64,000 bases of DNA from Mesotaenium endlicherianum. Lineage: Eukaryota. Made by a program: the position numbers and the translations under genes. The first letter of the stretch is position 1. The number at the start of each line of letters is the position of its first letter. Below are positions 1 to 64,000 of this stretch, in pieces. The DNA lies in NCBI GenBank assembly GCA_009602735.1, contig WELA01002708.1, positions 1 to 64,000 on the forward strand, read 5' to 3'. Under the pieces are notes generated by a model. That model was not told where the DNA came from, searched no databases, and was given only the letters and a program-made list of their open reading frames with translations.

Positions 1-15
1 GTAGGAAAATAAACA

Positions 16-53
16 AGCTATACCACCAATGCCTTGATATTGGACGTATAGCT
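16..53 (-). terminator. Probable intrinsic terminator downstream of the 5'-nucleotidase gene
   Basis: Interrupted hairpin agctatac-ca-ccaat ... attgg-ac-gtatagct, followed on the minus strand by a T-rich tract. Confidence 0.5.
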
Positions 54-103
54 GCTTAAATTTTTACCGAACCATTGATTAATATAAAAATCTGCAAATC
101 AAA

Positions 104-1615
104 TCAGAGATCAGAAATGTTTAGATGTTGTAATGCATCAATGACTACGCGGCGGATATCTGATAAAAGGTTATCCGCCGCGTTGTATTTGGTAATGTTG
201 ATGATATCAGGATTACCTTCCTTGAAATATTCAAGTCCTTTTTCTGCGCCAGTGGTTAAAAATTCTAGTGTGCGGATGGTATAGGTTTTTTCCGGGTGAA
301 TGGTTTTTTTGTTGATCTGCCAATTGTTATCCTGGTAAACCAGGGTTTTACTCCTTTGCAGAAAGCCGCCCAGGTCCAGGCGATCATTGTTGCTTTGCAA
401 TATCTTCAATAACAGGCTTCCTTTCATTTGTACATCGCATACCACACCGCCAAAAGGTAATATCCGTACAATATCCATTTCATTGATGGGGCCCTGCACC
501 ATATCATCGATGCGGATGGAACCACTGTTTAAAATAGCGGCATCTGCATGCGGTTGAGACAATAACATACTTTCCGTAATGAGGGTACCCAGGTTGGTTT
601 GGTGATAACGGATGGCCGATTCCAGTCCATTCAGCGGTGTGGTAACAACAGCCAACTGGTGTGTGGGATTGATGCCATTTTTGATATACGAGTTGTATAT
701 CCTGTCTTCCCATTTTTTTACCTGCGCTATTGCAGCGGTATCGGCTGTGATGCTGCTGTCGAGCGCTATCAGCGTGCTTTGTATCTGCAGGTTGCCATTG
801 CCGTCTTTATAAATCAGGTGTTTGTAAATTGTTTTGGCGTTGGCATCCGCTTTGGCTACAAAGCGGTCTTCTACGGGTACGTACATGTGCTGGTGTTCAT
901 GTCCGCCCAGGATACCCCTGATGGCAGGCAGTTGCCTGAGCAGGGTACTATCGGCCTTATAAGATAAATGGGTAAGTCCGAGTATGCAATTCACCTGCTG
1001 ATCCGTTAAGGCCGCGATCTCGCGCGATACGGCTGCATCGGGCGATTCATACTGAACAAAATGCTGCTGGTTGGCATCAATGGTAAGTGCGAAGAACCCG
1101 ATGCGAAGGTTGCTGAGTGGCGACCATACGATGTGTTGCACAAAAGGCACTTGCAAACCATGTAGGTTTTTATAAAAAGGAGATAGCTTATTCAGGCTGT
1201 CTTTGTACTGCACATTGGAACTGATCCAAAGGAATTGTGATTCGTTGATCCTTTTTTGCAAAGCCGTATAGGGAATATCGAATTCATGGTTACCGAATGT
1301 AGCCATGTCAATACCCACGGTATTCATCAGGTCTACCATTTGAGCGCCATTCACACGTTCGCCGTTTAGCTTGGCGGTGCCCATCACAGAGGGACTTAAA
1401 AAATCGCCAGCTAATACAGCGAGGGTGGGGTATTTTTTCCTGGCATCGGCGATCACAGATGCTACGCGGGGCATGCCGCCTTTACGGCCGCCTTCGAGCG
1501 GACCGATCTCATACACATCATTGAGTTGAATGATACAGGCTGTATCTGTTGATACCTGCGCTTGACCTTTGATGAAAAAGGATAAGAATAGCACACTGAT
1601 GAGCAATTGTTTCAT
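104..1615 (-). CDS. Secreted bifunctional metallophosphatase / 5'-nucleotidase
   Basis: Metallophosphoesterase motifs LNDVYE, AGDF, GNHEFD, GGHEH and a 5'-nucleotidase C-terminal domain; the signal peptide MKQLLISVLFLSFF supports a start at 1615 rather than 1684. Confidence 0.85.
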   Translation of the reverse strand: MKQLLISVLFLSFFIKGQAQVSTDTACIIQLNDVYEIGPLEGGRKGGMPRVASVIADARKKYPTLAVLAGDFLSPSVMGTAKLNGERVNGAQMVDLMNTVGIDMATFGNHEFDIPYTALQKRINESQFLWISSNVQYKDSLNKLSPFYKNLHGLQVPFVQHIVWSPLSNLRIGFFALTIDANQQHFVQYESPDAAVSREIAALTDQQVNCILGLTHLSYKADSTLLRQLPAIRGILGGHEHQHMYVPVEDRFVAKADANAKTIYKHLIYKDGNGNLQIQSTLIALDSSITADTAAIAQVKKWEDRIYNSYIKNGINPTHQLAVVTTPLNGLESAIRYHQTNLGTLITESMLLSQPHADAAILNSGSIRIDDMVQGPINEMDIVRILPFGGVVCDVQMKGSLLLKILQSNNDRLDLGGFLQRSKTLVYQDNNWQINKKTIHPEKTYTIRTLEFLTTGAEKGLEYFKEGNPDIINITKYNAADNLLSDIRRVVIDALQHLNISDL

Positions 1616-1680
1616 GCAGTTGATTTCTATCTTAAATGTACTGATATTATCAGAACCATTGCAATGCCGCTCCCTGATGT

Positions 1681-2388
1681 TCACAAAGCAGCCAGCATTT
1701 TTTTGATCTCTGTAGTATCTACGATCGTGTTCTGCAAATTTTCCTGCATGCTTTTAGTTTGAAATTGCATGCCGGAAGGAGTCAACATCCTTGCGGATGA
1801 ATGTAATTCCATTGCACCGGTAAAATCGGCCAGGGCTTTGATGTTGCTGCTGCGCACACCACTACCGGGCATGATGATGATGCGGTCATCTGCTTTTTCT
1901 ACCAACTGTTTGATCAACTCGCGGCCATCCCAGGCATTGGGTACCTGTCCGCTCGTTAAGATGCGATTGCATCCGCATGCAATGATGTCTTCCAAAGCCT
2001 GCAAAGGATGAGCAGCACGATCGAATGCCCGGTGAAAAGTAACTTCCATCGGGTAAGCCAGGTCAACCAGTTTTTTTGTCCGCTCTTTATCGATGCTTCC
2101 GTCTGCATGCAATAAACCAATCACCACTCCGTCAAAGCCCAACTCTTTACAGAGTTGTACATCTTTGCAGATCACTTCGTATTCAGCATCGCTGTATAAA
2201 AAATCACCGCCACGCGGACGAATGATCGGAAAAACAGGAATGGAAATTTTTTCTCTTACTGTTTTCAAAGTGCCATAAGAGGGTGTAGTACCTCCATCGT
2301 ATGGGTTCTCGCATAATTCAAGGCGGTGTGCGCCGGCTGCAGCGGCCAGTAAAGCAGATTGAATATTAAAGACAGCGATTTCAAGCAT
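1681..2388 (-). CDS. cutC: Copper homeostasis protein CutC
   Basis: RLELC, GGTTPSYG, IRPRGGDF, TFHRAFD and RILTSG motifs. Confidence 0.93.
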   Translation of the reverse strand: MLEIAVFNIQSALLAAAAGAHRLELCENPYDGGTTPSYGTLKTVREKISIPVFPIIRPRGGDFLYSDAEYEVICKDVQLCKELGFDGVVIGLLHADGSIDKERTKKLVDLAYPMEVTFHRAFDRAAHPLQALEDIIACGCNRILTSGQVPNAWDGRELIKQLVEKADDRIIIMPGSGVRSSNIKALADFTGAMELHSSARMLTPSGMQFQTKSMQENLQNTIVDTTEIKKMLAAL

Positions 2389-2394
2389 GAAGGA

Positions 2395-2478
2395 GTTGTT
2401 AGATGTCAGTTGTTAGTTGTTAGAGATTGCCAAGATAAACAAGTTCTTCTAACAACTAACAACTGGCAACTAACATCT
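2395..2478. repeat. Inverted pair of heptamer (GTTGTTA-type) tandem repeats
   Basis: Perfect 18-bp inverted repeat: cagttgttagttgttaga (2407-2424) and tctaacaactaacaactg (2448-2465), with degenerate heptamers extending outward. Confidence 0.8.
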
Positions 2479-2483
2479 CACTG

Positions 2484-2801
2484 CTACTGGCTCAATTTTA
2501 TTTCACCAACATCAACAGTACCTCCATCGGTTACTTGAATTCCGTCTTTTGACGTATTTTTGAAGGGAGGTTTGGCTTCGATAATGAGTTTGTAAAGCCC
2601 GGGCTTTACATCGGCAATTTCGAATGCACCTTGACTTACATTAGCCTTGAGCGTATCTGTAGCAGATAAAACCCAGGCTCTTACACCCGCTTCGGGTGGG
2701 GCGACCGTTCCTTTAACGGTTCCGCCAAAGAATGGCTTAAAAGCAAATAATCCGGCTGTGATCACAGCGATGGCCAACAGGCTCAGTTTTTTGTTTTTCA
2801 T
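2484..2801 (-). CDS. Small secreted protein with a carboxypeptidase-regulatory-like Ig domain
   Basis: Signal peptide MKNKKLSLLAIAVITAGLFAF; pattern GTVKGTV...GAFEIADVKPGLYKLII. Confidence 0.7.
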   Translation of the reverse strand: MKNKKLSLLAIAVITAGLFAFKPFFGGTVKGTVAPPEAGVRAWVLSATDTLKANVSQGAFEIADVKPGLYKLIIEAKPPFKNTSKDGIQVTDGGTVDVGEIKLSQ

Positions 2802-2973
2802 GGCGTGGTAAATTTTTGGATGACAAAGGGATATATAGCCCAACTATCATGCCGCCGGAGGAAGCAATTTGATAAAAAAAATAAAAAAATAATGCTCGTA
2901 TATTCTGATTGTGGTATATGTTTTGAAGCGCTACCCGCGAAATGTTAGACCTGGAAGGGTCTTTCGCATAAAA

Positions 2974-4365
2974 ATGGAAATTATGGTTACAGTAGTCATT
3001 CCTGCTTTGAATGAGGCAAATACAATCCGGCAGGTAATTCAATTTTGTAAACAAGAGCGGCATGTAGATGAAGTGATCGTGATAGACGATACTTCAGAAG
3101 ATGATACTGCTGAAATTGCAAAAGAAGCTGGCGCTATTGTGTTGAAAAGTGCGGCAAGAGGAAAAGGCATCTCCATGAAAGAAGGTGTTGATGCCGCGAA
3201 ACATGAGATCATTGTGTTCCTGGATGGCGACATTGATCCTTATCCCATTGATACCATTGATGCATTGACCGCTCCGCTGATTGCAGATGAAGCCGATTTT
3301 GTAAAGGGTGGTTTTAGTCGCAATGCAGGCAGGGTTACCGAGTTGGTAGCAAAGCCCTTGCTGGCTATTTTTTTTCCTGCTCTGTCGTCTTTTGCCCAGC
3401 CACTGAGCGGTATGATCGCAGGAAAAAAACAGTTCTTTAAAAAACTGGAGTTCTTCAATGATTATGGAGTGGATATTGGCATATTACTCGATATGTACCT
3501 GATGAAAGCGAGGATACAGGAAGTAAACATCGGTTACATCGAGAACAAGAGTAAGTCATGGGAAGGACTTGGCAAGATGAGTAAGGAAGTGGCCAAGGCC
3601 ATCATCAGCAAAGCCAGGGAAGAAGACAGTTCCGCAACGGCTACAAGCCAGGATGTGGCTACGATTGAAGAGATCAACAATGCAATGCATGAGGCATTAC
3701 AGGAAAATCTTGCTGAGCACAAACGCCTGGCTGTATTCGACGTGGATGATACGGTGCTGACCGACCGTTTCATTGATGTTTGTGCGCGGGAATATGGTTT
3801 CACAGCGAAACTTGAGGACCTCCGGCAGCATGAAAAAGATCCTTTAATCCTCACAAAACGTATAGGCTTGCTGTTGAAAGGAATAAGCATGGACGCTTTA
3901 TTGAATACAATTCATGGCATAAAAATGGTTGAAGATTTCAAGGAAACTGTCCGGGGGTTGAAAGAGAAGGGGTACCTGGTTGGGCTCATTAGTCACGGCT
4001 ACACCCTTGTTACCAATTATATAATAAAGAATGTGGATGCGGATTTCGCCGTTGCCAACCAGTTGGAATTCTTCGAGGGAAAAGCAACAGGCGAGGTGAA
4101 TATGCCATCGAGTTATTTCGCTTCTCCGGACAGTGTATGCGGACATGCATTTTGTAAAACCAACGCGTTGCAGTATGTGTGTGAGAAATTTAATGTGCAG
4201 TTCCGTAATTGCATCGCGGTGGGAGATAGTGTGGATGATCTATGCATGATCGGGCATGCCGGAATGGGAGTGGCTTTCTGTGCGAAGGAAAAGCTGCTGG
4301 AAAAAGTAGCGGCGAAAGTCATCCGGGAAAAGAGTTTCAGGTCATTATTCGAGTTCGTAAAATAA
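2974..4365 (+). CDS. GT-A glycosyltransferase (glucosyl-3-phosphoglycerate synthase-like) fused to a SerB-like HAD phosphatase
   Basis: N-terminal VIPALNE, DGD, GRVTELVAKPLL, QPLSG, YGVDIGILLD; C-terminal HAD motifs FDVDDT and VGDSVDD; start taken at ATG 2974. Confidence 0.8.
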   Translation: MEIMVTVVIPALNEANTIRQVIQFCKQERHVDEVIVIDDTSEDDTAEIAKEAGAIVLKSAARGKGISMKEGVDAAKHEIIVFLDGDIDPYPIDTIDALTAPLIADEADFVKGGFSRNAGRVTELVAKPLLAIFFPALSSFAQPLSGMIAGKKQFFKKLEFFNDYGVDIGILLDMYLMKARIQEVNIGYIENKSKSWEGLGKMSKEVAKAIISKAREEDSSATATSQDVATIEEINNAMHEALQENLAEHKRLAVFDVDDTVLTDRFIDVCAREYGFTAKLEDLRQHEKDPLILTKRIGLLLKGISMDALLNTIHGIKMVEDFKETVRGLKEKGYLVGLISHGYTLVTNYIIKNVDADFAVANQLEFFEGKATGEVNMPSSYFASPDSVCGHAFCKTNALQYVCEKFNVQFRNCIAVGDSVDDLCMIGHAGMGVAFCAKEKLLEKVAAKVIREKSFRSLFEFVK

Positions 4366-4400
4366 CAAACAACTATTTCATCACCCTTAAAAACTACCTT

Positions 4401-5186
4401 ATGACAAACAGTCTGTATAACATACTCGTGCCGGTAGATTTTACCAGCAAGAACGAGTGGGCTATTGCCAAGGCCATTGAACTTTCCAATTCATTGCACT
4501 GCAATGTTCATTTGGTGCATGTGCTGAATGGCGACGAACCAAAGCTGGCCGGTGAGCGTCTGTTGACGATGAAGGAGCATTACAAGGACCATCTATGCGG
4601 AGAAGGTAGTATGGAGATCAGTATGCTTCATGGAAATCCGTATCAGCAATTATCGGATTACATCACGCATTTCCAGATGGATCTGGTGATCGTAGGGTTG
4701 TCGCGATTCAATTTTTTTGAACGGGTATTGTCTTCTGTTTCCATCAGCCGCTTATCCCGCAAGGCGAATGTGCCGGTATTGGCGGTAAGGGCGAGTGGAT
4801 TGGTGCACCACTTCAAGAAAATCATATTACCGTTGAATGACCATATTCCTTTGAGTCGTATCAAGCTGGCCGCTTTGCTGGGAAGACATTTTAAATCTAC
4901 CATCTACCTGGTATCGCTCCGGAAAAAGAGCACAGGCGAATACAACCTGCCGGTACTGAACGAAACACTGAATGTGATCCAGAGCATCACTACCATACCA
5001 GTGCAATCGATCATACTGGAAGGAAAAAACCTGGCTACCAGCACGCTTAATTTTGCCGGCAGGATCAATGCCGACCTGATCATGATCAATCCGATCAAGG
5101 ATTTCTGCATGCCGGGATTCTGGAACAGGCTTACCAGGAAATTAATGTCTTATCATTCAAGGATGCCGGTACTGACGATGGATTAA
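4401..5186 (+). CDS. Universal stress protein (tandem Usp domains)
   Basis: ILVPVDF..., DLVIVG, VPVLAV, second domain KKIILPL...MPVLT; start at ATG 4401. Confidence 0.85.
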   Translation: MTNSLYNILVPVDFTSKNEWAIAKAIELSNSLHCNVHLVHVLNGDEPKLAGERLLTMKEHYKDHLCGEGSMEISMLHGNPYQQLSDYITHFQMDLVIVGLSRFNFFERVLSSVSISRLSRKANVPVLAVRASGLVHHFKKIILPLNDHIPLSRIKLAALLGRHFKSTIYLVSLRKKSTGEYNLPVLNETLNVIQSITTIPVQSIILEGKNLATSTLNFAGRINADLIMINPIKDFCMPGFWNRLTRKLMSYHSRMPVLTMD

Positions 5187-5197
5187 GCCACACAGTA

Positions 5198-6214
5198 TTA
5201 TAAAATATACTTGCCGTCTACCAGGAAATTCTTGTCATCTGCATAACATACGGCGAAATTGAATCCTTTCTGGATACAATAGCCGCCGTATTCACCGCGC
5301 TTGTTGATGGCAATGAATCCAACCTGTATCTCTTTGGCTTTGGCTCCTTTGATCCTGATGATGCGTTCTACTGCTTTCTTGCAGGCGTTTTCGGGAGACA
5401 ATCCCTGGCGCATCAATTCAACTACGAGGTGGGTGCCGCAAATACGTATCACGTCTTCACCCTGGCCGGTGGCCGTGGCGGCGCCTACTTCGTTATCAAC
5501 ATACAATCCTGCACCAATGATGGGAGAGTCGCCCAGGCGGCCTCTCATTTTAAAAGCCATGCCACTAGTGGTACAGCTGCCGCTGAGGTTGCCTTCTGCG
5601 TCCATGGCTACCATGCCAATGGTATCGTGGTTCCAGTCGCCATTTTCCAAACGAGTGAGTATGGCTGCAGTGGATTTTTTTGAATTTTCAATGTTGATGA
5701 CGGGCTTGTATTCGCTTTTCTTCAACCAGTTTTCATAAGATTTTTTAGCATCATCGGAAAGCTTATCAGGTTCCAGCGGAAAACCTTCGGCAACAGCAAA
5801 TTGTTGTGCGCCTTCGCCTACCAGCATTACATGCGGTGTTTTTTCCATTACACGCCTTGCTACGGAGATGGGATGTTTGATACGCTCGAGAAAAGCAACA
5901 CTGCCGCAGTTGGCGTGTTCATCCATGATACACGCATCGAGGGTCACATGTCCGTCGCGGTCGGGGTTTGCACCCAACCCTACGCAGCAATTCAAAGATG
6001 ATTCCGTTACCATTACGCCTTGTTCTACGGCATCAAGCGCACGGCCTCCATTGCGCAATACTTTCCAGGCGGCTTTATTGGCTTCGATACCTGCATCCCA
6101 GGTAGAGATCACGATGGGCTTACGCGAAGCGGTGGGCATACTACGGAAGGATGAAAATGAAAAAGCAGAGAGTCCGAGTGAACCCAATTGCAAAAAACGT
6201 CTTCTATGTAACAT
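5198..6214 (-). CDS. N4-(beta-N-acetylglucosaminyl)-L-asparaginase (glycosylasparaginase), Tat-type signal
   Basis: RRRFLQ twin-arginine leader; autocleavage motif HDTIG; GRLGDSPIIGAG; ATGQGE. Confidence 0.9.
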   Translation of the reverse strand: MLHRRRFLQLGSLGLSAFSFSSFRSMPTASRKPIVISTWDAGIEANKAAWKVLRNGGRALDAVEQGVMVTESSLNCCVGLGANPDRDGHVTLDACIMDEHANCGSVAFLERIKHPISVARRVMEKTPHVMLVGEGAQQFAVAEGFPLEPDKLSDDAKKSYENWLKKSEYKPVINIENSKKSTAAILTRLENGDWNHDTIGMVAMDAEGNLSGSCTTSGMAFKMRGRLGDSPIIGAGLYVDNEVGAATATGQGEDVIRICGTHLVVELMRQGLSPENACKKAVERIIRIKGAKAKEIQVGFIAINKRGEYGGYCIQKGFNFAVCYADDKNFLVDGKYIL

Positions 6215-6228
6215 GATAAAGGGATGTA

Positions 6229-6534
6229 TTAGTGATGCACTTTTAATTTTTGGATCATGCTGTCGCTGATGGGATCTGCATAAACGCCATAAGCGCTTAC
6301 CAGCACACCTTTCATTGTAGCGTCTTTCGATTCGATGAGATAAAGAATACTGGAATCATCGGGATTGGTAAAACCTTCAAACCGGTAAAACTCAACAATT
6401 TCAAATTGAGAAGGGTTGAGGCTGGCGCCTGTGTTTTTGCATTTCAACGCATCGAATTCCAGGTTGAAATCGGTAGTGTATCCTCTTTTTTTAGCATCAT
6501 TCAATGCTTCCACGAGGGTGTCGTAAGCAGGCAT
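6229..6534 (-). CDS. Conserved Bacteroidota hypothetical protein
   Basis: GYTTDF, YRFEG.TNPDDSSILY and LVSAYGVY pattern, typical of a small conserved family. Confidence 0.7.
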   Translation of the reverse strand: MPAYDTLVEALNDAKKRGYTTDFNLEFDALKCKNTGASLNPSQFEIVEFYRFEGFTNPDDSSILYLIESKDATMKGVLVSAYGVYADPISDSMIQKLKVHH

Positions 6535-6561
6535 GTGCAGATTTTGCGGAAAGGTACGGAA

Positions 6562-7635
6562 TTATCCCTGCGTTTGCAGGTACGATTTCGATGTTACAAA
6601 ATCACTGAACAATTTTTCTTTCAATAATAGTTGCTGCAACAAAGTTACCTGGTTGACGGCGCGATTGAAATTATGACCTTCGTAGCGGGCGCCGTAATAA
6701 ACATCGTTGTTCAGGTGATCTATGAGGAAGCGGATGGCCTGCATATAGATCATGTATTTACCTGCAAATACGAAATGATCGATTTCTGTTGTCGTCATTT
6801 CATCCTGCATTTCACCCAGGTAGCCGCTGGCGATGGCATAAAAGAATTCATCACGAATGATGATCTTTTCCAGATCAGCCTCTTCTTCACTGGCGGGCGA
6901 AAGGTAGGTGCGCATCATATCGCCCACATCGCTGATGAAATAACCGGGCATCACGGTGTCCAGGTCAATCACGCAAAGCCCTTTGCCTTCTGTATCAAAC
7001 AATACATTGCTGATCTTGGTATCGTGGTGCGTTACACGCAGTTTGAACAATTTTTGTGAAGTATATGTTTCATAAGCTTTCACGATCCCGTGCTGTGACT
7101 GGAGGAAATCGATGAGTTCCCGGCTCTGCCCGATCCTTTGCGGATTGCCCTGTTCAATGGCTTGCTCCAGTTGTTTGTAACGTAAAGTGAGGTTGTGAAA
7201 ATCACGGATGGTCATGTGCAGGGATGATGTATCGAAATCTCTCAACAACCTGGTGAACCGCCCGAATTGTTGTGCAGCTTCAAATGCCAGCTGAGGCGTT
7301 GAAACAGTATCATAGGTTTGCGAAGCGGGGACAAAGGGAAGCAACCGGTAACAATCGTTTTCATACAGTACGTAACCGGCTCCGGTTGTCAAGGTCTTAA
7401 CCGGTTTTACGAAGAGGTAGCCCGGATGGTACGCATCAAAATAATCGGCCAGCGCGCCGATATTCTCACTGATGTGCACAGGATTGCTGAATACCTGGCC
7501 GTTGATCTTTTGTAAAATGTATTCCTGCGTGTCATCCACTACTTTCCAGGTACGGTTGATCAAACCGGTTCCGAAAGGGAGCACCCTGCAATGGGTATCG
7601 GCAAGGCCATATTGTGCTAAAATGGTTGCAAGCAT
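6562..7635 (-). CDS. APH-family phosphotransferase, N-acetylhexosamine 1-kinase-like
   Basis: GLINRT, YILQKIN, HHDTKISNVLF and VIDLDTVMPG motifs. Confidence 0.8.
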   Translation of the reverse strand: MLATILAQYGLADTHCRVLPFGTGLINRTWKVVDDTQEYILQKINGQVFSNPVHISENIGALADYFDAYHPGYLFVKPVKTLTTGAGYVLYENDCYRLLPFVPASQTYDTVSTPQLAFEAAQQFGRFTRLLRDFDTSSLHMTIRDFHNLTLRYKQLEQAIEQGNPQRIGQSRELIDFLQSQHGIVKAYETYTSQKLFKLRVTHHDTKISNVLFDTEGKGLCVIDLDTVMPGYFISDVGDMMRTYLSPASEEEADLEKIIIRDEFFYAIASGYLGEMQDEMTTTEIDHFVFAGKYMIYMQAIRFLIDHLNNDVYYGARYEGHNFNRAVNQVTLLQQLLLKEKLFSDFVTSKSYLQTQG

Positions 7636-7667
7636 AGTTGTGGGTCAGCTTGATAAAACTGCTGCTT

Positions 7668-7712
7668 CAAAAATAAAAGGGATTCGTGCAAGAAAACTCA
7701 TTCAAACGTTTG
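7668..7712 (-). promoter_or_regulatory. Putative promoter -7 box and LacI-family operator upstream of the kinase gene
   Basis: TATTTTTG on the minus strand (7668-7675) matches TAnnTTTG; perfect palindrome CAAACGTTTG at 7703-7712. Confidence 0.55.
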
Positions 7713-7720
7713 CGTTATTT

Positions 7721-8740
7721 TCAAGGTTCAATCAATTCCAGGCGACTTTCAAGTTCTGTTTGAAAAAACTGTCCCTTTTGTTTGAGTTCTTCTCCGCGGG
7801 TAAGCAGTTGCAGCATGATCTCCATGGCTTTTTCCCCTTGTTCGCGTGGAAACTGTTCTACAGATGCCAGCGGTGGTGTATCGAGATAATGGGTAATAGG
7901 CAGATTGGCGCAACTGACAAAAGAAAGATCCTGGTTGATCTTTTTATTATGCCTGCGGGCATAACGAATGGCATCCAAGGCCACGTAATCGTTGAAAGTG
8001 ATAATAGCCGTTGGCGGATTCTTCAATGCCAGCAACTGTTTCATGGCATCTTCCGTTCCGCCGGTAGAAAGATCGGTGGATACCACCAGTCCCATATCTA
8101 TCTTGATCTTCTTGGCATGCAGCGCTGCGGTATATCCTTCCATGCGTTCTTTGGTAGCCAGCAAGGAGGAAGGCCCGTTGATGAGTGCAATGCGTTTGTG
8201 TCCTTTTTTGATTAAGAATTGCGCGGCCTGTGAAATACCCGGACGCAGGTTGCAACTCACATAGTGCGCAGTTTTCTGTGGAGGAATGCGATCGAAGAAT
8301 ACAACAGGAATATTGTATTTATCCAACTGGTTGAAATGTTCAAAGTCTTTGCTGTCCTTCGCCAGGGAAATGATCAATCCGTCTACCCGGTGGTCTTTCA
8401 TGGTAGCGGTGATCCGCTTCTCCAGCTCGGGCAGGTCGTGCGACTGACCCATTAGCACATTATAACTGTGTTTTAAAGCGGTTTGTTCGATGCCGGTGAT
8501 GGCCATGGAGAAAAACTCTTCCGATAAATTGGGCAGGATGACGCCGATGGTGAATGTCTTGCCCTGCTTAAAGAAGATAGCGGTCTTGTTGGGCTCGTAA
8601 TTGAGTTCCTGTGCCAGTTGTTGCACCTGTGTACGGGTGCGCAGGCCAATACTGGGGTGATCGTGCAGGGCTCGTGAGACCGTGGATACGGAAACATTGA
8701 GTCTGCGGGCAATTTCTTTAAGCGTGGCTGGTTTGGTCAT
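7721..8740 (-). CDS. LacI-family transcriptional regulator
   Basis: TLKEIARRLNVSVSTVSRAL helix-turn-helix, YEPN hinge, sugar-binding domain. Confidence 0.95.
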   Translation of the reverse strand: MTKPATLKEIARRLNVSVSTVSRALHDHPSIGLRTRTQVQQLAQELNYEPNKTAIFFKQGKTFTIGVILPNLSEEFFSMAITGIEQTALKHSYNVLMGQSHDLPELEKRITATMKDHRVDGLIISLAKDSKDFEHFNQLDKYNIPVVFFDRIPPQKTAHYVSCNLRPGISQAAQFLIKKGHKRIALINGPSSLLATKERMEGYTAALHAKKIKIDMGLVVSTDLSTGGTEDAMKQLLALKNPPTAIITFNDYVALDAIRYARRHNKKINQDLSFVSCANLPITHYLDTPPLASVEQFPREQGEKAMEIMLQLLTRGEELKQKGQFFQTELESRLELIEP

Positions 8741-8809
8741 GACAGTGATTTGGGGGGCAGGGGTAAAGTTAACACAATATGAACATTACGGCATTTTTCG
8801 ATTGTCTCT

Positions 8810-9271
8810 TTACAGCCGTTTATCCATTTCCAGTCGGTACACATCCTTTACTTTCACCAGGTCGTAATAACGCGGATACCTGGGATTCAATATATAATTG
8901 TAAGCGGTAGGCATTACAGCCGAACGTACTTTGATGCCAATGTATTCATTCGATTCAAGTATCCGGTCGCCCAGTGTCTTCAGTGCAATATTGCCAGGCA
9001 GGCGCCAGCTTTTGGGGAGTCTTTTGTCGGGATAAGCGAGTATAGGAGCAGCATCATCTATTTCAATCCTGGTAACATACATATCTGGCGGTAGTTCTGT
9101 TTCCTGCACATGCACCAGTACTTCCAGCAGGGCAAGCGCTTCGTGCTCGCTGGTATATAAAGCAAATACTCCTTCATTGTTCCACCGGCCGCCTTCATAG
9201 AAGGCGCCAGTACCGGAAAGGTCGGTTGTTCTTTTTTTGCTTTTTACAATACGGTAAACAAACATAAACAA
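8810..9271 (-). CDS. RES-domain toxin (putative NAD+ phosphorylase)
   Basis: YRI (R), GGRWN, ALLEVLVH (E), VRSAV (S), NYILNP. Confidence 0.9.
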   Translation of the reverse strand: MFMFVYRIVKSKKRTTDLSGTGAFYEGGRWNNEGVFALYTSEHEALALLEVLVHVQETELPPDMYVTRIEIDDAAPILAYPDKRLPKSWRLPGNIALKTLGDRILESNEYIGIKVRSAVMPTAYNYILNPRYPRYYDLVKVKDVYRLEMDKRL

Positions 9272-9279
9272 CCGCCGGA

Positions 9280-9801
9280 TTAAGTGTAAATACCTTCTTC
9301 TAACCTGCCCAGGATGCGGTTGACGGTTCTGATACCGGTAGGCGTATTGAGGTATTGGAACGGTGTAAAACCATCCAATGACCTATTCTTCTTTTGTAAC
9401 CAATGGTTGAACTTCTCGCGGCTTTCAAAGAGCGATAAGCCCCTTGCTACGGTGCTTGCCAGTTCTATGGAGAGGGAAGAGGTTAGGGCATCTAACACAT
9501 CTGTGGTTCTTTTTCTGCTCAATGTTTTATAGGAGACATTTAAAAGAGGAGCCATTTCTTTCATGGGTACATCCATGACTTCAGCCAGGTTCATAACAGC
9601 GCGTTTGGGAATGCCCTTATCGGTTGCTTTTACAAAATCGTTCATTGACAAAGGAGCAGATAATGAACTGCCCCCTAGGATATCCCATGCGATAAGATTA
9701 GCCGAACTGCTTTTTTTCACTGCCTGCTCCAGTTGGTCGAGTAATTTCCGGGAGCTGCGTTTTTTTGGGGTATGCACAACGCTCGTATCCATAGTGGACA
9801 T
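9280..9801 (-). CDS. Xre/MbcA/ParS-type antitoxin
   Basis: HTH plus C-terminal WLQKKNRSLDGFTP...LGRLEEG; lies directly upstream of the RES gene; a TAAATTTG -7 box at 9808-9815 favours a start at 9801 or 9792. Confidence 0.88.
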   Translation of the reverse strand: MSTMDTSVVHTPKKRSSRKLLDQLEQAVKKSSSANLIAWDILGGSSLSAPLSMNDFVKATDKGIPKRAVMNLAEVMDVPMKEMAPLLNVSYKTLSRKRTTDVLDALTSSLSIELASTVARGLSLFESREKFNHWLQKKNRSLDGFTPFQYLNTPTGIRTVNRILGRLEEGIYT

Positions 9802-9834
9802 TTTTCCCAAATTTAATGGAATTTTGTCTTTGTA

Positions 9835-11172
9835 TCAAATTTTTCTCGTTTTCCAACGACCGCTGTGCATATACCAGAATGAAGGAATCAACAGTGTAGA
9901 CCAGTAGATCACTTCACTGGCCCATCCCCAGGTAATGGGAAGGTTCAGTTTCTCAAGCACTATATAGTTATAGATGCAGTATAAAATGATTGCAGCAGTT
10001 TCTGTTGCCAGGTTCATTTTCGAATTGCCGGTACCAGTTACTGCATTCAACCAGATCACTGAAACAGACATGAGCACCAACGCAAACGATACGATCCGCA
10101 AAACAGGAATAGCCGCCTGGATAAAATCTTCGCCCTGTCCGTAAATAGACAAACAGGCATGCGGGAACAGGTTTAAGAATACACAAACAATCAGCGCGAA
10201 TCCCACGCTCCATTTAATCAATTTATGGATTAATTCTATTACCCGGTGGTGTATGTCCTGGCCAATGATATTACTAACCATAGTATTGGTAGTGGCAGCA
10301 AAAGCCCAGGTGAAACATCCAAAGAATCCAAAAATGTTCCGCATAGTATTCGATACGGCCAGGGCCTGGTCGCCATGGTGTTCTATCAGGATATAAAAGA
10401 ATTCCCAACTGGTAATACTGATGGTATGCTGCAATATCAGCGGCGAAGATTGTTTCAGGATCAGTTTTGTATTAGCCGCATCAAACCCCCAACTGCGGAA
10501 AAGTTGTAATTGCCGGCTGATCCCTTTTGCATGGATAACGATGAAGATAACGACCAGTCCGGCTATCTCTGCAACAACCGAAGCATAAGCCGCCCCATTG
10601 AATCCAAGAGCGGGTAATCCCATCTTTCCGTAGATCAAACAATAATCCAAAAAAATATTCACTACAGCTTCCGTAGCCGTTCCAAGGATCAGGTATTTGC
10701 TTTGATTGGTTCCCACCAACAGGGCATTACGCATTTGGTATACATAAAGAAAGGGGAGGCCAATGATGCGTATATTCAGGAATTGCACCGCCATTTTTAC
10801 CCCTTCTTCATCATGCAGCGACCAGTGCAACACCCTCGGAGCCACCAGCCAGGTAAGCAGGATGCCAATGGCCGCAAATACCAATGAAATACGTACACCT
10901 TGCCAGAACAGGTTGCCAATAGCATCTATGCGGTTCTCACCGGCGCGCCTGGAAATGAGCGCCTGTAAGCCATTATTCAGTCCATGGCCCACAACAGCAA
11001 AAATGAGATAATACACACCCGTGATTCCGGCAAGGGCCAGGGATTTTTGTCCCAGTCCGCCCAGGAAAATATTGTTGGTAATAAAATTGATCTGCGGTAC
11101 CACTATAGAAGCAGATATCGGCAGGGCAATGCTCAGTATCTGGCGGTTAGTGATCTTAACCTGTAAATTCAT
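9835..11172 (-). CDS. MATE family efflux transporter
   Basis: About 12 hydrophobic segments; ALPI, NIFLDYCLIYG...GFNGAAYAS. Confidence 0.9.
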   Translation of the reverse strand: MNLQVKITNRQILSIALPISASIVVPQINFITNNIFLGGLGQKSLALAGITGVYYLIFAVVGHGLNNGLQALISRRAGENRIDAIGNLFWQGVRISLVFAAIGILLTWLVAPRVLHWSLHDEEGVKMAVQFLNIRIIGLPFLYVYQMRNALLVGTNQSKYLILGTATEAVVNIFLDYCLIYGKMGLPALGFNGAAYASVVAEIAGLVVIFIVIHAKGISRQLQLFRSWGFDAANTKLILKQSSPLILQHTISITSWEFFYILIEHHGDQALAVSNTMRNIFGFFGCFTWAFAATTNTMVSNIIGQDIHHRVIELIHKLIKWSVGFALIVCVFLNLFPHACLSIYGQGEDFIQAAIPVLRIVSFALVLMSVSVIWLNAVTGTGNSKMNLATETAAIILYCIYNYIVLEKLNLPITWGWASEVIYWSTLLIPSFWYMHSGRWKTRKI

Positions 11173-11179
11173 ATAAAGG

Positions 11180-11187
11180 CAAAGCTA
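11180..11187 (-). promoter_or_regulatory. Bacteroidota sigma-A -7 box for the MATE gene
   Basis: TAGCTTTG on the minus strand just upstream of the start codon. Confidence 0.55.
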
Positions 11188-11231
11188 ACTCTTAACTTTT
11201 TTATATCATTGCATAGCAATTACACGTACAG

Positions 11232-12089
11232 ATGGCCAGAAAGATCGTTGGTTTTTATTGTGAAGACAGTGCGGCAACTGACAAACAGTTGGTGGTGGAA
11301 ATTGGCCGGCACCAATTTGCCTGCATGATTAAAAACACAGAGACGGACGAAGTGGAAGCTTTTGAATTGTTCCAGCTCGATGAAACACCGCAGGAATGGA
11401 ATGATGTGTTTTATGAGATCAGGCAATACTCAACCATATTACAGCAGTTTTGCAGCAGCATCCGCCTGTTTTATAATTTCGAGGAGGCCATGCTCATGCC
11501 CGGAGAACAAAAGAATATCGTAGCGGCCGAGGATCATCTTTCTTTATTGTATGGAGAATCGGAATGGCATGAACTCAAATACGACAAAATAGGCACAAAA
11601 GATCAGCTCCTGAATGCGTACCGCATACAGCGAAGCATCCATGAACTGGCAGGACGCTATTTTCCTTCACATGAAGTGCATCATGTATATGCTCCGTTAC
11701 TGGAAGATATTTTGTTGAGACACCGGCAGGACGGCAAGTTCATGAAACTGCAATTCTACAGTCACCACCTAGTACTGGTGTTGCTCAACGATCAGCAATT
11801 GCAACTGGTGCAATCATTCGAATACCAGACGGCAGAGGATGTATTGTATCACATGCTGAATACAGCACAGCAATTTGCATTGTCTCCTTCATCAATACCC
11901 GTGGAAGTGAGCGGCTTTTTCGATCGCGATGGAGAACTGCACCAACGACTTGCACAACTTTTTCAAACCGTGCAACTCGACGAAATAGTGGCTGGCGACA
12001 TCTTACAAAAAATAGCAGAAGCAGGTTACCCGTCTCATTACTTCACACCGTTCTTTAAACTGGCCGATTATGAGGATCATATCAGGTAA
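11232..12089 (+). CDS. DUF3822-like protein
   Basis: Position directly upstream of rsmD as in other Bacteroidota; C-terminal FEYQTAEDVLYH pattern. Confidence 0.7.
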   Translation: MARKIVGFYCEDSAATDKQLVVEIGRHQFACMIKNTETDEVEAFELFQLDETPQEWNDVFYEIRQYSTILQQFCSSIRLFYNFEEAMLMPGEQKNIVAAEDHLSLLYGESEWHELKYDKIGTKDQLLNAYRIQRSIHELAGRYFPSHEVHHVYAPLLEDILLRHRQDGKFMKLQFYSHHLVLVLLNDQQLQLVQSFEYQTAEDVLYHMLNTAQQFALSPSSIPVEVSGFFDRDGELHQRLAQLFQTVQLDEIVAGDILQKIAEAGYPSHYFTPFFKLADYEDHIR

Positions 12090-12609
12090 ATGGGGGGGGA
12101 GGAGGATCAATCCGCCTGCCAATATGCCGCATACCCGTCCCACTACCGATATTGCCAAGGAAGGCCTCTTCAACATATTGCAGAACCGCATGAATTTTGA
12201 AGGAGCCAAAACCCTCGACCTGTTTGGCGGAACAGGCAGCATCAGTTATGAACTGGCTTCGCGCGGCGCAGCCGATCTTACCATCATAGAGAAAGACAAT
12301 GCGATGCATGCTTTCATCCGTAAGAACGTAGACACGCTGGGGGTAGCCAATTGCCGGGTATTGAAGATGGATGTATTTTCCTACCTGGATTCAGTGACTG
12401 ATGGCTTTGATTTTATTTTCGCCGGACCGCCCTATGCACTCGGCACCATTGATGAGCTGCCGAAGATCATCGTTGCCAAAAAGATGATCAATGCAGGCGG
12501 TTTTTTTGTGCTGGAACATACACCCCGTAATGCCTACGAGCGTTTCGAAGGATTCAGTTTCGTGCGAAATTATGGAACCACCTTGTTTTCTTTTTTTGTT
12601 TGCTCATAG
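12070..12609 (+). CDS. rsmD: 16S rRNA (guanine966-N2)-methyltransferase
   Basis: MRIISGKWGGR, RPTTD, LDLFGGTGS, FAGPPY. Confidence 0.92.
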   Translation: MRIISGKWGGRRINPPANMPHTRPTTDIAKEGLFNILQNRMNFEGAKTLDLFGGTGSISYELASRGAADLTIIEKDNAMHAFIRKNVDTLGVANCRVLKMDVFSYLDSVTDGFDFIFAGPPYALGTIDELPKIIVAKKMINAGGFFVLEHTPRNAYERFEGFSFVRNYGTTLFSFFVCS

Positions 12610-12611
12610 TT

Positions 12612-13268
12612 ATGAACCCGATTTTCATTACAGGCATCGGTACCGATGTAGGAAAGACCATCGCAGCGGCTGTAGTAACAGAAGCGCTGGACGCTGATTA
12701 TTGGAAACCTGTTCAGGCGGGTTATGCAACCGGGACAGACACGCTCACCGTTGGCAGCCTGGTCAGTAATCCGCAAACAACGATACACCCCGAAGTGTAC
12801 AAACTGTCTACACCAGCGTCCCCGCATATTGCAGCACGCAACGAAGGGCTGACGATTGACCTGGCAACCATTCAATCAGCCGCCATCAACATAGAAAATG
12901 GTATTCAGGATAAACCTTTGGTAATAGAAGGAGCTGGCGGTTTATTGGTGCCATTGAATGAACATGAAACGGTGGCAGATATGATCCTGGCGCTGCGCGC
13001 AAAAGTGATACTGGTAAGCAGAAACTACCTGGGAAGCATCAACCATTCCCTGATGACGGCGAACTGTTGCAGAACTTACGGCATTCCCGTATTGGGATGG
13101 ATATTCAACGACGATTATATGCAGTACGAGCAGGAGATCGTTGACTGGACAGGCTATCCTTCTTTAGGTACCATACACCGCCTGGAGGAAATTAGCAGTT
13201 CAGCCATTCAAGCATTAGCTTTGCAAATGAAGCCCGCATTGATGAAAGCCATCAACCGAACAACATGA
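12612..13268 (+). CDS. bioD: Dethiobiotin synthase
   Basis: FITGIGTDVGKT, YWKPVQAG, IEGAGG, LGSINH. Confidence 0.95.
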   Translation: MNPIFITGIGTDVGKTIAAAVVTEALDADYWKPVQAGYATGTDTLTVGSLVSNPQTTIHPEVYKLSTPASPHIAARNEGLTIDLATIQSAAINIENGIQDKPLVIEGAGGLLVPLNEHETVADMILALRAKVILVSRNYLGSINHSLMTANCCRTYGIPVLGWIFNDDYMQYEQEIVDWTGYPSLGTIHRLEEISSSAIQALALQMKPALMKAINRTT

Positions 13269-13834
13269 CCAAACAGGAACTCAGGAAAATATACAAAGCC
13301 AAACGTATAGCCGAGGATCCGAAAAAAAGGCTCCGGCTGGATGACCTGATGTTGCTGCAATTCCAGGATTTCGATTATGGGGGCATTCACAGTTTACTTA
13401 CTTACTGGCCCATGGCCGAAAAAGGAGAACCCAATACGCACCTGTTCAGCAGTTACCTGCGGCACTTGTTACCCGGGCTCAGGATCACGTATCCTGTAAG
13501 CGATATGCATACGCACCAGATGCAGGCGATGCTCATTGATGAAGATACGGTGTATCGTACCAATGAATGGGGTATTACAGAACCACAAAAGGGAACGATC
13601 ATAGACCCGTCTGAAATAGACATGGTGCTGGTACCCATGCTTATCTGCGATGCAGAAGGATATCGCGTAGGATATGGCAAAGGCTTTTACGACCGGTACC
13701 TGGCACAATGCAGGAGCGATGTTGTTAAAATGGGATTGTCTTATTTTGAACCGGTAGCGTACATCTCAGACAGAGATCAATTTGATGTACCTTTGTCTTT
13801 CTGTATCACACCGCAACACATCTATGAATTTTAA
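13265..13834 (+). CDS. 5-formyltetrahydrofolate cyclo-ligase
   Basis: KQELR, WGITEP, RVGYGKGFYDRYL. Confidence 0.93.
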   Translation: MTKQELRKIYKAKRIAEDPKKRLRLDDLMLLQFQDFDYGGIHSLLTYWPMAEKGEPNTHLFSSYLRHLLPGLRITYPVSDMHTHQMQAMLIDEDTVYRTNEWGITEPQKGTIIDPSEIDMVLVPMLICDAEGYRVGYGKGFYDRYLAQCRSDVVKMGLSYFEPVAYISDRDQFDVPLSFCITPQHIYEF

Positions 13835-14909
13835 CACGATCTTTCTCAAATCATTCCGTGTTTTGCTTTTGCCGGTAGCGCTTGTATATGGTTGCATCGT
13901 GTACATTCGCAACCGCCTCTTCGATAAAAATTTCCTCAAATCTGCCGACTTCAATTTTCCCCTGGTATGTGTGGGTAACCTGGCGGTAGGAGGAACTGGT
14001 AAATCGCCGATGGTGGAATACCTCGTACGATTATTAAAACCCCAGTTCAAAGTAGGTACGCTGAGCAGGGGCTATAAAAGAAAGACCAGGGGCTATGCAC
14101 TGGCCAATGCCAATACCACCGCCCTGGAAATAGGCGATGAACCCATGCAGTTCCACATCAAGTTCCCGGATATACCTGTTGCAGTTGGTGAAGAGCGGCT
14201 GGTGGCCATACCGCAATTATTACAGGATGCACCCTGGTTAGAAGCCATCATTCTCGACGACGCTTTCCAGCACCGTTCTGTAAAAGCGGGGTTCAATATT
14301 TTATTAACAGATTACAGTAACCTGTACACGCACGACTTTTTTCTTCCCACGGGCGACTTGCGCGATGAACGGTCTTCGGCTAAAAGAGCGCAGGTGATCG
14401 TGGTAACCAAATGTCCGGCCGACCTGAGTCAGGAGAAAAAGCAGAAGATCATACGCAGCCTGCATCCTGCAGACAATCAGCGTGTGTTCTTTACCACCAT
14501 TGTGTATGGTACTCCTTATCACATCTGCGACAGGAATGATGAATGGCCACTTACACAACAGGATGAGGTGTTGCTGGTGTGCGGTATTGCCAATCCCAAA
14601 CCACTGAAAGATCACCTGCTGGAGTATACGCATACCTATTACCAGCAGGACTATTCAGACCACCATATTTTTTCTATCGATGACCTCAACGATATCAAAA
14701 GAAAATTCAGGGACATCCACGCAAGGGATAAACTGATCCTCACAACAGAAAAAGACGCCGTGCGCTTGTCGAAGTTCACGGAAGACCTGGCCGGCTTGCC
14801 CATGTATGTATTACCCATTCAATCCCGTTTCCTGTTTGAAGAAGGTGAACAATTTAATGCGGCGGTTACTGATTTTATCAGGAACTTTAGTCATCAGCAG
14901 ATAGTATGA
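13824..14909 (+). CDS. lpxK: Tetraacyldisaccharide 4'-kinase
   Basis: VGNLAVGGTGKSP, LSRGY, GDEP, LDDAFQH, TTEKD. Confidence 0.95.
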   Translation: MNFNTIFLKSFRVLLLPVALVYGCIVYIRNRLFDKNFLKSADFNFPLVCVGNLAVGGTGKSPMVEYLVRLLKPQFKVGTLSRGYKRKTRGYALANANTTALEIGDEPMQFHIKFPDIPVAVGEERLVAIPQLLQDAPWLEAIILDDAFQHRSVKAGFNILLTDYSNLYTHDFFLPTGDLRDERSSAKRAQVIVVTKCPADLSQEKKQKIIRSLHPADNQRVFFTTIVYGTPYHICDRNDEWPLTQQDEVLLVCGIANPKPLKDHLLEYTHTYYQQDYSDHHIFSIDDLNDIKRKFRDIHARDKLILTTEKDAVRLSKFTEDLAGLPMYVLPIQSRFLFEEGEQFNAAVTDFIRNFSHQQIV

Positions 14910-16915
14910 ATATGAAGAAGAAATCAAAACAGAAGCAAAGAACAAAAACCGTATCGGTTCAACAGATCAAAGGGCGACTGGAAGTAACAAGATCGGGTAT
15001 GGGTTATGTGATAGTAGAAAATGGCAGCGGGGATGTATTGGTGCGACCGGGTGATTTCAATACAGCCCTGAATGGAGATGTAGTAAGGGTAAAAGTTGTA
15101 AAAGAAAATACCCGCACCGGCAAAAAAGAAGGACGCATACTGGAAGTGGTGGAACGTAAACAAACAGAGTTCATCGGGCACCTGCAACTCTCTACCAATT
15201 ATGCTTTTTTTATTCCTGATACCGACAAGCCCATGCCGGACCTGTTCATACCCCTCACAGCAATCAACGGAGCCCAGAACAAAGACAGGGTAGTGGTGCG
15301 GTTGGTGAAATGGGATAAGGAAGACAAGAAGCCGGTGGGTGAAGTGATAAGCATCATGCATCCGGAAGATGAGAACGATGCCGCTATGAAAGAATTACTG
15401 GCGCAGGCGGGCTTCCCCTTGTTTTTTCCGGAAGATGTGTTGGAAGAATCGGAACGATTACCCGATCAACTGGCACAGGCAGAAATTGCCAAAAGAAAAG
15501 ATTGCCGCGATATACTCACATTTACCATCGACCCGGTGGATGCCAAGGATTTCGACGATGCCCTGTCGATACGCCAACTCAAAAACGGGAATTATGAAAT
15601 AGGCGTTCATATTGCCGATGTGAGTCATTATGTACACCCCGATTCCGAACTCGATGCAGAAGCATACAAGCGCGCTACTTCCGTTTACCTGCCCGATCGT
15701 GTGAATCCGATGTTGCCGGAGCGCATCTCCAATGAATTGTGTTCGTTGCGTCCGCATGAGGATAAATTCACTTTCTCCGCCATTTTTCAGATGACTACCA
15801 AAGGAGAAATCAAACAATACTGGCTGGGTAAAACAGTGATCCATTCCGATCATCGCTTTACTTACGAAGATGTGCAGGAGATCATTGAAAATAAAAAAGG
15901 ATTGTACCTGGAAGAGATAGTATTGCTGAACGATATGGCCCAGCGCCTCCGCAAAAAAAGATTCAGTAAAGGCGCCATCAATTTTTCTTCGCAGGAAGTG
16001 CGGTTCAAACTCGATGAAAAAGGTAAGCCAATTGGTATTGTGGTGAAAGAAAGCAAGGAAGCGCACCAGTTGATAGAAGAGTTCATGCTCCTGGCCAACA
16101 GAACGGTGGCTGAAAATGTTTCCAAACTGGAAGTAAACAAAAAGCCTATTCCTTTCCCTTATCGCGTACACGACCAGCCCGGTGAAGAGAAGCTGCGACC
16201 CTTCATGGATTTCGCAAGAAAATACGGACATAAGTTCAATATCAGTTCACCTGAAGCTATTGCCAAAAGTTTCAATGAGATGTTGCACGATGTGCAGGGC
16301 AAGCCCGAACAACATGTGCTGGAGCAGTTGGGTATCCGTACCATGGCTAAAGCGGTGTACACCACCGAAAACATCGGACACTATGGACTGGCATTCGAAC
16401 ACTACTGTCATTTCACTTCACCCATACGCCGTTACCCCGATGTATTGGTGCACCGCGTGCTGGAATCTGTACTGCAACAGAAACCCATCATCGATAAAAA
16501 AATGGAAGAGAAATGCAAGCACAGCAGTGAGCGGGAAAGAGCGGCCATGGAATGCGAGCGCGCCGGCAACAAATACAAACAGGTGGAATACATGCGCAAT
16601 TACCTGGGCGAAACATTCGAAGGAGTAGTAAGCGGTGTAGCCAGTTTTGGTTTCTGGGTAGAAACGATCGAACATAAATGCGAAGGGCTCGTAAGCCTGG
16701 TGAGTCTCTCAGACTACGATGATTTCCGGCTGGTAGAAAGCGATTACAGCCTGGTAGGCAGAAGAAGCGGCCGCCAATTCCGGATGGGCGATAAAGTGTT
16801 GATCAAAGTAATCGCTGCTAATTTGGAAAAGCGACAGTTGGATTATGAGTGGATGATCGATGGGGGCGATGAAAAAATCAAAATTAAAAAGACAAAAATC
16901 AAAAAGAAGCGCTGA
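14906..16915 (+). CDS. rnr: Ribonuclease R
   Basis: Cold-shock domains, RNB motif TIDPVDAKDFDDA, HFTSPIRRYPD, C-terminal S1 domain. Confidence 0.95.
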   Translation: MNMKKKSKQKQRTKTVSVQQIKGRLEVTRSGMGYVIVENGSGDVLVRPGDFNTALNGDVVRVKVVKENTRTGKKEGRILEVVERKQTEFIGHLQLSTNYAFFIPDTDKPMPDLFIPLTAINGAQNKDRVVVRLVKWDKEDKKPVGEVISIMHPEDENDAAMKELLAQAGFPLFFPEDVLEESERLPDQLAQAEIAKRKDCRDILTFTIDPVDAKDFDDALSIRQLKNGNYEIGVHIADVSHYVHPDSELDAEAYKRATSVYLPDRVNPMLPERISNELCSLRPHEDKFTFSAIFQMTTKGEIKQYWLGKTVIHSDHRFTYEDVQEIIENKKGLYLEEIVLLNDMAQRLRKKRFSKGAINFSSQEVRFKLDEKGKPIGIVVKESKEAHQLIEEFMLLANRTVAENVSKLEVNKKPIPFPYRVHDQPGEEKLRPFMDFARKYGHKFNISSPEAIAKSFNEMLHDVQGKPEQHVLEQLGIRTMAKAVYTTENIGHYGLAFEHYCHFTSPIRRYPDVLVHRVLESVLQQKPIIDKKMEEKCKHSSERERAAMECERAGNKYKQVEYMRNYLGETFEGVVSGVASFGFWVETIEHKCEGLVSLVSLSDYDDFRLVESDYSLVGRRSGRQFRMGDKVLIKVIAANLEKRQLDYEWMIDGGDEKIKIKKTKIKKKR

Positions 16916-18209
16916 AACTGATTCCCTGCTTGGCCAGTTCAGTCAGCACCGGCTGGTAAATAGCAGGAGCGATGGGAATATGCAATCCTCTCTCCGGTAT
17001 CTTACCTTCCAGCAATAAAATGGTTGCCATGCCCAGGGGTAATCCTACTGTTTTAGCCATGGCGGTATGTAAGCTGTTCTCACCTTTTACTATCAGGGAA
17101 CTTTTAATAGAATTGCTCTTGCCTTTCAATTCATACTCAATTTCATGTAACATCACGATCATGTCTTTGTCCTGCGGTTGCAGCGCCAGCTTTTTTTCCA
17201 ATAAATATTGCATGATATCGGCAGCAGTACAATCGCCGCGATCCAGCGTTTCATCGGAGTCGAAGCCCAGGAAACGGAATTGCTCCTGCACCACCGGGTT
17301 GTTCAATGTTGCTATGGAAAAATGAAGCTGGTGATGCTGCAAGTGTTGCTGCAGGAATGTTTTATTCGTTATGCGATCGGTTGGGTAGACAATGGTTTCA
17401 TCTGTCAGTTTCAATTGCACGATCCAATTCCATCCATTACAAAAATCGGGGTAACGTAGAGTGGTACGCAGAAATGTATCCACGCTGTTTAATCCATACG
17501 TATCAATATAACCCAGCGAATCGCGGTTCGGATACCATGCTAATTTACCCAGACCATCTATGTCAACTTCTTCGCAGTTGCTGAACATGTTTTGGTAAAT
17601 CCGTTCTTTGGTTACACCTCCTTCACGCCATATCGCCCCGGCTTTGCCCGACAATACTACGTTGCGTGGGTTCCAACTGATCTTATAATGCCAGGGATTG
17701 TTGTCACTCTCAGGCGCTACCAGTCCGCCGCAATGTGATTTTAAACTTTTAATAAAACCACCGGCATTGCTGATCTCATGGATCAGTTGCATGGCGCTCA
17801 TGTGATCGATACCGGGATCGAGTCCCATTTCACATAAAAACAACAGGTCTTTGTTGCGGATATCCTCTTCAAATGTTTTCAACTCCGGGTCGATATAAGA
17901 CGCGGTAAGCAAGTGTTTGCTCAATGCAAGACAATCCTTTGCCACCAATAAGTGCAGGGCAGGGGGCAGCATAGAAATCACTGCATCGGCCTCGCTGATC
18001 AGTTCATGGCGCCGTGTAATATCTAAGATGTCAAGCTGAACAACCCGGGCATTCGGGTGCGTACCTACTTTGCCCGAAGCCAATGCAAGGTCATGATCGG
18101 CCACAGTCAGCTGCCAATTCCGATCCAATACCTGTTCTTTCAGGTAATCGATGAGTACTGTGGCCGATTTCCCGGCGCCTAATAACAGGATATGCCTGGC
18201 TGGGTTCAT
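16899..18209 (-). CDS. Saccharopine dehydrogenase family protein
   Basis: LLGAGKS, EMGLDPGIDHM, SHCGGL, YKISWNP, MAKTVG; a TATATTTG box at 18215-18222 supports a start at 18209. Confidence 0.9.
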   Translation of the reverse strand: MNPARHILLLGAGKSATVLIDYLKEQVLDRNWQLTVADHDLALASGKVGTHPNARVVQLDILDITRRHELISEADAVISMLPPALHLLVAKDCLALSKHLLTASYIDPELKTFEEDIRNKDLLFLCEMGLDPGIDHMSAMQLIHEISNAGGFIKSLKSHCGGLVAPESDNNPWHYKISWNPRNVVLSGKAGAIWREGGVTKERIYQNMFSNCEEVDIDGLGKLAWYPNRDSLGYIDTYGLNSVDTFLRTTLRYPDFCNGWNWIVQLKLTDETIVYPTDRITNKTFLQQHLQHHQLHFSIATLNNPVVQEQFRFLGFDSDETLDRGDCTAADIMQYLLEKKLALQPQDKDMIVMLHEIEYELKGKSNSIKSSLIVKGENSLHTAMAKTVGLPLGMATILLLEGKIPERGLHIPIAPAIYQPVLTELAKQGISFSASF

Positions 18210-18278
18210 ATCACCAAATATATTTACAAATGGCTGTAACAAAACAGGCATTGGATCGTATGGGCAAAAAACACCGTT

Positions 18279-18995
18279 ATGAAAAAACGTTTTCTTTTCA
18301 TTGCTTTATGGGGATTGACCCTGTCGGTTGCCTATAGCCAAAAAACAGTAAAGGATGCCAATGCCGTTAGCCGGCAGGTAAGTGGTTTTCATGCCATTGA
18401 AATATCAGGCGGTATAGACCTTTACCTGAGCCAGGGCAATACAGAGGCCGTGGCGGTTAGTGCTGAGTACAACGAAGACCGCGACAGGATCGTGACCGAA
18501 GTAGAAAACGGGGTACTGAAAATATATTTCGAAAAGAAAAGCCTGGGTATCAACTGGAGAGGTGGCCGAAAAATGAAAGCCTATGTATCGGCCAAAACAA
18601 TAGACGCGCTGTCGGCCTCCGGCGGATCGGATGTACAGGTTGATGGTACTTTGAATGGCTCCGCACTGCATGTATCACTTTCAGGCGGCGCCGATTTCAA
18701 GGGAAGGGTAACCATGAACGAACTGGCTTTTTCAGCCAGTGGCGGCAGCGATGTATCGGTTTCCGGTAAGGCGGGAAAACTGAACCTGAAAGCCTCCGGC
18801 GGCAGCGATGTACATGCGTATGACCTCACCAGCGATTACTGTACTGTGAGCTCCAGCGGGGGCAGCGACGTATATGTTACGGTGAACAAAGAAATCAAAG
18901 CCGAAGCCAGCGGCGGCAGCGATGTACACTATAAAGGGGGCGCTGCTGTAACCAGTTCAAAAAGCGGCGGATCGAGCGTAAAAAAAGTGGGCTGA
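18279..18995 (+). CDS. DUF2807 (head GIN domain) secreted protein
   Basis: Signal peptide and repeated ASGGSDV beta-solenoid units. Confidence 0.85.
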   Translation: MKKRFLFIALWGLTLSVAYSQKTVKDANAVSRQVSGFHAIEISGGIDLYLSQGNTEAVAVSAEYNEDRDRIVTEVENGVLKIYFEKKSLGINWRGGRKMKAYVSAKTIDALSASGGSDVQVDGTLNGSALHVSLSGGADFKGRVTMNELAFSASGGSDVSVSGKAGKLNLKASGGSDVHAYDLTSDYCTVSSSGGSDVYVTVNKEIKAEASGGSDVHYKGGAAVTSSKSGGSSVKKVG

Positions 18996-19059
18996 AAGGG
19001 GCAAAAAAGGTATCTTCGCCGTTCTTGAAATTGCAAAAATCAAGTACGAGAACGAATTC

Positions 19060-21621
19060 ATGGAAGAGAACCATTTACCCGAACAGACGAACGACAACGA
19101 TCGTATCATACAGGTCAATATAGAGGAGCAAATGAAGACCGCTTACATCGACTATTCGATGTCGGTCATTGTAGGAAGGGCCCTTCCCGATGTGCGGGAT
19201 GGCTTCAAACCCGTTCATCGCCGCGTGCTCTACGCCATGAATGAGCTGGGTAACCACAGCAACAAGCCCTATAAAAAATCTGCCCGTATCGTGGGGGAAG
19301 TGATGGGTAAATACCATCCGCACGGAGATGCTTCTATTTACGATACTTTGGTGCGCATGGCGCAGGACTGGACCATGCGTTATACCCTGGTAGACGGTCA
19401 GGGTAACTTCGGTAACCAGGACGGGGACATGCCCGCTGCCATGCGTTATACCGAAGCGAGGCTGCAGCGTGTGGCCGAAGCCATGCTCGATGATATCGAA
19501 AAAGAGACCGTAGATTTTCAACTCAACTTCGACGACTCCCTCTCAGAACCCAGCGTATTACCTACCCGTATACCGCAATTGCTGGTAAACGGTTCATCGG
19601 GTATTGCCGTGGGTATGGCCACGAATATGATGCCCCATAACCTGGGTGAAGTGGTGGATGGTTGCATTGCTTATATCGACAACAAAGCGATACCTGTTGA
19701 GGAATTGTTGAACTATGTAAAAGCCCCCGACTTTCCTACAGGCGGTGTGATCTATGGCATGGAAGGCGTGCGCGAGGGCCTCATAACCGGAAGAGGACGG
19801 GTGGTATTGCGGGGCAAATGCCATGTAGATACCAAGGTCAGCGGGCGGGAACAGATCGTGATTACACAGGTGCCGTATCTCGTTAACAGGGACAAGCTCA
19901 CCGACCGGATCGGGCAGCTCGTGAACGATAAAACCATCGAAGGCATAGCGCATGTGAACAACGAAAGCAACATGCGCGAAGGAACCCGTATTGTGCTTGA
20001 CCTCAAGCGCGATGCCGTGGCACAGGTCATCATCAACCAATTGTATAAATTCACCGAACTGCAAACCAGTTTCGGTATCAATAATGTGGCCATCAGCAAA
20101 GGAAGGCCGCGGGTGATGAACCTGAAAGACCTCATTGCCGAGTTCATCGAATTCAGGATGGACGTAGTGATACGCCGTACCCGCTATGAATTGCGTAAGG
20201 CCGAAGAGCGTGCGCATATTTTACAAGGATACCTCATTGCACTCGATCACCTCGATGAAGTGATCCAACTGATACGCAGTTCATCTACGCCTGAAGCGGC
20301 CAAAGAAAACCTGGTCAATGCAGGATGGGGATTGGATGAAGTGCAGGCCAAAGCCATACTGGAACTGAGGCTGCAAAGGCTCACCGGCATGGAGCGTGAT
20401 AAGATCCGTGAAGAGTTCGATCAGTTGATGATACAGATCACTAACCTGAAAGAACTGTTGGCCAATGAAGGACTGCGTTACGATCTCATCAAAAAAGAAT
20501 TGCAGGAAGTTAAAGATAAATTCGCCGACGAAAGAAAAACAGAAATACAATACCTCGCCGATGAAATGCGGATAGAAGACCTCATTGAAGAAGAAGATGT
20601 GGTCATTACTATCTCGCACTTAGGTTATATCAAACGTACTTCAGCCAGCGAATACCGCCAGCAGCGCCGCGGCGGCAGGGGAGCGGTAGGTTCCAAAACC
20701 CGCGAGGAAGATTTTGTGGAACATTTGTTTGTGGCATCTACCCACGATACCATGATGTTCTTCACCGAAAAAGGGCGTTGTTACTGGCTGCGTGTGTATG
20801 AGATACCGGAAGGAGACAAGCAGAGCAAGGGCAGGGCAATACAGAACCTGATACAGATACCGAACGACGATAAGGTAAAAGCCATCATCGACGTGAAGAA
20901 CCTGGATGACAAAGCATTTGTTGAGAGCCATTATATTGTGCTGTGTACCAAGAAAGGCGTGATCAAGAAAACTTCACTCGAAGATTTCAGCCGCCCGCGC
21001 GCTACCGGCGTCAATGCCATTACCATTGTGGAGGGCGATGAGCTGCTGGAAGCAAAAATGACCAATGGACATTCGGAGATCATGCTGGCCATAAAGAGCG
21101 GAAGGGCCATCCGTTTCCCTGAAGAAAAAGTAAGGGCAACCGGTCGTGGCGCTATTGGTGTGGCAGGTATAGAAGTGGATGATGAAAAAGACGAAGTGAT
21201 CGGAATGATCTGCATCAATAAAGAAGATGTTACCCGCACTATATTGGTGGTAAGTGAGAAAGGTTTCGGTAAGCGTACACAGGTAGATGAATACCGCATC
21301 ACCAACAGGGGAGGAAAAGGAGTGAAGACCATCAATGTTACCGATAAAACGGGCAGCCTGGTAGGTATACTCTACGTAACAGAAAAAGAAGACCTGATCA
21401 TTACTTGTAAATCGGGCATTACCATCCGTACCGGTATTGTAGATATCAGGGAAGCGGGACGTGCCACACAAGGTGTTAAACTGATCCGTATAGATGAAGG
21501 CGATGAAATTGCAGCGATATCTCAAATAGAAGACCAGGAGGAAGAAGTAGAAACACTTGGTAATGAGTTGGCCGGTAATGCTGACGATGAAAATGCCGAA
21601 AATCAGGCACAGCCTTTGTAA
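19060..21621 (+). CDS. gyrA: DNA gyrase subunit A
   Basis: RALPDVRDG, YHPHGD, AAMRYTE, GyrA-box-like QRRGGRG, C-terminal pinwheel repeats. Confidence 0.97.
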   Translation: MEENHLPEQTNDNDRIIQVNIEEQMKTAYIDYSMSVIVGRALPDVRDGFKPVHRRVLYAMNELGNHSNKPYKKSARIVGEVMGKYHPHGDASIYDTLVRMAQDWTMRYTLVDGQGNFGNQDGDMPAAMRYTEARLQRVAEAMLDDIEKETVDFQLNFDDSLSEPSVLPTRIPQLLVNGSSGIAVGMATNMMPHNLGEVVDGCIAYIDNKAIPVEELLNYVKAPDFPTGGVIYGMEGVREGLITGRGRVVLRGKCHVDTKVSGREQIVITQVPYLVNRDKLTDRIGQLVNDKTIEGIAHVNNESNMREGTRIVLDLKRDAVAQVIINQLYKFTELQTSFGINNVAISKGRPRVMNLKDLIAEFIEFRMDVVIRRTRYELRKAEERAHILQGYLIALDHLDEVIQLIRSSSTPEAAKENLVNAGWGLDEVQAKAILELRLQRLTGMERDKIREEFDQLMIQITNLKELLANEGLRYDLIKKELQEVKDKFADERKTEIQYLADEMRIEDLIEEEDVVITISHLGYIKRTSASEYRQQRRGGRGAVGSKTREEDFVEHLFVASTHDTMMFFTEKGRCYWLRVYEIPEGDKQSKGRAIQNLIQIPNDDKVKAIIDVKNLDDKAFVESHYIVLCTKKGVIKKTSLEDFSRPRATGVNAITIVEGDELLEAKMTNGHSEIMLAIKSGRAIRFPEEKVRATGRGAIGVAGIEVDDEKDEVIGMICINKEDVTRTILVVSEKGFGKRTQVDEYRITNRGGKGVKTINVTDKTGSLVGILYVTEKEDLIITCKSGITIRTGIVDIREAGRATQGVKLIRIDEGDEIAAISQIEDQEEEVETLGNELAGNADDENAENQAQPL

Positions 21622-21655
21622 TTAAGAGAAATAAAAAATACAACAAAGCAACACC

Positions 21656-23029
21656 ATGAAAAAACTATTGTTTGTTTCCCTGTTGGCGGCCTCTGTTCAG
21701 CTTGCCACTGCGCAGGACCTCAAGAAAGTAGAGAACAATATGGTACTGAACAGGGTTGAAGACGCCAAAACGGAAATCGATAAAGTGCTGGCCGACCCCA
21801 AAAATGCATCCAAACCGGAAGTGCTGTATTGGAAAGCCAAAATTTATGCATCTCTTTACAAAGATGCCAAACTGAGCGAAAAGTTCCCCAGTATCGACCA
21901 GGATGTGAAAGATGCTATGCAGAAATATATAGCAGCAGATCCTGCGTTTGCAGTAACAAAAAGCAAGGGCGCTGACTTTTTCTTTGATGTATACAGTGCT
22001 TCATTTCAGAAAGGAGTGAAACTTTTCAATGAAAAAAAATGGAATGATGCCGCTAATTATTTCGAAACAGCCATCACTTATATTGATGAGATCATCAAAA
22101 ACAAATGGACCAACAGCAGCATTGCTTTCGACACTACTTCGCTGTTATATGCCGGTTACTCTTTGCAGAATGCCAATAAGCTCGATGGAGCCGCCAAGTA
22201 TTATGGCAAGCTGGCCGATAATAAAGTAAAAGGAGAAGGGTATATAGAAGTGTATCGTTTCTTGGTAATGTACTATACCAATACCAATAACAAAGCAGAG
22301 TTCGATAAATACCTGGCATTGGCCAAAGAAGTATATCCTAAAGAAATGCCTTGGGATGAATTTGAAATGGACTTCATTGACAAGAACTACGACCTGGCAA
22401 AGAAAACAGCCATGTACGATAAAGACGATGCTGCAGGTACCATGACTGAAAAGCAATACCTGCAGTTCGGCGATCTTTTCGTGAATGTGAAGAATAAAGA
22501 GAAGGGACATCTCGACAGCGCACAAATGGCCGTTTATACATTGAAAGCAGCAGATGCGTTCAAGAAAGCATTCGCCAAGAACCCCAGCCAGTCACTGGCA
22601 GCCTTCAACGTAGGAATTATTTATTATACCATCTTTGGTGAGTACGACGACCAGTACAGTGCCAACATCAGGACAATGCGCCAGTTGAACAGCAATAAGC
22701 CTGTTGAAAAAGATCCCAAGAAAAAAGCTGCTGCTGAAGCTGCTTTGAAACAGCAGATGGACCCGCTGAAAAAAGCGAATGCCGACCTGGAAAAACCATT
22801 GTTCGATAACATCGACGCTTCAATAGAATGGTTAACTAAATCGTATAACATTCTGAAAGGCAAGCAAGACAAAACTGCTGTAGAAAAGAGTGTGATCAAC
22901 AAATCGGTAGACTTCTTGGCCAATTTGTACGGTTACAAGCGTGATAAAGTAAGAGGAAAAGATGCGAAAGCTTATGATACTTATGATGCCAAGTACAAAG
23001 AGTTTGATGCATTGCACGGTAAATTCTAA
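21656..23029 (+). CDS. Secreted TPR-like helical protein
   Basis: Signal peptide, TPR-like helices, position downstream of gyrA. Confidence 0.7.
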   Translation: MKKLLFVSLLAASVQLATAQDLKKVENNMVLNRVEDAKTEIDKVLADPKNASKPEVLYWKAKIYASLYKDAKLSEKFPSIDQDVKDAMQKYIAADPAFAVTKSKGADFFFDVYSASFQKGVKLFNEKKWNDAANYFETAITYIDEIIKNKWTNSSIAFDTTSLLYAGYSLQNANKLDGAAKYYGKLADNKVKGEGYIEVYRFLVMYYTNTNNKAEFDKYLALAKEVYPKEMPWDEFEMDFIDKNYDLAKKTAMYDKDDAAGTMTEKQYLQFGDLFVNVKNKEKGHLDSAQMAVYTLKAADAFKKAFAKNPSQSLAAFNVGIIYYTIFGEYDDQYSANIRTMRQLNSNKPVEKDPKKKAAAEAALKQQMDPLKKANADLEKPLFDNIDASIEWLTKSYNILKGKQDKTAVEKSVINKSVDFLANLYGYKRDKVRGKDAKAYDTYDAKYKEFDALHGKF

Positions 23030-23052
23030 TCACCGTTCATAATTGATTGAAA

Positions 23053-23080
23053 TAAAGCCTTCTCTGCGGAGAGGGCTTTA
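23053..23080. terminator. Bidirectional intrinsic terminator
   Basis: Hairpin taaagccttctc-tgcg-gagagggcttta between convergent genes, flanked by A/T tracts. Confidence 0.8.
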
Positions 23081-23455
23081 TTTTTTCTTCTTTTTATAAC
23101 TGAGTTTTACCTGGGCAACGCCTTTGGAAGTCATGTCGAGCTTTTCGGCGGCCTTCGCGCTCAGGTCAATGATCCGTCCCTTAATATACGGGCCACGGTC
23201 GTTGATGCGCACTTTAACGCTTTCGCCGTTAGACAGGTTGGTAACTTTTACCATGGTGCCAAAAGGAAGCGTTTTATGAGCAGCCGTCAGTTGATGCGTG
23301 TTGAATATTTCACCGTTGGCTGTTTTCTTTCCGTTGAATCCATCGTTCACACCATAATAAGAAGCCATACCTGTTTCTGTAATTCTCCTGGAGCAGCCTG
23401 TGAGAACCAGCAGCAGGGGGATGGCTAATCTGATAAAGGACTTTGTTGCTTGCAT
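23078..23455 (-). CDS. rlpA: RlpA-family lytic transglycosylase lipoprotein
   Basis: Lipobox [38 protein letters not shown]. Confidence 0.92.
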
Positions 23456-23630
23456 ATCCCTATTAACGCGAAAATCGTGCTATTATTTACTTAACATAAT
23501 ATTAATTATAGGAACAAAAGATAGCTTTGTAACTGGTTGATTTTCATGAACGGAAAATCGCCTTATATTGTTGTTGTAAAAATGAATTGGTATTATAATA
23601 GAAAAATCACTTCCATCAACCAATAAGCAT

Positions 23631-24197
23631 ATGAGTAACAATAAAAAGAAATTATCAGCCGCACAAAGTGAAGAACTGCTCAAAATAATAAAAGCCCGAT
23701 TCGAAAAAAACAAGAACCGCCATAAAGGGATTGAATGGGATAATGTACAAACAAAGTTGAATGCACATCCTGATAAACTCTGGTCGCTCAACGAAATGGA
23801 AAGAACCGGCGGAGAGCCTGATGTTGTTGGATATGATAAAAAAACGGGCGAATATATCTTTTATGATTGCGCTGCAGAAAGCCCCAAAGACCGCAGAAGT
23901 TTTTGCTACGACCGTGAAGCGTTGGAAGAAAGGAAAGAAAATAAACCAGAGAACAATGCGATGGATGTAGCCGCTGCCATGGGCGTTGAACTTTTAACCG
24001 AAGCACAATACCGTGAGCTGCAACAATTGGGAAAATTCGATCTGAAAACGTCGAGCTGGGTGCAAACACCCCCTGCCATCAGGAAACTTGGCGGCGCTCT
24101 TTTTTGTGACCGTCGCTATGATCATGTCTTCATGTATCACAATGGCGCTATCTCCTACTACGCTGCCAGGGGATTCCGCGGATCATTAAAAGTTTAA
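23631..24197 (+). CDS. DUF4256-like protein
   Basis: MERTGGEPDV, CYDREAL, TSSW, YHNGA.SYYAARGFRG signature. Confidence 0.8.
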   Translation: MSNNKKKLSAAQSEELLKIIKARFEKNKNRHKGIEWDNVQTKLNAHPDKLWSLNEMERTGGEPDVVGYDKKTGEYIFYDCAAESPKDRRSFCYDREALEERKENKPENNAMDVAAAMGVELLTEAQYRELQQLGKFDLKTSSWVQTPPAIRKLGGALFCDRRYDHVFMYHNGAISYYAARGFRGSLKV

Positions 24198-24208
24198 ATG
24201 TCATCAAC

Positions 24209-24559
24209 ATGCAATTCTTATCACTTCAACCATTTGTTCCTTCTGGCAAAGACTTTGAGAAAGCAAAAGCATTCTTTTCAGCATTGGGGTTTAGCATCAC
24301 CTGGAGCAACACCGATTATGCCGGTTTTGAGAACAACACATGCAAGTTTATCCTGCAGCGATTTGATAATACAACATTTGCTGAAAATTTTATGATAACA
24401 GTAGGTATCAGCAACGCGCAGGAGTTTAGCAACAACATCATTGAAAAAAGATTGCCCGAACAATTTGGTATTCGTATAAGTGAAGTAATGCAGCAGCCTT
24501 ATGGCAAAGAAGTAAACATCATTGACATGGCAGGTGTTTGCTGGCATTTTGTAGAGTAA
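24209..24559 (+). CDS. VOC/glyoxalase-family protein
   Basis: PFVPSGKDFEKAKAFFSALGF ... QPYGKEVNIIDMAGVCWHF. Confidence 0.75.
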   Translation: MQFLSLQPFVPSGKDFEKAKAFFSALGFSITWSNTDYAGFENNTCKFILQRFDNTTFAENFMITVGISNAQEFSNNIIEKRLPEQFGIRISEVMQQPYGKEVNIIDMAGVCWHFVE

Positions 24560-24570
24560 CACCCAATATC

Positions 24571-25131
24571 TTACTTCAATTGATACCGAAGCACGGTAAT
24601 GCCACATTCATAAGGTGTAGTGCTCACCAATGAAAGCTCCTGCCGCATATTGGCCAGGTCAAATATGCGCATCCCTTTGTTGATCATCACAGGGTTGATG
24701 AAAAAATTGAACTCATCAATGTGCCTGCCCTGTATCAAAGCAGAAACAAACCCTGCACCACCATATACTACGATGTCTTTCCCCTCCTGCTTTTTCAGCT
24801 TCATAATTTCGTCGGACAGGTTGCCCTTGGCCAGTGAAGTGTTTTTGCCGATGGGTTTATCGAGGGTTTTGGTAAAGATGACTTTGGGTGTGTTGACCAT
24901 TTTCAATGCAAAAGAATATTCGGGACTGTTGGGTTGTACGGCTTCCCAATAATTAACGAAGCCTTCCGTCATTTTACGGCCCAGCAAAATGGTATCTGAA
25001 CTGTCAGTGAGTTCGGTGATGAAATTGATGAGCTTGCTATCCAGGTTCCAGGTCATCCAGTCCAGCTCGCCATTAGGACCAGCTACATAACCATCAACAG
25101 ACATCTGTACTTGTAATTTCAATTTCCGCAT
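24571..25131 (-). CDS. Dihydrofolate reductase-like (RibD C-terminal) protein
   Basis: MRKL...MSVDGYVAGPNG, LLGRK, VYGGAG, IDEF; start at ATG 25131. Confidence 0.88.
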   Translation of the reverse strand: MRKLKLQVQMSVDGYVAGPNGELDWMTWNLDSKLINFITELTDSSDTILLGRKMTEGFVNYWEAVQPNSPEYSFALKMVNTPKVIFTKTLDKPIGKNTSLAKGNLSDEIMKLKKQEGKDIVVYGGAGFVSALIQGRHIDEFNFFINPVMINKGMRIFDLANMRQELSLVSTTPYECGITVLRYQLK

Positions 25132-25217
25132 GGTAAAATGATATTTTATAATGATGGGAAAATTGCATTGCTCCGCTAAAGTAATGCTTACGCTTACAAA
25201 CAAATAGTGTTTTCCTG

Positions 25218-27833
25218 TTAAAACTTATAGCGGAAACTCAGTGTGGGAATGACAGGAATAAAAGAAACCTGTTTAACAACAGCCTGGTGTGTTCCCGGGT
25301 CAATGGCGCGATAGGCAAAGAACACGTTGTTCTGGGCATACACATTATAAACTGAAAGCGTCCATTCCGCTTCCCTGCTGCCCGTCCTGGTTTCTTTAAC
25401 GAGTTTGTAGCTCAGCGATAAATCGAGCCGGTCATAAGGCGCCAGCCGGTAACTATTTACTTCGAGGGTTTGTGTAGGCACTCCCCCACCGCCACTTCCG
25501 TTGTCGTCGTCATATAATGGGTTGCCTCCAGTGGAGCCTGGTGGGTTGGTAGTCAGTGTTTGAATGGTGAAGGCCCTGCCGCTGGCGGCAAAAAAATTGG
25601 CAGCCGCCCGCCAGTGTTTATTGAAAGTGTAGGCACCTGTAAGATAAAAGCTGTGCCTCCGGTCATATGCAAAAGGAAACTCCCGGCCCAAGTTCAGCGA
25701 ATCGAACTGCTGGTAAGCATACGCCAATGAATAGCCCAACCATCCGGTCAATCGCCCCTTTCTTTTCTTCAGGAAAAATTCCGCTCCATAGCTGCGGCCC
25801 TTTCCAAAAATCAGGTTGCTATCAAGGCTCACATCCACTGTAGGTGAAGTGCCTCCTCTGAATAACAATTGATTCTCCATCGCTTTGTAATAAACTTCAA
25901 CACTGGCCTGAAAACTATTGTTACTGAAGTTGTTAAAGAGACCAAGAGAATACTGTTGTGCCGACTGCGGTTTTACCATGCCACTGCTGCCGATCCATAT
26001 TTCTGCGGGGAAAGAAGCGTTATAACTCTGTACCAGGTGAATGTACTGGTGCATCTGTGTATACGACAATTTGATACTGGTGGCAGGGCTCACAAGGTAA
26101 CGCAACGATACGCGCGGCTCTATATCTGTATATCGAATACTATCGGAATAGAAGACCGGCGCCCGCACGCCCAGGTACAGGTTCAACCGGTTATTGAACC
26201 GTATCTCATCGCTCAGGTAAGCGGCTACACGTGCCGTAAGGTGTTCCGGAATTTCATCGGGTTTGATGTTGTTGATATTACCCGAAGGAGGAATTTTATT
26301 CGAGAATGTTGCCGGAAATAATTGTTGCCGCAAAAAATTAATCCCTCCTTTGATGCGGTGTGCCTGACTGGGATAGTAATAAAAATCAACCTTAGCATTG
26401 ATATCCCTGATGCCCGAATACAATTGGGCAAAATAATCATCCTGCAAAGCGGAAAGCAATTGGTAATAGTTATTGTACATCACCGATGTATTGGCAAACA
26501 ACCGCTTGCTGAACAAATGGTTCCAGCGTAATGCAAACACTTCATTACCAAACTTATTGCCATAAGTGATGGAGGTGGTATCATCCGGCTGATCTTGGAA
26601 AGTATTTCTGTCCTGCCCCTTATAATAACTCAGCAATATCCTGTCACGCTCAGAAAACTGCCAGTTCACTTTGGCGTTCACGTCGTAAAAAGCATAGTTG
26701 CTGTAATAATTACTTTTTACATTAAAAGCCTGTAAGAGATAATCCAGCATGCTTCTCCGGGCTGATACAAGAAAAGATGCTTTTTTCTTTTTGAGTGGAC
26801 CATACAATGTCAGTCCCGATACAATGCTGCCCGCCTGCACCACACCGCCAAAATGCTCGTTACTGCCGTCGTTCATGGCAATATCGAGTACCGAACTCAC
26901 ATGATCTCCATAGGAAGCAGGGAAACCACCTTTGAGCAAAGAAGCTCTTTTTATGACCGCTCCATTAAAAATACTCACCGGCTCAAACAAATGACTGGGA
27001 TTATACAAAGTAGCTTCATCGAGTTGAATTAAATTTTGTCCGGCGTTTCCCCCTCGTACAAAAAATCCCGGCGTTCCTTCCATGCCTGCATGAACCCCCG
27101 GCTGCATCTCCACTGAGCTGATCACATCACCTGTTCCGCTCACAGACGGTGCATTCGTAAGCATATCGGTAGAAATATCTACCAGGCCTAACTGGTTCAG
27201 CCGCAGGTTTTCACTGCTCTTGTCATCTGTCACTACTACATGCGACAACACAGAATCCTGCCGCGCCATCAACCCAATGTTCATCGCAGTATTGCGTGTA
27301 GCATTCAGCTTCCGATCTTCTGTACGGTAGCCCACATAAGATACCTGCATTTCCAAATTGGCATTCCTGGGAACAGTCAGCGCATAGAATCCATAGTTGT
27401 TGGATACGGTACCTGTTTTTTGTGCCGGCAGGTACACGTCCGCACCAATTAAAAGCTCGCCGGTGCTGGCATCTTTTACATAACCGTTGACCACTATTTT
27501 ATCGGCTGCATTATTGTTCTGCAATACGATCTGATTGCCGATGATATTATAAGTGATGTCTGTGCCCTGCAACAATATTTTCAATAAAGCAGTCAGGGAT
27601 ATGGGCCCTGATGTATAACTCACCCGTTTCTTCAGTTCCGGCAGATCGGTATTATATGCAAACCGGTAACCTGTTTGCTTTTCAATCAGGCTGAATACCT
27701 GTTCAATCGGCTGATTATTGATATTGAGTTGGATGGTAGCGGTAGTGATAACAGACTGCGCATAAAGCCTCTTCCCTGTAAACATAATACAGGAACAGCA
27801 CAGCATACATGCAGTGATAAAAAATCGGGGCAT
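25218..27833 (-). CDS. TonB-dependent receptor with N-terminal signalling (STN) and carboxypeptidase-like domains
   Basis: STN-like segment, plug VRGGNAGQNLIQLD, KGGFPASYG, C-terminal YKF. Confidence 0.9.
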   Translation of the reverse strand: MPRFFITACMLCCSCIMFTGKRLYAQSVITTATIQLNINNQPIEQVFSLIEKQTGYRFAYNTDLPELKKRVSYTSGPISLTALLKILLQGTDITYNIIGNQIVLQNNNAADKIVVNGYVKDASTGELLIGADVYLPAQKTGTVSNNYGFYALTVPRNANLEMQVSYVGYRTEDRKLNATRNTAMNIGLMARQDSVLSHVVVTDDKSSENLRLNQLGLVDISTDMLTNAPSVSGTGDVISSVEMQPGVHAGMEGTPGFFVRGGNAGQNLIQLDEATLYNPSHLFEPVSIFNGAVIKRASLLKGGFPASYGDHVSSVLDIAMNDGSNEHFGGVVQAGSIVSGLTLYGPLKKKKASFLVSARRSMLDYLLQAFNVKSNYYSNYAFYDVNAKVNWQFSERDRILLSYYKGQDRNTFQDQPDDTTSITYGNKFGNEVFALRWNHLFSKRLFANTSVMYNNYYQLLSALQDDYFAQLYSGIRDINAKVDFYYYPSQAHRIKGGINFLRQQLFPATFSNKIPPSGNINNIKPDEIPEHLTARVAAYLSDEIRFNNRLNLYLGVRAPVFYSDSIRYTDIEPRVSLRYLVSPATSIKLSYTQMHQYIHLVQSYNASFPAEIWIGSSGMVKPQSAQQYSLGLFNNFSNNSFQASVEVYYKAMENQLLFRGGTSPTVDVSLDSNLIFGKGRSYGAEFFLKKRKGRLTGWLGYSLAYAYQQFDSLNLGREFPFAYDRRHSFYLTGAYTFNKHWRAAANFFAASGRAFTIQTLTTNPPGSTGGNPLYDDDNGSGGGGVPTQTLEVNSYRLAPYDRLDLSLSYKLVKETRTGSREAEWTLSVYNVYAQNNVFFAYRAIDPGTHQAVVKQVSFIPVIPTLSFRYKF

Positions 27834-27834
27834 C

Positions 27835-28851
27835 CTATTTGTTTTCTTTGTCCTTCAGTATAATAATGCCGTTTTTATCGGTATAGTCAAGGTTGAGTGA
27901 TGTACAAATGACCTGCAATGCTTTATCGAACGACAGTCCCTGTAAATCGGCTTTCAGTTTTCTTTCGCCGATGGCAGTGCTGCCCAATTGTATTTTCTTT
28001 CCGTACACTTTCTCTATTTGTTTCACTACATCTGTAAGGACCGTATGATCGAAATACAACAGGTTTTCACGGTTGGTAACACCCTGGTCAGACGACGGCG
28101 CCCATTCTGTAAAATTTTTTTTCACCACATCATAAGCCAGGCTCATGCCGGCCGATAATTCCCTCGTCTCCTGGTTATCCTTTCCCCAAAAAGCTACTTT
28201 ACCGCTGATGACCGCCAGCTTTATCGTATCGGGCGAACGCCGGATATTGAAACTGGTACCGATATCCTTCACACTCGATTCGTCCATGTTTACCAGGAAA
28301 GGTAAATTCGCATTGTGTATTACTTTAAAAAAGGCCTCTCCTTTTATTAGTTGCACCGCCCTTTCGTGCTGGTTATAACGGCCCCCCACCCTCACTTCGG
28401 TATATGGCTGCATGGTAATACTCGATCCGTCTGGCAAAGCGATCTCCCTTTGTGTAGTAGTAGTGGCGTAAACCTGCTCGCTTCTGTCCGGCAAGAGGTA
28501 CCAGACAATACCTGCGGCCATGACGAGTAAAACGGCTGCTATTGCTGTCCACTTCCGTATGAAATGCCCTTTCCCTGAACGCATGATGACTACAGGCGCG
28601 GTTGTCTTCTCCTGTAATTGTTGCATCAGTGAGTCCCAGGCAGTTGCTTCATCGGCAGCCTGGTAAGCAGAAAAATCTGCCAGGCGGACGGCCCAGAGCT
28701 CCCTGGCCCGCTGATAGGTCTCCCGGTTAGCAGTACTTTCAGCAAGCCATTGTTGCAGCCTGGCGTCCTCTTCAGCAGGAAAATCCGGCTGTAAAGAATC
28801 GGCGATCAGGTCCCAGGGGATATTATGTTCAGATAAAGAATCCATTTTCAT
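27835..28851 (-). CDS. FecR-family anti-sigma factor
   Basis: Single transmembrane segment; LPDGS, GEAFFKV, DIGTSFNI. Confidence 0.92.
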   Translation of the reverse strand: MKMDSLSEHNIPWDLIADSLQPDFPAEEDARLQQWLAESTANRETYQRARELWAVRLADFSAYQAADEATAWDSLMQQLQEKTTAPVVIMRSGKGHFIRKWTAIAAVLLVMAAGIVWYLLPDRSEQVYATTTTQREIALPDGSSITMQPYTEVRVGGRYNQHERAVQLIKGEAFFKVIHNANLPFLVNMDESSVKDIGTSFNIRRSPDTIKLAVISGKVAFWGKDNQETRELSAGMSLAYDVVKKNFTEWAPSSDQGVTNRENLLYFDHTVLTDVVKQIEKVYGKKIQLGSTAIGERKLKADLQGLSFDKALQVICTSLNLDYTDKNGIIILKDKENK

Positions 28852-28885
28852 TCAATATGACAATCAAAAACTACCAAGGTCCTGG

Positions 28886-29470
28886 TCAATCCCTGAAAAA
28901 AAATAATTTCAGCAAGACAATGCCAATAACCAGCAGCTCTCCTGTCACTTTATGTAATTGTTTTAAAGCGTATGTAATATGATTTTTTACTGTTTTGATG
29001 GAAATACCCAACTGGTCGGCAATTTCCTGTTGCTTCAGCTGCTCAAAACGACTCAGGCAAAACACCCGCCTGCACTGGTCAGGTAGCTGATCGATGGCTT
29101 TGTACAGGGCCGCCTTGAGCTCGTTTTCTTCCATCTGCCGCAACTCATAGGTGGCATCATGCTGCAAGGAATACTGCAAAGACCGTATTTGCGCCAGGTC
29201 CCTTTTCTGTTTCTGCAACTGGTTGAGGCTCCTGTTGATCACAGCCCGGTAGATATAAGATACCAGCGATTTTTCAATGATGATCTCAGCGCTGTCTTCC
29301 CACAATTTCATGAACACATCATTTACCACTTCCTGCGAAGTATCTGCATCTTTTAAATATTGAAAAGCCATCAAAAAAAAGCGCTTGTAGGCCGACCGGT
29401 AAAATTCCTCAAATGCCCTGATGTCTTTTTGCTGTATGCGTATCCAGATAGCTGATTCTTCAGGGGTCAT
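28886..29470 (-). CDS. ECF RNA polymerase sigma-70 factor
   Basis: DVFMKLW region 2; LPDQCRRVF...EIADQLGISIKTVKNHI region 4. Confidence 0.93.
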   Translation of the reverse strand: MTPEESAIWIRIQQKDIRAFEEFYRSAYKRFFLMAFQYLKDADTSQEVVNDVFMKLWEDSAEIIIEKSLVSYIYRAVINRSLNQLQKQKRDLAQIRSLQYSLQHDATYELRQMEENELKAALYKAIDQLPDQCRRVFCLSRFEQLKQQEIADQLGISIKTVKNHITYALKQLHKVTGELLVIGIVLLKLFFFRD

Positions 29471-29575
29471 GCAGATAAATAAAAGTTAATGGATTAAAGA
29501 TAATTATTTTTTTTTGATTAGGACCATGCGGCCTGTTTGATTGTCTTTTTACTGACAATCATTCAACGGATAAAT

Positions 29576-32098
29576 ATGCAAAAAAACTGTACCCGCTTTT
29601 TATTGCTCTTTTTGGTTATGGGATGCACTGTTTCTGTAAAGGGACAGCTCATCTCCATAAGCGGTACATTGAAAGATTCGCTGACACAAGCCCCGTTGGT
29701 ATATTGTTCTGTAAAAGCTACCAACCTGAGAAAAGGCGCGATCACCGATAGCTTAGGGCATTTTGAGCTGATGGTAAGTCCTGATATCGATTCCATGCGG
29801 TTCAGCATGATGGGGTATCAAACCATTACGCGGGCGATCACAAAGAAAACTTCTCAGGAAATCAATCTCTCCCTCACACCTGAAACCAATACATTGACAG
29901 AAGTAGTGGTTTATCCGAAAGGATATGACCCCGCTGTTCATCTTTTCAAAAAAATATTGGAGCACAAAGAACAGAACAACCCTGCTCATTTCAATAACTA
30001 TCAATCCGAAGTCTATGACAAATTACAATTCGAAGCGGGTAATTTTTCCGAAAAAGCTATCGGAAGCCGCTTACTTAAGCCTTTCTCTTTTGTTTTCACC
30101 CATACGGATCCTGGTGCCAGCCCCGCTAAGCCCCGGGTGCCCTTATTTATTACCGAAAGCCTGGCCGATTATTATTACAGTAAAAAACTGGGAAAAGAAA
30201 AGACCATTTACAAAGCGAGGCAGGTAACAGGCATACGGAATGAAACCGTTATCCAATACCTGGATGACCTGAAACAACAGATAAACCTGTACGACAATTA
30301 CCTGATGTTGATGAAAGTATCGTTCATCAGTCCCCTCGCCGATAATGGTTTGAGTTATTACAAATACCACATAGAGGAAAGAAAGACCATCGGTAACCGG
30401 AAATATTTCCGGCTCAGCTTTCGCCCTTTGCACAGCAGCAGTAATACTTTTTTCGGCGAATGCTGGGTGATAGACAGAACCTATGCCCTGCAATCCATCA
30501 GCGTGCAAATGAATGCCGGCGCCAATATCAACTGGGTGAAAGACATCGCGCTGTCGCAGGATTTTATGCCATTGGGAGCTGATTCAGCCATGGCGATCAC
30601 TAAGACAATGCTCTCCATTAATTTCATCACGCTTTCAAAAAAATCGCTGGGCTTCACAGGCACGCGTAGCTCCTACTACCGGAACATACGGATCAACGAT
30701 GCAGTGACTGACAGTGTTTTATTACAGTTGGCAATTGCAGACCAACCGGTCATTACACAACCCGGCAAACAATTTTGGGAACAGCATCGCTTTGCACCGC
30801 TTACCTCCAGGGAACAATGGGCCTATACTATGATCGATTCTATCAGGAAAGTACCTGCGTATACCACTTACCGTAATATGCTTACAGCGCTGGGAACCGG
30901 TTATTACCCGGCGGGTAAAATAGATATCGGTAACCTGTACAAAACTTTTACTGCCAATATCATTGAAGGCCCTCGTTTAAATCTTGGTTTCCGCACCAAT
31001 GCCAACTTTAGCAAGTGGTATCAGTTCAGGGGCTATGCAGGATTGGGTATGAAGTACAACACATTCAAATATGCGCTCAGTCATTTGTTTATCCTCAACA
31101 GAAAAAATTGGGAAACCGTACGGTTGAGTTATGAAGATGATTTTACGCCTTTGTCAGACCACCTCAACGAGCTCAATGAGAATTCCATTTTCGGCGCTTT
31201 GATGCGCAGGGTGCCAAGAGGGCATATTCAGCTCGTCAACACCGAGCAGGCCAAAATACAATACCAACATTTTTACCAGAATGGATTTTCTGTTCAGCTC
31301 TCGCTGGACAAGCGCGTGTTATCGCCCGCTTTCAATACCTATTATACTTATGGAAAATTTACGCCGAATATTGTACACCTTGCATATCCACACCAGGGCA
31401 AGACCTATAAAGTGTCCGAAGCATCTGTTGGTATCAGGTATGCATACAAAGAGAAGATCTATGCCGGACCTTTTACAAGGCTCAGCCTCGGCAGCAAATA
31501 CCCGATTGTTGAATTTAAATACACACATGGTTTTCAGGTAGAAGGCGGCATGCTGCAGAGTGATTTCGGTTACAATCAATACCGGTTATCGGTTTCACAA
31601 CAGGTGAACATTCCTTCGCTGGGTAAGATCAATTATACATTGGAAGGAGGAATCACCGACGGTACATTACCCATACTCTTGCTTGATGTAGCAAAAGGAA
31701 ACGATACTTATTATTACAACCGCTATGCATTCAATAACATGAACCGTTATGAATTCGTGAGCGATCATTATGCCAGTCTGTTGTTGGAACATCATTGGGG
31801 TGGCTTCCCCTTCAACCGCTTGCCGCTGTTAAAAAAAGCGAATTGGAGAACCGTCACCAGTTTCCGCGCGCTTAGCGGCAGCATGACGGATGCGAATAAA
31901 ACAGCCAACAAATTCTGCGACAATGCCCTCACCTATCATTTTATCGTACCCGATAAAATACCGTACATGGAAACAGGCGTGGGTATCGAAAACATATTCC
32001 GTGTGATAAGAGTAGATGCTATCTGGCGGCTCACCTACCGCGACAGGCCGGGCATTGTGAATTTCGGACTCAAAGCATCCCTGCAATTCAATTTCTGA
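29576..32098 (+). CDS. DUF5686-like outer-membrane protein with N-terminal carboxypeptidase-like domain
   Basis: Signal peptide, TDSLGHF, FISPLAD, PYMETGVGIENIFRVIRVD, terminal Phe. Confidence 0.8.
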   Translation: MQKNCTRFLLLFLVMGCTVSVKGQLISISGTLKDSLTQAPLVYCSVKATNLRKGAITDSLGHFELMVSPDIDSMRFSMMGYQTITRAITKKTSQEINLSLTPETNTLTEVVVYPKGYDPAVHLFKKILEHKEQNNPAHFNNYQSEVYDKLQFEAGNFSEKAIGSRLLKPFSFVFTHTDPGASPAKPRVPLFITESLADYYYSKKLGKEKTIYKARQVTGIRNETVIQYLDDLKQQINLYDNYLMLMKVSFISPLADNGLSYYKYHIEERKTIGNRKYFRLSFRPLHSSSNTFFGECWVIDRTYALQSISVQMNAGANINWVKDIALSQDFMPLGADSAMAITKTMLSINFITLSKKSLGFTGTRSSYYRNIRINDAVTDSVLLQLAIADQPVITQPGKQFWEQHRFAPLTSREQWAYTMIDSIRKVPAYTTYRNMLTALGTGYYPAGKIDIGNLYKTFTANIIEGPRLNLGFRTNANFSKWYQFRGYAGLGMKYNTFKYALSHLFILNRKNWETVRLSYEDDFTPLSDHLNELNENSIFGALMRRVPRGHIQLVNTEQAKIQYQHFYQNGFSVQLSLDKRVLSPAFNTYYTYGKFTPNIVHLAYPHQGKTYKVSEASVGIRYAYKEKIYAGPFTRLSLGSKYPIVEFKYTHGFQVEGGMLQSDFGYNQYRLSVSQQVNIPSLGKINYTLEGGITDGTLPILLLDVAKGNDTYYYNRYAFNNMNRYEFVSDHYASLLLEHHWGGFPFNRLPLLKKANWRTVTSFRALSGSMTDANKTANKFCDNALTYHFIVPDKIPYMETGVGIENIFRVIRVDAIWRLTYRDRPGIVNFGLKASLQFNF

Positions 32099-32124
32099 TA
32101 TTTCATACAACTAAACCCTGCTTT

Positions 32125-33660
32125 ATGTTTATCAAATATCTGTTGATTTTTCCTGTACTGTTTTACTCCTGTTCCTGTAACAAAGAATATTCTTTTACCC
32201 GGCCGGACCAGCAACCGCCTGTTCCTTCGCTTCATACTTATTATGTAGATGGCGCAACCGGCAACGACCAGAACGATGGTCTCAGCCTGGCGCGGGCCTG
32301 GAAAACCATCCAACAATCTTTTAATGCTGCACAACCCGGCAGTACCGTTGTCATCAGGGGAGGCACTTATTATGAAGAACTGGTGGTGTACGTGAGCGGA
32401 AAACCGGACTATCCCATCACTTTTACCAACTACGCACAGGAAAAAGTAATGATCGATGGCTCAAAGATCCGAGGTAACACCATCCTGTCCATCACAGATA
32501 AAGGTTTCCTGGTTTTTAAAAACCTGGTAATACAAAATATTACCAGGAACAATGCCCGGGGCATCCTGGTTTTGGCCAGCCCTAATGGAGCAGCCGGCGC
32601 CCTTCATTTCCGTAATATCCGCTTTCAGAACATCAACTGGACCAACAACGCGCAGTCTATTCCCGGCGCCAACGACAATGCACAGCCTTTCATTGCATTA
32701 GGACGTGGATTGACGCAAGACAATGCTATTAGCAACCTGGTCATCGATAGTTGCGAATTCAGTCATAATATCACAGGCTTCAGTGAGTCTTTATCGGTCG
32801 ATGGCAATGTAGATGGATTTTTTATTACCCATAACAAAGTACACGACAACACCAATATTGGCATTGCTGCAGAAGGGCATTATGGAACAAGCGCTACCGC
32901 TTCACTGGATCAGGCAAGAGAGGGCGTCATCAGCGAAAATATTTGTTACAATAATGTTTCGCTTTATGCAACAAGCGGTGGTATTTATGTAGATGGTGGA
33001 AGAGATATCCGGGTAGACAGGAATGCCAGTTTTCAGAATGGCTACGGAATAGAAGTCGGCAATGAAAAAGACGGCACTACCAGTAATATCAGTGTTACCA
33101 ATAACCTGATCTACCGGAACAAGGTTTCCGGACTTGCTATCGGTGGATACGATCCCAAAACTACCGGACAGGTGGTTGACTGTATTTTCCGGAACAACAG
33201 TTTTTATCAAAACAATACCAACCTCGATGGTTCAGGTGAACTGTATATTACAAAAGCATCCCGTTGCGTGATCGGAAACAATGTGTTTTATACCAACAAC
33301 CAAAACCTGCTGTTTTCCCTAGTCGATATCTTGCCACAATCCGGTATCAGCCTCGATTACAACGATTGGTTTACTGTTGGAGCTGATGCCGGAAAAACCT
33401 GGATCAACTGGCGCAGCCGGCAGTTCAATTCGTTTAAAAATTATAGAGCGGGTACGCAGCAAGAGGCACATTCTATTTTCGCCGACCCGCTTTTCAGCAA
33501 CGTTGGAACACCAATTCCCGATCTTCATTTACAAACAATGAGCCCTTGTTTGCAACAGGGAAACCCTGCATGGATCATACTTCCGGCTGAAAGAGACTAC
33601 GATGGAAAGCCCCGGGTCGTGAATGGAAAAGCAGATATGGGTGCGTATCAACGTCAATGA
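32125..33660 (+). CDS. Right-handed parallel beta-helix protein, probably a lipoprotein (polysaccharide lyase-like fold)
   Basis: YYVDGATGNDQNDG...WKTIQ N-terminus, Asn-rich beta-helix repeats, C-terminal DMGAY. Confidence 0.75.
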   Translation: MFIKYLLIFPVLFYSCSCNKEYSFTRPDQQPPVPSLHTYYVDGATGNDQNDGLSLARAWKTIQQSFNAAQPGSTVVIRGGTYYEELVVYVSGKPDYPITFTNYAQEKVMIDGSKIRGNTILSITDKGFLVFKNLVIQNITRNNARGILVLASPNGAAGALHFRNIRFQNINWTNNAQSIPGANDNAQPFIALGRGLTQDNAISNLVIDSCEFSHNITGFSESLSVDGNVDGFFITHNKVHDNTNIGIAAEGHYGTSATASLDQAREGVISENICYNNVSLYATSGGIYVDGGRDIRVDRNASFQNGYGIEVGNEKDGTTSNISVTNNLIYRNKVSGLAIGGYDPKTTGQVVDCIFRNNSFYQNNTNLDGSGELYITKASRCVIGNNVFYTNNQNLLFSLVDILPQSGISLDYNDWFTVGADAGKTWINWRSRQFNSFKNYRAGTQQEAHSIFADPLFSNVGTPIPDLHLQTMSPCLQQGNPAWIILPAERDYDGKPRVVNGKADMGAYQRQ

Positions 33661-33712
33661 GCAAGCATGTAATAAAAGTTCCGCAAAATGTCAACCGTTA
33701 TTTGACGGTGAA

Positions 33713-33799
33713 AGAAAAATTCGGTGTTTTGGACAGAAAAATTCAGTGTTTTTTTCTTCAGATTCAGGTAAAAAATACAGAATTGTTTTTCTACTTTAG
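33713..33799 (+). promoter_or_regulatory. Direct-repeat site and near-consensus -7 box upstream of the eCIS locus
   Basis: agaaaaattc(g/a)gtgtttt at 33713-33730 and 33735-33752 (17/18 identical, 22-bp period); TACTTTAG at 33792-33799. Confidence 0.5.
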
Positions 33800-33930
33800 T
33801 GCCCGTTAAGTACCCCTTTCGTCTGGATTTCCCCTCTTTCTATTTCAACGTTTCAGAGAAGCAGCTTAAAAAAAAAATAAAAGGCGCAGGATATTGCTAT
33901 CGTAGTATCCTGGTAAAATCCAATATCCTT

Positions 33931-34518
33931 ATGATTGCCGAAACGTTTAAATTCCTTAGCGAAGAGCTCAACGGTTACCTATCGCAAAAGCTGGGTGTTA
34001 CTACAGACCAGCGCCTTGTGCTGGGTAATATAGGCAAAGTGTCTGACAACGATACCAGCGGCACCAACACACTTACCGGGAAAGCCATTCTTTCACTGAT
34101 CAATGTAGAAGAAGACCGTATTACCAAGCAACAGGATAATTACCTCAAATCCGATACGCAGGTAACCTATAAGAATCCCCCACTCTATTTGAACCTCTAT
34201 GTGCTGTTCGCCATCAACCGGACCGATTACAGCGATTCACTCAAATGGCTGGCGTATATCATACAGTTTTTCCAACAGCAGCATGTATTCACCCCTGCCA
34301 GCAACCCCAATCTCGACGGCCGTATTCAGAAACTGATCGTTGACCTGTACAACCTCAATTTTGAACAGATCAACCAGTTGTGGAGTGTGATCGGTGGTAA
34401 GTACCTGCCTTCGGTAGTATATAAAATAAGACAGGTAGTGATAGATGAAAATGCCATTGAGTATGAAAGTGGTTTCATACAGGAGATCGATATTTCAATA
34501 CCACAGAACTATAAATAG
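33931..34518 (+). CDS. DUF4255 / Pvc16-Afp16-like cap (tail terminator) protein
   Basis: LINVEED, PPLYLNLYVLF, QLWSVIGGKYLPSVVYK; start at ATG 33931. Confidence 0.85.
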   Translation: MIAETFKFLSEELNGYLSQKLGVTTDQRLVLGNIGKVSDNDTSGTNTLTGKAILSLINVEEDRITKQQDNYLKSDTQVTYKNPPLYLNLYVLFAINRTDYSDSLKWLAYIIQFFQQQHVFTPASNPNLDGRIQKLIVDLYNLNFEQINQLWSVIGGKYLPSVVYKIRQVVIDENAIEYESGFIQEIDISIPQNYK

Positions 34519-34526
34519 CAGCCACT

Positions 34527-35696
34527 ATGTTGCTCAAATACGCCATACTGCTGAAGGTTGAAATGCTGCACGACTATTACAACGATCTGCGGTGTCCCGA
34601 TCTGGATTTTGTACCTAGTCGCGATACGGCTGATGCCCTCAAAGGGCATGATATGCTGTACAAAAGCATTGGCAACAAATTGATCCTGTTGATCAAAACA
34701 GATGATACCGGTAAACCTATTATTGTACCCAATTCCTCATTAAAACTTTGCTTTTATGTCAATATCAACAACGTTCGTTTTGCCAATTATACCAATATCA
34801 ATTTTCATCCTTTCGATGCTACCCGTTTTTATTTCACCAACCTCAACCAAACGAAGGTGGGTACCAGTTTATGTTTAAATACTGCTGTTGCGCAATACAA
34901 CAGTGCCAACAATTACCCTGTTGGCGCTTTGGCAGGCGATGCCATGGGTAATCATTACGAAGCGATCAAATCGAGCAGCAGCAGCAACATCCATGACACA
35001 TCCAACCCTGCTTACTGGCAGCCCAAAGGAACGGCGCAGTACGTGAACAATGGCGATGGTATATCGTTAGCAGGGGATACTTATTTATTTCATGGTACAG
35101 CTAATACCGACTTTACCATCCATATCTATACACTCAACACGGCTACCAGTGCATACGATAATTTACTCACCACCAGTACGATCCACTACCCAACTGCACA
35201 ACCAACTGTCCCGGTTGACCTGAGCCTGCTGAAGAATGGCAAATACAGGATAGAAGTCAATGGCAGCAGCTCATTGGTTTATCATGATAAAGAAGCGATA
35301 CTGCAAAACTGTTTTGGCATGGTGGAACTGTTCAACAACCTGCCGGCTACCAATGATTTTTCCTGGTTCGATGCTACCGGGTTGCCCAAACAATCTACAT
35401 ACAGCATACGTTTCGCCAACCGTTCAGTCATCTGGAAATACATTGCGCGCTCCGGCGATGTAACAGCCATCAAAGACAACGCGTCTGTATACACGTTTAA
35501 CAATGTGCCGGCGAGTACCGTATTTACTTCTTCAGTTCCCATTCCATTCAAAGAGCAGCCATTGAACAGTCTCTTTTTAGAATCGGCCTCCCTGGGAAAT
35601 ATCTCCCCCATTCCCAATCCCCCTACAAACAGGTTAAGCACCATCATACAGGGAAGCGATCATTATTACTGTGCAGAAAAACACCTGAATTACTAA
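34527..35696 (+). CDS. eCIS-associated protein, putative cap adaptor
   Basis: Position between cap and sheath; HDYY...FVPS N-terminus, F.NYT, IRFANRSVIWKY and IPNP motifs. Confidence 0.55.
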   Translation: MLLKYAILLKVEMLHDYYNDLRCPDLDFVPSRDTADALKGHDMLYKSIGNKLILLIKTDDTGKPIIVPNSSLKLCFYVNINNVRFANYTNINFHPFDATRFYFTNLNQTKVGTSLCLNTAVAQYNSANNYPVGALAGDAMGNHYEAIKSSSSSNIHDTSNPAYWQPKGTAQYVNNGDGISLAGDTYLFHGTANTDFTIHIYTLNTATSAYDNLLTTSTIHYPTAQPTVPVDLSLLKNGKYRIEVNGSSSLVYHDKEAILQNCFGMVELFNNLPATNDFSWFDATGLPKQSTYSIRFANRSVIWKYIARSGDVTAIKDNASVYTFNNVPASTVFTSSVPIPFKEQPLNSLFLESASLGNISPIPNPPTNRLSTIIQGSDHYYCAEKHLNY

Positions 35697-35725
35697 TACC
35701 AATACTTCATAAAAACAATTAAAAC

Positions 35726-37189
35726 ATGGCAACATCTTACAAAACACCCGGTGTCTACATAGAAGAGATATCGAAGTTTCCGCCATCCGTAGCGGAAGTT
35801 GAAACGGCCATCCCGGTATTCATTGGTTACACTGAAAAAGCAGGATTGGCTAATGCGCCTTTGCCCACCATTACCATCAATCCCGGTGGCGGCGATGTGG
35901 CAGTGTCGGAGGCAAAACGCATTGAATCATTACTTGAATACATCACTTATTTCGGAACGGGCCCCACGGAACACCTCACCATCAGTATTTCTGAAACGTT
36001 TACCGGCGGAGCGGCTGTTTATTCCAAGCTGGTAAGCAGGTCAATCACTGCTTCGGTAGTTACGCCAAGCATTCATACGATGTACTACCACATGCAATTG
36101 TATTTTACCAATGGTGGTGGCCCTTGCTATATCATCAGTGTAGGCAAAACAACAGAGGGCTCTGTAACCAAGAACAACTTGCTGGCGGGACTGGAGATGG
36201 CCAAACGGTATGATGAACCTACGCTGACCGTTTTCCCGCAAGCTGCCAAATTGAGCACTGCAGATGATGCTTACAATGTATACAGCCAGGCATTGTTACA
36301 GGCTGCTACTTTGCAGGACCGCTTTGTGGTGATGGACTGTTATAATGATGATACAGATACACTGAGGAATGCTGCGAGTTTGACTGATAACCTGAAATAT
36401 GGAGCGGCTTACCACCCTTTCCTGAGATCGGCCGTTAGTTACAAATACAATCTTACCGATGAAAGTAGCTTAACCATAACACTGCAACAGGACTTGAACA
36501 ACGACGGAAATTTCACCGATGCAGGCGAGCCAGCAGTCACTAAAACTTACGCCAGCCTGAATGCAGAACAAAAAACATTGGTAAAAGTGGAGATAGATAA
36601 GCTGGGGGTTGTACTCCCGCCCTGTGCAGCCATGGTTGGCGTATACGCCAATGTAGACAACCTGCGCGGTGTTTGGAAAGCACCTGCAAATGTAGGCTTG
36701 CAAATGGTGAACGGACTTACCAAGCTGGTCAATGCAGTAGACCAGGCAGCATTGAACGTAGATCCTGTTGCAGGCAAATCGATCAATGTGATCAGGGCGT
36801 TCACCGGGAAAGGCATACTGGTATGGGGTGCACGTACCCTGGCCGGTAACGACAATGAATGGCGTTATATCAATGTAAGGCGATTCTGCATCATGGTAGA
36901 GATCAGCAGCAAGCTGGCTTCCGGCACTTTTGTGTTCGAACCCAATGATGCCAATACCTGGGCCAAAGTACAGGGTATGCTGGAGAATTTCCTCACCCTG
37001 CAATGGAGGGCCGGTGCATTACAGGGCGCCAAACCATCCGATGCTTTTTATGTAGCGGTGGGACTGAACAGGACCATGACTGCGCAGGATATACTGGAAG
37101 GCCGTATGATCGTTGAAATAGGTATGGCTGTAGTAAGACCCGCAGAATTCATTATCCTCCGCTTCAGTCAAATGATGGCCAAAAGCTAA
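35726..37189 (+). CDS. Contractile tail sheath protein
   Basis: YKTPGVYIEE, TAIPVFIGYT, RGVWKAPAN, VWGARTL, FVFEPND, VRPAEFI. Confidence 0.96.
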   Translation: MATSYKTPGVYIEEISKFPPSVAEVETAIPVFIGYTEKAGLANAPLPTITINPGGGDVAVSEAKRIESLLEYITYFGTGPTEHLTISISETFTGGAAVYSKLVSRSITASVVTPSIHTMYYHMQLYFTNGGGPCYIISVGKTTEGSVTKNNLLAGLEMAKRYDEPTLTVFPQAAKLSTADDAYNVYSQALLQAATLQDRFVVMDCYNDDTDTLRNAASLTDNLKYGAAYHPFLRSAVSYKYNLTDESSLTITLQQDLNNDGNFTDAGEPAVTKTYASLNAEQKTLVKVEIDKLGVVLPPCAAMVGVYANVDNLRGVWKAPANVGLQMVNGLTKLVNAVDQAALNVDPVAGKSINVIRAFTGKGILVWGARTLAGNDNEWRYINVRRFCIMVEISSKLASGTFVFEPNDANTWAKVQGMLENFLTLQWRAGALQGAKPSDAFYVAVGLNRTMTAQDILEGRMIVEIGMAVVRPAEFIILRFSQMMAKS

Positions 37190-37220
37190 CCCTCATCCAT
37201 AAAATTTAAAAATCAAAACA

Positions 37221-37658
37221 ATGGCAACAGCAAACACATACCCTATACCAAAATTCCATTTCCGTGTAGAATGGGGTGGCTCACGCATCGGCTTTTCGGA
37301 AGCTACGGGACTCGATAAGCAGATCGAAGCCATCGAATACCGGGAAGGTTCCAGTCCTACTTATTCCAAGATCAAAATGCCCGGCCTGCACAAGTTCAGC
37401 AACATCACGCTGAAACGCGGCACGTTCGAGGGTGATAAAGAATATTACAAATGGATCAATACGGTCAACCTCAATAAAGTAGAGCGCCGCGATGTAACCA
37501 TCAGCCTGCTCAACGAGAACCACGACCCTGTTATTACCTGGAAAGTGATCAACGCCTTTCCGGTAAAAATACAGGCAAGCGATCTCAAAGCCGATGGTAA
37601 TGAAGTGGCCATTGAAACCCTGGAACTCGCTCATGAAGGGTTGGATGTGCTGATGTAA
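37221..37658 (+). CDS. Tail tube protein (T4 gp19-like)
   Basis: YPIPKFHFRVEW, IEYREG, ITLKRG, VAIETLELAHEG. Confidence 0.95.
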   Translation: MATANTYPIPKFHFRVEWGGSRIGFSEATGLDKQIEAIEYREGSSPTYSKIKMPGLHKFSNITLKRGTFEGDKEYYKWINTVNLNKVERRDVTISLLNENHDPVITWKVINAFPVKIQASDLKADGNEVAIETLELAHEGLDVLM

Positions 37659-37695
37659 AACAGCGATCATTGTTTAACAGGTAAAAGAACAAGCC

Positions 37696-38148
37696 ATGGC
37701 TGATACATCGGCAGGCGGATATTATCCGCCGGTGGGGTTCCATTTCAAGGTTGAGTTCATTGGCGTTGGTAACGACAACGACACCCGGTTCCAGTCGGTC
37801 AGCGGACTCACCGTTGAATACGACACCGAATCATTCAAAGAAGGTGGCGAGAACCGCTATGAACATAAGTTGCCGGTGCGTACCAAGTACCCCGACCTGT
37901 CATTGAAAAGAGGCATGCTCACCGATTCGGATGTGATCAATTGGTGCATCAAAGCCTTTCGCGACAGGCAGTTCGATCCTGTACAGATCAGCATCATGCT
38001 GCTCAATGAACAACACCAGCCACTTAAAACATGGAATATATTCAATGCATGGCCCAAGAAATGGTCGGTATCGGATTTTAATGCACAGGAAAACACCGTG
38101 GTAGTGGAAACACTGGATCTCTGTTATAGTTATTTCACCGTTCAATAG
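37696..38148 (+). CDS. Second tail tube protein (gp19-like, Afp5-like)
   Basis: YPPVGFHFKV, FQSVSGL, EGGEN, LSLKRG, AWPKKW. Confidence 0.93.
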   Translation: MADTSAGGYYPPVGFHFKVEFIGVGNDNDTRFQSVSGLTVEYDTESFKEGGENRYEHKLPVRTKYPDLSLKRGMLTDSDVINWCIKAFRDRQFDPVQISIMLLNEQHQPLKTWNIFNAWPKKWSVSDFNAQENTVVVETLDLCYSYFTVQ

Positions 38149-38156
38149 TACAGCGC

Positions 38157-38339
38157 ATGCCCATTGAAATAAGAGAACTGATTATCAAAGCAACGGTCAA
38201 CAACCCGAATCCACAGGCAGAGGAAACGGTTCAACCACCGGCTGCACAAGGTGGCGGGGCAAAAACAGACCTGGACGGTATCGTGTCGCAATGTGTGGAA
38301 CAAGTGCTCGACATCATACAGAACAAGAAAGAAAGATAA
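38157..38339 (+). CDS. Small eCIS protein (DUF5908 / Afp6-like)
   Basis: MPIEIRELIIK ... CVEQVLDII...KER; position between tube and hub genes. Confidence 0.75.
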   Translation: MPIEIRELIIKATVNNPNPQAEETVQPPAAQGGGAKTDLDGIVSQCVEQVLDIIQNKKER

Positions 38340-38343
38340 CAAC

Positions 38344-39027
38344 ATGCTCGAAAAAGTTCAGATCATAGCGTACAATAACCAGGATTATGCAGATAGTCAC
38401 AAAGTGAATGATCCGGGCAATCCTTTTAAAGCCATGATCAATCCGGAGAATTATTCGCTGGATTATAAAGTGGAGTTTACGGAAGGACAAGGACATGGTA
38501 CGAGTACAGCACACCAGCGTTTCAATTTCAAGAAGCCGGAAGAAATGTCTTTCGAATTCCTGTTCGATTGCACCGGTATCATCGATAATAATCCAAAAGA
38601 GAGTATACACGATGATGTGGAAGCATTCAAAAAACTCCTGCTGGAATACGACAGCGATTCGCATGAGCCCAGGTTCTTCAAAGTGATATGGGGTACTTTT
38701 ATATTCAAAGGACGTTGTACGGCATTGACCATCAATTTCAAATTATTCAATTCTAATGGATCACCCATTCGCGCCGTATGCAAGACCACATTCAAAGGCA
38801 GTATCGATGAGCAGTTGCGCGTGGCAACAGAAAATGCACACTCTCCCGATATCACACATTACCGCGTGGTAAAAAGCGGCGAGACTCTGCCATGGCTGTG
38901 TTACCTGGTTTACGGCGATTCAAAATATTATATGCAGGTAGCCAGGGTGAACAACCTGGTCGATTTCAGGAACCTGCAACAAGGCCAACAATTATTCTTC
39001 CCCCCTATTGATAAAAACAGCGTTTAA
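38344..39027 (+). CDS. Tube initiator / hub protein with C-terminal LysM-like domain (Afp7-like)
   Basis: INPENY, VIWG, G.PIRA, VKSGETLPWLCYLVYGD...VARVNNL; start at ATG 38344. Confidence 0.88.
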   Translation: MLEKVQIIAYNNQDYADSHKVNDPGNPFKAMINPENYSLDYKVEFTEGQGHGTSTAHQRFNFKKPEEMSFEFLFDCTGIIDNNPKESIHDDVEAFKKLLLEYDSDSHEPRFFKVIWGTFIFKGRCTALTINFKLFNSNGSPIRAVCKTTFKGSIDEQLRVATENAHSPDITHYRVVKSGETLPWLCYLVYGDSKYYMQVARVNNLVDFRNLQQGQQLFFPPIDKNSV

Positions 39028-40775
39028 TGCCCAACGAAAGGACCATACCATCTGAAGCATCCAAAAGCGTATGCACATTTACCATCCTCTCGGGCGGCAA
39101 TGCGGTGTCCAGGACTTACCAGGTAATGGCCATCGCAGTTAATAAAGAGATCAACCGCATACCCGTTGCTACCATCATACTGGTAGACGGAGAACCTTCG
39201 AAAGAAACCTTCGCCATCAGTAACACGCCCGATTTTGAACCGGGCAAAGAGATCGAGATCAAGGCCGGTTACCGGAGTGATGAGAAAACGATTTTCAAAG
39301 GCATCGTTATCAAACATGGCATCAAAGTGCGGAAGACGAGTTCGGTATTGGTGATAGAATGCAAAGACAAAGCTGTTAAGATGACTGTGACCAGTAAGAG
39401 TAAATATTTCAAGGACAGCAAAGACAGTGATGTGATGGAACAACTGATCGGCGCACATCAACTGGATAAAGACGTAAGCGCTACCAACCTGCAACATAAA
39501 GAACTGGTACAATACAATACAACCGATTGGGACTTCATCATGTGCCGCGCAGATGCCAATGGTCTTTTATGCATGCCGAATGATGGCAAGATCACCATTG
39601 CCAAACCCAATTTCTCCGGTGATGCCGTACTTACTGTGCAATACGGCGCTACCGTGCACGACCTGGATGCAGAGATCGACGCCCGCTTCCAGTTAAAAGG
39701 TGTGAAAGCAACGGCCTGGGATCCATCGCAACAAAGCCTGGTAGATGGTATAGAAGCCGCAGATGCTGGTGTGCCCCAAGCAGGTAATATCAGCGCCAAC
39801 ACACTTGCAGGTGTTATTGGCGACGATGATTATGTGTTGAAACACAGCGGCAAACTGGTTGACCAGGAGCTGCAACAATGGGCCAATGCCAAACTATTGA
39901 AACACCGCCTGGCTAAAATAAGAGGCAGGGTAAGCACCGATGGTACGGCTGCTGTGCTGCCCGGAAAGATCATCCAGGTCAATGGCGCAGGCGACCGGTT
40001 CAACGGAAAATTATTTGTTACCGGTGTGCGGCATGAAATACAAAAAGGGAACTGGCTCACCACTTTTCAATTTGGTGTAGAGCCCGAATGGTTTGCACAA
40101 ACCTACGATGTGCAACAGCCGATGGCAGGCGCGCTATTGCCTGCCGTACAGGGATTGCAGTTGGGTGTGGTAACCAAACTCGAAAGCGATCCCGACGGAG
40201 AAGACCGGATCATGGTACGCTTGCCATTGATCGATACCGGTGACGATGGAATATGGAGCCGCGTGTGCTCTTTGGATGCAGGCGATAAGCGGGGTATGTT
40301 TTTCCGCCCCGAAATTGGCGATGAAGTGATCGTGGGATTCATCAACAACGATCCGCGCCACTCAGTGATACTGGGTATGTGCAACAGCAGTAAAAAGCCC
40401 GCTCCCCTCCAGGCAAGTGACCAAAATAATGAGAAGGGATATGTATCACGCAGCGCCATGAAAATGATCTTCAACGACGACAAAAAAACAATCAGCATAG
40501 AAACACCCGGCGGAAACAAAGTATTGATATCGGAAGAAAACAAGACCATCAAAATGGAAGACCAGAACGGCAATAAGTTCACCATGGATGAAAACGGCAT
40601 CAAGCTGGAAAGCATCAAAGACCTGACTTTAAAAGCGGCCAACGAATTCCAGGCGCAGGGCCTGAATACGACGGTTAAAAGCGATGCGCAATTGAAAGTG
40701 CAGGGCGGTTCCGGTGCAGAAGTTTCATCGGGCGGCAATACAGCCGTAAAAGGATCCATTGTTCAAATCAACTAA
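39027..40775 (+). CDS. vgrG: VgrG-like spike protein (Afp8-like)
   Basis: VQYNTTDWDF, PEIGDEVIVGF..DPR OB-fold, C-terminal beta-helix. Confidence 0.93.
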   Translation: MPNERTIPSEASKSVCTFTILSGGNAVSRTYQVMAIAVNKEINRIPVATIILVDGEPSKETFAISNTPDFEPGKEIEIKAGYRSDEKTIFKGIVIKHGIKVRKTSSVLVIECKDKAVKMTVTSKSKYFKDSKDSDVMEQLIGAHQLDKDVSATNLQHKELVQYNTTDWDFIMCRADANGLLCMPNDGKITIAKPNFSGDAVLTVQYGATVHDLDAEIDARFQLKGVKATAWDPSQQSLVDGIEAADAGVPQAGNISANTLAGVIGDDDYVLKHSGKLVDQELQQWANAKLLKHRLAKIRGRVSTDGTAAVLPGKIIQVNGAGDRFNGKLFVTGVRHEIQKGNWLTTFQFGVEPEWFAQTYDVQQPMAGALLPAVQGLQLGVVTKLESDPDGEDRIMVRLPLIDTGDDGIWSRVCSLDAGDKRGMFFRPEIGDEVIVGFINNDPRHSVILGMCNSSKKPAPLQASDQNNEKGYVSRSAMKMIFNDDKKTISIETPGGNKVLISEENKTIKMEDQNGNKFTMDENGIKLESIKDLTLKAANEFQAQGLNTTVKSDAQLKVQGGSGAEVSSGGNTAVKGSIVQIN

Positions 40776-40780
40776 AACGA

Positions 40781-41077
40781 ATGATTATGCCAGCAGCAGC
40801 AAAGATTGGAGATATGCATACCTGTCCTATGATGAACGGACCGGTGCCGCATGTAGGCGGACCTGTAACAGGCCCCGGTTGTGCCACAGTGCTCATCGGT
40901 GGCATGCCGGCTGCACGTGTGGGCGACATGCTCACTTGTGTGGGACCACCTGATACGATTGTACAAGGTTCGGCTACGGTAATGATCGGCGGAGCGCCGG
41001 CAGCAAGACAGGGAGATACCACAGCACACGGAGGCGTTATTGTAATGGGTACACCTACTGTGATCATTGGAGGATAA
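40781..41077 (+). CDS. PAAR-domain spike tip protein
   Basis: PAAAK, PAARVGD, PAARQGD repeats with Cys/His residues. Confidence 0.95.
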   Translation: MIMPAAAKIGDMHTCPMMNGPVPHVGGPVTGPGCATVLIGGMPAARVGDMLTCVGPPDTIVQGSATVMIGGAPAARQGDTTAHGGVIVMGTPTVIIGG

Positions 41078-41086
41078 AACAACATT

Positions 41087-41539
41087 ATGGCAACAATTAC
41101 AGCAATCAACGACGATTTCCTGGGCAAAGGATGGAGCTTCCCTCCCAACTTCAACGTAGGCAATGCAGGCGTGGACATGACGGAAAAAATGGAAGACATC
41201 CACAAAAGCCTGGAGATATTACTCACTACCACGATCGGTGAACGCGTGATGGAACCCAAATACGGCTGCAACATGGTGGACCTGTTGTTCGAACCGCTGA
41301 ACACTACAACGGTTACCATCATGAAAGACCGGATACAAACGGCCATACTGTATTTCGAACCGAGGATCGATGCCAAAAACATTGAACTCGATATGGATGA
41401 TAAAATAGAAGGTGTGGTGCTGATCAAAATTGAGTATGTGGTGCGCGCTACAAACTCAAGGTTCAATTTTGTTTACCCCTATTATAAAGACGAAGGAACT
41501 GAATTACAAATGGTGACTACCAACACACAGATAGCCTGA
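41087..41539 (+). CDS. gp25/GPW-like baseplate protein (Afp9-like)
   Basis: FLGKGWSFPP, GERVMEPKYG, FEPRI, NFVYPYY. Confidence 0.93.
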   Translation: MATITAINDDFLGKGWSFPPNFNVGNAGVDMTEKMEDIHKSLEILLTTTIGERVMEPKYGCNMVDLLFEPLNTTTVTIMKDRIQTAILYFEPRIDAKNIELDMDDKIEGVVLIKIEYVVRATNSRFNFVYPYYKDEGTELQMVTTNTQIA

Positions 41540-41545
41540 TAAATT

Positions 41546-44500
41546 ATGAGTTGCGACAATAAAAATCCTTTACAGCGAAATGGCACCGGCCAGCAGCAAC
41601 GCATGCCCGAAGCCCTGAAAGACGGCTATGTGCTGGTGGAAGAACGCGACTATAAAGAATGGATCGTATTTGCCAGCCAGTTCGCGCAATGGATCAAGTA
41701 TTTCGATAACACCAACCAGTCCAATGGCAACTGGCAATCCTTTTTCACCTCAGATATATCGGCCGTGCTGGGTAGCACCGCCATACAGGACATAGACGAA
41801 TACAGGCGTAGTTTCAAAGAAAAATTTGATGTGCTCAGGGCCGATAAGAACAAACTGAAGGCCGATCTGCTGAAAGAAACTTTCAACGGGTTATTCGGTG
41901 GCATACTTACTTTATGTGTGGCGATAGATGCAGCGGCTGCAAAATTACCCGATGGCAATCCATTGAAGGAAACCATTCAAAACCTGGTACGTTCCAGGCT
42001 GCAAAATGAATTCACCCAACTGCTGGCAGTGTACAAAGGTGCAGCGATAGCCAGTCTTGTAAAAGAAACAACTTATCCCGGCTGGTTCATTTTGAATAAA
42101 CAGGTAAAAAGCCCTTCTCATATTCTCACAAATGACCAGCTATCAGCCGCATGGCTGAATGGCGCTGCCACACTCAATGATTATTACCAGGCTGCCGGTC
42201 TGGCTGCGAATACAGAAATATTCGGAACAGGTACGGAACCCTGGCAGAAGATACACCACGCGGTGAATCATAATTTATTCACCGGCATTTTCGACCAGTT
42301 CCTCAAAGCCTATACTCGTATCATCAGCGATGCAGAGCATTTGTTGTTACAAACCCTCAGTAACTGGAGCAGTCATGCACCACATTATACTTTGTTCCTG
42401 ACTTTTCTGAAGCTGTTCAAATACGCCAAAGCAGGCATCAATACACTTACCCAACGTCATCTCGACTTTTATTATAAGGAAGTATTGTCGCTCGTGCCCA
42501 GGGCCGAAATACCCGATCATGTACACCTGGTAATGGAACTGGCCAAACAGACAAATGAATACATGCTTGCCAAAGGCAGTTTGTTCAAAGCAGGTAAAGA
42601 CAGTTTGGGAAAAGAATTGTTTTACGCACTCGATAAAGACACGGTATTCAATAAAGCTTCCATCGCAGCATTGATGAATGTGTACAAAGGCGATGCAGAT
42701 GATAAGACAGGTAAGATCAACAACAAAGGAAGACTCTTTGCGGCAGCCATAGCCAATTCACAGGATGGAAAAGGTGCAGAGCTGAAATCGCTCAATAAAG
42801 AATGGCATCCGTTTTTCATCAAGACCTACGCAGATGGCAAACTGAAATCCATCGATACGCCCCGGGCACAGGTGGGATTTGCAGTTGCTTCGCACTACCT
42901 CTACCTTACGGAAGGGGAACGGGCAATTGACCTCACCATGCAGTTTGCCGACGGCACTTACGAGGATATATCCGAAACCGGTGCCTTTGAATGTTACGCT
43001 ACTACTGACAAAGGGTGGTACCGGATCAAAACCTATGAAATATTTTGTAACACCAACAGTTCGGGTAAAGCCTATTATACCGTTCATATTATGTTGAACG
43101 GCAATGAACCGCCCATCACTAATTATGTGGCAGCTGTTCACGGCGGCTCATTCAATTGTAACCTGCCGGTAGTGAAAGTTTATCTCAACCAGGGCGATGA
43201 CATGTTTTATTATTACGATTCGCTGAGTGGATTGAAAATAGAAGATATCAAAGTGTCCGTATCCGTTGGCAATAGCAGTACGTATAGTCAAAGCGGATTG
43301 AAACAATTATCGGTAGCCAATGATGCCGGACTGGTAGATACTTCCAAACCTTTTCAACCTTTTGGCGCTTTGCCAAAAGCAGGCTCTTCAATATTCATTG
43401 GTAATAAAGAATTATTCTGTAAAAAGAATGCAGCCGTTGTATTGAATATTGAATGGAAAAATCTTCCGGCCAATGGCACACAGATCATTTTTCCCGCCGG
43501 CACGGCGCCAGGTGCAGCATTCAGACACCTGGCGAAAGGTGTCTGGACCAAAGACCTGGATACTTCCATTTTCAATGGCAGCACGGCAAAAGTAGCAGTT
43601 ACCAATGCAAGTGGCAAAGCCATTCCATTGGCAGATGAAACCATTGTGGATTATGCAGATACTTATCAACCTTATAACGGCAGCAGTAATAAAGGTTTCT
43701 TAAGATTGAGCCTGAACAATGATTTGGGCAACGACGCTTACCAAAATCAGAGGATCGTTTACCTGGTTAAATTGGCCAAAAATCCTACCATCACCGATCA
43801 ACCACCCGTTGCACCGTACACCCCCATGATCAGCTCACTCTATGCAAGCTATACCGCTTCTACCAACAGCCAATTGAACAAACAAGATCAAGCGGTTTAC
43901 AATGAAAGAACAGCACGCTATTTCCATCTTTACCCTTTTGGAGAAAGCGAGCAACACGCCTACCTGAACAAAAATGCAACGCTTGATTTTCTTCCGCAAT
44001 TCACACATGCAGAAGAAACCAAAGATCATATAGCAGATAACGGTTCTTTTTTCATTGGGTTAAAAGACCTGAAGCCACAGCAAAGCGTTAATGTGTTGTT
44101 TCAGGTAATGGAAGGCACCAGCGATCCTACCCTCTCTGTTACGGGTACATTGATTCATTGGAGTTATTTGCGCAATAACCAGTGGAAACCATTTGATGAA
44201 CAGTCAGTTGTTGATCAAACCAGGAGCCTCCGGCAGTCGGGCATTATTTCCTTTCAGATACCGGAAGACGCCACACTGCAACACACCATGATGCCAACCG
44301 GATTAATTTGGCTGAAAGCATCGGTTTCACCGCCCAATAAACCGGCTGCTGTATGCAAGCTCTTACATGTTGCTGCGCAAGCAGCTGCGGTCAGCTTTAC
44401 AGACCAGCACAACGCGCCTGATTTCCTGAACAATGCGTTGCCGGCCAATACCATTTCAAAATTGAAAGACCCGGTATCTGATGTGAAAAAGATCAGTCAG

Positions 44501-45271
44501 CCCTACCCTTCTTTCGGTGGCAAACCGGTGGAGACCAGCACTCATTTTTATATGCGGGTGAATGAAAGGCTGCGGCATAAAGACAGGGCCATTACCATCT
44601 GGGATTATGAACGGCTGGTGTTGGAAGCTTTTCCGGAAATACACCGCGTTAAATGCCTGAATCATACCAAATACATCAACAAAGATTACAACGAAGTAGC
44701 GCCCGGACATGTTACAGTGATCACCATACCCGATCTCGTCAACCGCAATGACATCAACCCTTTGCGGCCCTATACCAATGCCGATACGCTTGACCAGGTA
44801 AAAGAATTCCTGCAAAAAAGGATATCATGTCATGTACAGTTGAATGTTTGCAATCCTGTTTTTGAAGATGTGTTGCTGGAGTTCAACCTGAAATTATTTT
44901 CCGGTTATGAATTCAGCTACTACAGCAATTTGCTGAAAGAAAACATCACTGCATTGCTCAGCCCATGGGCTTATGGTAAAGCAGATGATATACGCTTTGG
45001 CGGTAAAATAGAAAAATCGGTGCTCATCAATTTTATTGAAAGCCAGTATTACGTGGATTATATCACCGATGTAAAAATGTATCACCTCACCGAAAACAAC
45101 CAGGCAACACTTACAGATGAAGACGAGATAACGGCTTCCATGGCCATATCCATCCTGGTATCGGTGCCGGCAGACAAACACCTGGTGCATCAAATACCCG
45201 ATGATACGGCAACAAACAAGATAACGATCTGTAAAGACGAGTATAACAAACTAACCCATGAAAAGGATTGA
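41546..45271 (+). CDS. Extended baseplate J-like wedge protein (Afp11-like)
   Basis: PHYTLFLTF, HLDFYYKEVL, ERLRHKDRAITIWDYERLVL, LSPW. Confidence 0.88.
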   Translation: MSCDNKNPLQRNGTGQQQRMPEALKDGYVLVEERDYKEWIVFASQFAQWIKYFDNTNQSNGNWQSFFTSDISAVLGSTAIQDIDEYRRSFKEKFDVLRADKNKLKADLLKETFNGLFGGILTLCVAIDAAAAKLPDGNPLKETIQNLVRSRLQNEFTQLLAVYKGAAIASLVKETTYPGWFILNKQVKSPSHILTNDQLSAAWLNGAATLNDYYQAAGLAANTEIFGTGTEPWQKIHHAVNHNLFTGIFDQFLKAYTRIISDAEHLLLQTLSNWSSHAPHYTLFLTFLKLFKYAKAGINTLTQRHLDFYYKEVLSLVPRAEIPDHVHLVMELAKQTNEYMLAKGSLFKAGKDSLGKELFYALDKDTVFNKASIAALMNVYKGDADDKTGKINNKGRLFAAAIANSQDGKGAELKSLNKEWHPFFIKTYADGKLKSIDTPRAQVGFAVASHYLYLTEGERAIDLTMQFADGTYEDISETGAFECYATTDKGWYRIKTYEIFCNTNSSGKAYYTVHIMLNGNEPPITNYVAAVHGGSFNCNLPVVKVYLNQGDDMFYYYDSLSGLKIEDIKVSVSVGNSSTYSQSGLKQLSVANDAGLVDTSKPFQPFGALPKAGSSIFIGNKELFCKKNAAVVLNIEWKNLPANGTQIIFPAGTAPGAAFRHLAKGVWTKDLDTSIFNGSTAKVAVTNASGKAIPLADETIVDYADTYQPYNGSSNKGFLRLSLNNDLGNDAYQNQRIVYLVKLAKNPTITDQPPVAPYTPMISSLYASYTASTNSQLNKQDQAVYNERTARYFHLYPFGESEQHAYLNKNATLDFLPQFTHAEETKDHIADNGSFFIGLKDLKPQQSVNVLFQVMEGTSDPTLSVTGTLIHWSYLRNNQWKPFDEQSVVDQTRSLRQSGIISFQIPEDATLQHTMMPTGLIWLKASVSPPNKPAAVCKLLHVAAQAAAVSFTDQHNAPDFLNNALPANTISKLKDPVSDVKKISQPYPSFGGKPVETSTHFYMRVNERLRHKDRAITIWDYERLVLEAFPEIHRVKCLNHTKYINKDYNEVAPGHVTVITIPDLVNRNDINPLRPYTNADTLDQVKEFLQKRISCHVQLNVCNPVFEDVLLEFNLKLFSGYEFSYYSNLLKENITALLSPWAYGKADDIRFGGKIEKSVLINFIESQYYVDYITDVKMYHLTENNQATLTDEDEITASMAISILVSVPADKHLVHQIPDDTATNKITICKDEYNKLTHEKD

Positions 45272-45274
45272 GAC

Positions 45275-48274
45275 ATGGCAGATTACACTACCATAGCAAA
45301 GAACCCAACACTTGAACCAGGCCAGGACTACCGGCTGCTGCGACAAGTGGGACTAGACTATATTGAATCACTGGGCAGTCAATACTGGACAGATTACAAT
45401 ATCCATGACCCGGGCATTACCATACTCGAACTACTCTCCTATGCCATTACCGACCTGGGTTATCGCACCGCTTTGAACATCAAAGACCTGCTGGCGCCAC
45501 CGCCGGGCGAAAAAATGGATCCTGCCGAACAGGCTTTCTTTACAGCGCGGGAGATATTAACGGTGAATCCCTGGACAGTAGCCGATTACCGAAAACTGCT
45601 CATTGATATTCCCGGCATCAAGAACGCCTGGCTGCAATGCATGTGTTGCCCGTGCGATGATATGTTTCTCTATGCCAACTGTAAAAAAAGTGCATTGCAA
45701 TATGCCGCCACCGAGCATACCATCATTATAAAAGGCATGTACGATGTGCAATTGGAATTTGAAGATGACCTTGTACTGGGCGATCTCAACAGTGGCAAAA
45801 TATTGTATCCATTCAATATCGCGGCAAACAATGGAACGGCTACTATTGAAATGCGGTTGCCTTCCTACAAGGCGTTGATGAAAGACGCGGCTACTAAAAC
45901 ATTCCTCCTGGCATTGCAACACGAAGCGGGAATGACCATCCATGTACAATTCATTTCGGGCAACAAGAAAGACAACCTGAACATTCCGCAGGCCGATCTG
46001 TACAAAGGGTTGCGCAATCCTTTGTATGCAACGTTTACCATCATTAATGGTGGCAAATCGATGGTGATGCGGGATATTCCTTTCACCGTATGGTTGAACA
46101 GCGATGCTGATGGGAAAGCGCTGACCATTACCGATTTGCAAAATGCCATCAGCGATGCTACCAGCCAGGGCATCCTGAGAAAATACATTGCTAAAATAGT
46201 ATTGGCCGATACTGCATTACAGCAGGCTACCAATGCTTTACAGGCACATCGTAACCTCTGCGAAGATTTTTGCAGCATCGATGCCGTTGAAACGGAAGAT
46301 ATTGCTATCTGCGCCGATCTCGATGTAACGCCAGATGCAGATATAGAGAAGATACTGGCAGAAGCTTATTACCAGATAGACCAATATTTCAGTCCGGATA
46401 TACAATTCTTTTCCCTCAAGGAAATGCTGGCTGCGGGCTACGCAGTGGATACCATCTTCAATGGCCCTCCCCTCGGCAGCGGGTTTATTAAAGACGACCA
46501 ATTAGCGTCTACCCAATTGAAAAAATCATTGTATACATCTGATATCATTGCCATATTGATGAATATCCCCGGCGTGCTGGCTGTAAGGAACCTGATCTTG
46601 TCGCCTTACGATAAAGATGGCAACCGGTTAAAAGGAGAACAATGGGTACTATCCGTAGATAAAGGATACCAGCCGCGTTTGTATCTGACAGGCTCCAAGT
46701 TCCTGGTATTTAAAAATGGACTTCCCTTTTTACCCGATAAACTGGAATTGCAGGATACGTTGAAAGTGATAGAAGGCCATCACCAGCGGCCCAAATTTGC
46801 AATTGGCGATAATGACTTACCTGTACCTCCGGGTCATTATTATGAGTTGGGAGATTATTACCCATTGCAATATTCACTGCCCGCCACCTATGGTGTGGGT
46901 TACCGGCAATTACCGGTCAACGTCTCTTTGCAACGCAAGGCGCAAGCCCAGCAGCTCAAAGCTTACCTGTTGTTCTTTGAACAGTTATTGCTGAATTATC
47001 TTGAACAGTTGCGTCATGTAAGTGATCTTTTTTCTGTAGACCACCAGGTAAGCCGTACTTATTTCTCTAAAACGATCGGCACCACCCTGGTAGACGGCAT
47101 CGATGAAATATATACCATCGATGCTGCGAACCTGCAAGCGCTCTCGGAAACCGAACCGGTCTTCCTCAACAGGCGCAACCGTTTCCTCGATTACCTGATG
47201 GCCAGGTTCGGCGAACAGTTCAACGATTATGCGCTGATGTTGTATTCTTATACCGATAATAAAAAGATCGCCGACAAAATACTCATCAATGATAAGATCG
47301 CTTTCATTGAACAAATACCTGTTACCGGCAGCAACAGGGCAAGAGCCTATAACTATAAAGACGCAGGCAATATCTGTAACGATAACAATATTTCCGGATT
47401 GAAGAAAAGGATACAACAATTATTGGGTATCAAAGAGCTGGACGATTATATTGTCTTTGCCGAAGAAACCAATGCGCAGGGAAAAATAACCAGCCGGAAA
47501 TGGCAACTCGAAGATGAGAACGGACTGGTGTATTTAATTGGCAAAACCGATTACAGCAGCGACTCCCGGGAAGATGCCGTAAATAAAGCCAAAAAAGAAA
47601 TCAATTCCTTCATCGGTTATCTCACAGATAAGAACAGTTACGATGTGCGAAAAAGCAAGCAGTGGGTACTTACGCTGCTGAACGGCAAAAAAGAACCCAT
47701 CGCAGAGAACCCCACCCCTTTCAGCAAAAAGGCCGATGGTGTAGCATATATCGATACTACCGTTGCTTTTGTGAACGATCTGCTACTGGCAGAGAAAATA
47801 CTGGTGGTTGAACATCTGTTGTTGCGTCCAAGGAACAAGCCTGGTAAAGACTTCCCCAAAGGCGATCCTTTATTGTCAATCTGTATTCCACCCGATTGCA
47901 AACTCTGCGGCGAGGAAGACCCTTATTCTTTCCGCCTCACCATTGTAATGAACGGAGAGAAAGGACTGGCCAACTCCGGCATCGAATTCAGGCGGTTTGC
48001 AGAAACCACCATCCGCATGGAAATACCCGCGCACCTGGGATTGAAGATATGCTGGGTAACAGGTAAACAATTGGATCAATTTGAAAAACTGTATTGCGCC
48101 TGGCAGAAAGCACTGGCAAAAGCAGCGCCCGACGCAAAAGACCTGCACCAGCAACTGAAAGACCTGTTGGATGAATTCTCCAATTTAAAGAGCGTCTACC
48201 CCAAAGCCACGCTTCATGATTGTATTGATGGAGATGATCAGAACCGTGTTTATTTAAACCAGACCATCATTTAA
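45275..48274 (+). CDS. Second baseplate protein (Afp12-like)
   Basis: WTDYNIHDPGITILE, DYRKLLID, HRNLCEDF, VEHLLLRP, DPYSFR, EIPAH. Confidence 0.82.
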   Translation: MADYTTIAKNPTLEPGQDYRLLRQVGLDYIESLGSQYWTDYNIHDPGITILELLSYAITDLGYRTALNIKDLLAPPPGEKMDPAEQAFFTAREILTVNPWTVADYRKLLIDIPGIKNAWLQCMCCPCDDMFLYANCKKSALQYAATEHTIIIKGMYDVQLEFEDDLVLGDLNSGKILYPFNIAANNGTATIEMRLPSYKALMKDAATKTFLLALQHEAGMTIHVQFISGNKKDNLNIPQADLYKGLRNPLYATFTIINGGKSMVMRDIPFTVWLNSDADGKALTITDLQNAISDATSQGILRKYIAKIVLADTALQQATNALQAHRNLCEDFCSIDAVETEDIAICADLDVTPDADIEKILAEAYYQIDQYFSPDIQFFSLKEMLAAGYAVDTIFNGPPLGSGFIKDDQLASTQLKKSLYTSDIIAILMNIPGVLAVRNLILSPYDKDGNRLKGEQWVLSVDKGYQPRLYLTGSKFLVFKNGLPFLPDKLELQDTLKVIEGHHQRPKFAIGDNDLPVPPGHYYELGDYYPLQYSLPATYGVGYRQLPVNVSLQRKAQAQQLKAYLLFFEQLLLNYLEQLRHVSDLFSVDHQVSRTYFSKTIGTTLVDGIDEIYTIDAANLQALSETEPVFLNRRNRFLDYLMARFGEQFNDYALMLYSYTDNKKIADKILINDKIAFIEQIPVTGSNRARAYNYKDAGNICNDNNISGLKKRIQQLLGIKELDDYIVFAEETNAQGKITSRKWQLEDENGLVYLIGKTDYSSDSREDAVNKAKKEINSFIGYLTDKNSYDVRKSKQWVLTLLNGKKEPIAENPTPFSKKADGVAYIDTTVAFVNDLLLAEKILVVEHLLLRPRNKPGKDFPKGDPLLSICIPPDCKLCGEEDPYSFRLTIVMNGEKGLANSGIEFRRFAETTIRMEIPAHLGLKICWVTGKQLDQFEKLYCAWQKALAKAAPDAKDLHQQLKDLLDEFSNLKSVYPKATLHDCIDGDDQNRVYLNQTII

Positions 48275-48285
48275 ACGAAATAGTT

Positions 48286-51200
48286 ATGCAGCAAACGCAA
48301 TTCAACTATCCGGAATTTGTACCCGACCAATTGCTCACCTCCGGCAACCTGAATGAGCTGTTTGGTTACCTGGAAGAGCAGGAAAGGATCACCAGGACCA
48401 ACCTGCTGGGTATTGGTATTGTATGCGGACTGGAAGTGAGAACAAATACTTCAGGTACCGAATTAACCATTACCAAAGGCTGTGGCGTCACATCAGACGG
48501 ATACCTGGTTTCTTTTCCGGAAACCACGTACACGCAATACAAAGCCTATGATCCGGTCAAACAAAAATATTACGAGCGTTTTGTAGACATAAAGCCCGAT
48601 GATAAGAGCAAAAAACTGTTCGACCTGGACGAGTTGGTGGAATCGGCGGTAGCAGAGAAAACCACGTCGCTCTCGGCTGCGTACCTGGCCGATAAGGTAG
48701 TGTTGTTATATGTGGAGTTGTTGGAAGAGAACGCCAAGAACTGCAATCCCAATTCCTGCGACGACAAAGGGAAAGAAGTCACCATTACGTTCAAACCCCT
48801 GCTGGTTAACAAAGCCGTGGCAGATAAATGGCTTAGCCAGCAAGCATCGGGAAGCACACCTGCTGCTTATCTCGCCCTGCCCATATTAAAGATGCACCGG
48901 TTCAATATCATTGCTACCCAGTTGCGATCATCGGGGCAAGTGCTGGAAGAGTACCGTAAAATACTCAACCCTGCTTTTATCGACAGCGTGCAAAATGCTT
49001 TCATTGAAACCTACAAGCTATTATCGCCATTGGTGAAAGATTTATATGGCACGAATCCTTTTGCCAAATTCTCGCAAGAGTTTGCCTTTTTACATACAAC
49101 CATCAATCAAACAGAAGCGATCAACCTGCAATATTATTACGACCTGTTTTCCGATCTGGTGTTGGCTTATGAAGAACTCAGGGAAACAGGTATGGAGATC
49201 ATCAGCATGTGTTCACCCGATCACAACCTATTCCGTTTACATTTATTGCTCGACCTGGCCATTCACGATGCAGGCGCCATTTCCAGTCAATACAGAACTT
49301 ACTTCATCCCCTCCCCGATCCTCGGTTGTCATTGCAAACAAACCGTTCGTCTGCGCTGGTTGTTTAAAAGAATGGTATTGATGCTGCAAAATTTTTTCAT
49401 TTCATTATCTGTGAAAGGCGGTTTCGGCGCTTCCTGGAAACTGGAATATGAAATGCTGGTGAAAAGAAGCATCCATACCTCCATACGCATTACACCCAGC
49501 AGGCTGGGTAATATAGAACTGGCAGAAAAATCCATCCCTTTTTATTACCAAGTGGCACAGGGAAAGGATAAGTTATACGAAGCATGGAGCCTGGAACGCA
49601 GCCAGGAAAGCAGCGCCCGGGAGATACTCTCCTATCATGCAGATGAATATGCAAACGACGACTATACCAAAAACCCTTTGCGTTACGACCTGGAGCCGTA
49701 TAATTTTTTGCGGATAGAAGGACATATCGGGCAGCCTTACAAGACTGCACTGAGAACCATCCTGAGTATTCGTAACCAGTATCGTCTTCCCTTCGATGTG
49801 ATTGCTTTGAGTGCCGATATCAATTCATTGAAAACCTCGCTGGAATCATTGGGTAAGATGGATACCGTATCGAAACTCATTGAACAATACGCAGAGCAGT
49901 TACAATGCGATTGTGAATTCCAGGACCTGGAAGCTCTGTACGATACTTTATCGGCCGAGCTTACCTGCACCTTATGTAAGGAAGCAAAATATTACTACGA
50001 CATCAGTATTACAAAAGCCGCAGCAGACGTGCAACCGGCTGCGCCCAAATTCCCGCTCCTGAAAAAATGCGATCCCTCTTTCAAAGTGAAGCCCGGTACC
50101 CTGGGTTATGAATTTGAACAATATTATGCCCGTACGGCAAAAATATCGGCGGCAGAGTATATGATGTACAGTTACGATAACAGGGCGATGTATGAAAATG
50201 CATACACACAATATTTTGCTTTGTTGCTGAGCATGGGTAAACTGACCGATACACTCACGCTTACGCTGGGAACTTTCAACCAGGCACATTTCGATACGGC
50301 GTATACTGCAATGCTTGCTACCGCTGAAAGGATCAGGGTACAGATCACCAATGCAGCAGGCGCCCTTTCTGCAGAAAGAGCCCAGACATTGGTGCACATC
50401 GATCAACTGATTGCTGTTTGCATACAGAAACAAATAGACACTTTATACAGGGATTACCTGTTGCGATGGGTATATGTGATGATGCTCCAGAAGTTCGGCT
50501 ATTTCATCCAATCACACCCTGGCATTCAACACAAAGCCGGTGTTCCGGTTGGGGGCACTTTCATCCTGGTTTATCATGAAAAGCCTATTGGGTACACGCC
50601 AATAGATATTGCAAAAGGAGAAGTGATGTTGGCAGAAAACGCCGGCATGCGAACCGCTGTTGAAAAAAAATATTCTGTTGCTACGCATATAAAAGATTTG
50701 CTGGGCAATATTCCCATGGGATCGAGGTATATAGGAGGCAGCCGCAACATATACAAGACGCCGGTAAAAACAATAGAGAAAGAGCCGGTTGAAATGGCTC
50801 CGGATGAATTCAAGATCGCCACCGAAAAGCAACTGGAAGCCTTGCATACCTTGCTCGACACTACGCATGAAAAAGAAATCGACCTCGACAAAGTATTATC
50901 AAACCTGGCCAACTATACGGTGATTGCAGATTTTTATCTTCCTTACCTCTGTTGCTCAGATTGTCCGCCTGTGTTGTTTACTGTAAACGAACTGGTTGTT
51001 CAACCTAAAATAAATGTTACACCCACTACTTTCTGTTCGGGTGACAGCAAAACCTATCCCATCGATAGCTCTCCAGCAGGTGGTGAAGTAACAGGCGAAG
51101 GTGTTACAAAAGACAACAATAACAAATACGGCTTTACTCCCAACGCCATTAAACTGGCTCCGGCAGATAAAGAGAAGCATATTACACTCACGTATACCAT

Positions 51201-52527
51201 CAATGAACAAACGGTCACAATAGCCGTAGATGTGTTCCAGCAACCGGTTGCCGCTTTTGATGTGAAGATAAATGGCACCAGCGCCAGCTTCATTAATAAG
51301 TCTTCTGCCTTTGCCGATAAATGGATCTGGGATTTCGGTAACGGCAAAACAGCTACGGAAAAAGAACCGGTCTTCAATTTTGGAACAGACGGCGATTATA
51401 ATGTAAGTCTTATTGCAGTCAACGGCGCCTGCAATTCAGAGAAAGTCACTAAAAAAGTAACCATTACCACGCCCGATCTTACCATCACCATTCCCAAAAA
51501 CAGCTTCTGTGCAAATGATAAGCCGGTAGAAGTAACCGGTACGCCTGCCGGTGGAACGGTTAGTGGAGAAGGTATTACAAAGGATACCGCCGGTAAATTC
51601 ATGTTCAATCCAGCCAATGTACTCTTGCAGGGAGCAGACCAGAAAAAACTAACGTTAACCTACGCAACTGCCGGTAAATCAAAAGGAACGGATGTAACCG
51701 TTTATGCAGAACCCAAAGCAAGTTTTGCTGTTACCAATGGCTCCACTCCTTCTCTGAAACTGTTCAGGAATACTTCTGTACCTGCTACCGGAACGGTGGC
51801 GTGGAATTTCGGCGATGGCAAAACTTCCAACGAAGCCAATCCTTCACATGATTTCCAGAAAGATGGATCTTATACCGTATCACTTACTGTTTTAAATGGC
51901 TCCTGTGCCGCTACGGCTACGCAAACAGTTAAGATCGTGCTGCCTGTTGTAAAAACTTGTTATACGCTGAATAATGCGATCACTGCATTCAATACATTGA
52001 ATACCACCGAGAATGCGCGCCTGCTCGATCAGGCAACACAGAAAGCCTTTACCACAGCCATTGTGCCCTTCTTTAAAGACCTGAAAGGAATAGATGCAAT
52101 GGGCGCACCCGATAAACAATTGAAAGCCTTTCAGCAAATGAATACGGTAACTTCCATGACCAACTGGATACGGATGTTGGTGATACCTTATCTGGAACTT
52201 ACGAACAGCAGGCTGCAGAATATGGAACTGGCAAGGATACTGACAGACATCGCTTTCTATATCGCCTGCATACAGCCGGCAGATATGGATAAAGCACAAG
52301 TGCTTACCAATACCTATTTCACACAACTCAATGAGTACCTGGGCAGGGTAAATGCAGTCGCCAGGCAGTTTACAGCCGATCAGAAAAAACAATTGCAACC
52401 GGAATTCAACCTCTTCCTGAATGATGTGAAGGCAGAAGAGGAAAGAGTAACCACCAATAAAGAAACCACCGTTAAACCATTGTACACGCATATCCTGGCA
52501 GGATATATACCGCTATTGAGTATTTAA
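48286..52527 (+). CDS. Large PKD-domain protein, putative tail fibre / adhesin
   Basis: N-terminal F..DQLLT..LN...GIVCGL fibre-attachment-like motif; DFYLPYLCC; two PKD domains (WDFGNG, WNFGDG). Confidence 0.7.
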   Translation: MQQTQFNYPEFVPDQLLTSGNLNELFGYLEEQERITRTNLLGIGIVCGLEVRTNTSGTELTITKGCGVTSDGYLVSFPETTYTQYKAYDPVKQKYYERFVDIKPDDKSKKLFDLDELVESAVAEKTTSLSAAYLADKVVLLYVELLEENAKNCNPNSCDDKGKEVTITFKPLLVNKAVADKWLSQQASGSTPAAYLALPILKMHRFNIIATQLRSSGQVLEEYRKILNPAFIDSVQNAFIETYKLLSPLVKDLYGTNPFAKFSQEFAFLHTTINQTEAINLQYYYDLFSDLVLAYEELRETGMEIISMCSPDHNLFRLHLLLDLAIHDAGAISSQYRTYFIPSPILGCHCKQTVRLRWLFKRMVLMLQNFFISLSVKGGFGASWKLEYEMLVKRSIHTSIRITPSRLGNIELAEKSIPFYYQVAQGKDKLYEAWSLERSQESSAREILSYHADEYANDDYTKNPLRYDLEPYNFLRIEGHIGQPYKTALRTILSIRNQYRLPFDVIALSADINSLKTSLESLGKMDTVSKLIEQYAEQLQCDCEFQDLEALYDTLSAELTCTLCKEAKYYYDISITKAAADVQPAAPKFPLLKKCDPSFKVKPGTLGYEFEQYYARTAKISAAEYMMYSYDNRAMYENAYTQYFALLLSMGKLTDTLTLTLGTFNQAHFDTAYTAMLATAERIRVQITNAAGALSAERAQTLVHIDQLIAVCIQKQIDTLYRDYLLRWVYVMMLQKFGYFIQSHPGIQHKAGVPVGGTFILVYHEKPIGYTPIDIAKGEVMLAENAGMRTAVEKKYSVATHIKDLLGNIPMGSRYIGGSRNIYKTPVKTIEKEPVEMAPDEFKIATEKQLEALHTLLDTTHEKEIDLDKVLSNLANYTVIADFYLPYLCCSDCPPVLFTVNELVVQPKINVTPTTFCSGDSKTYPIDSSPAGGEVTGEGVTKDNNNKYGFTPNAIKLAPADKEKHITLTYTINEQTVTIAVDVFQQPVAAFDVKINGTSASFINKSSAFADKWIWDFGNGKTATEKEPVFNFGTDGDYNVSLIAVNGACNSEKVTKKVTITTPDLTITIPKNSFCANDKPVEVTGTPAGGTVSGEGITKDTAGKFMFNPANVLLQGADQKKLTLTYATAGKSKGTDVTVYAEPKASFAVTNGSTPSLKLFRNTSVPATGTVAWNFGDGKTSNEANPSHDFQKDGSYTVSLTVLNGSCAATATQTVKIVLPVVKTCYTLNNAITAFNTLNTTENARLLDQATQKAFTTAIVPFFKDLKGIDAMGAPDKQLKAFQQMNTVTSMTNWIRMLVIPYLELTNSRLQNMELARILTDIAFYIACIQPADMDKAQVLTNTYFTQLNEYLGRVNAVARQFTADQKKQLQPEFNLFLNDVKAEEERVTTNKETTVKPLYTHILAGYIPLLSI

Positions 52528-52529
52528 CC

Positions 52530-54017
52530 ATGCATGCAGGCAAACATATCATCGGGAAACAGTTCCTCGACATCACATATAACGGTAACACCGATGGTAT
52601 TGCTTTGCAGCGAACAACGGAAAACATGTTGCGCAAGGAATTGTTGCCGCAGTTGGAGGCATTATTCGACCGTTATAGTCCAGATGATGAAATAATCTCT
52701 ATCGACCGGTTGGCGTTGGAGTTCACACTTGATTCCAATGATATGGAGAACAACCTGGCACAACGGATCATCGAGGGACTCAACGAAGCACTTGCCAGAA
52801 AGATAAAGGATAAAAGTGCGCGGCCAACACCTGCATCGAAATTTGTACAACTGCTGATCTTCTATCTCCGGAACGGATACCTGCCTTGGTGGAGCCATTT
52901 TACCGGAACAGGAAACTGGCATTCCTTTGTTCTGGAAAACCTTTCTGCTTCTTTACCGGCATACGAAAAAGGGCAATTGCAGGCAGTCATACAGGAAACA
53001 CAGGCACGTCAAAGAGTGGCCGTACAGTTCCATGAAACGTATTTCTGGGAACTGATCAATATACTGTCTGGTTCACAAACAATATTCAACGCATGGTATA
53101 ATGATTTGCAGCATATCACCGAATGGATAGCACGTACAGATCAGCAACAATCATTTCGCGTTAATATCCGGTTATCTATATTGCAGTTCCTCTCTACTCC
53201 TTCGGGAGGAAGCAGCCAGTCACCTAATGCAATGAGCGAACAGTTGGCGAAAATAGTAAAAGCGCAATTGGAAGAAGTATTACCAAAAGGCACCCTTCAC
53301 AAAGAAATAGGTACGCTGAAACTACTTATTGATGAACTAAACAACAAGGATTTTAAAGCACTTATGACACAAGAACTGCGCAGGGAAAAAACAACATCAT
53401 CCGGGTCAACATCTCAACAGGCAACTAATGCAGACAAGACGGAAACCGATACACAGCAAAAAGAACAACCTCCTGCCGCTGTCAATGCAACGCAGGATAA
53501 TCAGCCTGTGCTATCCGAAGCTGACACCATTTACATCAACAATGCCGGTTTGGTAATCGTAGCGCCCTATCTTGGACGATTTTTCGATAAGCTCGGATTG
53601 TTGAATGATAACCAGATCAATAATGTGTCCAGGGCCATCACCCTGTTACAACATATCGTTACTGGTGAAAATGAGTTCGAAGAGTTTGAAGTGGTATTAC
53701 CCAAACTCTTATGCGGCTTGAAGCCACAAGACCCCATTCCTCAGAAATACCAGCTTACAACAGCCGATAAGGAAGCTGCAGCTGAATTGTTGCAGGCGGT
53801 GATTACCAACTGGCAGGTATTGAAAAACACTTCAGTTGCAGGCTTGCGTGAATCCTTCCTGCAAAGAGAAGGCAAACTGAACATGGCAGGTGATCAATGG
53901 CGCCTGAAAGTGCAAACATCATCTTACGATATGCTACTGGATTACCTGCCCTGGAATATTAAAATGATCAAATTAGCCTGGATGCAATCGTTGCTGGTGG
54001 TGGAATGGAATGACTGA
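52530..54017 (+). CDS. Contractile injection system tape measure protein (Afp14-like)
   Basis: HIIGKQ...IDRL, YLRNGYLPWW, INNAGLVIVAPYL, FLQREGKL, LLDYLPW. Confidence 0.85.
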   Translation: MHAGKHIIGKQFLDITYNGNTDGIALQRTTENMLRKELLPQLEALFDRYSPDDEIISIDRLALEFTLDSNDMENNLAQRIIEGLNEALARKIKDKSARPTPASKFVQLLIFYLRNGYLPWWSHFTGTGNWHSFVLENLSASLPAYEKGQLQAVIQETQARQRVAVQFHETYFWELINILSGSQTIFNAWYNDLQHITEWIARTDQQQSFRVNIRLSILQFLSTPSGGSSQSPNAMSEQLAKIVKAQLEEVLPKGTLHKEIGTLKLLIDELNNKDFKALMTQELRREKTTSSGSTSQQATNADKTETDTQQKEQPPAAVNATQDNQPVLSEADTIYINNAGLVIVAPYLGRFFDKLGLLNDNQINNVSRAITLLQHIVTGENEFEEFEVVLPKLLCGLKPQDPIPQKYQLTTADKEAAAELLQAVITNWQVLKNTSVAGLRESFLQREGKLNMAGDQWRLKVQTSSYDMLLDYLPWNIKMIKLAWMQSLLVVEWND

Positions 54018-54034
54018 TAAACTGTGTTGATCGT

Positions 54035-57000
54035 ATGTTCTCAACTGCTGAAAAAACATCAAAGACCGCGTCATCAGCTCCAAAACAAGGAGCTGGCGGT
54101 AGTTTTTTCAGGAAAGCGGAAGCGCTTTCTTTTTTCGGAACACAGGAAACACCTTCATTTTTCAACGGTGGAAGTTTCATACAACCAAAATTATCTGTTA
54201 GCAGTCCGGATGACCCACACGAAAAAGAAGCCGATGCCGTAGCAGACCATGTGATGCGCGCACCCGATACGGCAACACCTCAACTGAAACAGGAAGACAA
54301 CGAAGTACAGCGAAAAACAGCGGCAGACGACGATAAAAAAGAACTGCATCCCAAACTGGAAACACCGGCTATAACAGCCATACAGTGTAAGGAAGAAGAA
54401 GGTACTACTTCCGATGCTGAAGTGATACAAACCGCTTTACTGCAAAGACACGGCCGCGCACCGCCAACTCCCGTAACAGGTTTTGAACAACAACTGACCC
54501 ACTCCAAAGGAGGAGGCAGCGCTTTGCCCGGCTCTACCCGCCAGTTCATGGAAACCAGGTTTGGCGCCGACTTCGGCGGAGTACGCATTCATACCGGCGC
54601 CGTAGCAGAATCGCTGAGCAGTAATATACAGGCACAGGCATTCACACACGGTAACGATATTTATTTCAATGCCGGCAAATATGCACCCGATACAGGGGCA
54701 GGCGGTTTATTGCTTGCCCATGAATTAACGCATACCATCCAACAAGGCGCCAGCAAATCCGTTGCATCCAACACGCATCCTGTTGCGCGCAAACCCATCT
54801 TACAACGAACAGCGTCTGACCGGCCTGTTCCTTCACAATTGAATAATGCCGTAGCCAAAGCCAAATCGGAAGTAGGTAAAGTGAATGCCGATAAAGAAGG
54901 GGCTGATGGATACCGTACCGGTTGGGAAAGACTGGTAGAATATTTCAAAACAACATTGGGCGCCGATAAAGTATTGCCGCAAGGCGCTGCCATGGTGCAG
55001 GGTGCCGTTGCGGAACAGGATATAAAGAAACAAAGAAGGGTTAATGGACTGCCGCCCGCTAATCCACGCCCCGCAAGCGGACCTTATCAAAGAGATGCTA
55101 TGCCCAGTTGGTGTGGCATATTTGTGTTCTGGTCGCTCCACAAAGGCGGCGTGCCCCTGAATCCCTGGATACTGGGTGGCCATAATATAGACCTGAATGC
55201 CGCCTACCCTCCAGGCTACCACCCGAAAGCCGGTGATATTGCCTATCGGAATGCATTCTCGCATTATGCCATTGTTGAAAAATCAAACGGCGATACTGTT
55301 ACAACGGTTAACGGCAATACGGCCGGTGAAGATAATCTTGGCGGGCAGGTACAGGTAAAAGATCATCCCCTTGCCAATTGGACAGGCTTCTTCGATCCAT
55401 TGATGATGAAGAACGGAGAATTGGGTGCAGGTGAACAGGCCGCAGAAAGCAAACCCAAAACATTGCGCGAACTGCGACAGGAATTATTCCATGTAAACAG
55501 GAAAATGCAGGACGGCCCCGAGCCTGAACAAGAGATGACCGAAGAAGTACACCTGCAAGCCAAACAGGAACCGCTGAGTAGCTGGCAGGTGAACGAGAGT
55601 GGCCGGTTAACACATGCGCCACCTGTGGTTCAACCTGCCGCTGTGCAGGCGAAAGAAGAACCGGTGCAACAGAAAGACGAAGAGCACAAAGAGGAAGAAG
55701 AAAAACACGCGCCGGTACCGGTACAATTGAAAACAGCTGAACCCAAAGTGCAGCGCTCCTGGTTGAGTGATGCATGGTCTACCGTGTCAAATGCCGTGGG
55801 CGATCTTGTATCGCAGGGACTCGAAGCCGGTAAACGCATCCTGTTAAGAGAGGCACGCGATTTTGCAATGGCCATACCGGGTTATCGTGCATTGCGGGTG
55901 GTATTGGGTGAAGATCCCATCACCAATGAAGTAGTAGAAAGGAACGGCCATAATTTCATAGAAGCGGCATTCGACATTATGCCGGGTGGCCGGTTATTGC
56001 ACCAGAAGCTCGAAGAGTTGGGTGCACTCACCGATGCGGAAGCATGGGTAGATCAGCAGATAGCCAACCTCGTATCTGTTGTACACCGCATTGTTACCAG
56101 TATTGAAAACTTCTGGTCAAGCTTGTCATTGGACGACCTGGGCAGTCCGCAACGCGTATTTGAACGCATTGGCAATATTATCCACGACACTATCAGCAGC
56201 ATTGTGCGTTTTGCCGAGAACGCCGCAAGCGAATTACTTTCTATTGTCAAGCGCTTCCTGTTGAACCAACTGGTTTCCTTTGTACGCAATCATACAACAG
56301 CCTACCCCTTGCTCTGTGTGATACTGGGTGAAGACCCCATCACACACCAGCAGGTAGCGAAGAATGGAACGAATATCCTCAATGCATTACTGGAACTGGG
56401 TGGCGAAGAAGGAAGAGAGCAAAGGCGGCAGATGCAGGATACCGGCACTTTCCAACGGATCGCAGCATGGATCGATCGCGGCATAACGGTATTCAGTAAT
56501 GCATATGAACAGATACGGGCAGGTATTGCATCGATCTGGGATTTTGTGTCCATCGAAAGCCTCATGCATCCCATCGATACCTTCAATCGTATCTACAACA
56601 TATTCGCACCGCCGATACAACAGGTATGGAATTTCGTGCGCGATACAGCAGTGGTGATATTGCGTTTCATCAAAGAAGTATTGCTGCGCAGGTTGTCGAA
56701 CTGGGCAAGAACAGTGCGCGGATACCAGTTACTCACCGTGATCATTGGCAAAGATCCGTTCACCGATGAAGTCGTTCCGCGCACGATGGAAAACATCATC
56801 CGTGGCTTCATGAGCCTGATGGAAGGCGGACTGGAACAGTTCAACCAGTTGAAAGAATCAGGCGCTATCGACAGAACCACACAACGCATCAATGCGGCGG
56901 TTGACCGGCTCAACATGACGCCTGCCGGAATTGTACAACTGTTCATCAATCTCTGGCATTCCATGAGCCTGAACGATCTCATTCACCCGATCGATGCTTT

Positions 57001-59152
57001 CAGGCGCATCGTGGCTACATTCGGCGAGCCCATCGGCCGGCTCATTGCCTTTGTGGTAGAGATCGTCAAAATTGTTGTGGAAGTGATCCTGCAGGTGATG
57101 AACTTCCCCACCGATCTCATCAGCAATATCATCACCAAAGCCATGCAGGCTTTTGAAATGATCAAGCGCGATCCGGTAGGGTTCCTCAAAAACCTGCTGC
57201 GCGCCATCAAGGAAGGATTCACACAGTTCTTCAATAATATTCTCAGGCATTTGCTCAACGGACTCACGGGCTGGTTGATGAGCGAGTTACGTGACGCGAA
57301 TGTGCCCGCGCCGCAAGACTTCTCCCTGCGGGGCATCATCAGTTGGGTATTGCAGGTATTGGGATTGAGCATGGAAACCATCTGGCAGAAATTATCGGAA
57401 CATCCGCGGATAGGACCACAACGTGTAGCGCGCATACGCAGCATGATCAATACGCTGGAAGGCATCTGGACTTTCATCAGAGATGTACAGGAAAGAGGTA
57501 TTGTTGCCATCTGGGATAAGATACAGGAGCAATTGAGTAACCTGTGGAATACCATATTGGATGCTGTGAAGAATTGGATCATGGAGCAGATCGTAAACCG
57601 TGTGGTAGCCAGGTTGCTGAGTATGCTGGACCCTACGGGTATCATGGCCGTGATCAACAGCGCGATTGCTTTGTACAGAGCTGTACAATCCTTCATCCGT
57701 TACCTGCGAGAAATGCTTACAGTGGTGAATTCATTCGTAGAAGGCGTAGTGGAAATAGCGAGTGGCAATACAAGGCGTGCGGCAGACTTCCTGGAAAACA
57801 GTCTCGACAGGGCCATGCCCATCGTCATAGGCTTCCTTGCTAACCAAGTGGGCTTAAGTGGTGTGGGACGCCGCATTGCTGAACTCATAGGCGCTGCAAG
57901 ACAATTGGTTGACAGGGCTGTGACCTGGTTGGTGAACCGGGCTGTGGATACAGGCTTCGCTTTATTCGACCGGTTGATGGCTGCGGGAAGAAGTGCGGTA
58001 GCAGCAGTGCTTGATTGGTTGGGATTCAGGGAAAGATTTGCTACGGATAATGGAACAAATCATACCATATATATAAGAGATTCCGGGCAAGCACCAACAC
58101 TGATTATTGAAAGTTCTCCTGTGGACGTTGCTACATTCTTTAACCAACAGGAAGCGGCTATTACTGCGTCATCAACTATGACTACCACAGATAAGAATAC
58201 TAAACTAGGAAAGATCACACATGGAAGGAATTTACTCCAAGGATTGCAAACATTAATGAATAGCGCCAAAGCTGCAAACAACTCAAATCCGAGGATTCCG
58301 CAAATGATTGTAGAAATCATTGGCGTTATAAAGGAAATTGAACCAGGTGGTACACAAGAAATGGTTCCCGCTGCCGAATTCAATCCCGGATTCTTAAATG
58401 CTAAAGCCAGTTCATTTTCTGCAAGATATGTTTACAGAGGTGGTACAACAGCTGCTGGGGTTGCCATACCTAAAAACCATGCTGATGGAACCGAACCATC
58501 GGATGCGAATTTGGTAGATGCATGGAGGATATTAACAGGATTGCAGTTAAGTAGTAGGTGGGTAAGGTTCCATATACTGAACAGAGAAGTAGGTGGTATT
58601 GCCGCCGACTCTAATTTAATTCCTACACCTACTTTGATCAACAATGAGTACAAGGATGCTTTGGAAACCGATTTGAAAGGATATTACAATTCGGGCCTGC
58701 CCGTTTGGCTACGGGCTTCGATAACTTACAGGCCTATTTATAATTCTTTGTTCCCGAATAGATATTCAGCACAAGCCGGGGCAATGAAATATCAAAATAA
58801 TCAATGGGTTGAGGACCCTACCAAACAAAAAACGTTTAATGTTAGTATTGACCCGCCTGAAAATGCAGGCTTTAATATTAATCTGGTCTTAACTGATGCT
58901 GATGCCCAGTATTTCATTGTAAATATGTCGACTGTAACAAGAGATATGATTGATGTTTTAAGAGCAAGAAGGCCAGCAAGCGGTTATACATATTATCGTC
59001 AAATGGAAAGAGCACTTGCATCCGAAGTTTTTGGAACTGACGTTCTATCTTTTGATCCGGAAGTTATTAGTGCGCTGAGTCCTACCCAGGCACAATCGAA
59101 CAGAATAAATGCATATAGAAGAGGATTGTCAAGTGTAAATTGGATTTTCTAA
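54035..59152 (+). CDS. DUF4157 multidomain cargo/effector: CHAP-like amidase, helical repeats and a nuclease-like C-terminus
   Basis: FGADFGGVRIHT...AHELTHTIQQ; WCGIFVFW...HYAIV...NGNT; HILNREVGG...NLIP...N. Confidence 0.8.
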   Translation: MFSTAEKTSKTASSAPKQGAGGSFFRKAEALSFFGTQETPSFFNGGSFIQPKLSVSSPDDPHEKEADAVADHVMRAPDTATPQLKQEDNEVQRKTAADDDKKELHPKLETPAITAIQCKEEEGTTSDAEVIQTALLQRHGRAPPTPVTGFEQQLTHSKGGGSALPGSTRQFMETRFGADFGGVRIHTGAVAESLSSNIQAQAFTHGNDIYFNAGKYAPDTGAGGLLLAHELTHTIQQGASKSVASNTHPVARKPILQRTASDRPVPSQLNNAVAKAKSEVGKVNADKEGADGYRTGWERLVEYFKTTLGADKVLPQGAAMVQGAVAEQDIKKQRRVNGLPPANPRPASGPYQRDAMPSWCGIFVFWSLHKGGVPLNPWILGGHNIDLNAAYPPGYHPKAGDIAYRNAFSHYAIVEKSNGDTVTTVNGNTAGEDNLGGQVQVKDHPLANWTGFFDPLMMKNGELGAGEQAAESKPKTLRELRQELFHVNRKMQDGPEPEQEMTEEVHLQAKQEPLSSWQVNESGRLTHAPPVVQPAAVQAKEEPVQQKDEEHKEEEEKHAPVPVQLKTAEPKVQRSWLSDAWSTVSNAVGDLVSQGLEAGKRILLREARDFAMAIPGYRALRVVLGEDPITNEVVERNGHNFIEAAFDIMPGGRLLHQKLEELGALTDAEAWVDQQIANLVSVVHRIVTSIENFWSSLSLDDLGSPQRVFERIGNIIHDTISSIVRFAENAASELLSIVKRFLLNQLVSFVRNHTTAYPLLCVILGEDPITHQQVAKNGTNILNALLELGGEEGREQRRQMQDTGTFQRIAAWIDRGITVFSNAYEQIRAGIASIWDFVSIESLMHPIDTFNRIYNIFAPPIQQVWNFVRDTAVVILRFIKEVLLRRLSNWARTVRGYQLLTVIIGKDPFTDEVVPRTMENIIRGFMSLMEGGLEQFNQLKESGAIDRTTQRINAAVDRLNMTPAGIVQLFINLWHSMSLNDLIHPIDAFRRIVATFGEPIGRLIAFVVEIVKIVVEVILQVMNFPTDLISNIITKAMQAFEMIKRDPVGFLKNLLRAIKEGFTQFFNNILRHLLNGLTGWLMSELRDANVPAPQDFSLRGIISWVLQVLGLSMETIWQKLSEHPRIGPQRVARIRSMINTLEGIWTFIRDVQERGIVAIWDKIQEQLSNLWNTILDAVKNWIMEQIVNRVVARLLSMLDPTGIMAVINSAIALYRAVQSFIRYLREMLTVVNSFVEGVVEIASGNTRRAADFLENSLDRAMPIVIGFLANQVGLSGVGRRIAELIGAARQLVDRAVTWLVNRAVDTGFALFDRLMAAGRSAVAAVLDWLGFRERFATDNGTNHTIYIRDSGQAPTLIIESSPVDVATFFNQQEAAITASSTMTTTDKNTKLGKITHGRNLLQGLQTLMNSAKAANNSNPRIPQMIVEIIGVIKEIEPGGTQEMVPAAEFNPGFLNAKASSFSARYVYRGGTTAAGVAIPKNHADGTEPSDANLVDAWRILTGLQLSSRWVRFHILNREVGGIAADSNLIPTPTLINNEYKDALETDLKGYYNSGLPVWLRASITYRPIYNSLFPNRYSAQAGAMKYQNNQWVEDPTKQKTFNVSIDPPENAGFNINLVLTDADAQYFIVNMSTVTRDMIDVLRARRPASGYTYYRQMERALASEVFGTDVLSFDPEVISALSPTQAQSNRINAYRRGLSSVNWIF

Positions 59153-59167
59153 ATAAATTTTAAATAT

Positions 59168-60367
59168 ATGGCAACCATTTTTAAAAGACGTAGACGCAGA
59201 TCCATCACTGCCAATGAGGGTAAGTTCTTTAAGAAAGAGAATACCCAGGAGCAAAGTTTTTTCAGCGGCGCTGATCATGATGGATTTTTCCAACCACAAC
59301 CGCAAACACAACAAGTACAACGAAAATGTGCTGAATGTGAGAATGAAGAAAAAAAGGCCCAGCGCATGACCGATGATAAGAAAGAAGAGGATAAAACCGT
59401 GCATCGCGAAACGGATAAAAAAGAAGACGACGATAAAAAGTTGCACCGGCAAACTGATGGGGCCGCTACTGCCTCAGGCGGCGCGGCTTCTTATGTCCAT
59501 TCGCTCAATGGCAAAGGTAGCCCGCTCCCTGCTTCTACAAAGCAATTCTTCCAACAAAGGATGGGCGTTGATTTCAGCCAGGTAGCCATTCATACGGAAA
59601 AGGAAGCCTCCGATTCTGCCAAAGCCATCAATGCAAAAGCCTACACAGTGGGCAATCATATCGTATTCAAAGAAGGACAATATGCACCGGATACATACGA
59701 AGGGAAAAAACTGCTCGCACATGAATTAATGCATGTGGTACAGCAGGCAGGAGCCATCATGCGGAAAGTAAATCCGGTAATCCATGAAGACGATGACAAG
59801 ACCGCTTTGAGGTCGGTTTCAGGTAAGGGAACGCTTACCGATAATAAAACCAATAATGGCGCTTCGGCAGATGTGAGCGCACAAACCACCGCCAATTACG
59901 ACCATGGCACTTTTACAACAGCCAATGCTACCAGCAACCGCGCAACAGGTTGTAGTGATTGTGGATCTGCTCCCTGTGCTACGATGAGTGGTGTTATGAT
60001 CTCGGTATTCCATGCGCATCCGGTTATTGCACCACCTGTTATGCCGCCCGGACTCACACCTTGTCAGCAGTTGCGCGTACAACATTTCATCAATAACGTA
60101 TTGATGCCGCACGAAAGACAGCATGTGGCGGCATTCAATACCTACAATGGAACAGTGCGTACACCATTTACGGTAACTGCGTGCCATACAGACCAGGGAT
60201 TGAGCGATGCGCTCCTCCCCTTGCACAACAGTATAGATGCCAGTCGTATTGCTGCCGCCAATGCCCTGAGTGATGCCCTGGATCCTTTCAATACCACAAT
60301 AGACATTGATTGCCAGGAGCCGAAAGCCCCTGCTTCCCCATCACCTAAAAAACAACAGAAGAAATAA
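59168..60367 (+). CDS. Second DUF4157 cargo protein with a C-terminal HExxH domain
   Basis: QRKCAECE, DFSQVAIHT...AHELMHVVQQ, second motif HERQH. Confidence 0.8.
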   Translation: MATIFKRRRRRSITANEGKFFKKENTQEQSFFSGADHDGFFQPQPQTQQVQRKCAECENEEKKAQRMTDDKKEEDKTVHRETDKKEDDDKKLHRQTDGAATASGGAASYVHSLNGKGSPLPASTKQFFQQRMGVDFSQVAIHTEKEASDSAKAINAKAYTVGNHIVFKEGQYAPDTYEGKKLLAHELMHVVQQAGAIMRKVNPVIHEDDDKTALRSVSGKGTLTDNKTNNGASADVSAQTTANYDHGTFTTANATSNRATGCSDCGSAPCATMSGVMISVFHAHPVIAPPVMPPGLTPCQQLRVQHFINNVLMPHERQHVAAFNTYNGTVRTPFTVTACHTDQGLSDALLPLHNSIDASRIAAANALSDALDPFNTTIDIDCQEPKAPASPSPKKQQKK

Positions 60368-60539
60368 TATCTCAGCCTATGAAGCCCATAAAGTCAGCCA
60401 ACTGTTGGAAACCAGTTATTTATGAGCCCGATGAAGTCAGCCAACAATTATTAAAGCGCCGCAACCTAACCCACACATCCGGATCATTGTACATAGCACT
60501 TTAGAACATAATGCAGTATCTTAACGTAAAATACAACCT

Positions 60540-61889
60540 GTGATCTACCAGTTAAACCATAGCAATACGGTCCCATCATTGAGGATTGCGATGGATCATT
60601 GCAAAACCTTGATCGGATTGCGTTTGCAGGCGTATTTCGACAATGGCTCTTTCGACCCGGTTGCCTGGCTCAAAGAACAATATCAAAATGAACCACCGAA
60701 TAAAGGCTGGCTCTCTTTTATCCCCTTGCAGGAATACACCGAATGGATCGTGGTCATGTTAACGTTGGCGCCGCATGTGTATCCTAATTTTTTTGAATCC
60801 CTGATCGTAACACACCTGCCCTCCGGTGGCGATTTTCCTGAATTTGGCGGCGTAAAAGCGGCTAATCATCGAGGCATGTTGCCTACCGGCGAAACGATCC
60901 AGTTCATCATAGCCGGTGATGACGTTGATAAACGGCTGCAACTACAGGAACTTTTCCGTGAAACGCATTTCTTTTACCGCCAGGGCATTTTATGGCTGGA
61001 GCCGGTCAAGGAAGGCGAACCGGTAATGAGCGGGCGAATCGTGTTGCCGCAGGAAAATATAGAACGCATCTTATTCGGTCGTGAGTCGGCACCGCGTTAT
61101 GGACTCGATTTCCCTGCCAAACAAATTATTACGGCCATGGAATGGAACGATGTGGTATTGCATCCGCGCACCATGCAACAGGTAAAAGACATCAGTACCT
61201 GGCTCAATCACCATCACCGGTTTGCTGAAGACAATAATTTGAAAAGAAAGATCAAACCCGGTTACCGCGTACTTTTTTACGGCCCTTCCGGAACGGGTAA
61301 AACATTAACAGCCGCACTGCTGGGTAAAGAGTTCGGCAAAGATGTTTATCGCATCGACCTTTCACAAATTGTAAGTAAATACATTGGTGAAACGGAAAAG
61401 AACCTGGAAGCCGTTTTCAAAAGAGCGGAAAGCAAGGACTGGATATTGTTTTTCGATGAGGCCGATGCACTCTTCGGCAAACGAACCAGTGTACAAAGTT
61501 CGCACGACAAATACGCCAACCAGGAAGTGAGCTATCTCCTGCAACGTGTGGAAGACTATCCCGGCCTGCTCATCCTGGCATCCAACTTCAAGAACAACCT
61601 CGATGAAGCCTTCCTGCGCCGCTTCCACTCCGTGGTACACTTCCCCATGCCCAATACCGCCGAACGGCATCATCTCTGGAAAAAAACAATGCCCGCAGGC
61701 TTGCAACACGATGGCTCTGTGAACCTCCTTGAACTGGCCGACCAATTCGAGCTGACAGGCGCTTCCATCCTGAATGCCGTGCAGTTTGCCACTTTGCAAA
61801 GCTATGCCCGCGGCGATGGTAAATTGTTGCAGTCAGACCTGCTCGAAGGAGTGAAAAAAGAATTCCTCAAAGAAGAGAAGTCTTTTTAA
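60540..61889 (+). CDS. AAA+ ATPase (Afp15/Pvc15-like)
   Basis: GPSGTGKT, DLSQIVSKYIGETEKNL, LFFDEADALFGKRT, YLLQRVE; the start could be 60540 or 60591. Confidence 0.92.
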   Translation: MIYQLNHSNTVPSLRIAMDHCKTLIGLRLQAYFDNGSFDPVAWLKEQYQNEPPNKGWLSFIPLQEYTEWIVVMLTLAPHVYPNFFESLIVTHLPSGGDFPEFGGVKAANHRGMLPTGETIQFIIAGDDVDKRLQLQELFRETHFFYRQGILWLEPVKEGEPVMSGRIVLPQENIERILFGRESAPRYGLDFPAKQIITAMEWNDVVLHPRTMQQVKDISTWLNHHHRFAEDNNLKRKIKPGYRVLFYGPSGTGKTLTAALLGKEFGKDVYRIDLSQIVSKYIGETEKNLEAVFKRAESKDWILFFDEADALFGKRTSVQSSHDKYANQEVSYLLQRVEDYPGLLILASNFKNNLDEAFLRRFHSVVHFPMPNTAERHHLWKKTMPAGLQHDGSVNLLELADQFELTGASILNAVQFATLQSYARGDGKLLQSDLLEGVKKEFLKEEKSF

Positions 61890-61892
61890 AAT

Positions 61893-61900
61893 TACCTTTG
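61893..61900 (+). promoter_or_regulatory. Bacteroidota sigma-A -7 box for the two-component pair
   Basis: TACCTTTG matches TAnnTTTG, in the 21-nt gap after the ATPase stop. Confidence 0.5.
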
Positions 61901-61910
61901 TGCTCATTAA

Positions 61911-62603
61911 ATGGCGAACATGATTCAGTTGCTTTTGGTAGAAGACGACCAGCGTATTGCAGCATTGATCAAGCAGGGGCTGGAAGAACAGGGATTTGAA
62001 GTAACAGCTGCCTATGATGGTTTGATGGGAAAAAAACTGGCTGTTAACAGGTCATACGATATCATTATCACCGATATCATACTACCCAACCTGAATGGAA
62101 TCGACCTGTGCAAAGAGATCAGGCGCGTTAAGCCCGATGTGCCCATTATCATGCTCACAGCCCTTGGTACCACCGACGATAAAGTAGAAGGATTTGATGC
62201 CGGCGCCGACGATTACCTGGTAAAACCCTTTGAACTGCGGGAATTATTGGTAAGGATACGGGCATTGCTGAAAAGAAGCGCTTCCAATAACCAGGTGCAG
62301 GGATTCATATTGCGGTATGCCGATATAGAAATGAACATGCATACCAAAATTGTAAAACGAAACAACAAAGAAATTGAGCTGACGCCAAAAGAATTGAAGT
62401 TGCTCGAATACATGATGCAAAACCCTGAAAGGGTGCTGAGCAGAACAGAGATCGCAGAAAAGGTTTGGGATACTTCTTTCGATACCGGCACCAATTTCAT
62501 TGACGTGTACATCAATTACCTGCGGAAAAAGATTGATAAAGACTTCGATACCAAATTGATCCATACCAAATCGGGACTCGGGTTCATCTTCAAAAAAGAG
62601 TAA
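61911..62603 (+). CDS. OmpR/CusR-family response regulator
   Basis: LLVEDD, DIILP, GADDYLVKPF, winged helix VYINYLRKKID. Confidence 0.95.
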   Translation: MANMIQLLLVEDDQRIAALIKQGLEEQGFEVTAAYDGLMGKKLAVNRSYDIIITDIILPNLNGIDLCKEIRRVKPDVPIIMLTALGTTDDKVEGFDAGADDYLVKPFELRELLVRIRALLKRSASNNQVQGFILRYADIEMNMHTKIVKRNNKEIELTPKELKLLEYMMQNPERVLSRTEIAEKVWDTSFDTGTNFIDVYINYLRKKIDKDFDTKLIHTKSGLGFIFKKE

Positions 62604-62604
62604 T

Positions 62605-63972
62605 ATGCAGATCAGGACCAGGCTAACATTATTGTTCACTGCGCTGACAGCGGCCATTTTGCTGGCTTTTGCCCTGATCGTATATGTTTCTTTCTCCCGA
62701 ACAAGGGAAGATGAATATTATAAAAGGCTCAAACAACAAGCTACCATCAAAGCCAACCTGCTGTTTGATACGAAAATCGATCCGGGCGTATTGCAGTTGA
62801 TTTACAAGAACACATCCGATCCTTTATTCCAGGAAGAAGTAGCTATTTATGATACAGGTTTTCATTTATTGTACCACGATGCGGTAGATATCGATAAAGT
62901 GAAAGAGACCCGGGACATGATTGATCAGACCATTGCACAGAAAGAGCTCCGGTTCTATGTAAAAGACATGCAGGTGGTGGCATTCGTTTATACGCGTAAA
63001 GATCATACTTATGTAATCACTGCCGCGGCCAAAGATGGCAATGGACTGGCCAAACTGGCGGCCTTGCGCAATACCCTGCTGGTGGTATTCGTAGGCGCCA
63101 TTGTACTGATTTTTTTGGCAGGCCGTTTTTTGGCCCGTCAATCACTGAATCCCGTAGCCGCAATGGTAGACAAGGTGAAAACCATTACGGCCACCAACCT
63201 CGATTTCAGGGTGGCCGAGGGCAACCGGAAAGATGAGATCGCTTCCCTGGCCATCACCTTCAATGAAATGCTCAACCGCCTGGAAAATTCATTCGACGCC
63301 CAGAAACATTTTGTATCGAATATCTCCCATGAATTGAGAACGCCGCTGACTGCCATGCTTACAGAGCTGCAACTGACTGTATCGAAAGAAAGAAGCAATG
63401 AAGAATACAAAGCGGCGATCACACATATTATAGGTGATACCAAAAAGATCATTCGCCTTTCCAACAGCCTGCTCGACTTGGCAAAAGCCAGTTATGATCA
63501 AACCGAAATAGCGTTCAAAGAACTGCGGATAGACGAGGTACTGCTCGACGCCCGTAACGATGTGCTGCACAACCAGCCCGATGTGAGCATCAATATCCGT
63601 TTTGAAAAAGAGATCGAAAACGATGATTTCGTTTCAGTGCAGGGCAATGAATACCTGCTGAAAGCTGCTTTCAGCAACTTAATGGAAAATGGCTGTAAAT
63701 TCTCGGCGAATAAACAATGTACTGCTTCTATCTCGTACGATCAACAACATGTGATCCTGCATTTTACCGATACAGGTATAGGAATCCCACCCGATGAGCT
63801 GGCACATATTTTTACCCCTTTTTATAGGGGAAAGAATAAACAATTTACCGATGGCAATGGCATCGGTCTTCCATTAACGCAAAAGATCATTGGATTGCAC
63901 AATGGTACTATTACGGTGCATTCAAAAGAAGGAGAAGGCACTACATTTGTCGTTACTTTCAAGCATGTTTAA
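62605..63972 (+). CDS. HAMP-domain sensor histidine kinase
   Basis: Two transmembrane segments, HAMP, SHELRTPL, NLMENGCKF, DTGIGI, GIGL. Confidence 0.95.
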   Translation: MQIRTRLTLLFTALTAAILLAFALIVYVSFSRTREDEYYKRLKQQATIKANLLFDTKIDPGVLQLIYKNTSDPLFQEEVAIYDTGFHLLYHDAVDIDKVKETRDMIDQTIAQKELRFYVKDMQVVAFVYTRKDHTYVITAAAKDGNGLAKLAALRNTLLVVFVGAIVLIFLAGRFLARQSLNPVAAMVDKVKTITATNLDFRVAEGNRKDEIASLAITFNEMLNRLENSFDAQKHFVSNISHELRTPLTAMLTELQLTVSKERSNEEYKAAITHIIGDTKKIIRLSNSLLDLAKASYDQTEIAFKELRIDEVLLDARNDVLHNQPDVSINIRFEKEIENDDFVSVQGNEYLLKAAFSNLMENGCKFSANKQCTASISYDQQHVILHFTDTGIGIPPDELAHIFTPFYRGKNKQFTDGNGIGLPLTQKIIGLHNGTITVHSKEGEGTTFVVTFKHV

Positions 63973-64000
63973 CCAGTCCAACAAGAGAACCATCCTAAAC

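What the first reader, a model, noticed from the sequence alone, without database searches (positions are those of the whole stretch)
33931..61889. Apparently complete single-sheath extracellular contractile injection system
Seen: 17 tightly packed, co-oriented, uninterrupted ORFs forming a headless contractile tail with tape measure, AAA+ ATPase and two DUF4157 proteins. Established: this gene set defines Afp/PVC/MAC-type eCIS. From memory it most resembles the Bacteroidota AlgoCIS layout (cap plus adaptor, plug, enlarged baseplate, two cargoes). Inference: a functional toxin-delivery particle with unknown target. The class is known; this instance and its payload may be uncharacterised.
Basis: partly seen in the sequence, partly recalled or inferred. 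Interest (0 to 1): 0.8.

Follow-up and report, generated by a model that had tools for sequence, protein, structure and literature searches.

The report
Injection machine with wall-cutting nuclease payload
This bacterium carries an intact 17-gene phage-tail-like injection machine of a known kind, and its large payload protein joins a predicted cell-wall-cutting enzyme to a predicted nucleic-acid-cutting toxin, so it likely attacks other bacteria.

Summary
In detail: 17 intact, co-oriented genes (33931-61889) encode a clade Ib contractile injection system in the AlgoCIS gene order, with an Alg19/Cis19-type fibre and spike cage. It is the genome's only sheath locus and is under purifying selection against a sister genome. 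It lacks both thylakoid anchors of tCIS, so a free particle is the likeliest mode; the gene set alone cannot exclude T6SS-iv. The chassis is a known kind.

The payload is the interesting part. The 1705-aa cargo is a polymorphic toxin: likely loading segment, DUF4157, an inserted CHAP/NlpC-P60 domain (Cys-His-Asn invariant in 120 of 120 homologues; fold closest to peptidoglycan endopeptidases), a conserved helical core with one hydrophobic segment, and a swappable NucA/EsaD-like nuclease. Relatives often carry an immunity-type gene right behind it (33 of 50 nuclease loci); this locus has none.

Best reading (0.55): an antibacterial particle that injects into the periplasm, where the cargo likely cuts the wall and passes its nuclease across the inner membrane. 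That would address how short AlgoCIS-type particles reach the cytoplasm. No activity, expression or target is shown.

The parts
33931..34518 (+). Cap / tail terminator (Alg16A/Pvc16 type), 195 aa
   Evidence: Pvc16_N 4e-36; start as
34527..35696 (+). Cap adaptor (Cis16B/Alg16B type), 389 aa
   Evidence: All3326 1.3e-11, AlgoCIS cap adaptor 4.4e-4
35726..37189 (+). Single sheath, 487 aa (short, tCIS-sized)
   Evidence: All3325 457 bits full length; AlgoCIS sheath (692 aa) 447 bits in two stretches; PVC/Afp 141-213 bits
37221..37658 (+). Inner tube (Alg1 position), 145 aa
   Evidence: Phage_T4_gp19 4.7e-49
37696..38148 (+). Tube / tube initiator (Alg5 position), 150 aa
   Evidence: Phage_T4_gp19 5.8e-46
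38157..38339 (+). Plug (Alg6 position), 60 aa
   Evidence: DUF5908 3.8e-19; role inferred from position
38344..39027 (+). Tube initiator (Alg7 position), 227 aa
   Evidence: CIS_tube 4.2e-51; start
39027..40775 (+). VgrG-like spike, 582 aa
   Evidence: Phage_base_V, Phage_GPD; TIGR01646 3e-73
40781..41077 (+). PAAR spike tip, 98 aa
   Evidence: PAAR_motif 7e-26
41087..41539 (+). gp25-like sheath initiator, 150 aa
   Evidence: GPW_gp25 2.7e-25
41546..45271 (+). Baseplate wedge 11 with spike-cage domain, 1241 aa
   Evidence: All3317 2.8e-142, Alg11 1.9e-141; aligns through Alg11 111-1036, which spans cage domain IV 278-643
45275..48274 (+). Baseplate wedge 12, 999 aa, without the tCIS membrane-contact extension
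   Evidence: Query 722-840 faces All3315 613-1162; extension is 610-1100
48286..52527 (+). Alg19/Cis19-type tail fibre with PKD/Ig domains and a variable tip, 1413 aa
   Evidence: 9wt0 1.1e-72, All3314 2e-70; PKD; shoulder matched in 61 and tip in 22 of 75 loci
52530..54017 (+). Tape measure protein, 495 aa (predicted particle about 113 nm)
   Evidence: CIS_TMP 5e-112; 0.229 nm per residue applied
54035..59152 (+). Large cargo, 1705 aa: polar N-terminal segment, DUF4157, CHAP/NlpC-P60, helical core, nuclease-type C-terminus
54524..54751 (+). DUF4157 (eCIS_core) of the large cargo, residues 164-239, HExxH at 229
   Evidence: Pfam 4.7e-30; motif kept in 120 of 120 homologues
54806..55438 (+). 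CHAP/NlpC-P60 domain, residues 258-468; predicted catalytic Cys360, His410, Asn426
   Evidence: Pfam CHAP 7.5e-5, under the cut-off; model pLDDT 87; CwlO Z 9.0, rmsd 3.5, 118 aligned; triad in 120 of 120 and 30 of 30
55760..58024 (+). Conserved helical core, residues 576-1330, with a hydrophobic segment at 1003-1021; predicted membrane-crossing module
   Evidence: dN/dS 0.014; family mean hydropathy 2.57; PT-TG annotated on many homologues
58373..58804 (+). Predicted beta-beta-alpha-metal nuclease, residues 1447-1590; His1513, Asn1527, Asn1536
   Evidence: Profile built without this protein and its six nearest rows hits at 1.1e-18; 20 of 28 aligned C-termini match PF13930, this one does not; Foldseek best EsaD E 3.5e-3
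59168..60367 (+). Small cargo, 399 aa: DUF4157 plus a C-terminal domain with a second HExxH (Cgo1-like layout)
   Evidence: Pfam 3.4e-31; motifs at 185 and 315; Cgo1 has two such motifs; only weak metallopeptidase/DUF922 hints
60540..61889 (+). AAA+ ATPase (Alg15/Afp15), likely cargo loader, 449 aa
   Evidence: AAA 9e-28; Walker A 248, Walker B 302; Alg15 needed for loading in AlgoCIS

Best explanation
This is an intact AlgoCIS-type contractile injection system whose particles are likely released from the cell and likely kill other bacteria with a cargo predicted to carry both a peptidoglycan hydrolase and a nuclease. Steps. (1) Shown: all structural genes are present, intact and conserved by selection. 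(2) Inferred from AlgoCIS: particles of about 113 nm assemble in the cytoplasm, the ATPase loads both cargoes into the tube through their polar N-termini (the 189-kDa cargo would fill about a quarter of the lumen), and particles leave by lysis. (3) Inferred: the fibre tip binds a narrow set of bacteria and the tube punctures the outer membrane and ends in the periplasm. (4) Predicted from fold and conservation: the CHAP domain cuts peptidoglycan locally, the helical core inserts into the inner membrane, and the nuclease enters the cytoplasm. (5) Inferred: with no immunity gene here, the producer relies on loading the cargo unfolded or on dying at release, and on the fibre not binding kin.
For: Chassis; selection. 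No tCIS anchors: no room for a Cis13 gene (3-nt gap) and no Cis12 extension. No capsid, terminase, prohead protease, VipB or IcmF match in the genome, controls ringing. CHAP: triad in 120 of 120 homologues; the best fold matches (11 chains at Z 8 or more) are NlpC/P60 or CHAP wall hydrolases and a diffocin baseplate chain, while C39-type processing peptidases score Z 5.2 or less. Polymorphic toxin: identity to homologues is 0.50-0.79 per 50-residue block over 601-1300 and falls to 0.05-0.22 after 1350; 50 of 71 loci with a whole C-terminus carry the nuclease type, others a Tox-REase-7 or weak deaminase match. Bacterial target: 33 of those 50 have a tightly coupled unrelated gene right behind, and SMI1/KNR4 (SUKH) matches 4 of 21 such neighbours scanned, 2 over the cut-off. 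A separate PG-binding plus CHAP gene lies in 27 of 62 complete loci. AlgoCIS binds a bacterium and its tube ends in the periplasm; wild-type-length particles failed to deliver Cre to the E. coli cytoplasm.
Against: Nothing is shown at the bench. Pfam CHAP is under its cut-off and Z 8-9 is only slightly above the usual best Z of unmatched models. The nuclease has no Pfam hit of its own and no Foldseek match at E 0.001 or better. This locus has no immunity gene, and no SMI1_KNR4 match in the genome, although His-Asn-Asn is intact (17 of 17 such loci). 45 of 75 related loci have no fused CHAP match (two are cut at the 5' end), so the domain is not needed for this cargo family in general. No lysis gene lies in the locus and no phage lysozyme in the genome. 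AlgoCIS particles killed none of the bacteria tested. The locus sample was drawn partly with a CHAP-motif pattern and is dominated by kin, so its shares are not population shares.
Confidence: 0.55

Rival explanations
1. The CHAP domain works on the producer: the cargo, or the whole system, drives lysis or programmed death of its own cell, releasing the particles or acting internally as the cytoplasmic CIS of Streptomyces does.
For: No lysis gene in the locus, no PG-binding-CHAP homologue and no phage lysozyme in the genome; no immunity gene. Geller et al. suggest toxins may contribute to lysis.
Against: The domain sits behind the predicted loading segment of a tube cargo. 4 of 21 complete loci with the fused domain also keep a separate PG-binding-CHAP gene, so the fused copy does not simply replace an endolysin. 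A full variable-tip fibre is kept.
Confidence: 0.12
2. The papain-like domain is a self-processing peptidase that cuts the cargo to free the nuclease, not a wall enzyme; the target could still be a bacterium.
For: Papain-like domains act as releasing peptidases in some polymorphic toxins. Substrate cannot be read from a fold.
Against: Fold matches rank wall hydrolases (Z 8-9) above C39-type peptidases (Z 5.2 or less). The domain lies about 950 residues before the toxin. In 37 of 40 CHAP-less cargoes measured, DUF4157 joins the core within 14-21 residues.
Confidence: 0.12
3. The particle is aimed at eukaryotic microbes such as grazing protists or fungi, and the nuclease is the effector; the wall enzyme is secondary.
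For: No immunity gene here or in 17 of 50 nuclease loci; Zhang et al. read missing immunity as aim at distant organisms. Non-specific nucleases are not kingdom-specific (established knowledge). PKD/Ig fibres do not name a target.
Against: A wall hydrolase at dN/dS 0.036 has no substrate in eukaryotes. Relatives with the same nuclease family carry SUKH-type genes. AlgoCIS showed no effect on the eukaryotes tested.
Confidence: 0.12
4. The system is anchored to the inner membrane as a T6SS subtype iv and kills on contact.
For: T6SS-iv of Aureispira has a tape measure, a cage and DUF4157 candidates and kills Vibrio; the gene set cannot separate the modes.
Against: The order and the Alg19 fibre match free AlgoCIS. 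No extra gene and no clear transmembrane protein among the structural parts (highest hydropathy window 2.01). The predicted length is 113 nm against 420 nm in Aureispira.
Confidence: 0.07

Closest known systems
AlgoCIS of Algoriphagus machipongonensis (Xu et al. 2022, PMC8894135; preprints 10.1101/2025.10.08.681156 and 10.64898/2026.05.27.728243)
   Same: Gene order 16A-16B-2-1-5-6-7-8-10-9-11-12-19-14-cargoes-15; spike cage; Alg19 fibre with Ig domains and helical tip; two DUF4157 cargoes, the small one with two HExxH motifs; similar operon size (28.0 against 27.3 kb).
   Different: Sheath 487 against 692 aa; cap adaptor 389 against 284 aa; large cargo first and 1705 against 1228 aa; the 289-aa TPR gene behind Cgo2 is absent. 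Whether Cgo2 shares the helical core was not tested (its sequence was not on hand); its size suggests it lacks the CHAP insert (inference).
tCIS of Anabaena PCC 7120 (Weiss et al. 2022, PMC8894136)
   Same: Best PDB match for sheath, cap adaptor and both wedges; Cis19 crown homologue; two DUF4157 genes.
   Different: No Cis13 with its transmembrane helix and no Cis12 extension; the host lineage has no thylakoids (established knowledge).
DUF4157 (PVC-metallopeptidase) polymorphic toxins and eCIS-associated toxins (Zhang et al. 2012, PMC3482391; Geller et al. 2021, PMC8213781)
   Same: N-terminal DUF4157, very long linker, variable C-terminal toxin, often no immunity gene; NlpC/P60 is listed as a PVC toxin domain in Bacteroidetes; EAT10 is a predicted wall hydrolase toxic in the periplasm.
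   Different: Here the wall hydrolase is a constant internal insert in front of the core, in the same chain as a variable nuclease. The passages read do not describe that arrangement.
EsaD of the Staphylococcus aureus T7SS; NucA/EndA nucleases
   Same: Best Foldseek matches of the C-terminal model; His-Asn-Asn pattern.
   Different: Different delivery route; 13% identity; E-value 3.5e-3 only.
Afp / PVC / MACs
   Same: Homologous tube, sheath, spike, wedges, tape measure, ATPase.
   Different: One sheath gene against the Afp2-4 and Pvc2-4 chains; no Afp13-type fibre; cage, plug and cap adaptor present.

Membership tests
Clade Ib contractile injection system | Complete core: tube, sheath, spike, PAAR, gp25, wedges 11 and 12, cap, tape measure, AAA+ ATPase | tested here: met
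Clade Ib contractile injection system | Sheath closer to AlgoCIS/tCIS than to PVC/Afp | tested here: met
   457 and 447 bits against 213 or less for PVC/Afp-type chains; by score, no tree built
Clade Ib contractile injection system | No head or packaging genes | tested here: met
   None in the locus; Terminase_6N, Peptidase_S78 and Phage_capsid not found in the genome, controls ringing; other capsid and terminase families not searched
AlgoCIS-type eCIS | Cap adaptor, plug, spike cage, Alg19 fibre, AlgoCIS gene order | tested here: met
AlgoCIS-type eCIS | Two DUF4157 cargoes with disordered N-termini | tested here: met
   N-termini 17-19% hydrophobic residues against 41% in the core, a composition proxy only
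AlgoCIS-type eCIS | Particles free in the cytoplasm and released by lysis | not testable with these tools
   needs cryo-ET and purification
tCIS (thylakoid-anchored) | Cis13 with transmembrane helix | tested here: not met
   3-nt gap between wedge genes and no unassigned gene in the locus
tCIS (thylakoid-anchored) | Cis12 extension, residues 610-1100 | tested here: not met
   118 residues face 549 residues of All3315
T6SS subtype i | TssB/TssC sheath and TssM membrane complex | tested here: not met
   VipB and IcmF-related not found, controls ringing
T6SS subtype iii | Bacteroidota TssC and TssNOP | tested here: inconclusive
   PF17541 not found but no control rang; TssNOP not searched
T6SS subtype iv | Baseplate anchored to the inner membrane | not testable with these tools
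   no sequence marker known to me; hydropathy scan shows no clear anchor
NlpC/P60-CHAP peptidoglycan hydrolase | Papain-like fold with Cys-His-polar triad | tested here: met
NlpC/P60-CHAP peptidoglycan hydrolase | Cleaves peptidoglycan | not testable with these tools
   needs an enzyme assay
NucA/EndA-type (Endonuclea_NS_2) nuclease | Family profile and fold with catalytic His and metal-binding Asn | tested here: inconclusive
   Own Pfam hit absent, 20 of 28 relatives hit; leave-out profile 1.1e-18; 34 of 35 listed Foldseek rows are EsaD, EXOG/EndoG, NucA/EndA, Sda1-type or ENPP entries but none reaches E 0.001
Polymorphic toxin system | Constant N-terminal part, variable C-terminal toxin | tested here: met
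Polymorphic toxin system | Adjacent immunity gene | tested here: not met
   15-nt gap to the small cargo; candidate present in 33 of 50 related nuclease loci

The most novel reading that the evidence does not exclude
A lineage of Bacteroidota eCIS solves the reach problem of short particles with a self-delivering cargo: one chain is injected into the periplasm, opens the peptidoglycan with its own CHAP domain, crosses the inner membrane through a conserved helical core shared by DUF4157 toxins, and releases a swappable nuclease. The long 'linker' of DUF4157 toxins would then be an inner-membrane translocation module, and these eCIS would be narrow-range bacteriocins, some working without any immunity gene.
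Probability: 0.35. Interest if true: 0.72.

Novelty: new variant of a known kind. Interest (0 to 1): 0.42.

Why it matters
For AlgoCIS, the best-studied relative, no sensitive target was found in the 2022 paper, its tube stops in the periplasm, and native-length particles did not deliver a reporter to the bacterial cytoplasm. This cargo has the parts such a particle would need to finish the route and names residues to mutate, so it makes two open questions testable: whether clade Ib eCIS are antibacterial, and what the long region between DUF4157 and the toxin does. The machine itself adds little beyond a short-sheath, unanchored member between AlgoCIS and tCIS.

Tried and rejected
Prophage or tailocin remnant: rejected, no head genes and strong purifying selection. 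tCIS membership: rejected. Fused and stand-alone CHAP as mutually exclusive alternatives: rejected; of 62 complete loci, 4 have both and 18 neither within the DNA held. A different wall enzyme in the same slot of CHAP-less cargoes: not found; the two inserts of about 240 residues have no Pfam match. Orphan immunity gene: not found with a profile of 21 neighbours or with SMI1_KNR4. Dead nuclease as the reason for missing immunity: not supported, His-Asn-Asn kept in 17 of 17. Small cargo binding the nuclease as a built-in antidote: complex prediction gave no verdict. Expression: no RNA holder listed. Promoter scans: no sigma-70 site and no match to a recalled Bacteroidota promoter motif in the 270-nt leader. 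The two-component pair behind the ATPase: probably not part of the system; it leads into MgtC, a P-type ATPase and OprB, and G171 has other genes there. PDB sequence searches with the large cargo and the CHAP profile gave nothing significant. The VIA search of the nuclease model and the Foldseek search of the CHAP model could not be run, so each model has one structure search. The tree of the core is the quick tree only. Earlier scan findings: none at this place or sequence; two unrelated notes.

Full report
1. Observation. The window holds 17 co-oriented, stop-free ORFs from 33931 to 61889, spaced -1 to 37 nt apart except 172 nt before the ATPase. Pfam, NCBIfam and PDB searches assign every one to a contractile injection system part. 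The genome (4.04 Mb, 100% complete by markers) has one sheath match and two DUF4157 matches over the cut-off, both here. Terminase_6N, prohead protease, Phage_capsid, VipB and IcmF-related families are not found, with controls ringing; the T6SS-iii test was uninformative. GC is 0.463 against 0.450 for the genome. The closest named loci are Sediminibacterium assemblies (cargo 78-86% identical; grouped at SH-aLRT 96 in the quick tree), so the host is inferred to be a Sediminibacterium-like member of Chitinophagaceae.

2. It is maintained. G017 carries the locus at 93.8% nucleotide identity with dN/dS 0-0.23 for 16 genes and 23 synonymous to 3 non-synonymous codon differences in the 17th. In 151 genomes of the genus, 12 have a sheath match; 4 of them are of this close subtype (89% identity or more) and the same 4 carry the CHAP domain strongly, a fifth only weakly. 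G171 has the same cassette between other genes and with a different cargo C-terminus, so the unit runs from cap to ATPase and moves or rearranges as a block (inference). Genome handles and named loci both come from GTDB and can overlap; they are not independent samples.

3. Which kind. The order matches the AlgoCIS supplementary tables gene for gene, except that the large cargo comes first and the 289-aa TPR gene behind Cgo2 is missing. The 1413-aa protein is the Alg19/Cis19 fibre, which binds bacterial surfaces in AlgoCIS. Wedge 11 aligns through the cage domain. Sheath, adaptor and wedges score best or equal-best against tCIS of Anabaena, but both tCIS membrane anchors are absent: there is no Cis13 gene and the Cis12 extension is missing. 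A free particle is therefore the likeliest mode. T6SS-iv uses homologous parts and is excluded only by imaging. The published ratio of 0.229 nm per tape-measure residue gives about 113 nm, and scaling the AlgoCIS tube gives a lumen near 860 cubic nm, against about 230 for the large cargo.

4. The large cargo. A search returned 677 homologues among the 7990 candidates scored; the best 120 were stored. Across them identity stays high to about residue 1300 and collapses after 1350, and Cys360, His410 and Asn426 are invariant. The model of residues 258-468 (pLDDT 87) matches NlpC/P60 and CHAP wall hydrolases best (CwlO Z 9.0, rmsd 3.5, 118 aligned; 11 chains at Z 8 or more), above C39-type peptidases. 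These Z values are moderate and Pfam CHAP is under its cut-off, so the family is well supported and the substrate is inferred. The C-terminal model (pLDDT 85, pTM 0.53) finds EsaD and NucA/EndA/EXOG nucleases with none at E 0.001 or better. The domain has no Pfam hit itself, but 20 of 28 aligned C-termini match Endonuclea_NS_2, and a profile built without it and its six nearest rows hits it at 1.1e-18. Between them lies a 755-residue helical core at dN/dS 0.014 with one conserved hydrophobic segment.

5. Relatives. 75 loci were fetched (the best 80 of 404 confirmed stretches), drawn with one CHAP-motif and one core pattern, so the sample is biased. 71 hold the tape measure, 65 the ATPase and 62 the fibre within the DNA fetched; 30 cargoes carry the fused CHAP, all with the triad. 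It is a discrete insert: 355-468 residues separate DUF4157 from the core in those 30, against 14-21 residues in 37 of the 40 CHAP-less cargoes measured; 5 loci were not measured. In an even draw of 400 other genomes of the class, the core was found in 17 and this CHAP in none, so the fusion marks a sub-lineage. Of 71 loci with a whole C-terminus and downstream DNA, 50 end in this nuclease type and 33 of those have a tightly coupled unrelated gene behind. The largest cluster of such genes (23 loci) includes SMI1/KNR4 matches, a known immunity family of nuclease toxins. Among CHAP-fused nuclease loci only 7 of 20 have it; among the others 26 of 30, two of them cut at the 5' end; this split follows lineage and is no test of a link. 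The window has no such gene and no SUKH match in its genome. A separate PG-binding plus CHAP gene lies in 23 of 39 complete Flavobacteriales loci (my grouping by record title) and 4 of 23 others, and not in this genome.

6. Mechanism. Shown: an intact, selected system and the domain layout. Inferred from AlgoCIS: loading by the ATPase through the N-terminal segment, release by lysis, binding by the fibre and delivery to the periplasm. Predicted here: local wall cutting, membrane crossing through the core, and nuclease killing. The motive is that native-length AlgoCIS did not bring Cre to the E. coli cytoplasm while a 30% longer particle did, which the authors leave open between load and reach. 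Against it: no bench data, no immunity gene, no lysis gene, many relatives without CHAP, and no killing seen with AlgoCIS. Rivals are self-lysis, self-processing, a eukaryotic target and T6SS-iv.

7. What is in print. DUF4157 toxins with long linkers, missing immunity genes, antibacterial activity in E. coli and a periplasm-acting wall hydrolase are described, and NlpC/P60 is listed as a PVC toxin domain in Bacteroidetes. Searches for the combined CHAP-core-nuclease cargo or for a Sediminibacterium system returned no description among the papers listed; most subscription papers are outside the library. Not seen, and possibly bearing on novelty: Supplementary Fig. 15 of Geller et al., Fig. 4 and Additional File 1 of Zhang et al., datasets of Danov et al., bioRxiv supplements, eCIStem and dbeCIS. 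What I read: PMC8894135 passages, section 16 and supplement passages (one search found nothing); 10.1101/2025.10.08.681156 passages and section 7; 10.64898/2026.05.27.728243 passages and sections 8 and 9; PMC8213781 passages and section 12; passages only of PMC8894136, PMC11297309, PMC3482391, PMC7073777, PMC12923769, 10.1101/2024.01.29.577165 and PMC12067865. The Streptomyces cytoplasmic CIS is cited from search listings only.

8. Verdict. The machine is a known kind; the cargo arrangement is a variant that gives a concrete, testable route for antibacterial action. Interest 0.42.

Noticed in passing
L004:12062-12436 (G017) against window 60368-60539: G017 has a 43-bp unit repeated 8.7 times in the spacer between small cargo and ATPase; the window has only a short remnant of it. 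Role unknown.
   Followed up: partly
L049:15575-16396 and 26 further complete loci: A stand-alone PG_binding_1 plus CHAP gene of 250-273 aa sits inside related eCIS operons, before the ATPase or before the cargo; a candidate release endolysin or accessory wall enzyme.
   Followed up: partly
AlgoCIS gene ALPR1_12685: This 289-aa TPR gene lies right behind Cgo2, the slot that immunity-type genes fill in related loci; it may be the immunity gene of Cgo2.
   Followed up: no
window 61911-63972 and L084:2248-7267: A response regulator and sensor kinase follow the ATPase after 21 nt, then MgtC, a P-type cation ATPase and an OprB porin; looks like a magnesium-uptake unit that may be co-transcribed with the system.
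   Followed up: partly
L085:8427-12116, L086:12137-15832, L088:9601-13599: Distant homologues of the helical core occur without a DUF4157 match, one with a nuclease and two SUKH-like genes behind it; the core may serve other delivery routes.
   Followed up: partly
L021:9173-17116, L066:10001-18688: Giant cargoes of 2647 and 2895 aa carry two DUF4157 domains, apparently two cargoes in one chain.
   Followed up: no
L042, L045, L060, L073 cargo C-termini: Alternative toxin ends: three weak AID/APOBEC-like deaminase matches and one Tox-REase-7 over the cut-off, among 16 scanned.
   Followed up: partly
G009:C3, G060, G095, G108, G112, G122, G123, G152, G169: Other genomes of the genus carry a different, more distant CIS subtype (sheath 37-53% identical), two such sheath genes in G060 and G108.
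   Followed up: no
window 27835-33660: Upstream of the system: FecR, an ECF sigma factor, a DUF5686 protein and a 511-aa protein with a choice-of-anchor Q domain; shared with G017, not with G171, so not part of the cassette.
   Followed up: partly

What the first reader, a model, noticed from the sequence alone, without database searches (positions are those of the whole stretch)
54035..59152. Two-warhead eCIS cargo: DUF4157, CHAP-like amidase and a nuclease-like tip in one 1705-aa protein
Seen: DUF4157 with HELTH (about 54510-54745); a Cys/His domain WCGIFVFW...PKAGDIAY...HYAIVE...TVNGNT (about 54840-55400); a long helical repeat region; and RFHILNREVGG...NLIP...INN (about 58565-58645). Established: the second pattern matches CHAP peptidoglycan amidases and the last matches DNA/RNA non-specific His-Me endonucleases. 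Inference: one cargo that attacks the cell wall and then nucleic acid, pointing to a bacterial target, whereas the best-studied eCIS hit eukaryotes. I do not know a described effector with this architecture.
Basis: partly seen in the sequence, partly recalled or inferred. Interest (0 to 1): 0.85.

Follow-up and report, generated by a model that had tools for sequence, protein, structure and literature searches.

The report
Tape-measure-like eCIS cargo with nuclease tip
This 1705-residue protein, encoded inside a phage-tail-like injection system, combines a cell-wall-hydrolase-like domain, a tape-measure-like helical trunk and a swappable nuclease-like tip; it is a new member of an already described effector class and likely, though this is untested, attacks other bacteria.

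Summary
The gene lies in a complete eCIS cluster between the tape-measure gene and a second DUF4157 gene plus an AAA ATPase.

The domain calls hold at family or fold level:
- DUF4157 is a Pfam hit (E 5e-30).
- The tip is a divergent Endonuclea_NS_2 His-Me nuclease (hhalign 99.3%; H1513, N1527 and N1536 invariant). Its structural model is weak at the motif itself.

Two things change the reading:
1. The CHAP-like domain belongs to a conserved trunk shared by all 120 listed relatives. Only the last ~370 aa vary, as in polymorphic toxins.
2. The trunk matches ten phage tape-measure families (best E 1e-16).

The architecture is therefore not undescribed. Streptomyces Tme (DUF4157, tape-measure-like region, tested EndA-like nuclease), AlgoCIS Cgo1/Cgo2, and Geller 2021's DUF4157-linker-toxin proteins are precedents. 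The conserved CHAP-like module did not appear in the papers I searched. A bacterial target is plausible but unproven, and no immunity gene is adjacent.

Verdict: new member of a known kind, of moderate interest.

The parts
54035..59152 (+). Whole ORF: a 1705-aa DUF4157-led eCIS effector (P0001)
   Evidence: It is the largest ORF of the cluster. It starts 17 nt after the tape-measure gene's stop and ends 15 nt before the next gene.
54035..54514 (+). N-terminal domain, aa 1-160; predicted disordered loading signal with FF motifs
   Evidence: 74% disorder-promoting residues. Shared by 119 of 120 relatives. Together with DUF4157 it is 29% identical over 231 aa (E 9e-21) to the second DUF4157 protein of the locus. 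The loading role is inferred from AlgoCIS Cgo1/Cgo2.
54524..54751 (+). DUF4157 / eCIS_core domain, aa 164-239, with HELTH (HExxH) at 54719-54733
   Evidence: PF13699, E 4.7e-30. HExxH is kept in 121 of 121 family members.
54812..55429 (+). NlpC/P60-CHAP-like papain-fold domain, aa ~260-465; candidate catalytic residues Cys360 (55112-55114), His410 (55262-55264), Asn426 (55310-55312)
55475..55831 (+). Acidic E/Q/V/P-rich linker, aa 481-599
   Evidence: Net charge -10. Detectably conserved in only 87 of 120 relatives.
55832..57091 (+). Three tandem 140-aa repeats, aa 600-1019, each opening with G[EK]DP[IF]T (a PT-TG-like element)
   Evidence: Pairwise z 28.9-34.3. The motif sits at aa 625, 765 and 905. 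Pfam PT-TG hits fall on these units in 17 of 25 relatives. The region is part of the PHROG tape-measure matches.
57092..58039 (+). Non-repetitive trunk, aa 1020-1335; tape-measure-related; the trunk module most often found with this tip
   Evidence: PHROG tape-measure families match across aa ~674-1332, best E 9.8e-17. Present in 120 of 120 relatives. It accompanies the tip in many proteins that lack the CHAP-like domain and the repeats.
58040..59149 (+). Variable C-terminal tip, aa 1336-1705: a pre-toxin three-helix bundle, a nuclease core and a C-terminal helical subdomain
   Evidence: The first part is shared by only 13 of 120 relatives and the second by 28 of 120. Found in 4 of 401 sampled genomes of the phylum. 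118 representative clusters in 1.84 billion proteins. Model: pLDDT 70.9.
58352..58867 (+). Divergent Endonuclea_NS_2 / His-Me nuclease core, aa ~1440-1611; motif RFHILNREVGG..NLIP..INN at 58565-58645; H1513, N1527 and N1536 invariant
52530..54017 (+). CIS tape-measure protein gene directly upstream
   Evidence: PF19268 CIS_TMP, E 5e-112. Same position in 31 of 32 related loci.
59168..60367 (+). Second, small DUF4157 protein (399 aa); likely a second cargo, like AlgoCIS Cgo1
   Evidence: PF13699, E 3.4e-31. Its C-terminal half has no Pfam hit. Same position in 28 of 29 related loci.
60540..61889 (+). AAA ATPase, the predicted cargo-loading ATPase (Alg15/Pvc15-like)
   Evidence: PF00004, E 9e-28. 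Same position in 27 of 29 related loci. The loading role is inferred from AlgoCIS and PVC work.

Best explanation
The ORF encodes a DUF4157-led, tape-measure-related cargo protein of the eCIS around it; it is predicted to be loaded into the tube lumen through its disordered N-terminus and, after ejection, would likely cut peptidoglycan with its NlpC/P60-CHAP-like domain and degrade nucleic acid with its divergent Endonuclea_NS_2-type nuclease tip.

Shown here: the gene context; the DUF4157 domain; the NlpC/P60-CHAP fold with a fully conserved Cys/His/Asn set; the three 140-aa repeats and the tape-measure similarity of the trunk; the split between a conserved trunk and a variable tip; and the tip's homology to Endonuclea_NS_2 nucleases with invariant H/N/N residues.

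Inferred by analogy: loading by the neighbouring AAA ATPase through the N-terminal domain, as for AlgoCIS Cgo1/Cgo2. Also inferred: ejection as an extended chain, followed by local wall cleavage and membrane passage in the way phage tape-measure proteins with embedded wall hydrolases work. Nuclease action in the target cytoplasm is inferred from Tme, whose C-terminal domain cuts DNA.

The family behaves like a polymorphic toxin. One delivery trunk carries exchangeable tips, and the His-Me nuclease type is the commonest payload (66 of 121).
For: Context: Pvc16_N, sheath, two tube proteins, CIS_tube, spike, gp25, Baseplate_J and CIS_TMP lie upstream; a second DUF4157 gene and an AAA ATPase lie downstream. 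The same order TMP - big gene - small DUF4157 - AAA holds in 31/32, 28/29 and 27/29 related loci. These are the only two DUF4157 genes over the cut-off in the genome.

Cargo precedent: AlgoCIS Cgo1/Cgo2 fill the tube lumen, their NTD is needed for loading, and the AAA+ protein Alg15 mediates it. The two proteins here share an NTD plus DUF4157.

CHAP-like domain. Cys360 lies at the N-terminus of helix 115-125 of the model, His410 opens strand 165-173, and Asn426 lies on the next strand. This is the canonical papain-like layout (the canonical layout itself is recalled, not from a call).

Trunk: 10 of the 11 PHROG families hit are tape-measure proteins, best E 9.8e-17. Relative P0012 hits two of them.

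Tip. The weak EssD/EsaD match falls exactly on the motif. All atlas look-alikes are Endonuclea_NS_2 clusters, but at a score of 0.82 this is only a lead.

Trunk/tip split. Other tips are Endonuclea_NS_2, RNAse_A_bac and HHH-bearing.

Tme precedent. Endonuclea_NS_2 is enriched in eCIS operons (35 occurrences, odds ratio 31).
Against: This protein itself matches neither Pfam CHAP nor Endonuclea_NS_2, even at E <= 10 on the sub-regions. Sequence profiles find no significant solved structure.

Fold similarity does not show that the substrate is peptidoglycan, and no wall-binding domain such as LysM or SH3 was found. Only one strongly hydrophobic stretch exists (aa 997-1025), so membrane insertion of the trunk is weakly supported. 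One relative, P0038, gave no PHROG hit, and tape-measure profiles may partly reward helical composition.

No immunity-like ORF lies between this gene and the next. AlgoCIS particles killed none of the bacteria tested. Particle association and expression were not tested here.
Confidence: 0.6

Rival explanations
1. The CHAP-like domain is not a cell-wall weapon. It is a papain-like processing peptidase, possibly working with the DUF4157 HExxH domain, that cuts the cargo itself. It would remove the loading signal or release the tip after delivery. The protein would then have one warhead, the nuclease.
Confidence: 0.22
2. The system does not target foreign bacteria. Like Streptomyces Tme, the effector would act on the producer or its kin, for example in programmed lysis, eDNA release or particle release, with the wall hydrolase and the nuclease contributing to self-lysis.
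For: The closest characterised architecture, Tme, works in the producer's own development and eDNA release. There is no adjacent immunity gene. Geller 2021 raises the idea that toxins contribute to producer lysis. A two-component regulator pair lies directly downstream.
Against: The gene order matches the extracellular AlgoCIS type, with cargo genes at the 3' end before the AAA ATPase. In Tme the gene lies just upstream of the baseplate genes. Exchange of tips between close relatives is typical of antagonistic toxins.
Confidence: 0.1
3. The target is a eukaryote such as a protist, fungus or invertebrate. The nuclease would be the toxin, and the CHAP-like domain would have a role unrelated to peptidoglycan.
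For: The best-studied eCIS act on eukaryotes. The MAC cargo Pne1 is named among the characterised cargos; that it is a nuclease toxic to eukaryotic cells is recalled, not read here. Several eCIS toxins killed both E. coli and yeast. AlgoCIS had no effect on the bacteria tested.
Against: A strictly conserved NlpC/P60-CHAP active site (121 of 121) is hard to explain without a bacterial wall substrate or self-processing. EsaD-type Endonuclea_NS_2 toxins are mostly antibacterial (recalled).
Confidence: 0.15

Closest known systems
Tme (BN159_7576) of Streptomyces davawensis, the 'tapemeasure protein-related effector' and its tme-like genes (PMC11126660; passages read)
   Same: It is the largest ORF of a CIS cluster. 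It has an N-terminal DUF4157, a long central region with remote similarity to phage tape-measure proteins, and a C-terminal His-dependent non-specific endonuclease (EndA-like).
   Different: Tme has 2247 aa, about 70% predicted disorder, several predicted transmembrane helices and a cationic segment. It lies just upstream of the baseplate genes and acts in the producer's own development. The passages I read describe no NlpC/P60 or CHAP domain. DUF4157 proteins of 2040-2341 aa that carry this tip type lack the CHAP-like domain and the repeats.
AlgoCIS cargo Cgo2 (ALPR1_12690, 1228 aa) and Cgo1 (498 aa) of Algoriphagus machipongonensis (PMC8894135 and bioRxiv 10.64898/2026.05.27.728243; passages read)
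   Same: It is also a Bacteroidota eCIS. It has two DUF4157 proteins, one large and one small, with similar disordered N-terminal domains, encoded beside the AAA+ ATPase. They were shown to fill the tube lumen, with the N-terminal domain needed for loading.
   Different: Cgo2 is about 480 aa shorter and its C-terminal domain function is unknown. Whether it has the CHAP-like domain, the repeats or a nuclease tip was not tested here. No Algoriphagus record was among the 77 loci kept.
DUF4157-toxin fusion proteins of eCIS (Geller et al. 2021, PMC8213781; Danov et al. 2024, PMC11297309; passages and supplementary tables read)
   Same: DUF4157 sits at the N-terminus and a toxin domain at the C-terminus, joined by a 'linker' sometimes over 1000 aa. 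Endonuclea_NS_2 is listed as an eCIS-enriched toxin domain, including large genes such as MED217_08570 (4554 nt).
   Different: Those papers treat the middle as a linker. Here it resolves into a conserved NlpC/P60-CHAP domain, three 140-aa repeats and a tape-measure-like region. CHAP was not enriched in their Pfam counts (10 occurrences, odds ratio 1.08) and PT-TG was absent (0). Supplementary Fig. 15 is a figure I could not see, and it may already show such architectures.
EsaD/EssD of Staphylococcus aureus and other Endonuclea_NS_2 (PF13930) toxin domains; EndA, NucA and Serratia nuclease (beta-beta-alpha-Me non-specific nucleases)
   Same: The signature H..GG..N-L-x-P..N..E aligns with GHL..GG..NL..N..E of EssD. 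The core superposes only on this fold family. 18 of 25 related tips hit PF13930.
   Different: This tip falls below every Pfam threshold. It has Phe-His where most relatives have Gly-His. It carries an extra N-terminal three-helix bundle and a ~95-aa C-terminal helical subdomain. It is delivered by an eCIS, not by a T7SS.
Phage tape-measure proteins with embedded wall-hydrolase motifs, and CHAP/NlpC-P60 domains of tail hubs and tailocin baseplates (phi812 hub 9eum, Diffocin 8v3w_H)
   Same: A long helical protein carried in a contractile tail's tube together with a papain-fold wall hydrolase. PHROG tape-measure matches and structural matches support this.
   Different: A separate, dedicated CIS tape-measure gene (PF19268) exists in the locus, so this protein is a payload and not the length ruler. 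It also carries DUF4157 and a toxin tip.

Membership tests
eCIS DUF4157 cargo (AlgoCIS Cgo type) | DUF4157/eCIS_core domain with HExxH | tested here: met
   PF13699, E 4.7e-30, aa 164-239. HELTH at aa 229-233.
eCIS DUF4157 cargo (AlgoCIS Cgo type) | Encoded inside an eCIS cluster next to the AAA+ ATPase | tested here: met
eCIS DUF4157 cargo (AlgoCIS Cgo type) | Disordered N-terminal loading domain, similar between the cargos of one system | tested here: inconclusive
   The composition is 74% disorder-promoting. Similarity to the second DUF4157 protein exists but is carried mostly by DUF4157. No disorder predictor was run.
eCIS DUF4157 cargo (AlgoCIS Cgo type) | Physically present in the tube lumen and dependent on the ATPase | not testable with these tools
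   Needs particle purification, mass spectrometry and cryo-ET.
Tme-like tape-measure-related CIS effectors | Largest ORF of the cluster, with an N-terminal DUF4157 | tested here: met
Tme-like tape-measure-related CIS effectors | Remote homology to phage tape-measure proteins | tested here: met
   10 PHROG tape-measure families, best E 9.8e-17, over aa ~674-1332. No Pfam tape-measure family was hit.
Tme-like tape-measure-related CIS effectors | Multiple predicted transmembrane helices | tested here: inconclusive
   A hydropathy scan finds one stretch, aa 997-1025, which contains charged residues. No dedicated TM predictor was available.
Tme-like tape-measure-related CIS effectors | C-terminal EndA-like endonuclease | tested here: met
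Tme-like tape-measure-related CIS effectors | Conserved synteny: the gene lies immediately upstream of the baseplate genes | tested here: not met
   Here the gene lies after the baseplate and CIS_TMP genes, at the 3' end before the small DUF4157 gene and the AAA ATPase.
CHAP / NlpC-P60 papain-like amidases and peptidases | Papain-like alpha+beta fold | tested here: met
CHAP / NlpC-P60 papain-like amidases and peptidases | Catalytic Cys at a helix N-terminus, His on a strand, and a third polar residue | tested here: met
   Cys360, His410 and Asn426 occupy these positions in the model's secondary structure. They are kept in 121 of 121 members.
CHAP / NlpC-P60 papain-like amidases and peptidases | Match to Pfam PF05257 at the gathering score | tested here: not met
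   This protein has no hit, even at E <= 10. Among 25 relatives, 5 hit at the homologous place and 2 pass the cut-off of 26 bits (27.0 and 26.8).
CHAP / NlpC-P60 papain-like amidases and peptidases | Peptidoglycan amidase or endopeptidase activity | not testable with these tools
   Needs a zymogram and muropeptide analysis.
Endonuclea_NS_2 (PF13930) / His-Me finger nucleases | Match to Pfam PF13930 at the gathering score | tested here: not met
   This protein has no hit. Relatives with the same tip score 17.2-18.6 bits against a cut-off of 27.
Endonuclea_NS_2 (PF13930) / His-Me finger nucleases | Profile-level homology to bona fide members | tested here: met
   hhalign 99.3%, E 9.6e-21. Motif region alone: 98.2%, E 3.7e-14. 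18 of 25 aligned tips hit PF13930.
Endonuclea_NS_2 (PF13930) / His-Me finger nucleases | Conserved catalytic His and metal-binding Asn residues | tested here: met
   H1513, N1527 and N1536 (plus G1485 and G1521) are the only invariant columns in 25 tips of 15-56% identity.
Endonuclea_NS_2 (PF13930) / His-Me finger nucleases | Beta-beta-alpha-metal finger fold | tested here: inconclusive
Polymorphic toxin systems | Conserved N-terminal delivery part with variable C-terminal toxin tips among close relatives | tested here: met
   aa 1-1340 is shared by 120 of 120 relatives, and the tip by 13-28 of 120. There are 15 tip clusters. Tips include Endonuclea_NS_2, RNAse_A_bac and HHH-bearing types.
Polymorphic toxin systems | Cognate immunity gene directly downstream | tested here: not met
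   15 nt separate this gene from the next DUF4157 gene. Loci with the same tip (L005, L009, L014) also lack a small ORF there. An immunity gene elsewhere in the genome was not excluded.

The most novel reading that the evidence does not exclude
This is the type example of a very large family (over 600 genomic loci, mostly Bacteroidota) of self-translocating eCIS payloads derived from phage tape-measure proteins. The NlpC/P60-CHAP module breaches the wall. The tape-measure-like trunk carries the chain across the target's inner membrane. Exchangeable tips then kill from inside. If so, AlgoCIS-type particles of soil and water Bacteroidota would be payload-carrying tailocins aimed at other bacteria, which would answer the open question of what these eCIS target.
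Probability: 0.3. Interest if true: 0.7.

Novelty: new member of a known kind. Interest (0 to 1): 0.42.

Why it matters
The targets and modes of action of AlgoCIS-type eCIS are still unknown. According to Danov 2024, most DUF4157 effectors carry no other annotation.

This work resolves the supposed 'linker' of one such protein into three parts: a strictly conserved NlpC/P60-CHAP active site, three 140-aa repeats, and a tape-measure-related region. It also shows that the last ~370 aa are an exchangeable toxin slot that most often holds a His-Me nuclease. Together these give concrete, mutable residues (Cys360, His410, His1513) and a clear hypothesis of a bacterial target.

It also links the Bacteroidota cargo family to the Streptomyces Tme class. 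For engineering of eCIS delivery, the trunk/tip junction near aa 1335 marks a natural site where payloads are swapped.

Tried and rejected
- Pfam and NCBIfam on the whole protein and on sub-regions found only DUF4157.
- Sequence and profile searches of the PDB gave nothing significant. The hits were 5udm_B at E 0.38, unrelated hits, and EssD at E 0.24.
- Foldseek on both models gave no hit at E <= 0.001.
- A self-BLAST of the trunk reported no repeats. A shuffle-controlled local alignment did find them.
- A first clustering of tips by their last 380 aa was too loose to use. It was redone from the trunk end, which still links 82 of 121 by single linkage.
- The small ORFs (205-285 aa) downstream of the big gene in 19 related loci were examined as immunity candidates. 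Nine form one family with no Pfam hit. One other is DUF7003, and one gives a weak Imm11 hit (E 0.01). Nothing comparable exists in this window.
- The ESM Atlas search on the trunk returned only unnamed clusters.
- Expression: no RNA holder listed. No reads were laid.
- Earlier findings of this scan: nothing on this genome or sequence. The 8 notes shown of the 18 that mention DUF4157 concern unrelated proteins.
- Whether AlgoCIS Cgo2 or Tme is a sequence homologue of this trunk could not be tested, because neither sequence was reachable.
- The idea that this protein is the length-determining tape measure was rejected, because a dedicated CIS_TMP gene precedes it.
Full report
**1. Observation.** The window holds an ORF at 54035-59152 (+) of 1705 aa. 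Pfam recognises one domain, eCIS_core/DUF4157 (aa 164-239, E 4.7e-30). NCBIfam recognises none. Neither the Cys/His region nor the C-terminal region hits any Pfam family, even at E <= 10.

**2. Context.** The gene sits in a complete eCIS cluster. Upstream are Pvc16_N, sheath, two gp19-type tube proteins, CIS_tube, a spike (Phage_GPD/Phage_base_V), gp25, a 1241-aa Baseplate_J protein, a 999-aa protein, a 1413-aa PKD protein and the CIS tape-measure protein (PF19268, E 5e-112). The tape-measure gene ends 17 nt before this gene. Fifteen nt after this gene comes a second DUF4157 protein (399 aa), then an AAA ATPase and a response-regulator/histidine-kinase pair.
- These are the only two DUF4157 genes over the cut-off in the 4.04-Mb genome.
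- Of the 77 related loci fetched, 36 have the CHAP-like region and the trunk by tblastn. Among these the order is conserved: CIS_TMP directly upstream in 31 of 32, a second DUF4157 gene downstream in 28 of 29, and an AAA ATPase in 27 of 29. The denominators count loci with enough flanking DNA.
- This is the arrangement of AlgoCIS. There the DUF4157 proteins Cgo1 (498 aa) and Cgo2 (1228 aa) were shown to fill the tube lumen, to need their disordered N-terminal domain for loading, and to depend on the AAA+ protein Alg15 (passages of PMC8894135 and of bioRxiv 10.64898/2026.05.27.728243).
- The two proteins here share 29% identity over 231 aa of NTD plus DUF4157 (E 9e-21).

**3. Family and architecture.** A word-seeded search found 677 homologues of 937-2984 aa. 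A genome scan found 612 confirmed relatives among 640 pattern matches. Most are Bacteroidota (Chitinophagaceae, Prolixibacteraceae, Pedobacter, Daejeonella, Spirosoma, Aquimarina, Maribacter), with some in Verrucomicrobia, Polyangiaceae, Pseudomonas, Williamsia and a cyanobacterium.
- Domain-wise BLAST against the 120 best hits shows that DUF4157, the Cys/His region and both halves of the trunk are present in 120 of 120, and the NTD in 119.
- Residues 1341-1500 are shared by only 13 of 120, and residues 1501-1705 by 28.
- The tips fall into 15 clusters. They include Pfam Endonuclea_NS_2, RNAse_A_bac and HHH-bearing forms.

The protein is thus built like a polymorphic toxin: a conserved delivery trunk of about 1335 aa and an exchangeable tip of about 370 aa.

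**4. The Cys/His region.** In alignments of 30 and 121 family members, WCGxF (Cys360), His410 and NGN[TS] (Asn426, Asn428) are invariant, as is HExxH.
- Pfam CHAP matches the homologous position in 5 of 25 relatives scanned. Two pass the cut-off of 26 bits (27.0 and 26.8).
- An AlphaFold2 model of aa 246-480, built with a 36-sequence alignment, is confident (pLDDT 85.9, pTM 0.82).
- Foldseek's best E is only 2.4e-3, but 23 of its first 25 rows are CHAP or NlpC/P60 wall hydrolases.
- In the model, Cys360 is at the N-terminus of a helix, His410 starts a strand, and Asn426 lies on the neighbouring strand.

The substrate remains unproven.

**5. The trunk.** Residues 600-1019 are three tandem 140-aa repeats (z 28.9-34.3). 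Each starts with a G[EK]DP[IF]T element, which Pfam's PT-TG model picks up in 17 of 25 relatives. PHROGs matches aa ~674-1332 to ten families, all annotated as tail length tape-measure protein (best E 9.8e-17). Relative P0012 hits two of them and P0038 none. Only one strongly hydrophobic stretch exists, aa 997-1025. Because a dedicated CIS_TMP gene precedes this gene, I read the trunk as a tape-measure-derived payload part and not as the length ruler.

**6. The tip.**
- Within the 13 proteins that share it, the invariant residues cluster on W1509, F1512, H1513, N1516, G1520, G1521, S1526, N1527, L1528, P1530, T1531, P1532, N1536 and E1544.
- hhalign of this subfamily against 22 relatives' tips that carry a precomputed PF13930 hit gives 99.3% (E 9.6e-21, 233 columns). 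With the motif region alone it gives 98.2% (E 3.7e-14).
- The pattern H-h-h-N..G..N-h-x-P..N occurs in 66 of 121 tips, at a similar distance from the trunk end.
- In a tip-only alignment of 25 sequences at 15-56% identity, the only invariant columns are G1485, H1513, G1521, N1527 and N1536. Of those 25 tips, 18 hit PF13930 on their own; this one does not.
- The profile's only nuclease hit in the PDB is EssD/EsaD, at E 0.24. It is not significant, but it aligns on the motif.
- The structure model is moderate (pLDDT 70.9, pTM 0.47) and is below 50 across domain residues 146-188, which include part of the motif. Foldseek finds nothing at E <= 0.001.

I conclude that the tip is a divergent Endonuclea_NS_2-type His-Me nuclease. 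It has an extra N-terminal helical bundle and a C-terminal helical subdomain.

**7. Distribution of the tip and modularity.**
- An exhaustive HMMER scan of 1.84 billion representatives finds 118 clusters at E <= 0.001, 35 at <= 1e-10 and 9 at <= 1e-30.
- Of 26 such proteins scanned, 11 carry DUF4157 and 8 hit PF13930. None shows a marker of another secretion system.
- The closest tip outside the family (P0122, 61% identity) has the NTD, DUF4157, the second trunk half and the tip, but lacks the CHAP-like domain and the repeats.
- In P0123 and P0162 the CHAP-like domain precedes DUF4157.
- DUF4157 proteins of 2040-2341 aa have the tip but not the trunk.

The CHAP-like domain is thus an optional accessory, invariant only within this ~1700-aa family.

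**8. Comparison with what is known.**
- Geller 2021 reports an N-terminal DUF4157 joined to C-terminal toxins by linkers of more than 1000 aa. Its supplementary tables list Endonuclea_NS_2 as eCIS-enriched (35 occurrences, odds ratio 31, five phyla), while CHAP is not enriched (10 occurrences, odds ratio 1.08) and PT-TG is absent. Three of the 15 supplementary files were not searched, and Supplementary Fig. 15 could not be seen.
- Danov 2024 notes that 983 of 1130 predicted DUF4157 toxins have no other annotated domain.
- Nagakubo 2024 describes Tme. It has DUF4157, a tape-measure-like region and an EndA-like nuclease with demonstrated activity. The paper defines 'tme-like' genes across phyla.
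- Full-text searches for DUF4157 with 'contractile injection' (32 papers) and for DUF4157 with CHAP (2 papers, neither about eCIS cargo) found no description of a conserved NlpC/P60-CHAP module in such cargo.

I therefore file this as a new member of a known kind, with an undescribed but widespread accessory module.

**9. Mechanism and uncertainty.** The most likely sequence of events is as follows. Every step is inferred unless marked as shown.
1. The AAA ATPase recognises the disordered N-terminus and threads the protein into the tube.
2. Contraction ejects it.
3. The CHAP-like domain cleaves peptidoglycan locally, as tail-associated lysins and hydrolase motifs in tape-measure proteins do.
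4. The tape-measure-like trunk assists membrane passage.
5. The nuclease tip degrades nucleic acid.

Arguments against a firm bacterial-target claim:
- No immunity gene is adjacent.
- AlgoCIS did not kill the bacteria tested.
- The fold does not fix the substrate.
- Nuclease cargo also occurs in eCIS aimed at eukaryotes (recalled).

The main rival is that the CHAP-like domain is a self-processing peptidase.

Noticed in passing
window 59168-60367 (+): The second DUF4157 protein (399 aa) has a C-terminal half (aa ~200-399) that contains several Cys residues and has no Pfam or PHROG hit. It is probably a second cargo, like AlgoCIS Cgo1, of unknown activity.
   Followed up: partly
L013:11355-12008, L020:12216-12923, L027:11393-12031, L031:11610-12227, L033, L035, L038, L062, L065: Nine related loci carry one family of ORFs of roughly 200-235 aa directly after the big gene, before the small DUF4157 gene. 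The four scanned (L013, L020, L027, L031) have no Pfam hit. They could be immunity or adaptor proteins. The family is absent from this window and from loci with the same tip.
   Followed up: partly
P0055, P0059, P0063 (2895-2917 aa); L015:5941-14694: Some relatives are about 2900 aa long with two DUF4157 domains (P0055: two eCIS_core stretches, 206 bits). They look like the big cargo fused to a second DUF4157 cargo. In L015 the next ORF is a DUF7003 protein.
   Followed up: no
P0123 and P0162: In these proteins the CHAP-like domain lies N-terminal to DUF4157, which is the reverse domain order. This shows that the module moves independently.
   Followed up: no
window 61911-63972 (+): An OmpR-type response regulator and a HAMP/HisKA histidine kinase follow the AAA ATPase directly. 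They are possible regulators of the eCIS operon.
   Followed up: no
window 48286-52527 (+) and 45275-48274 (+): A 1413-aa protein with PKD domains and a 999-aa protein without any Pfam hit lie between the Baseplate_J gene and the tape-measure gene. They are candidates for the cage, fibre or receptor-binding parts that would decide the target.
   Followed up: no
window 54035-59152: The whole gene is held at 95-100% of its sampled words by assemblies of runs from nine studies, including wastewater metagenome libraries labelled RNA-Seq. The tool marks these as possibly DNA, so this is no evidence of expression.
   Followed up: no
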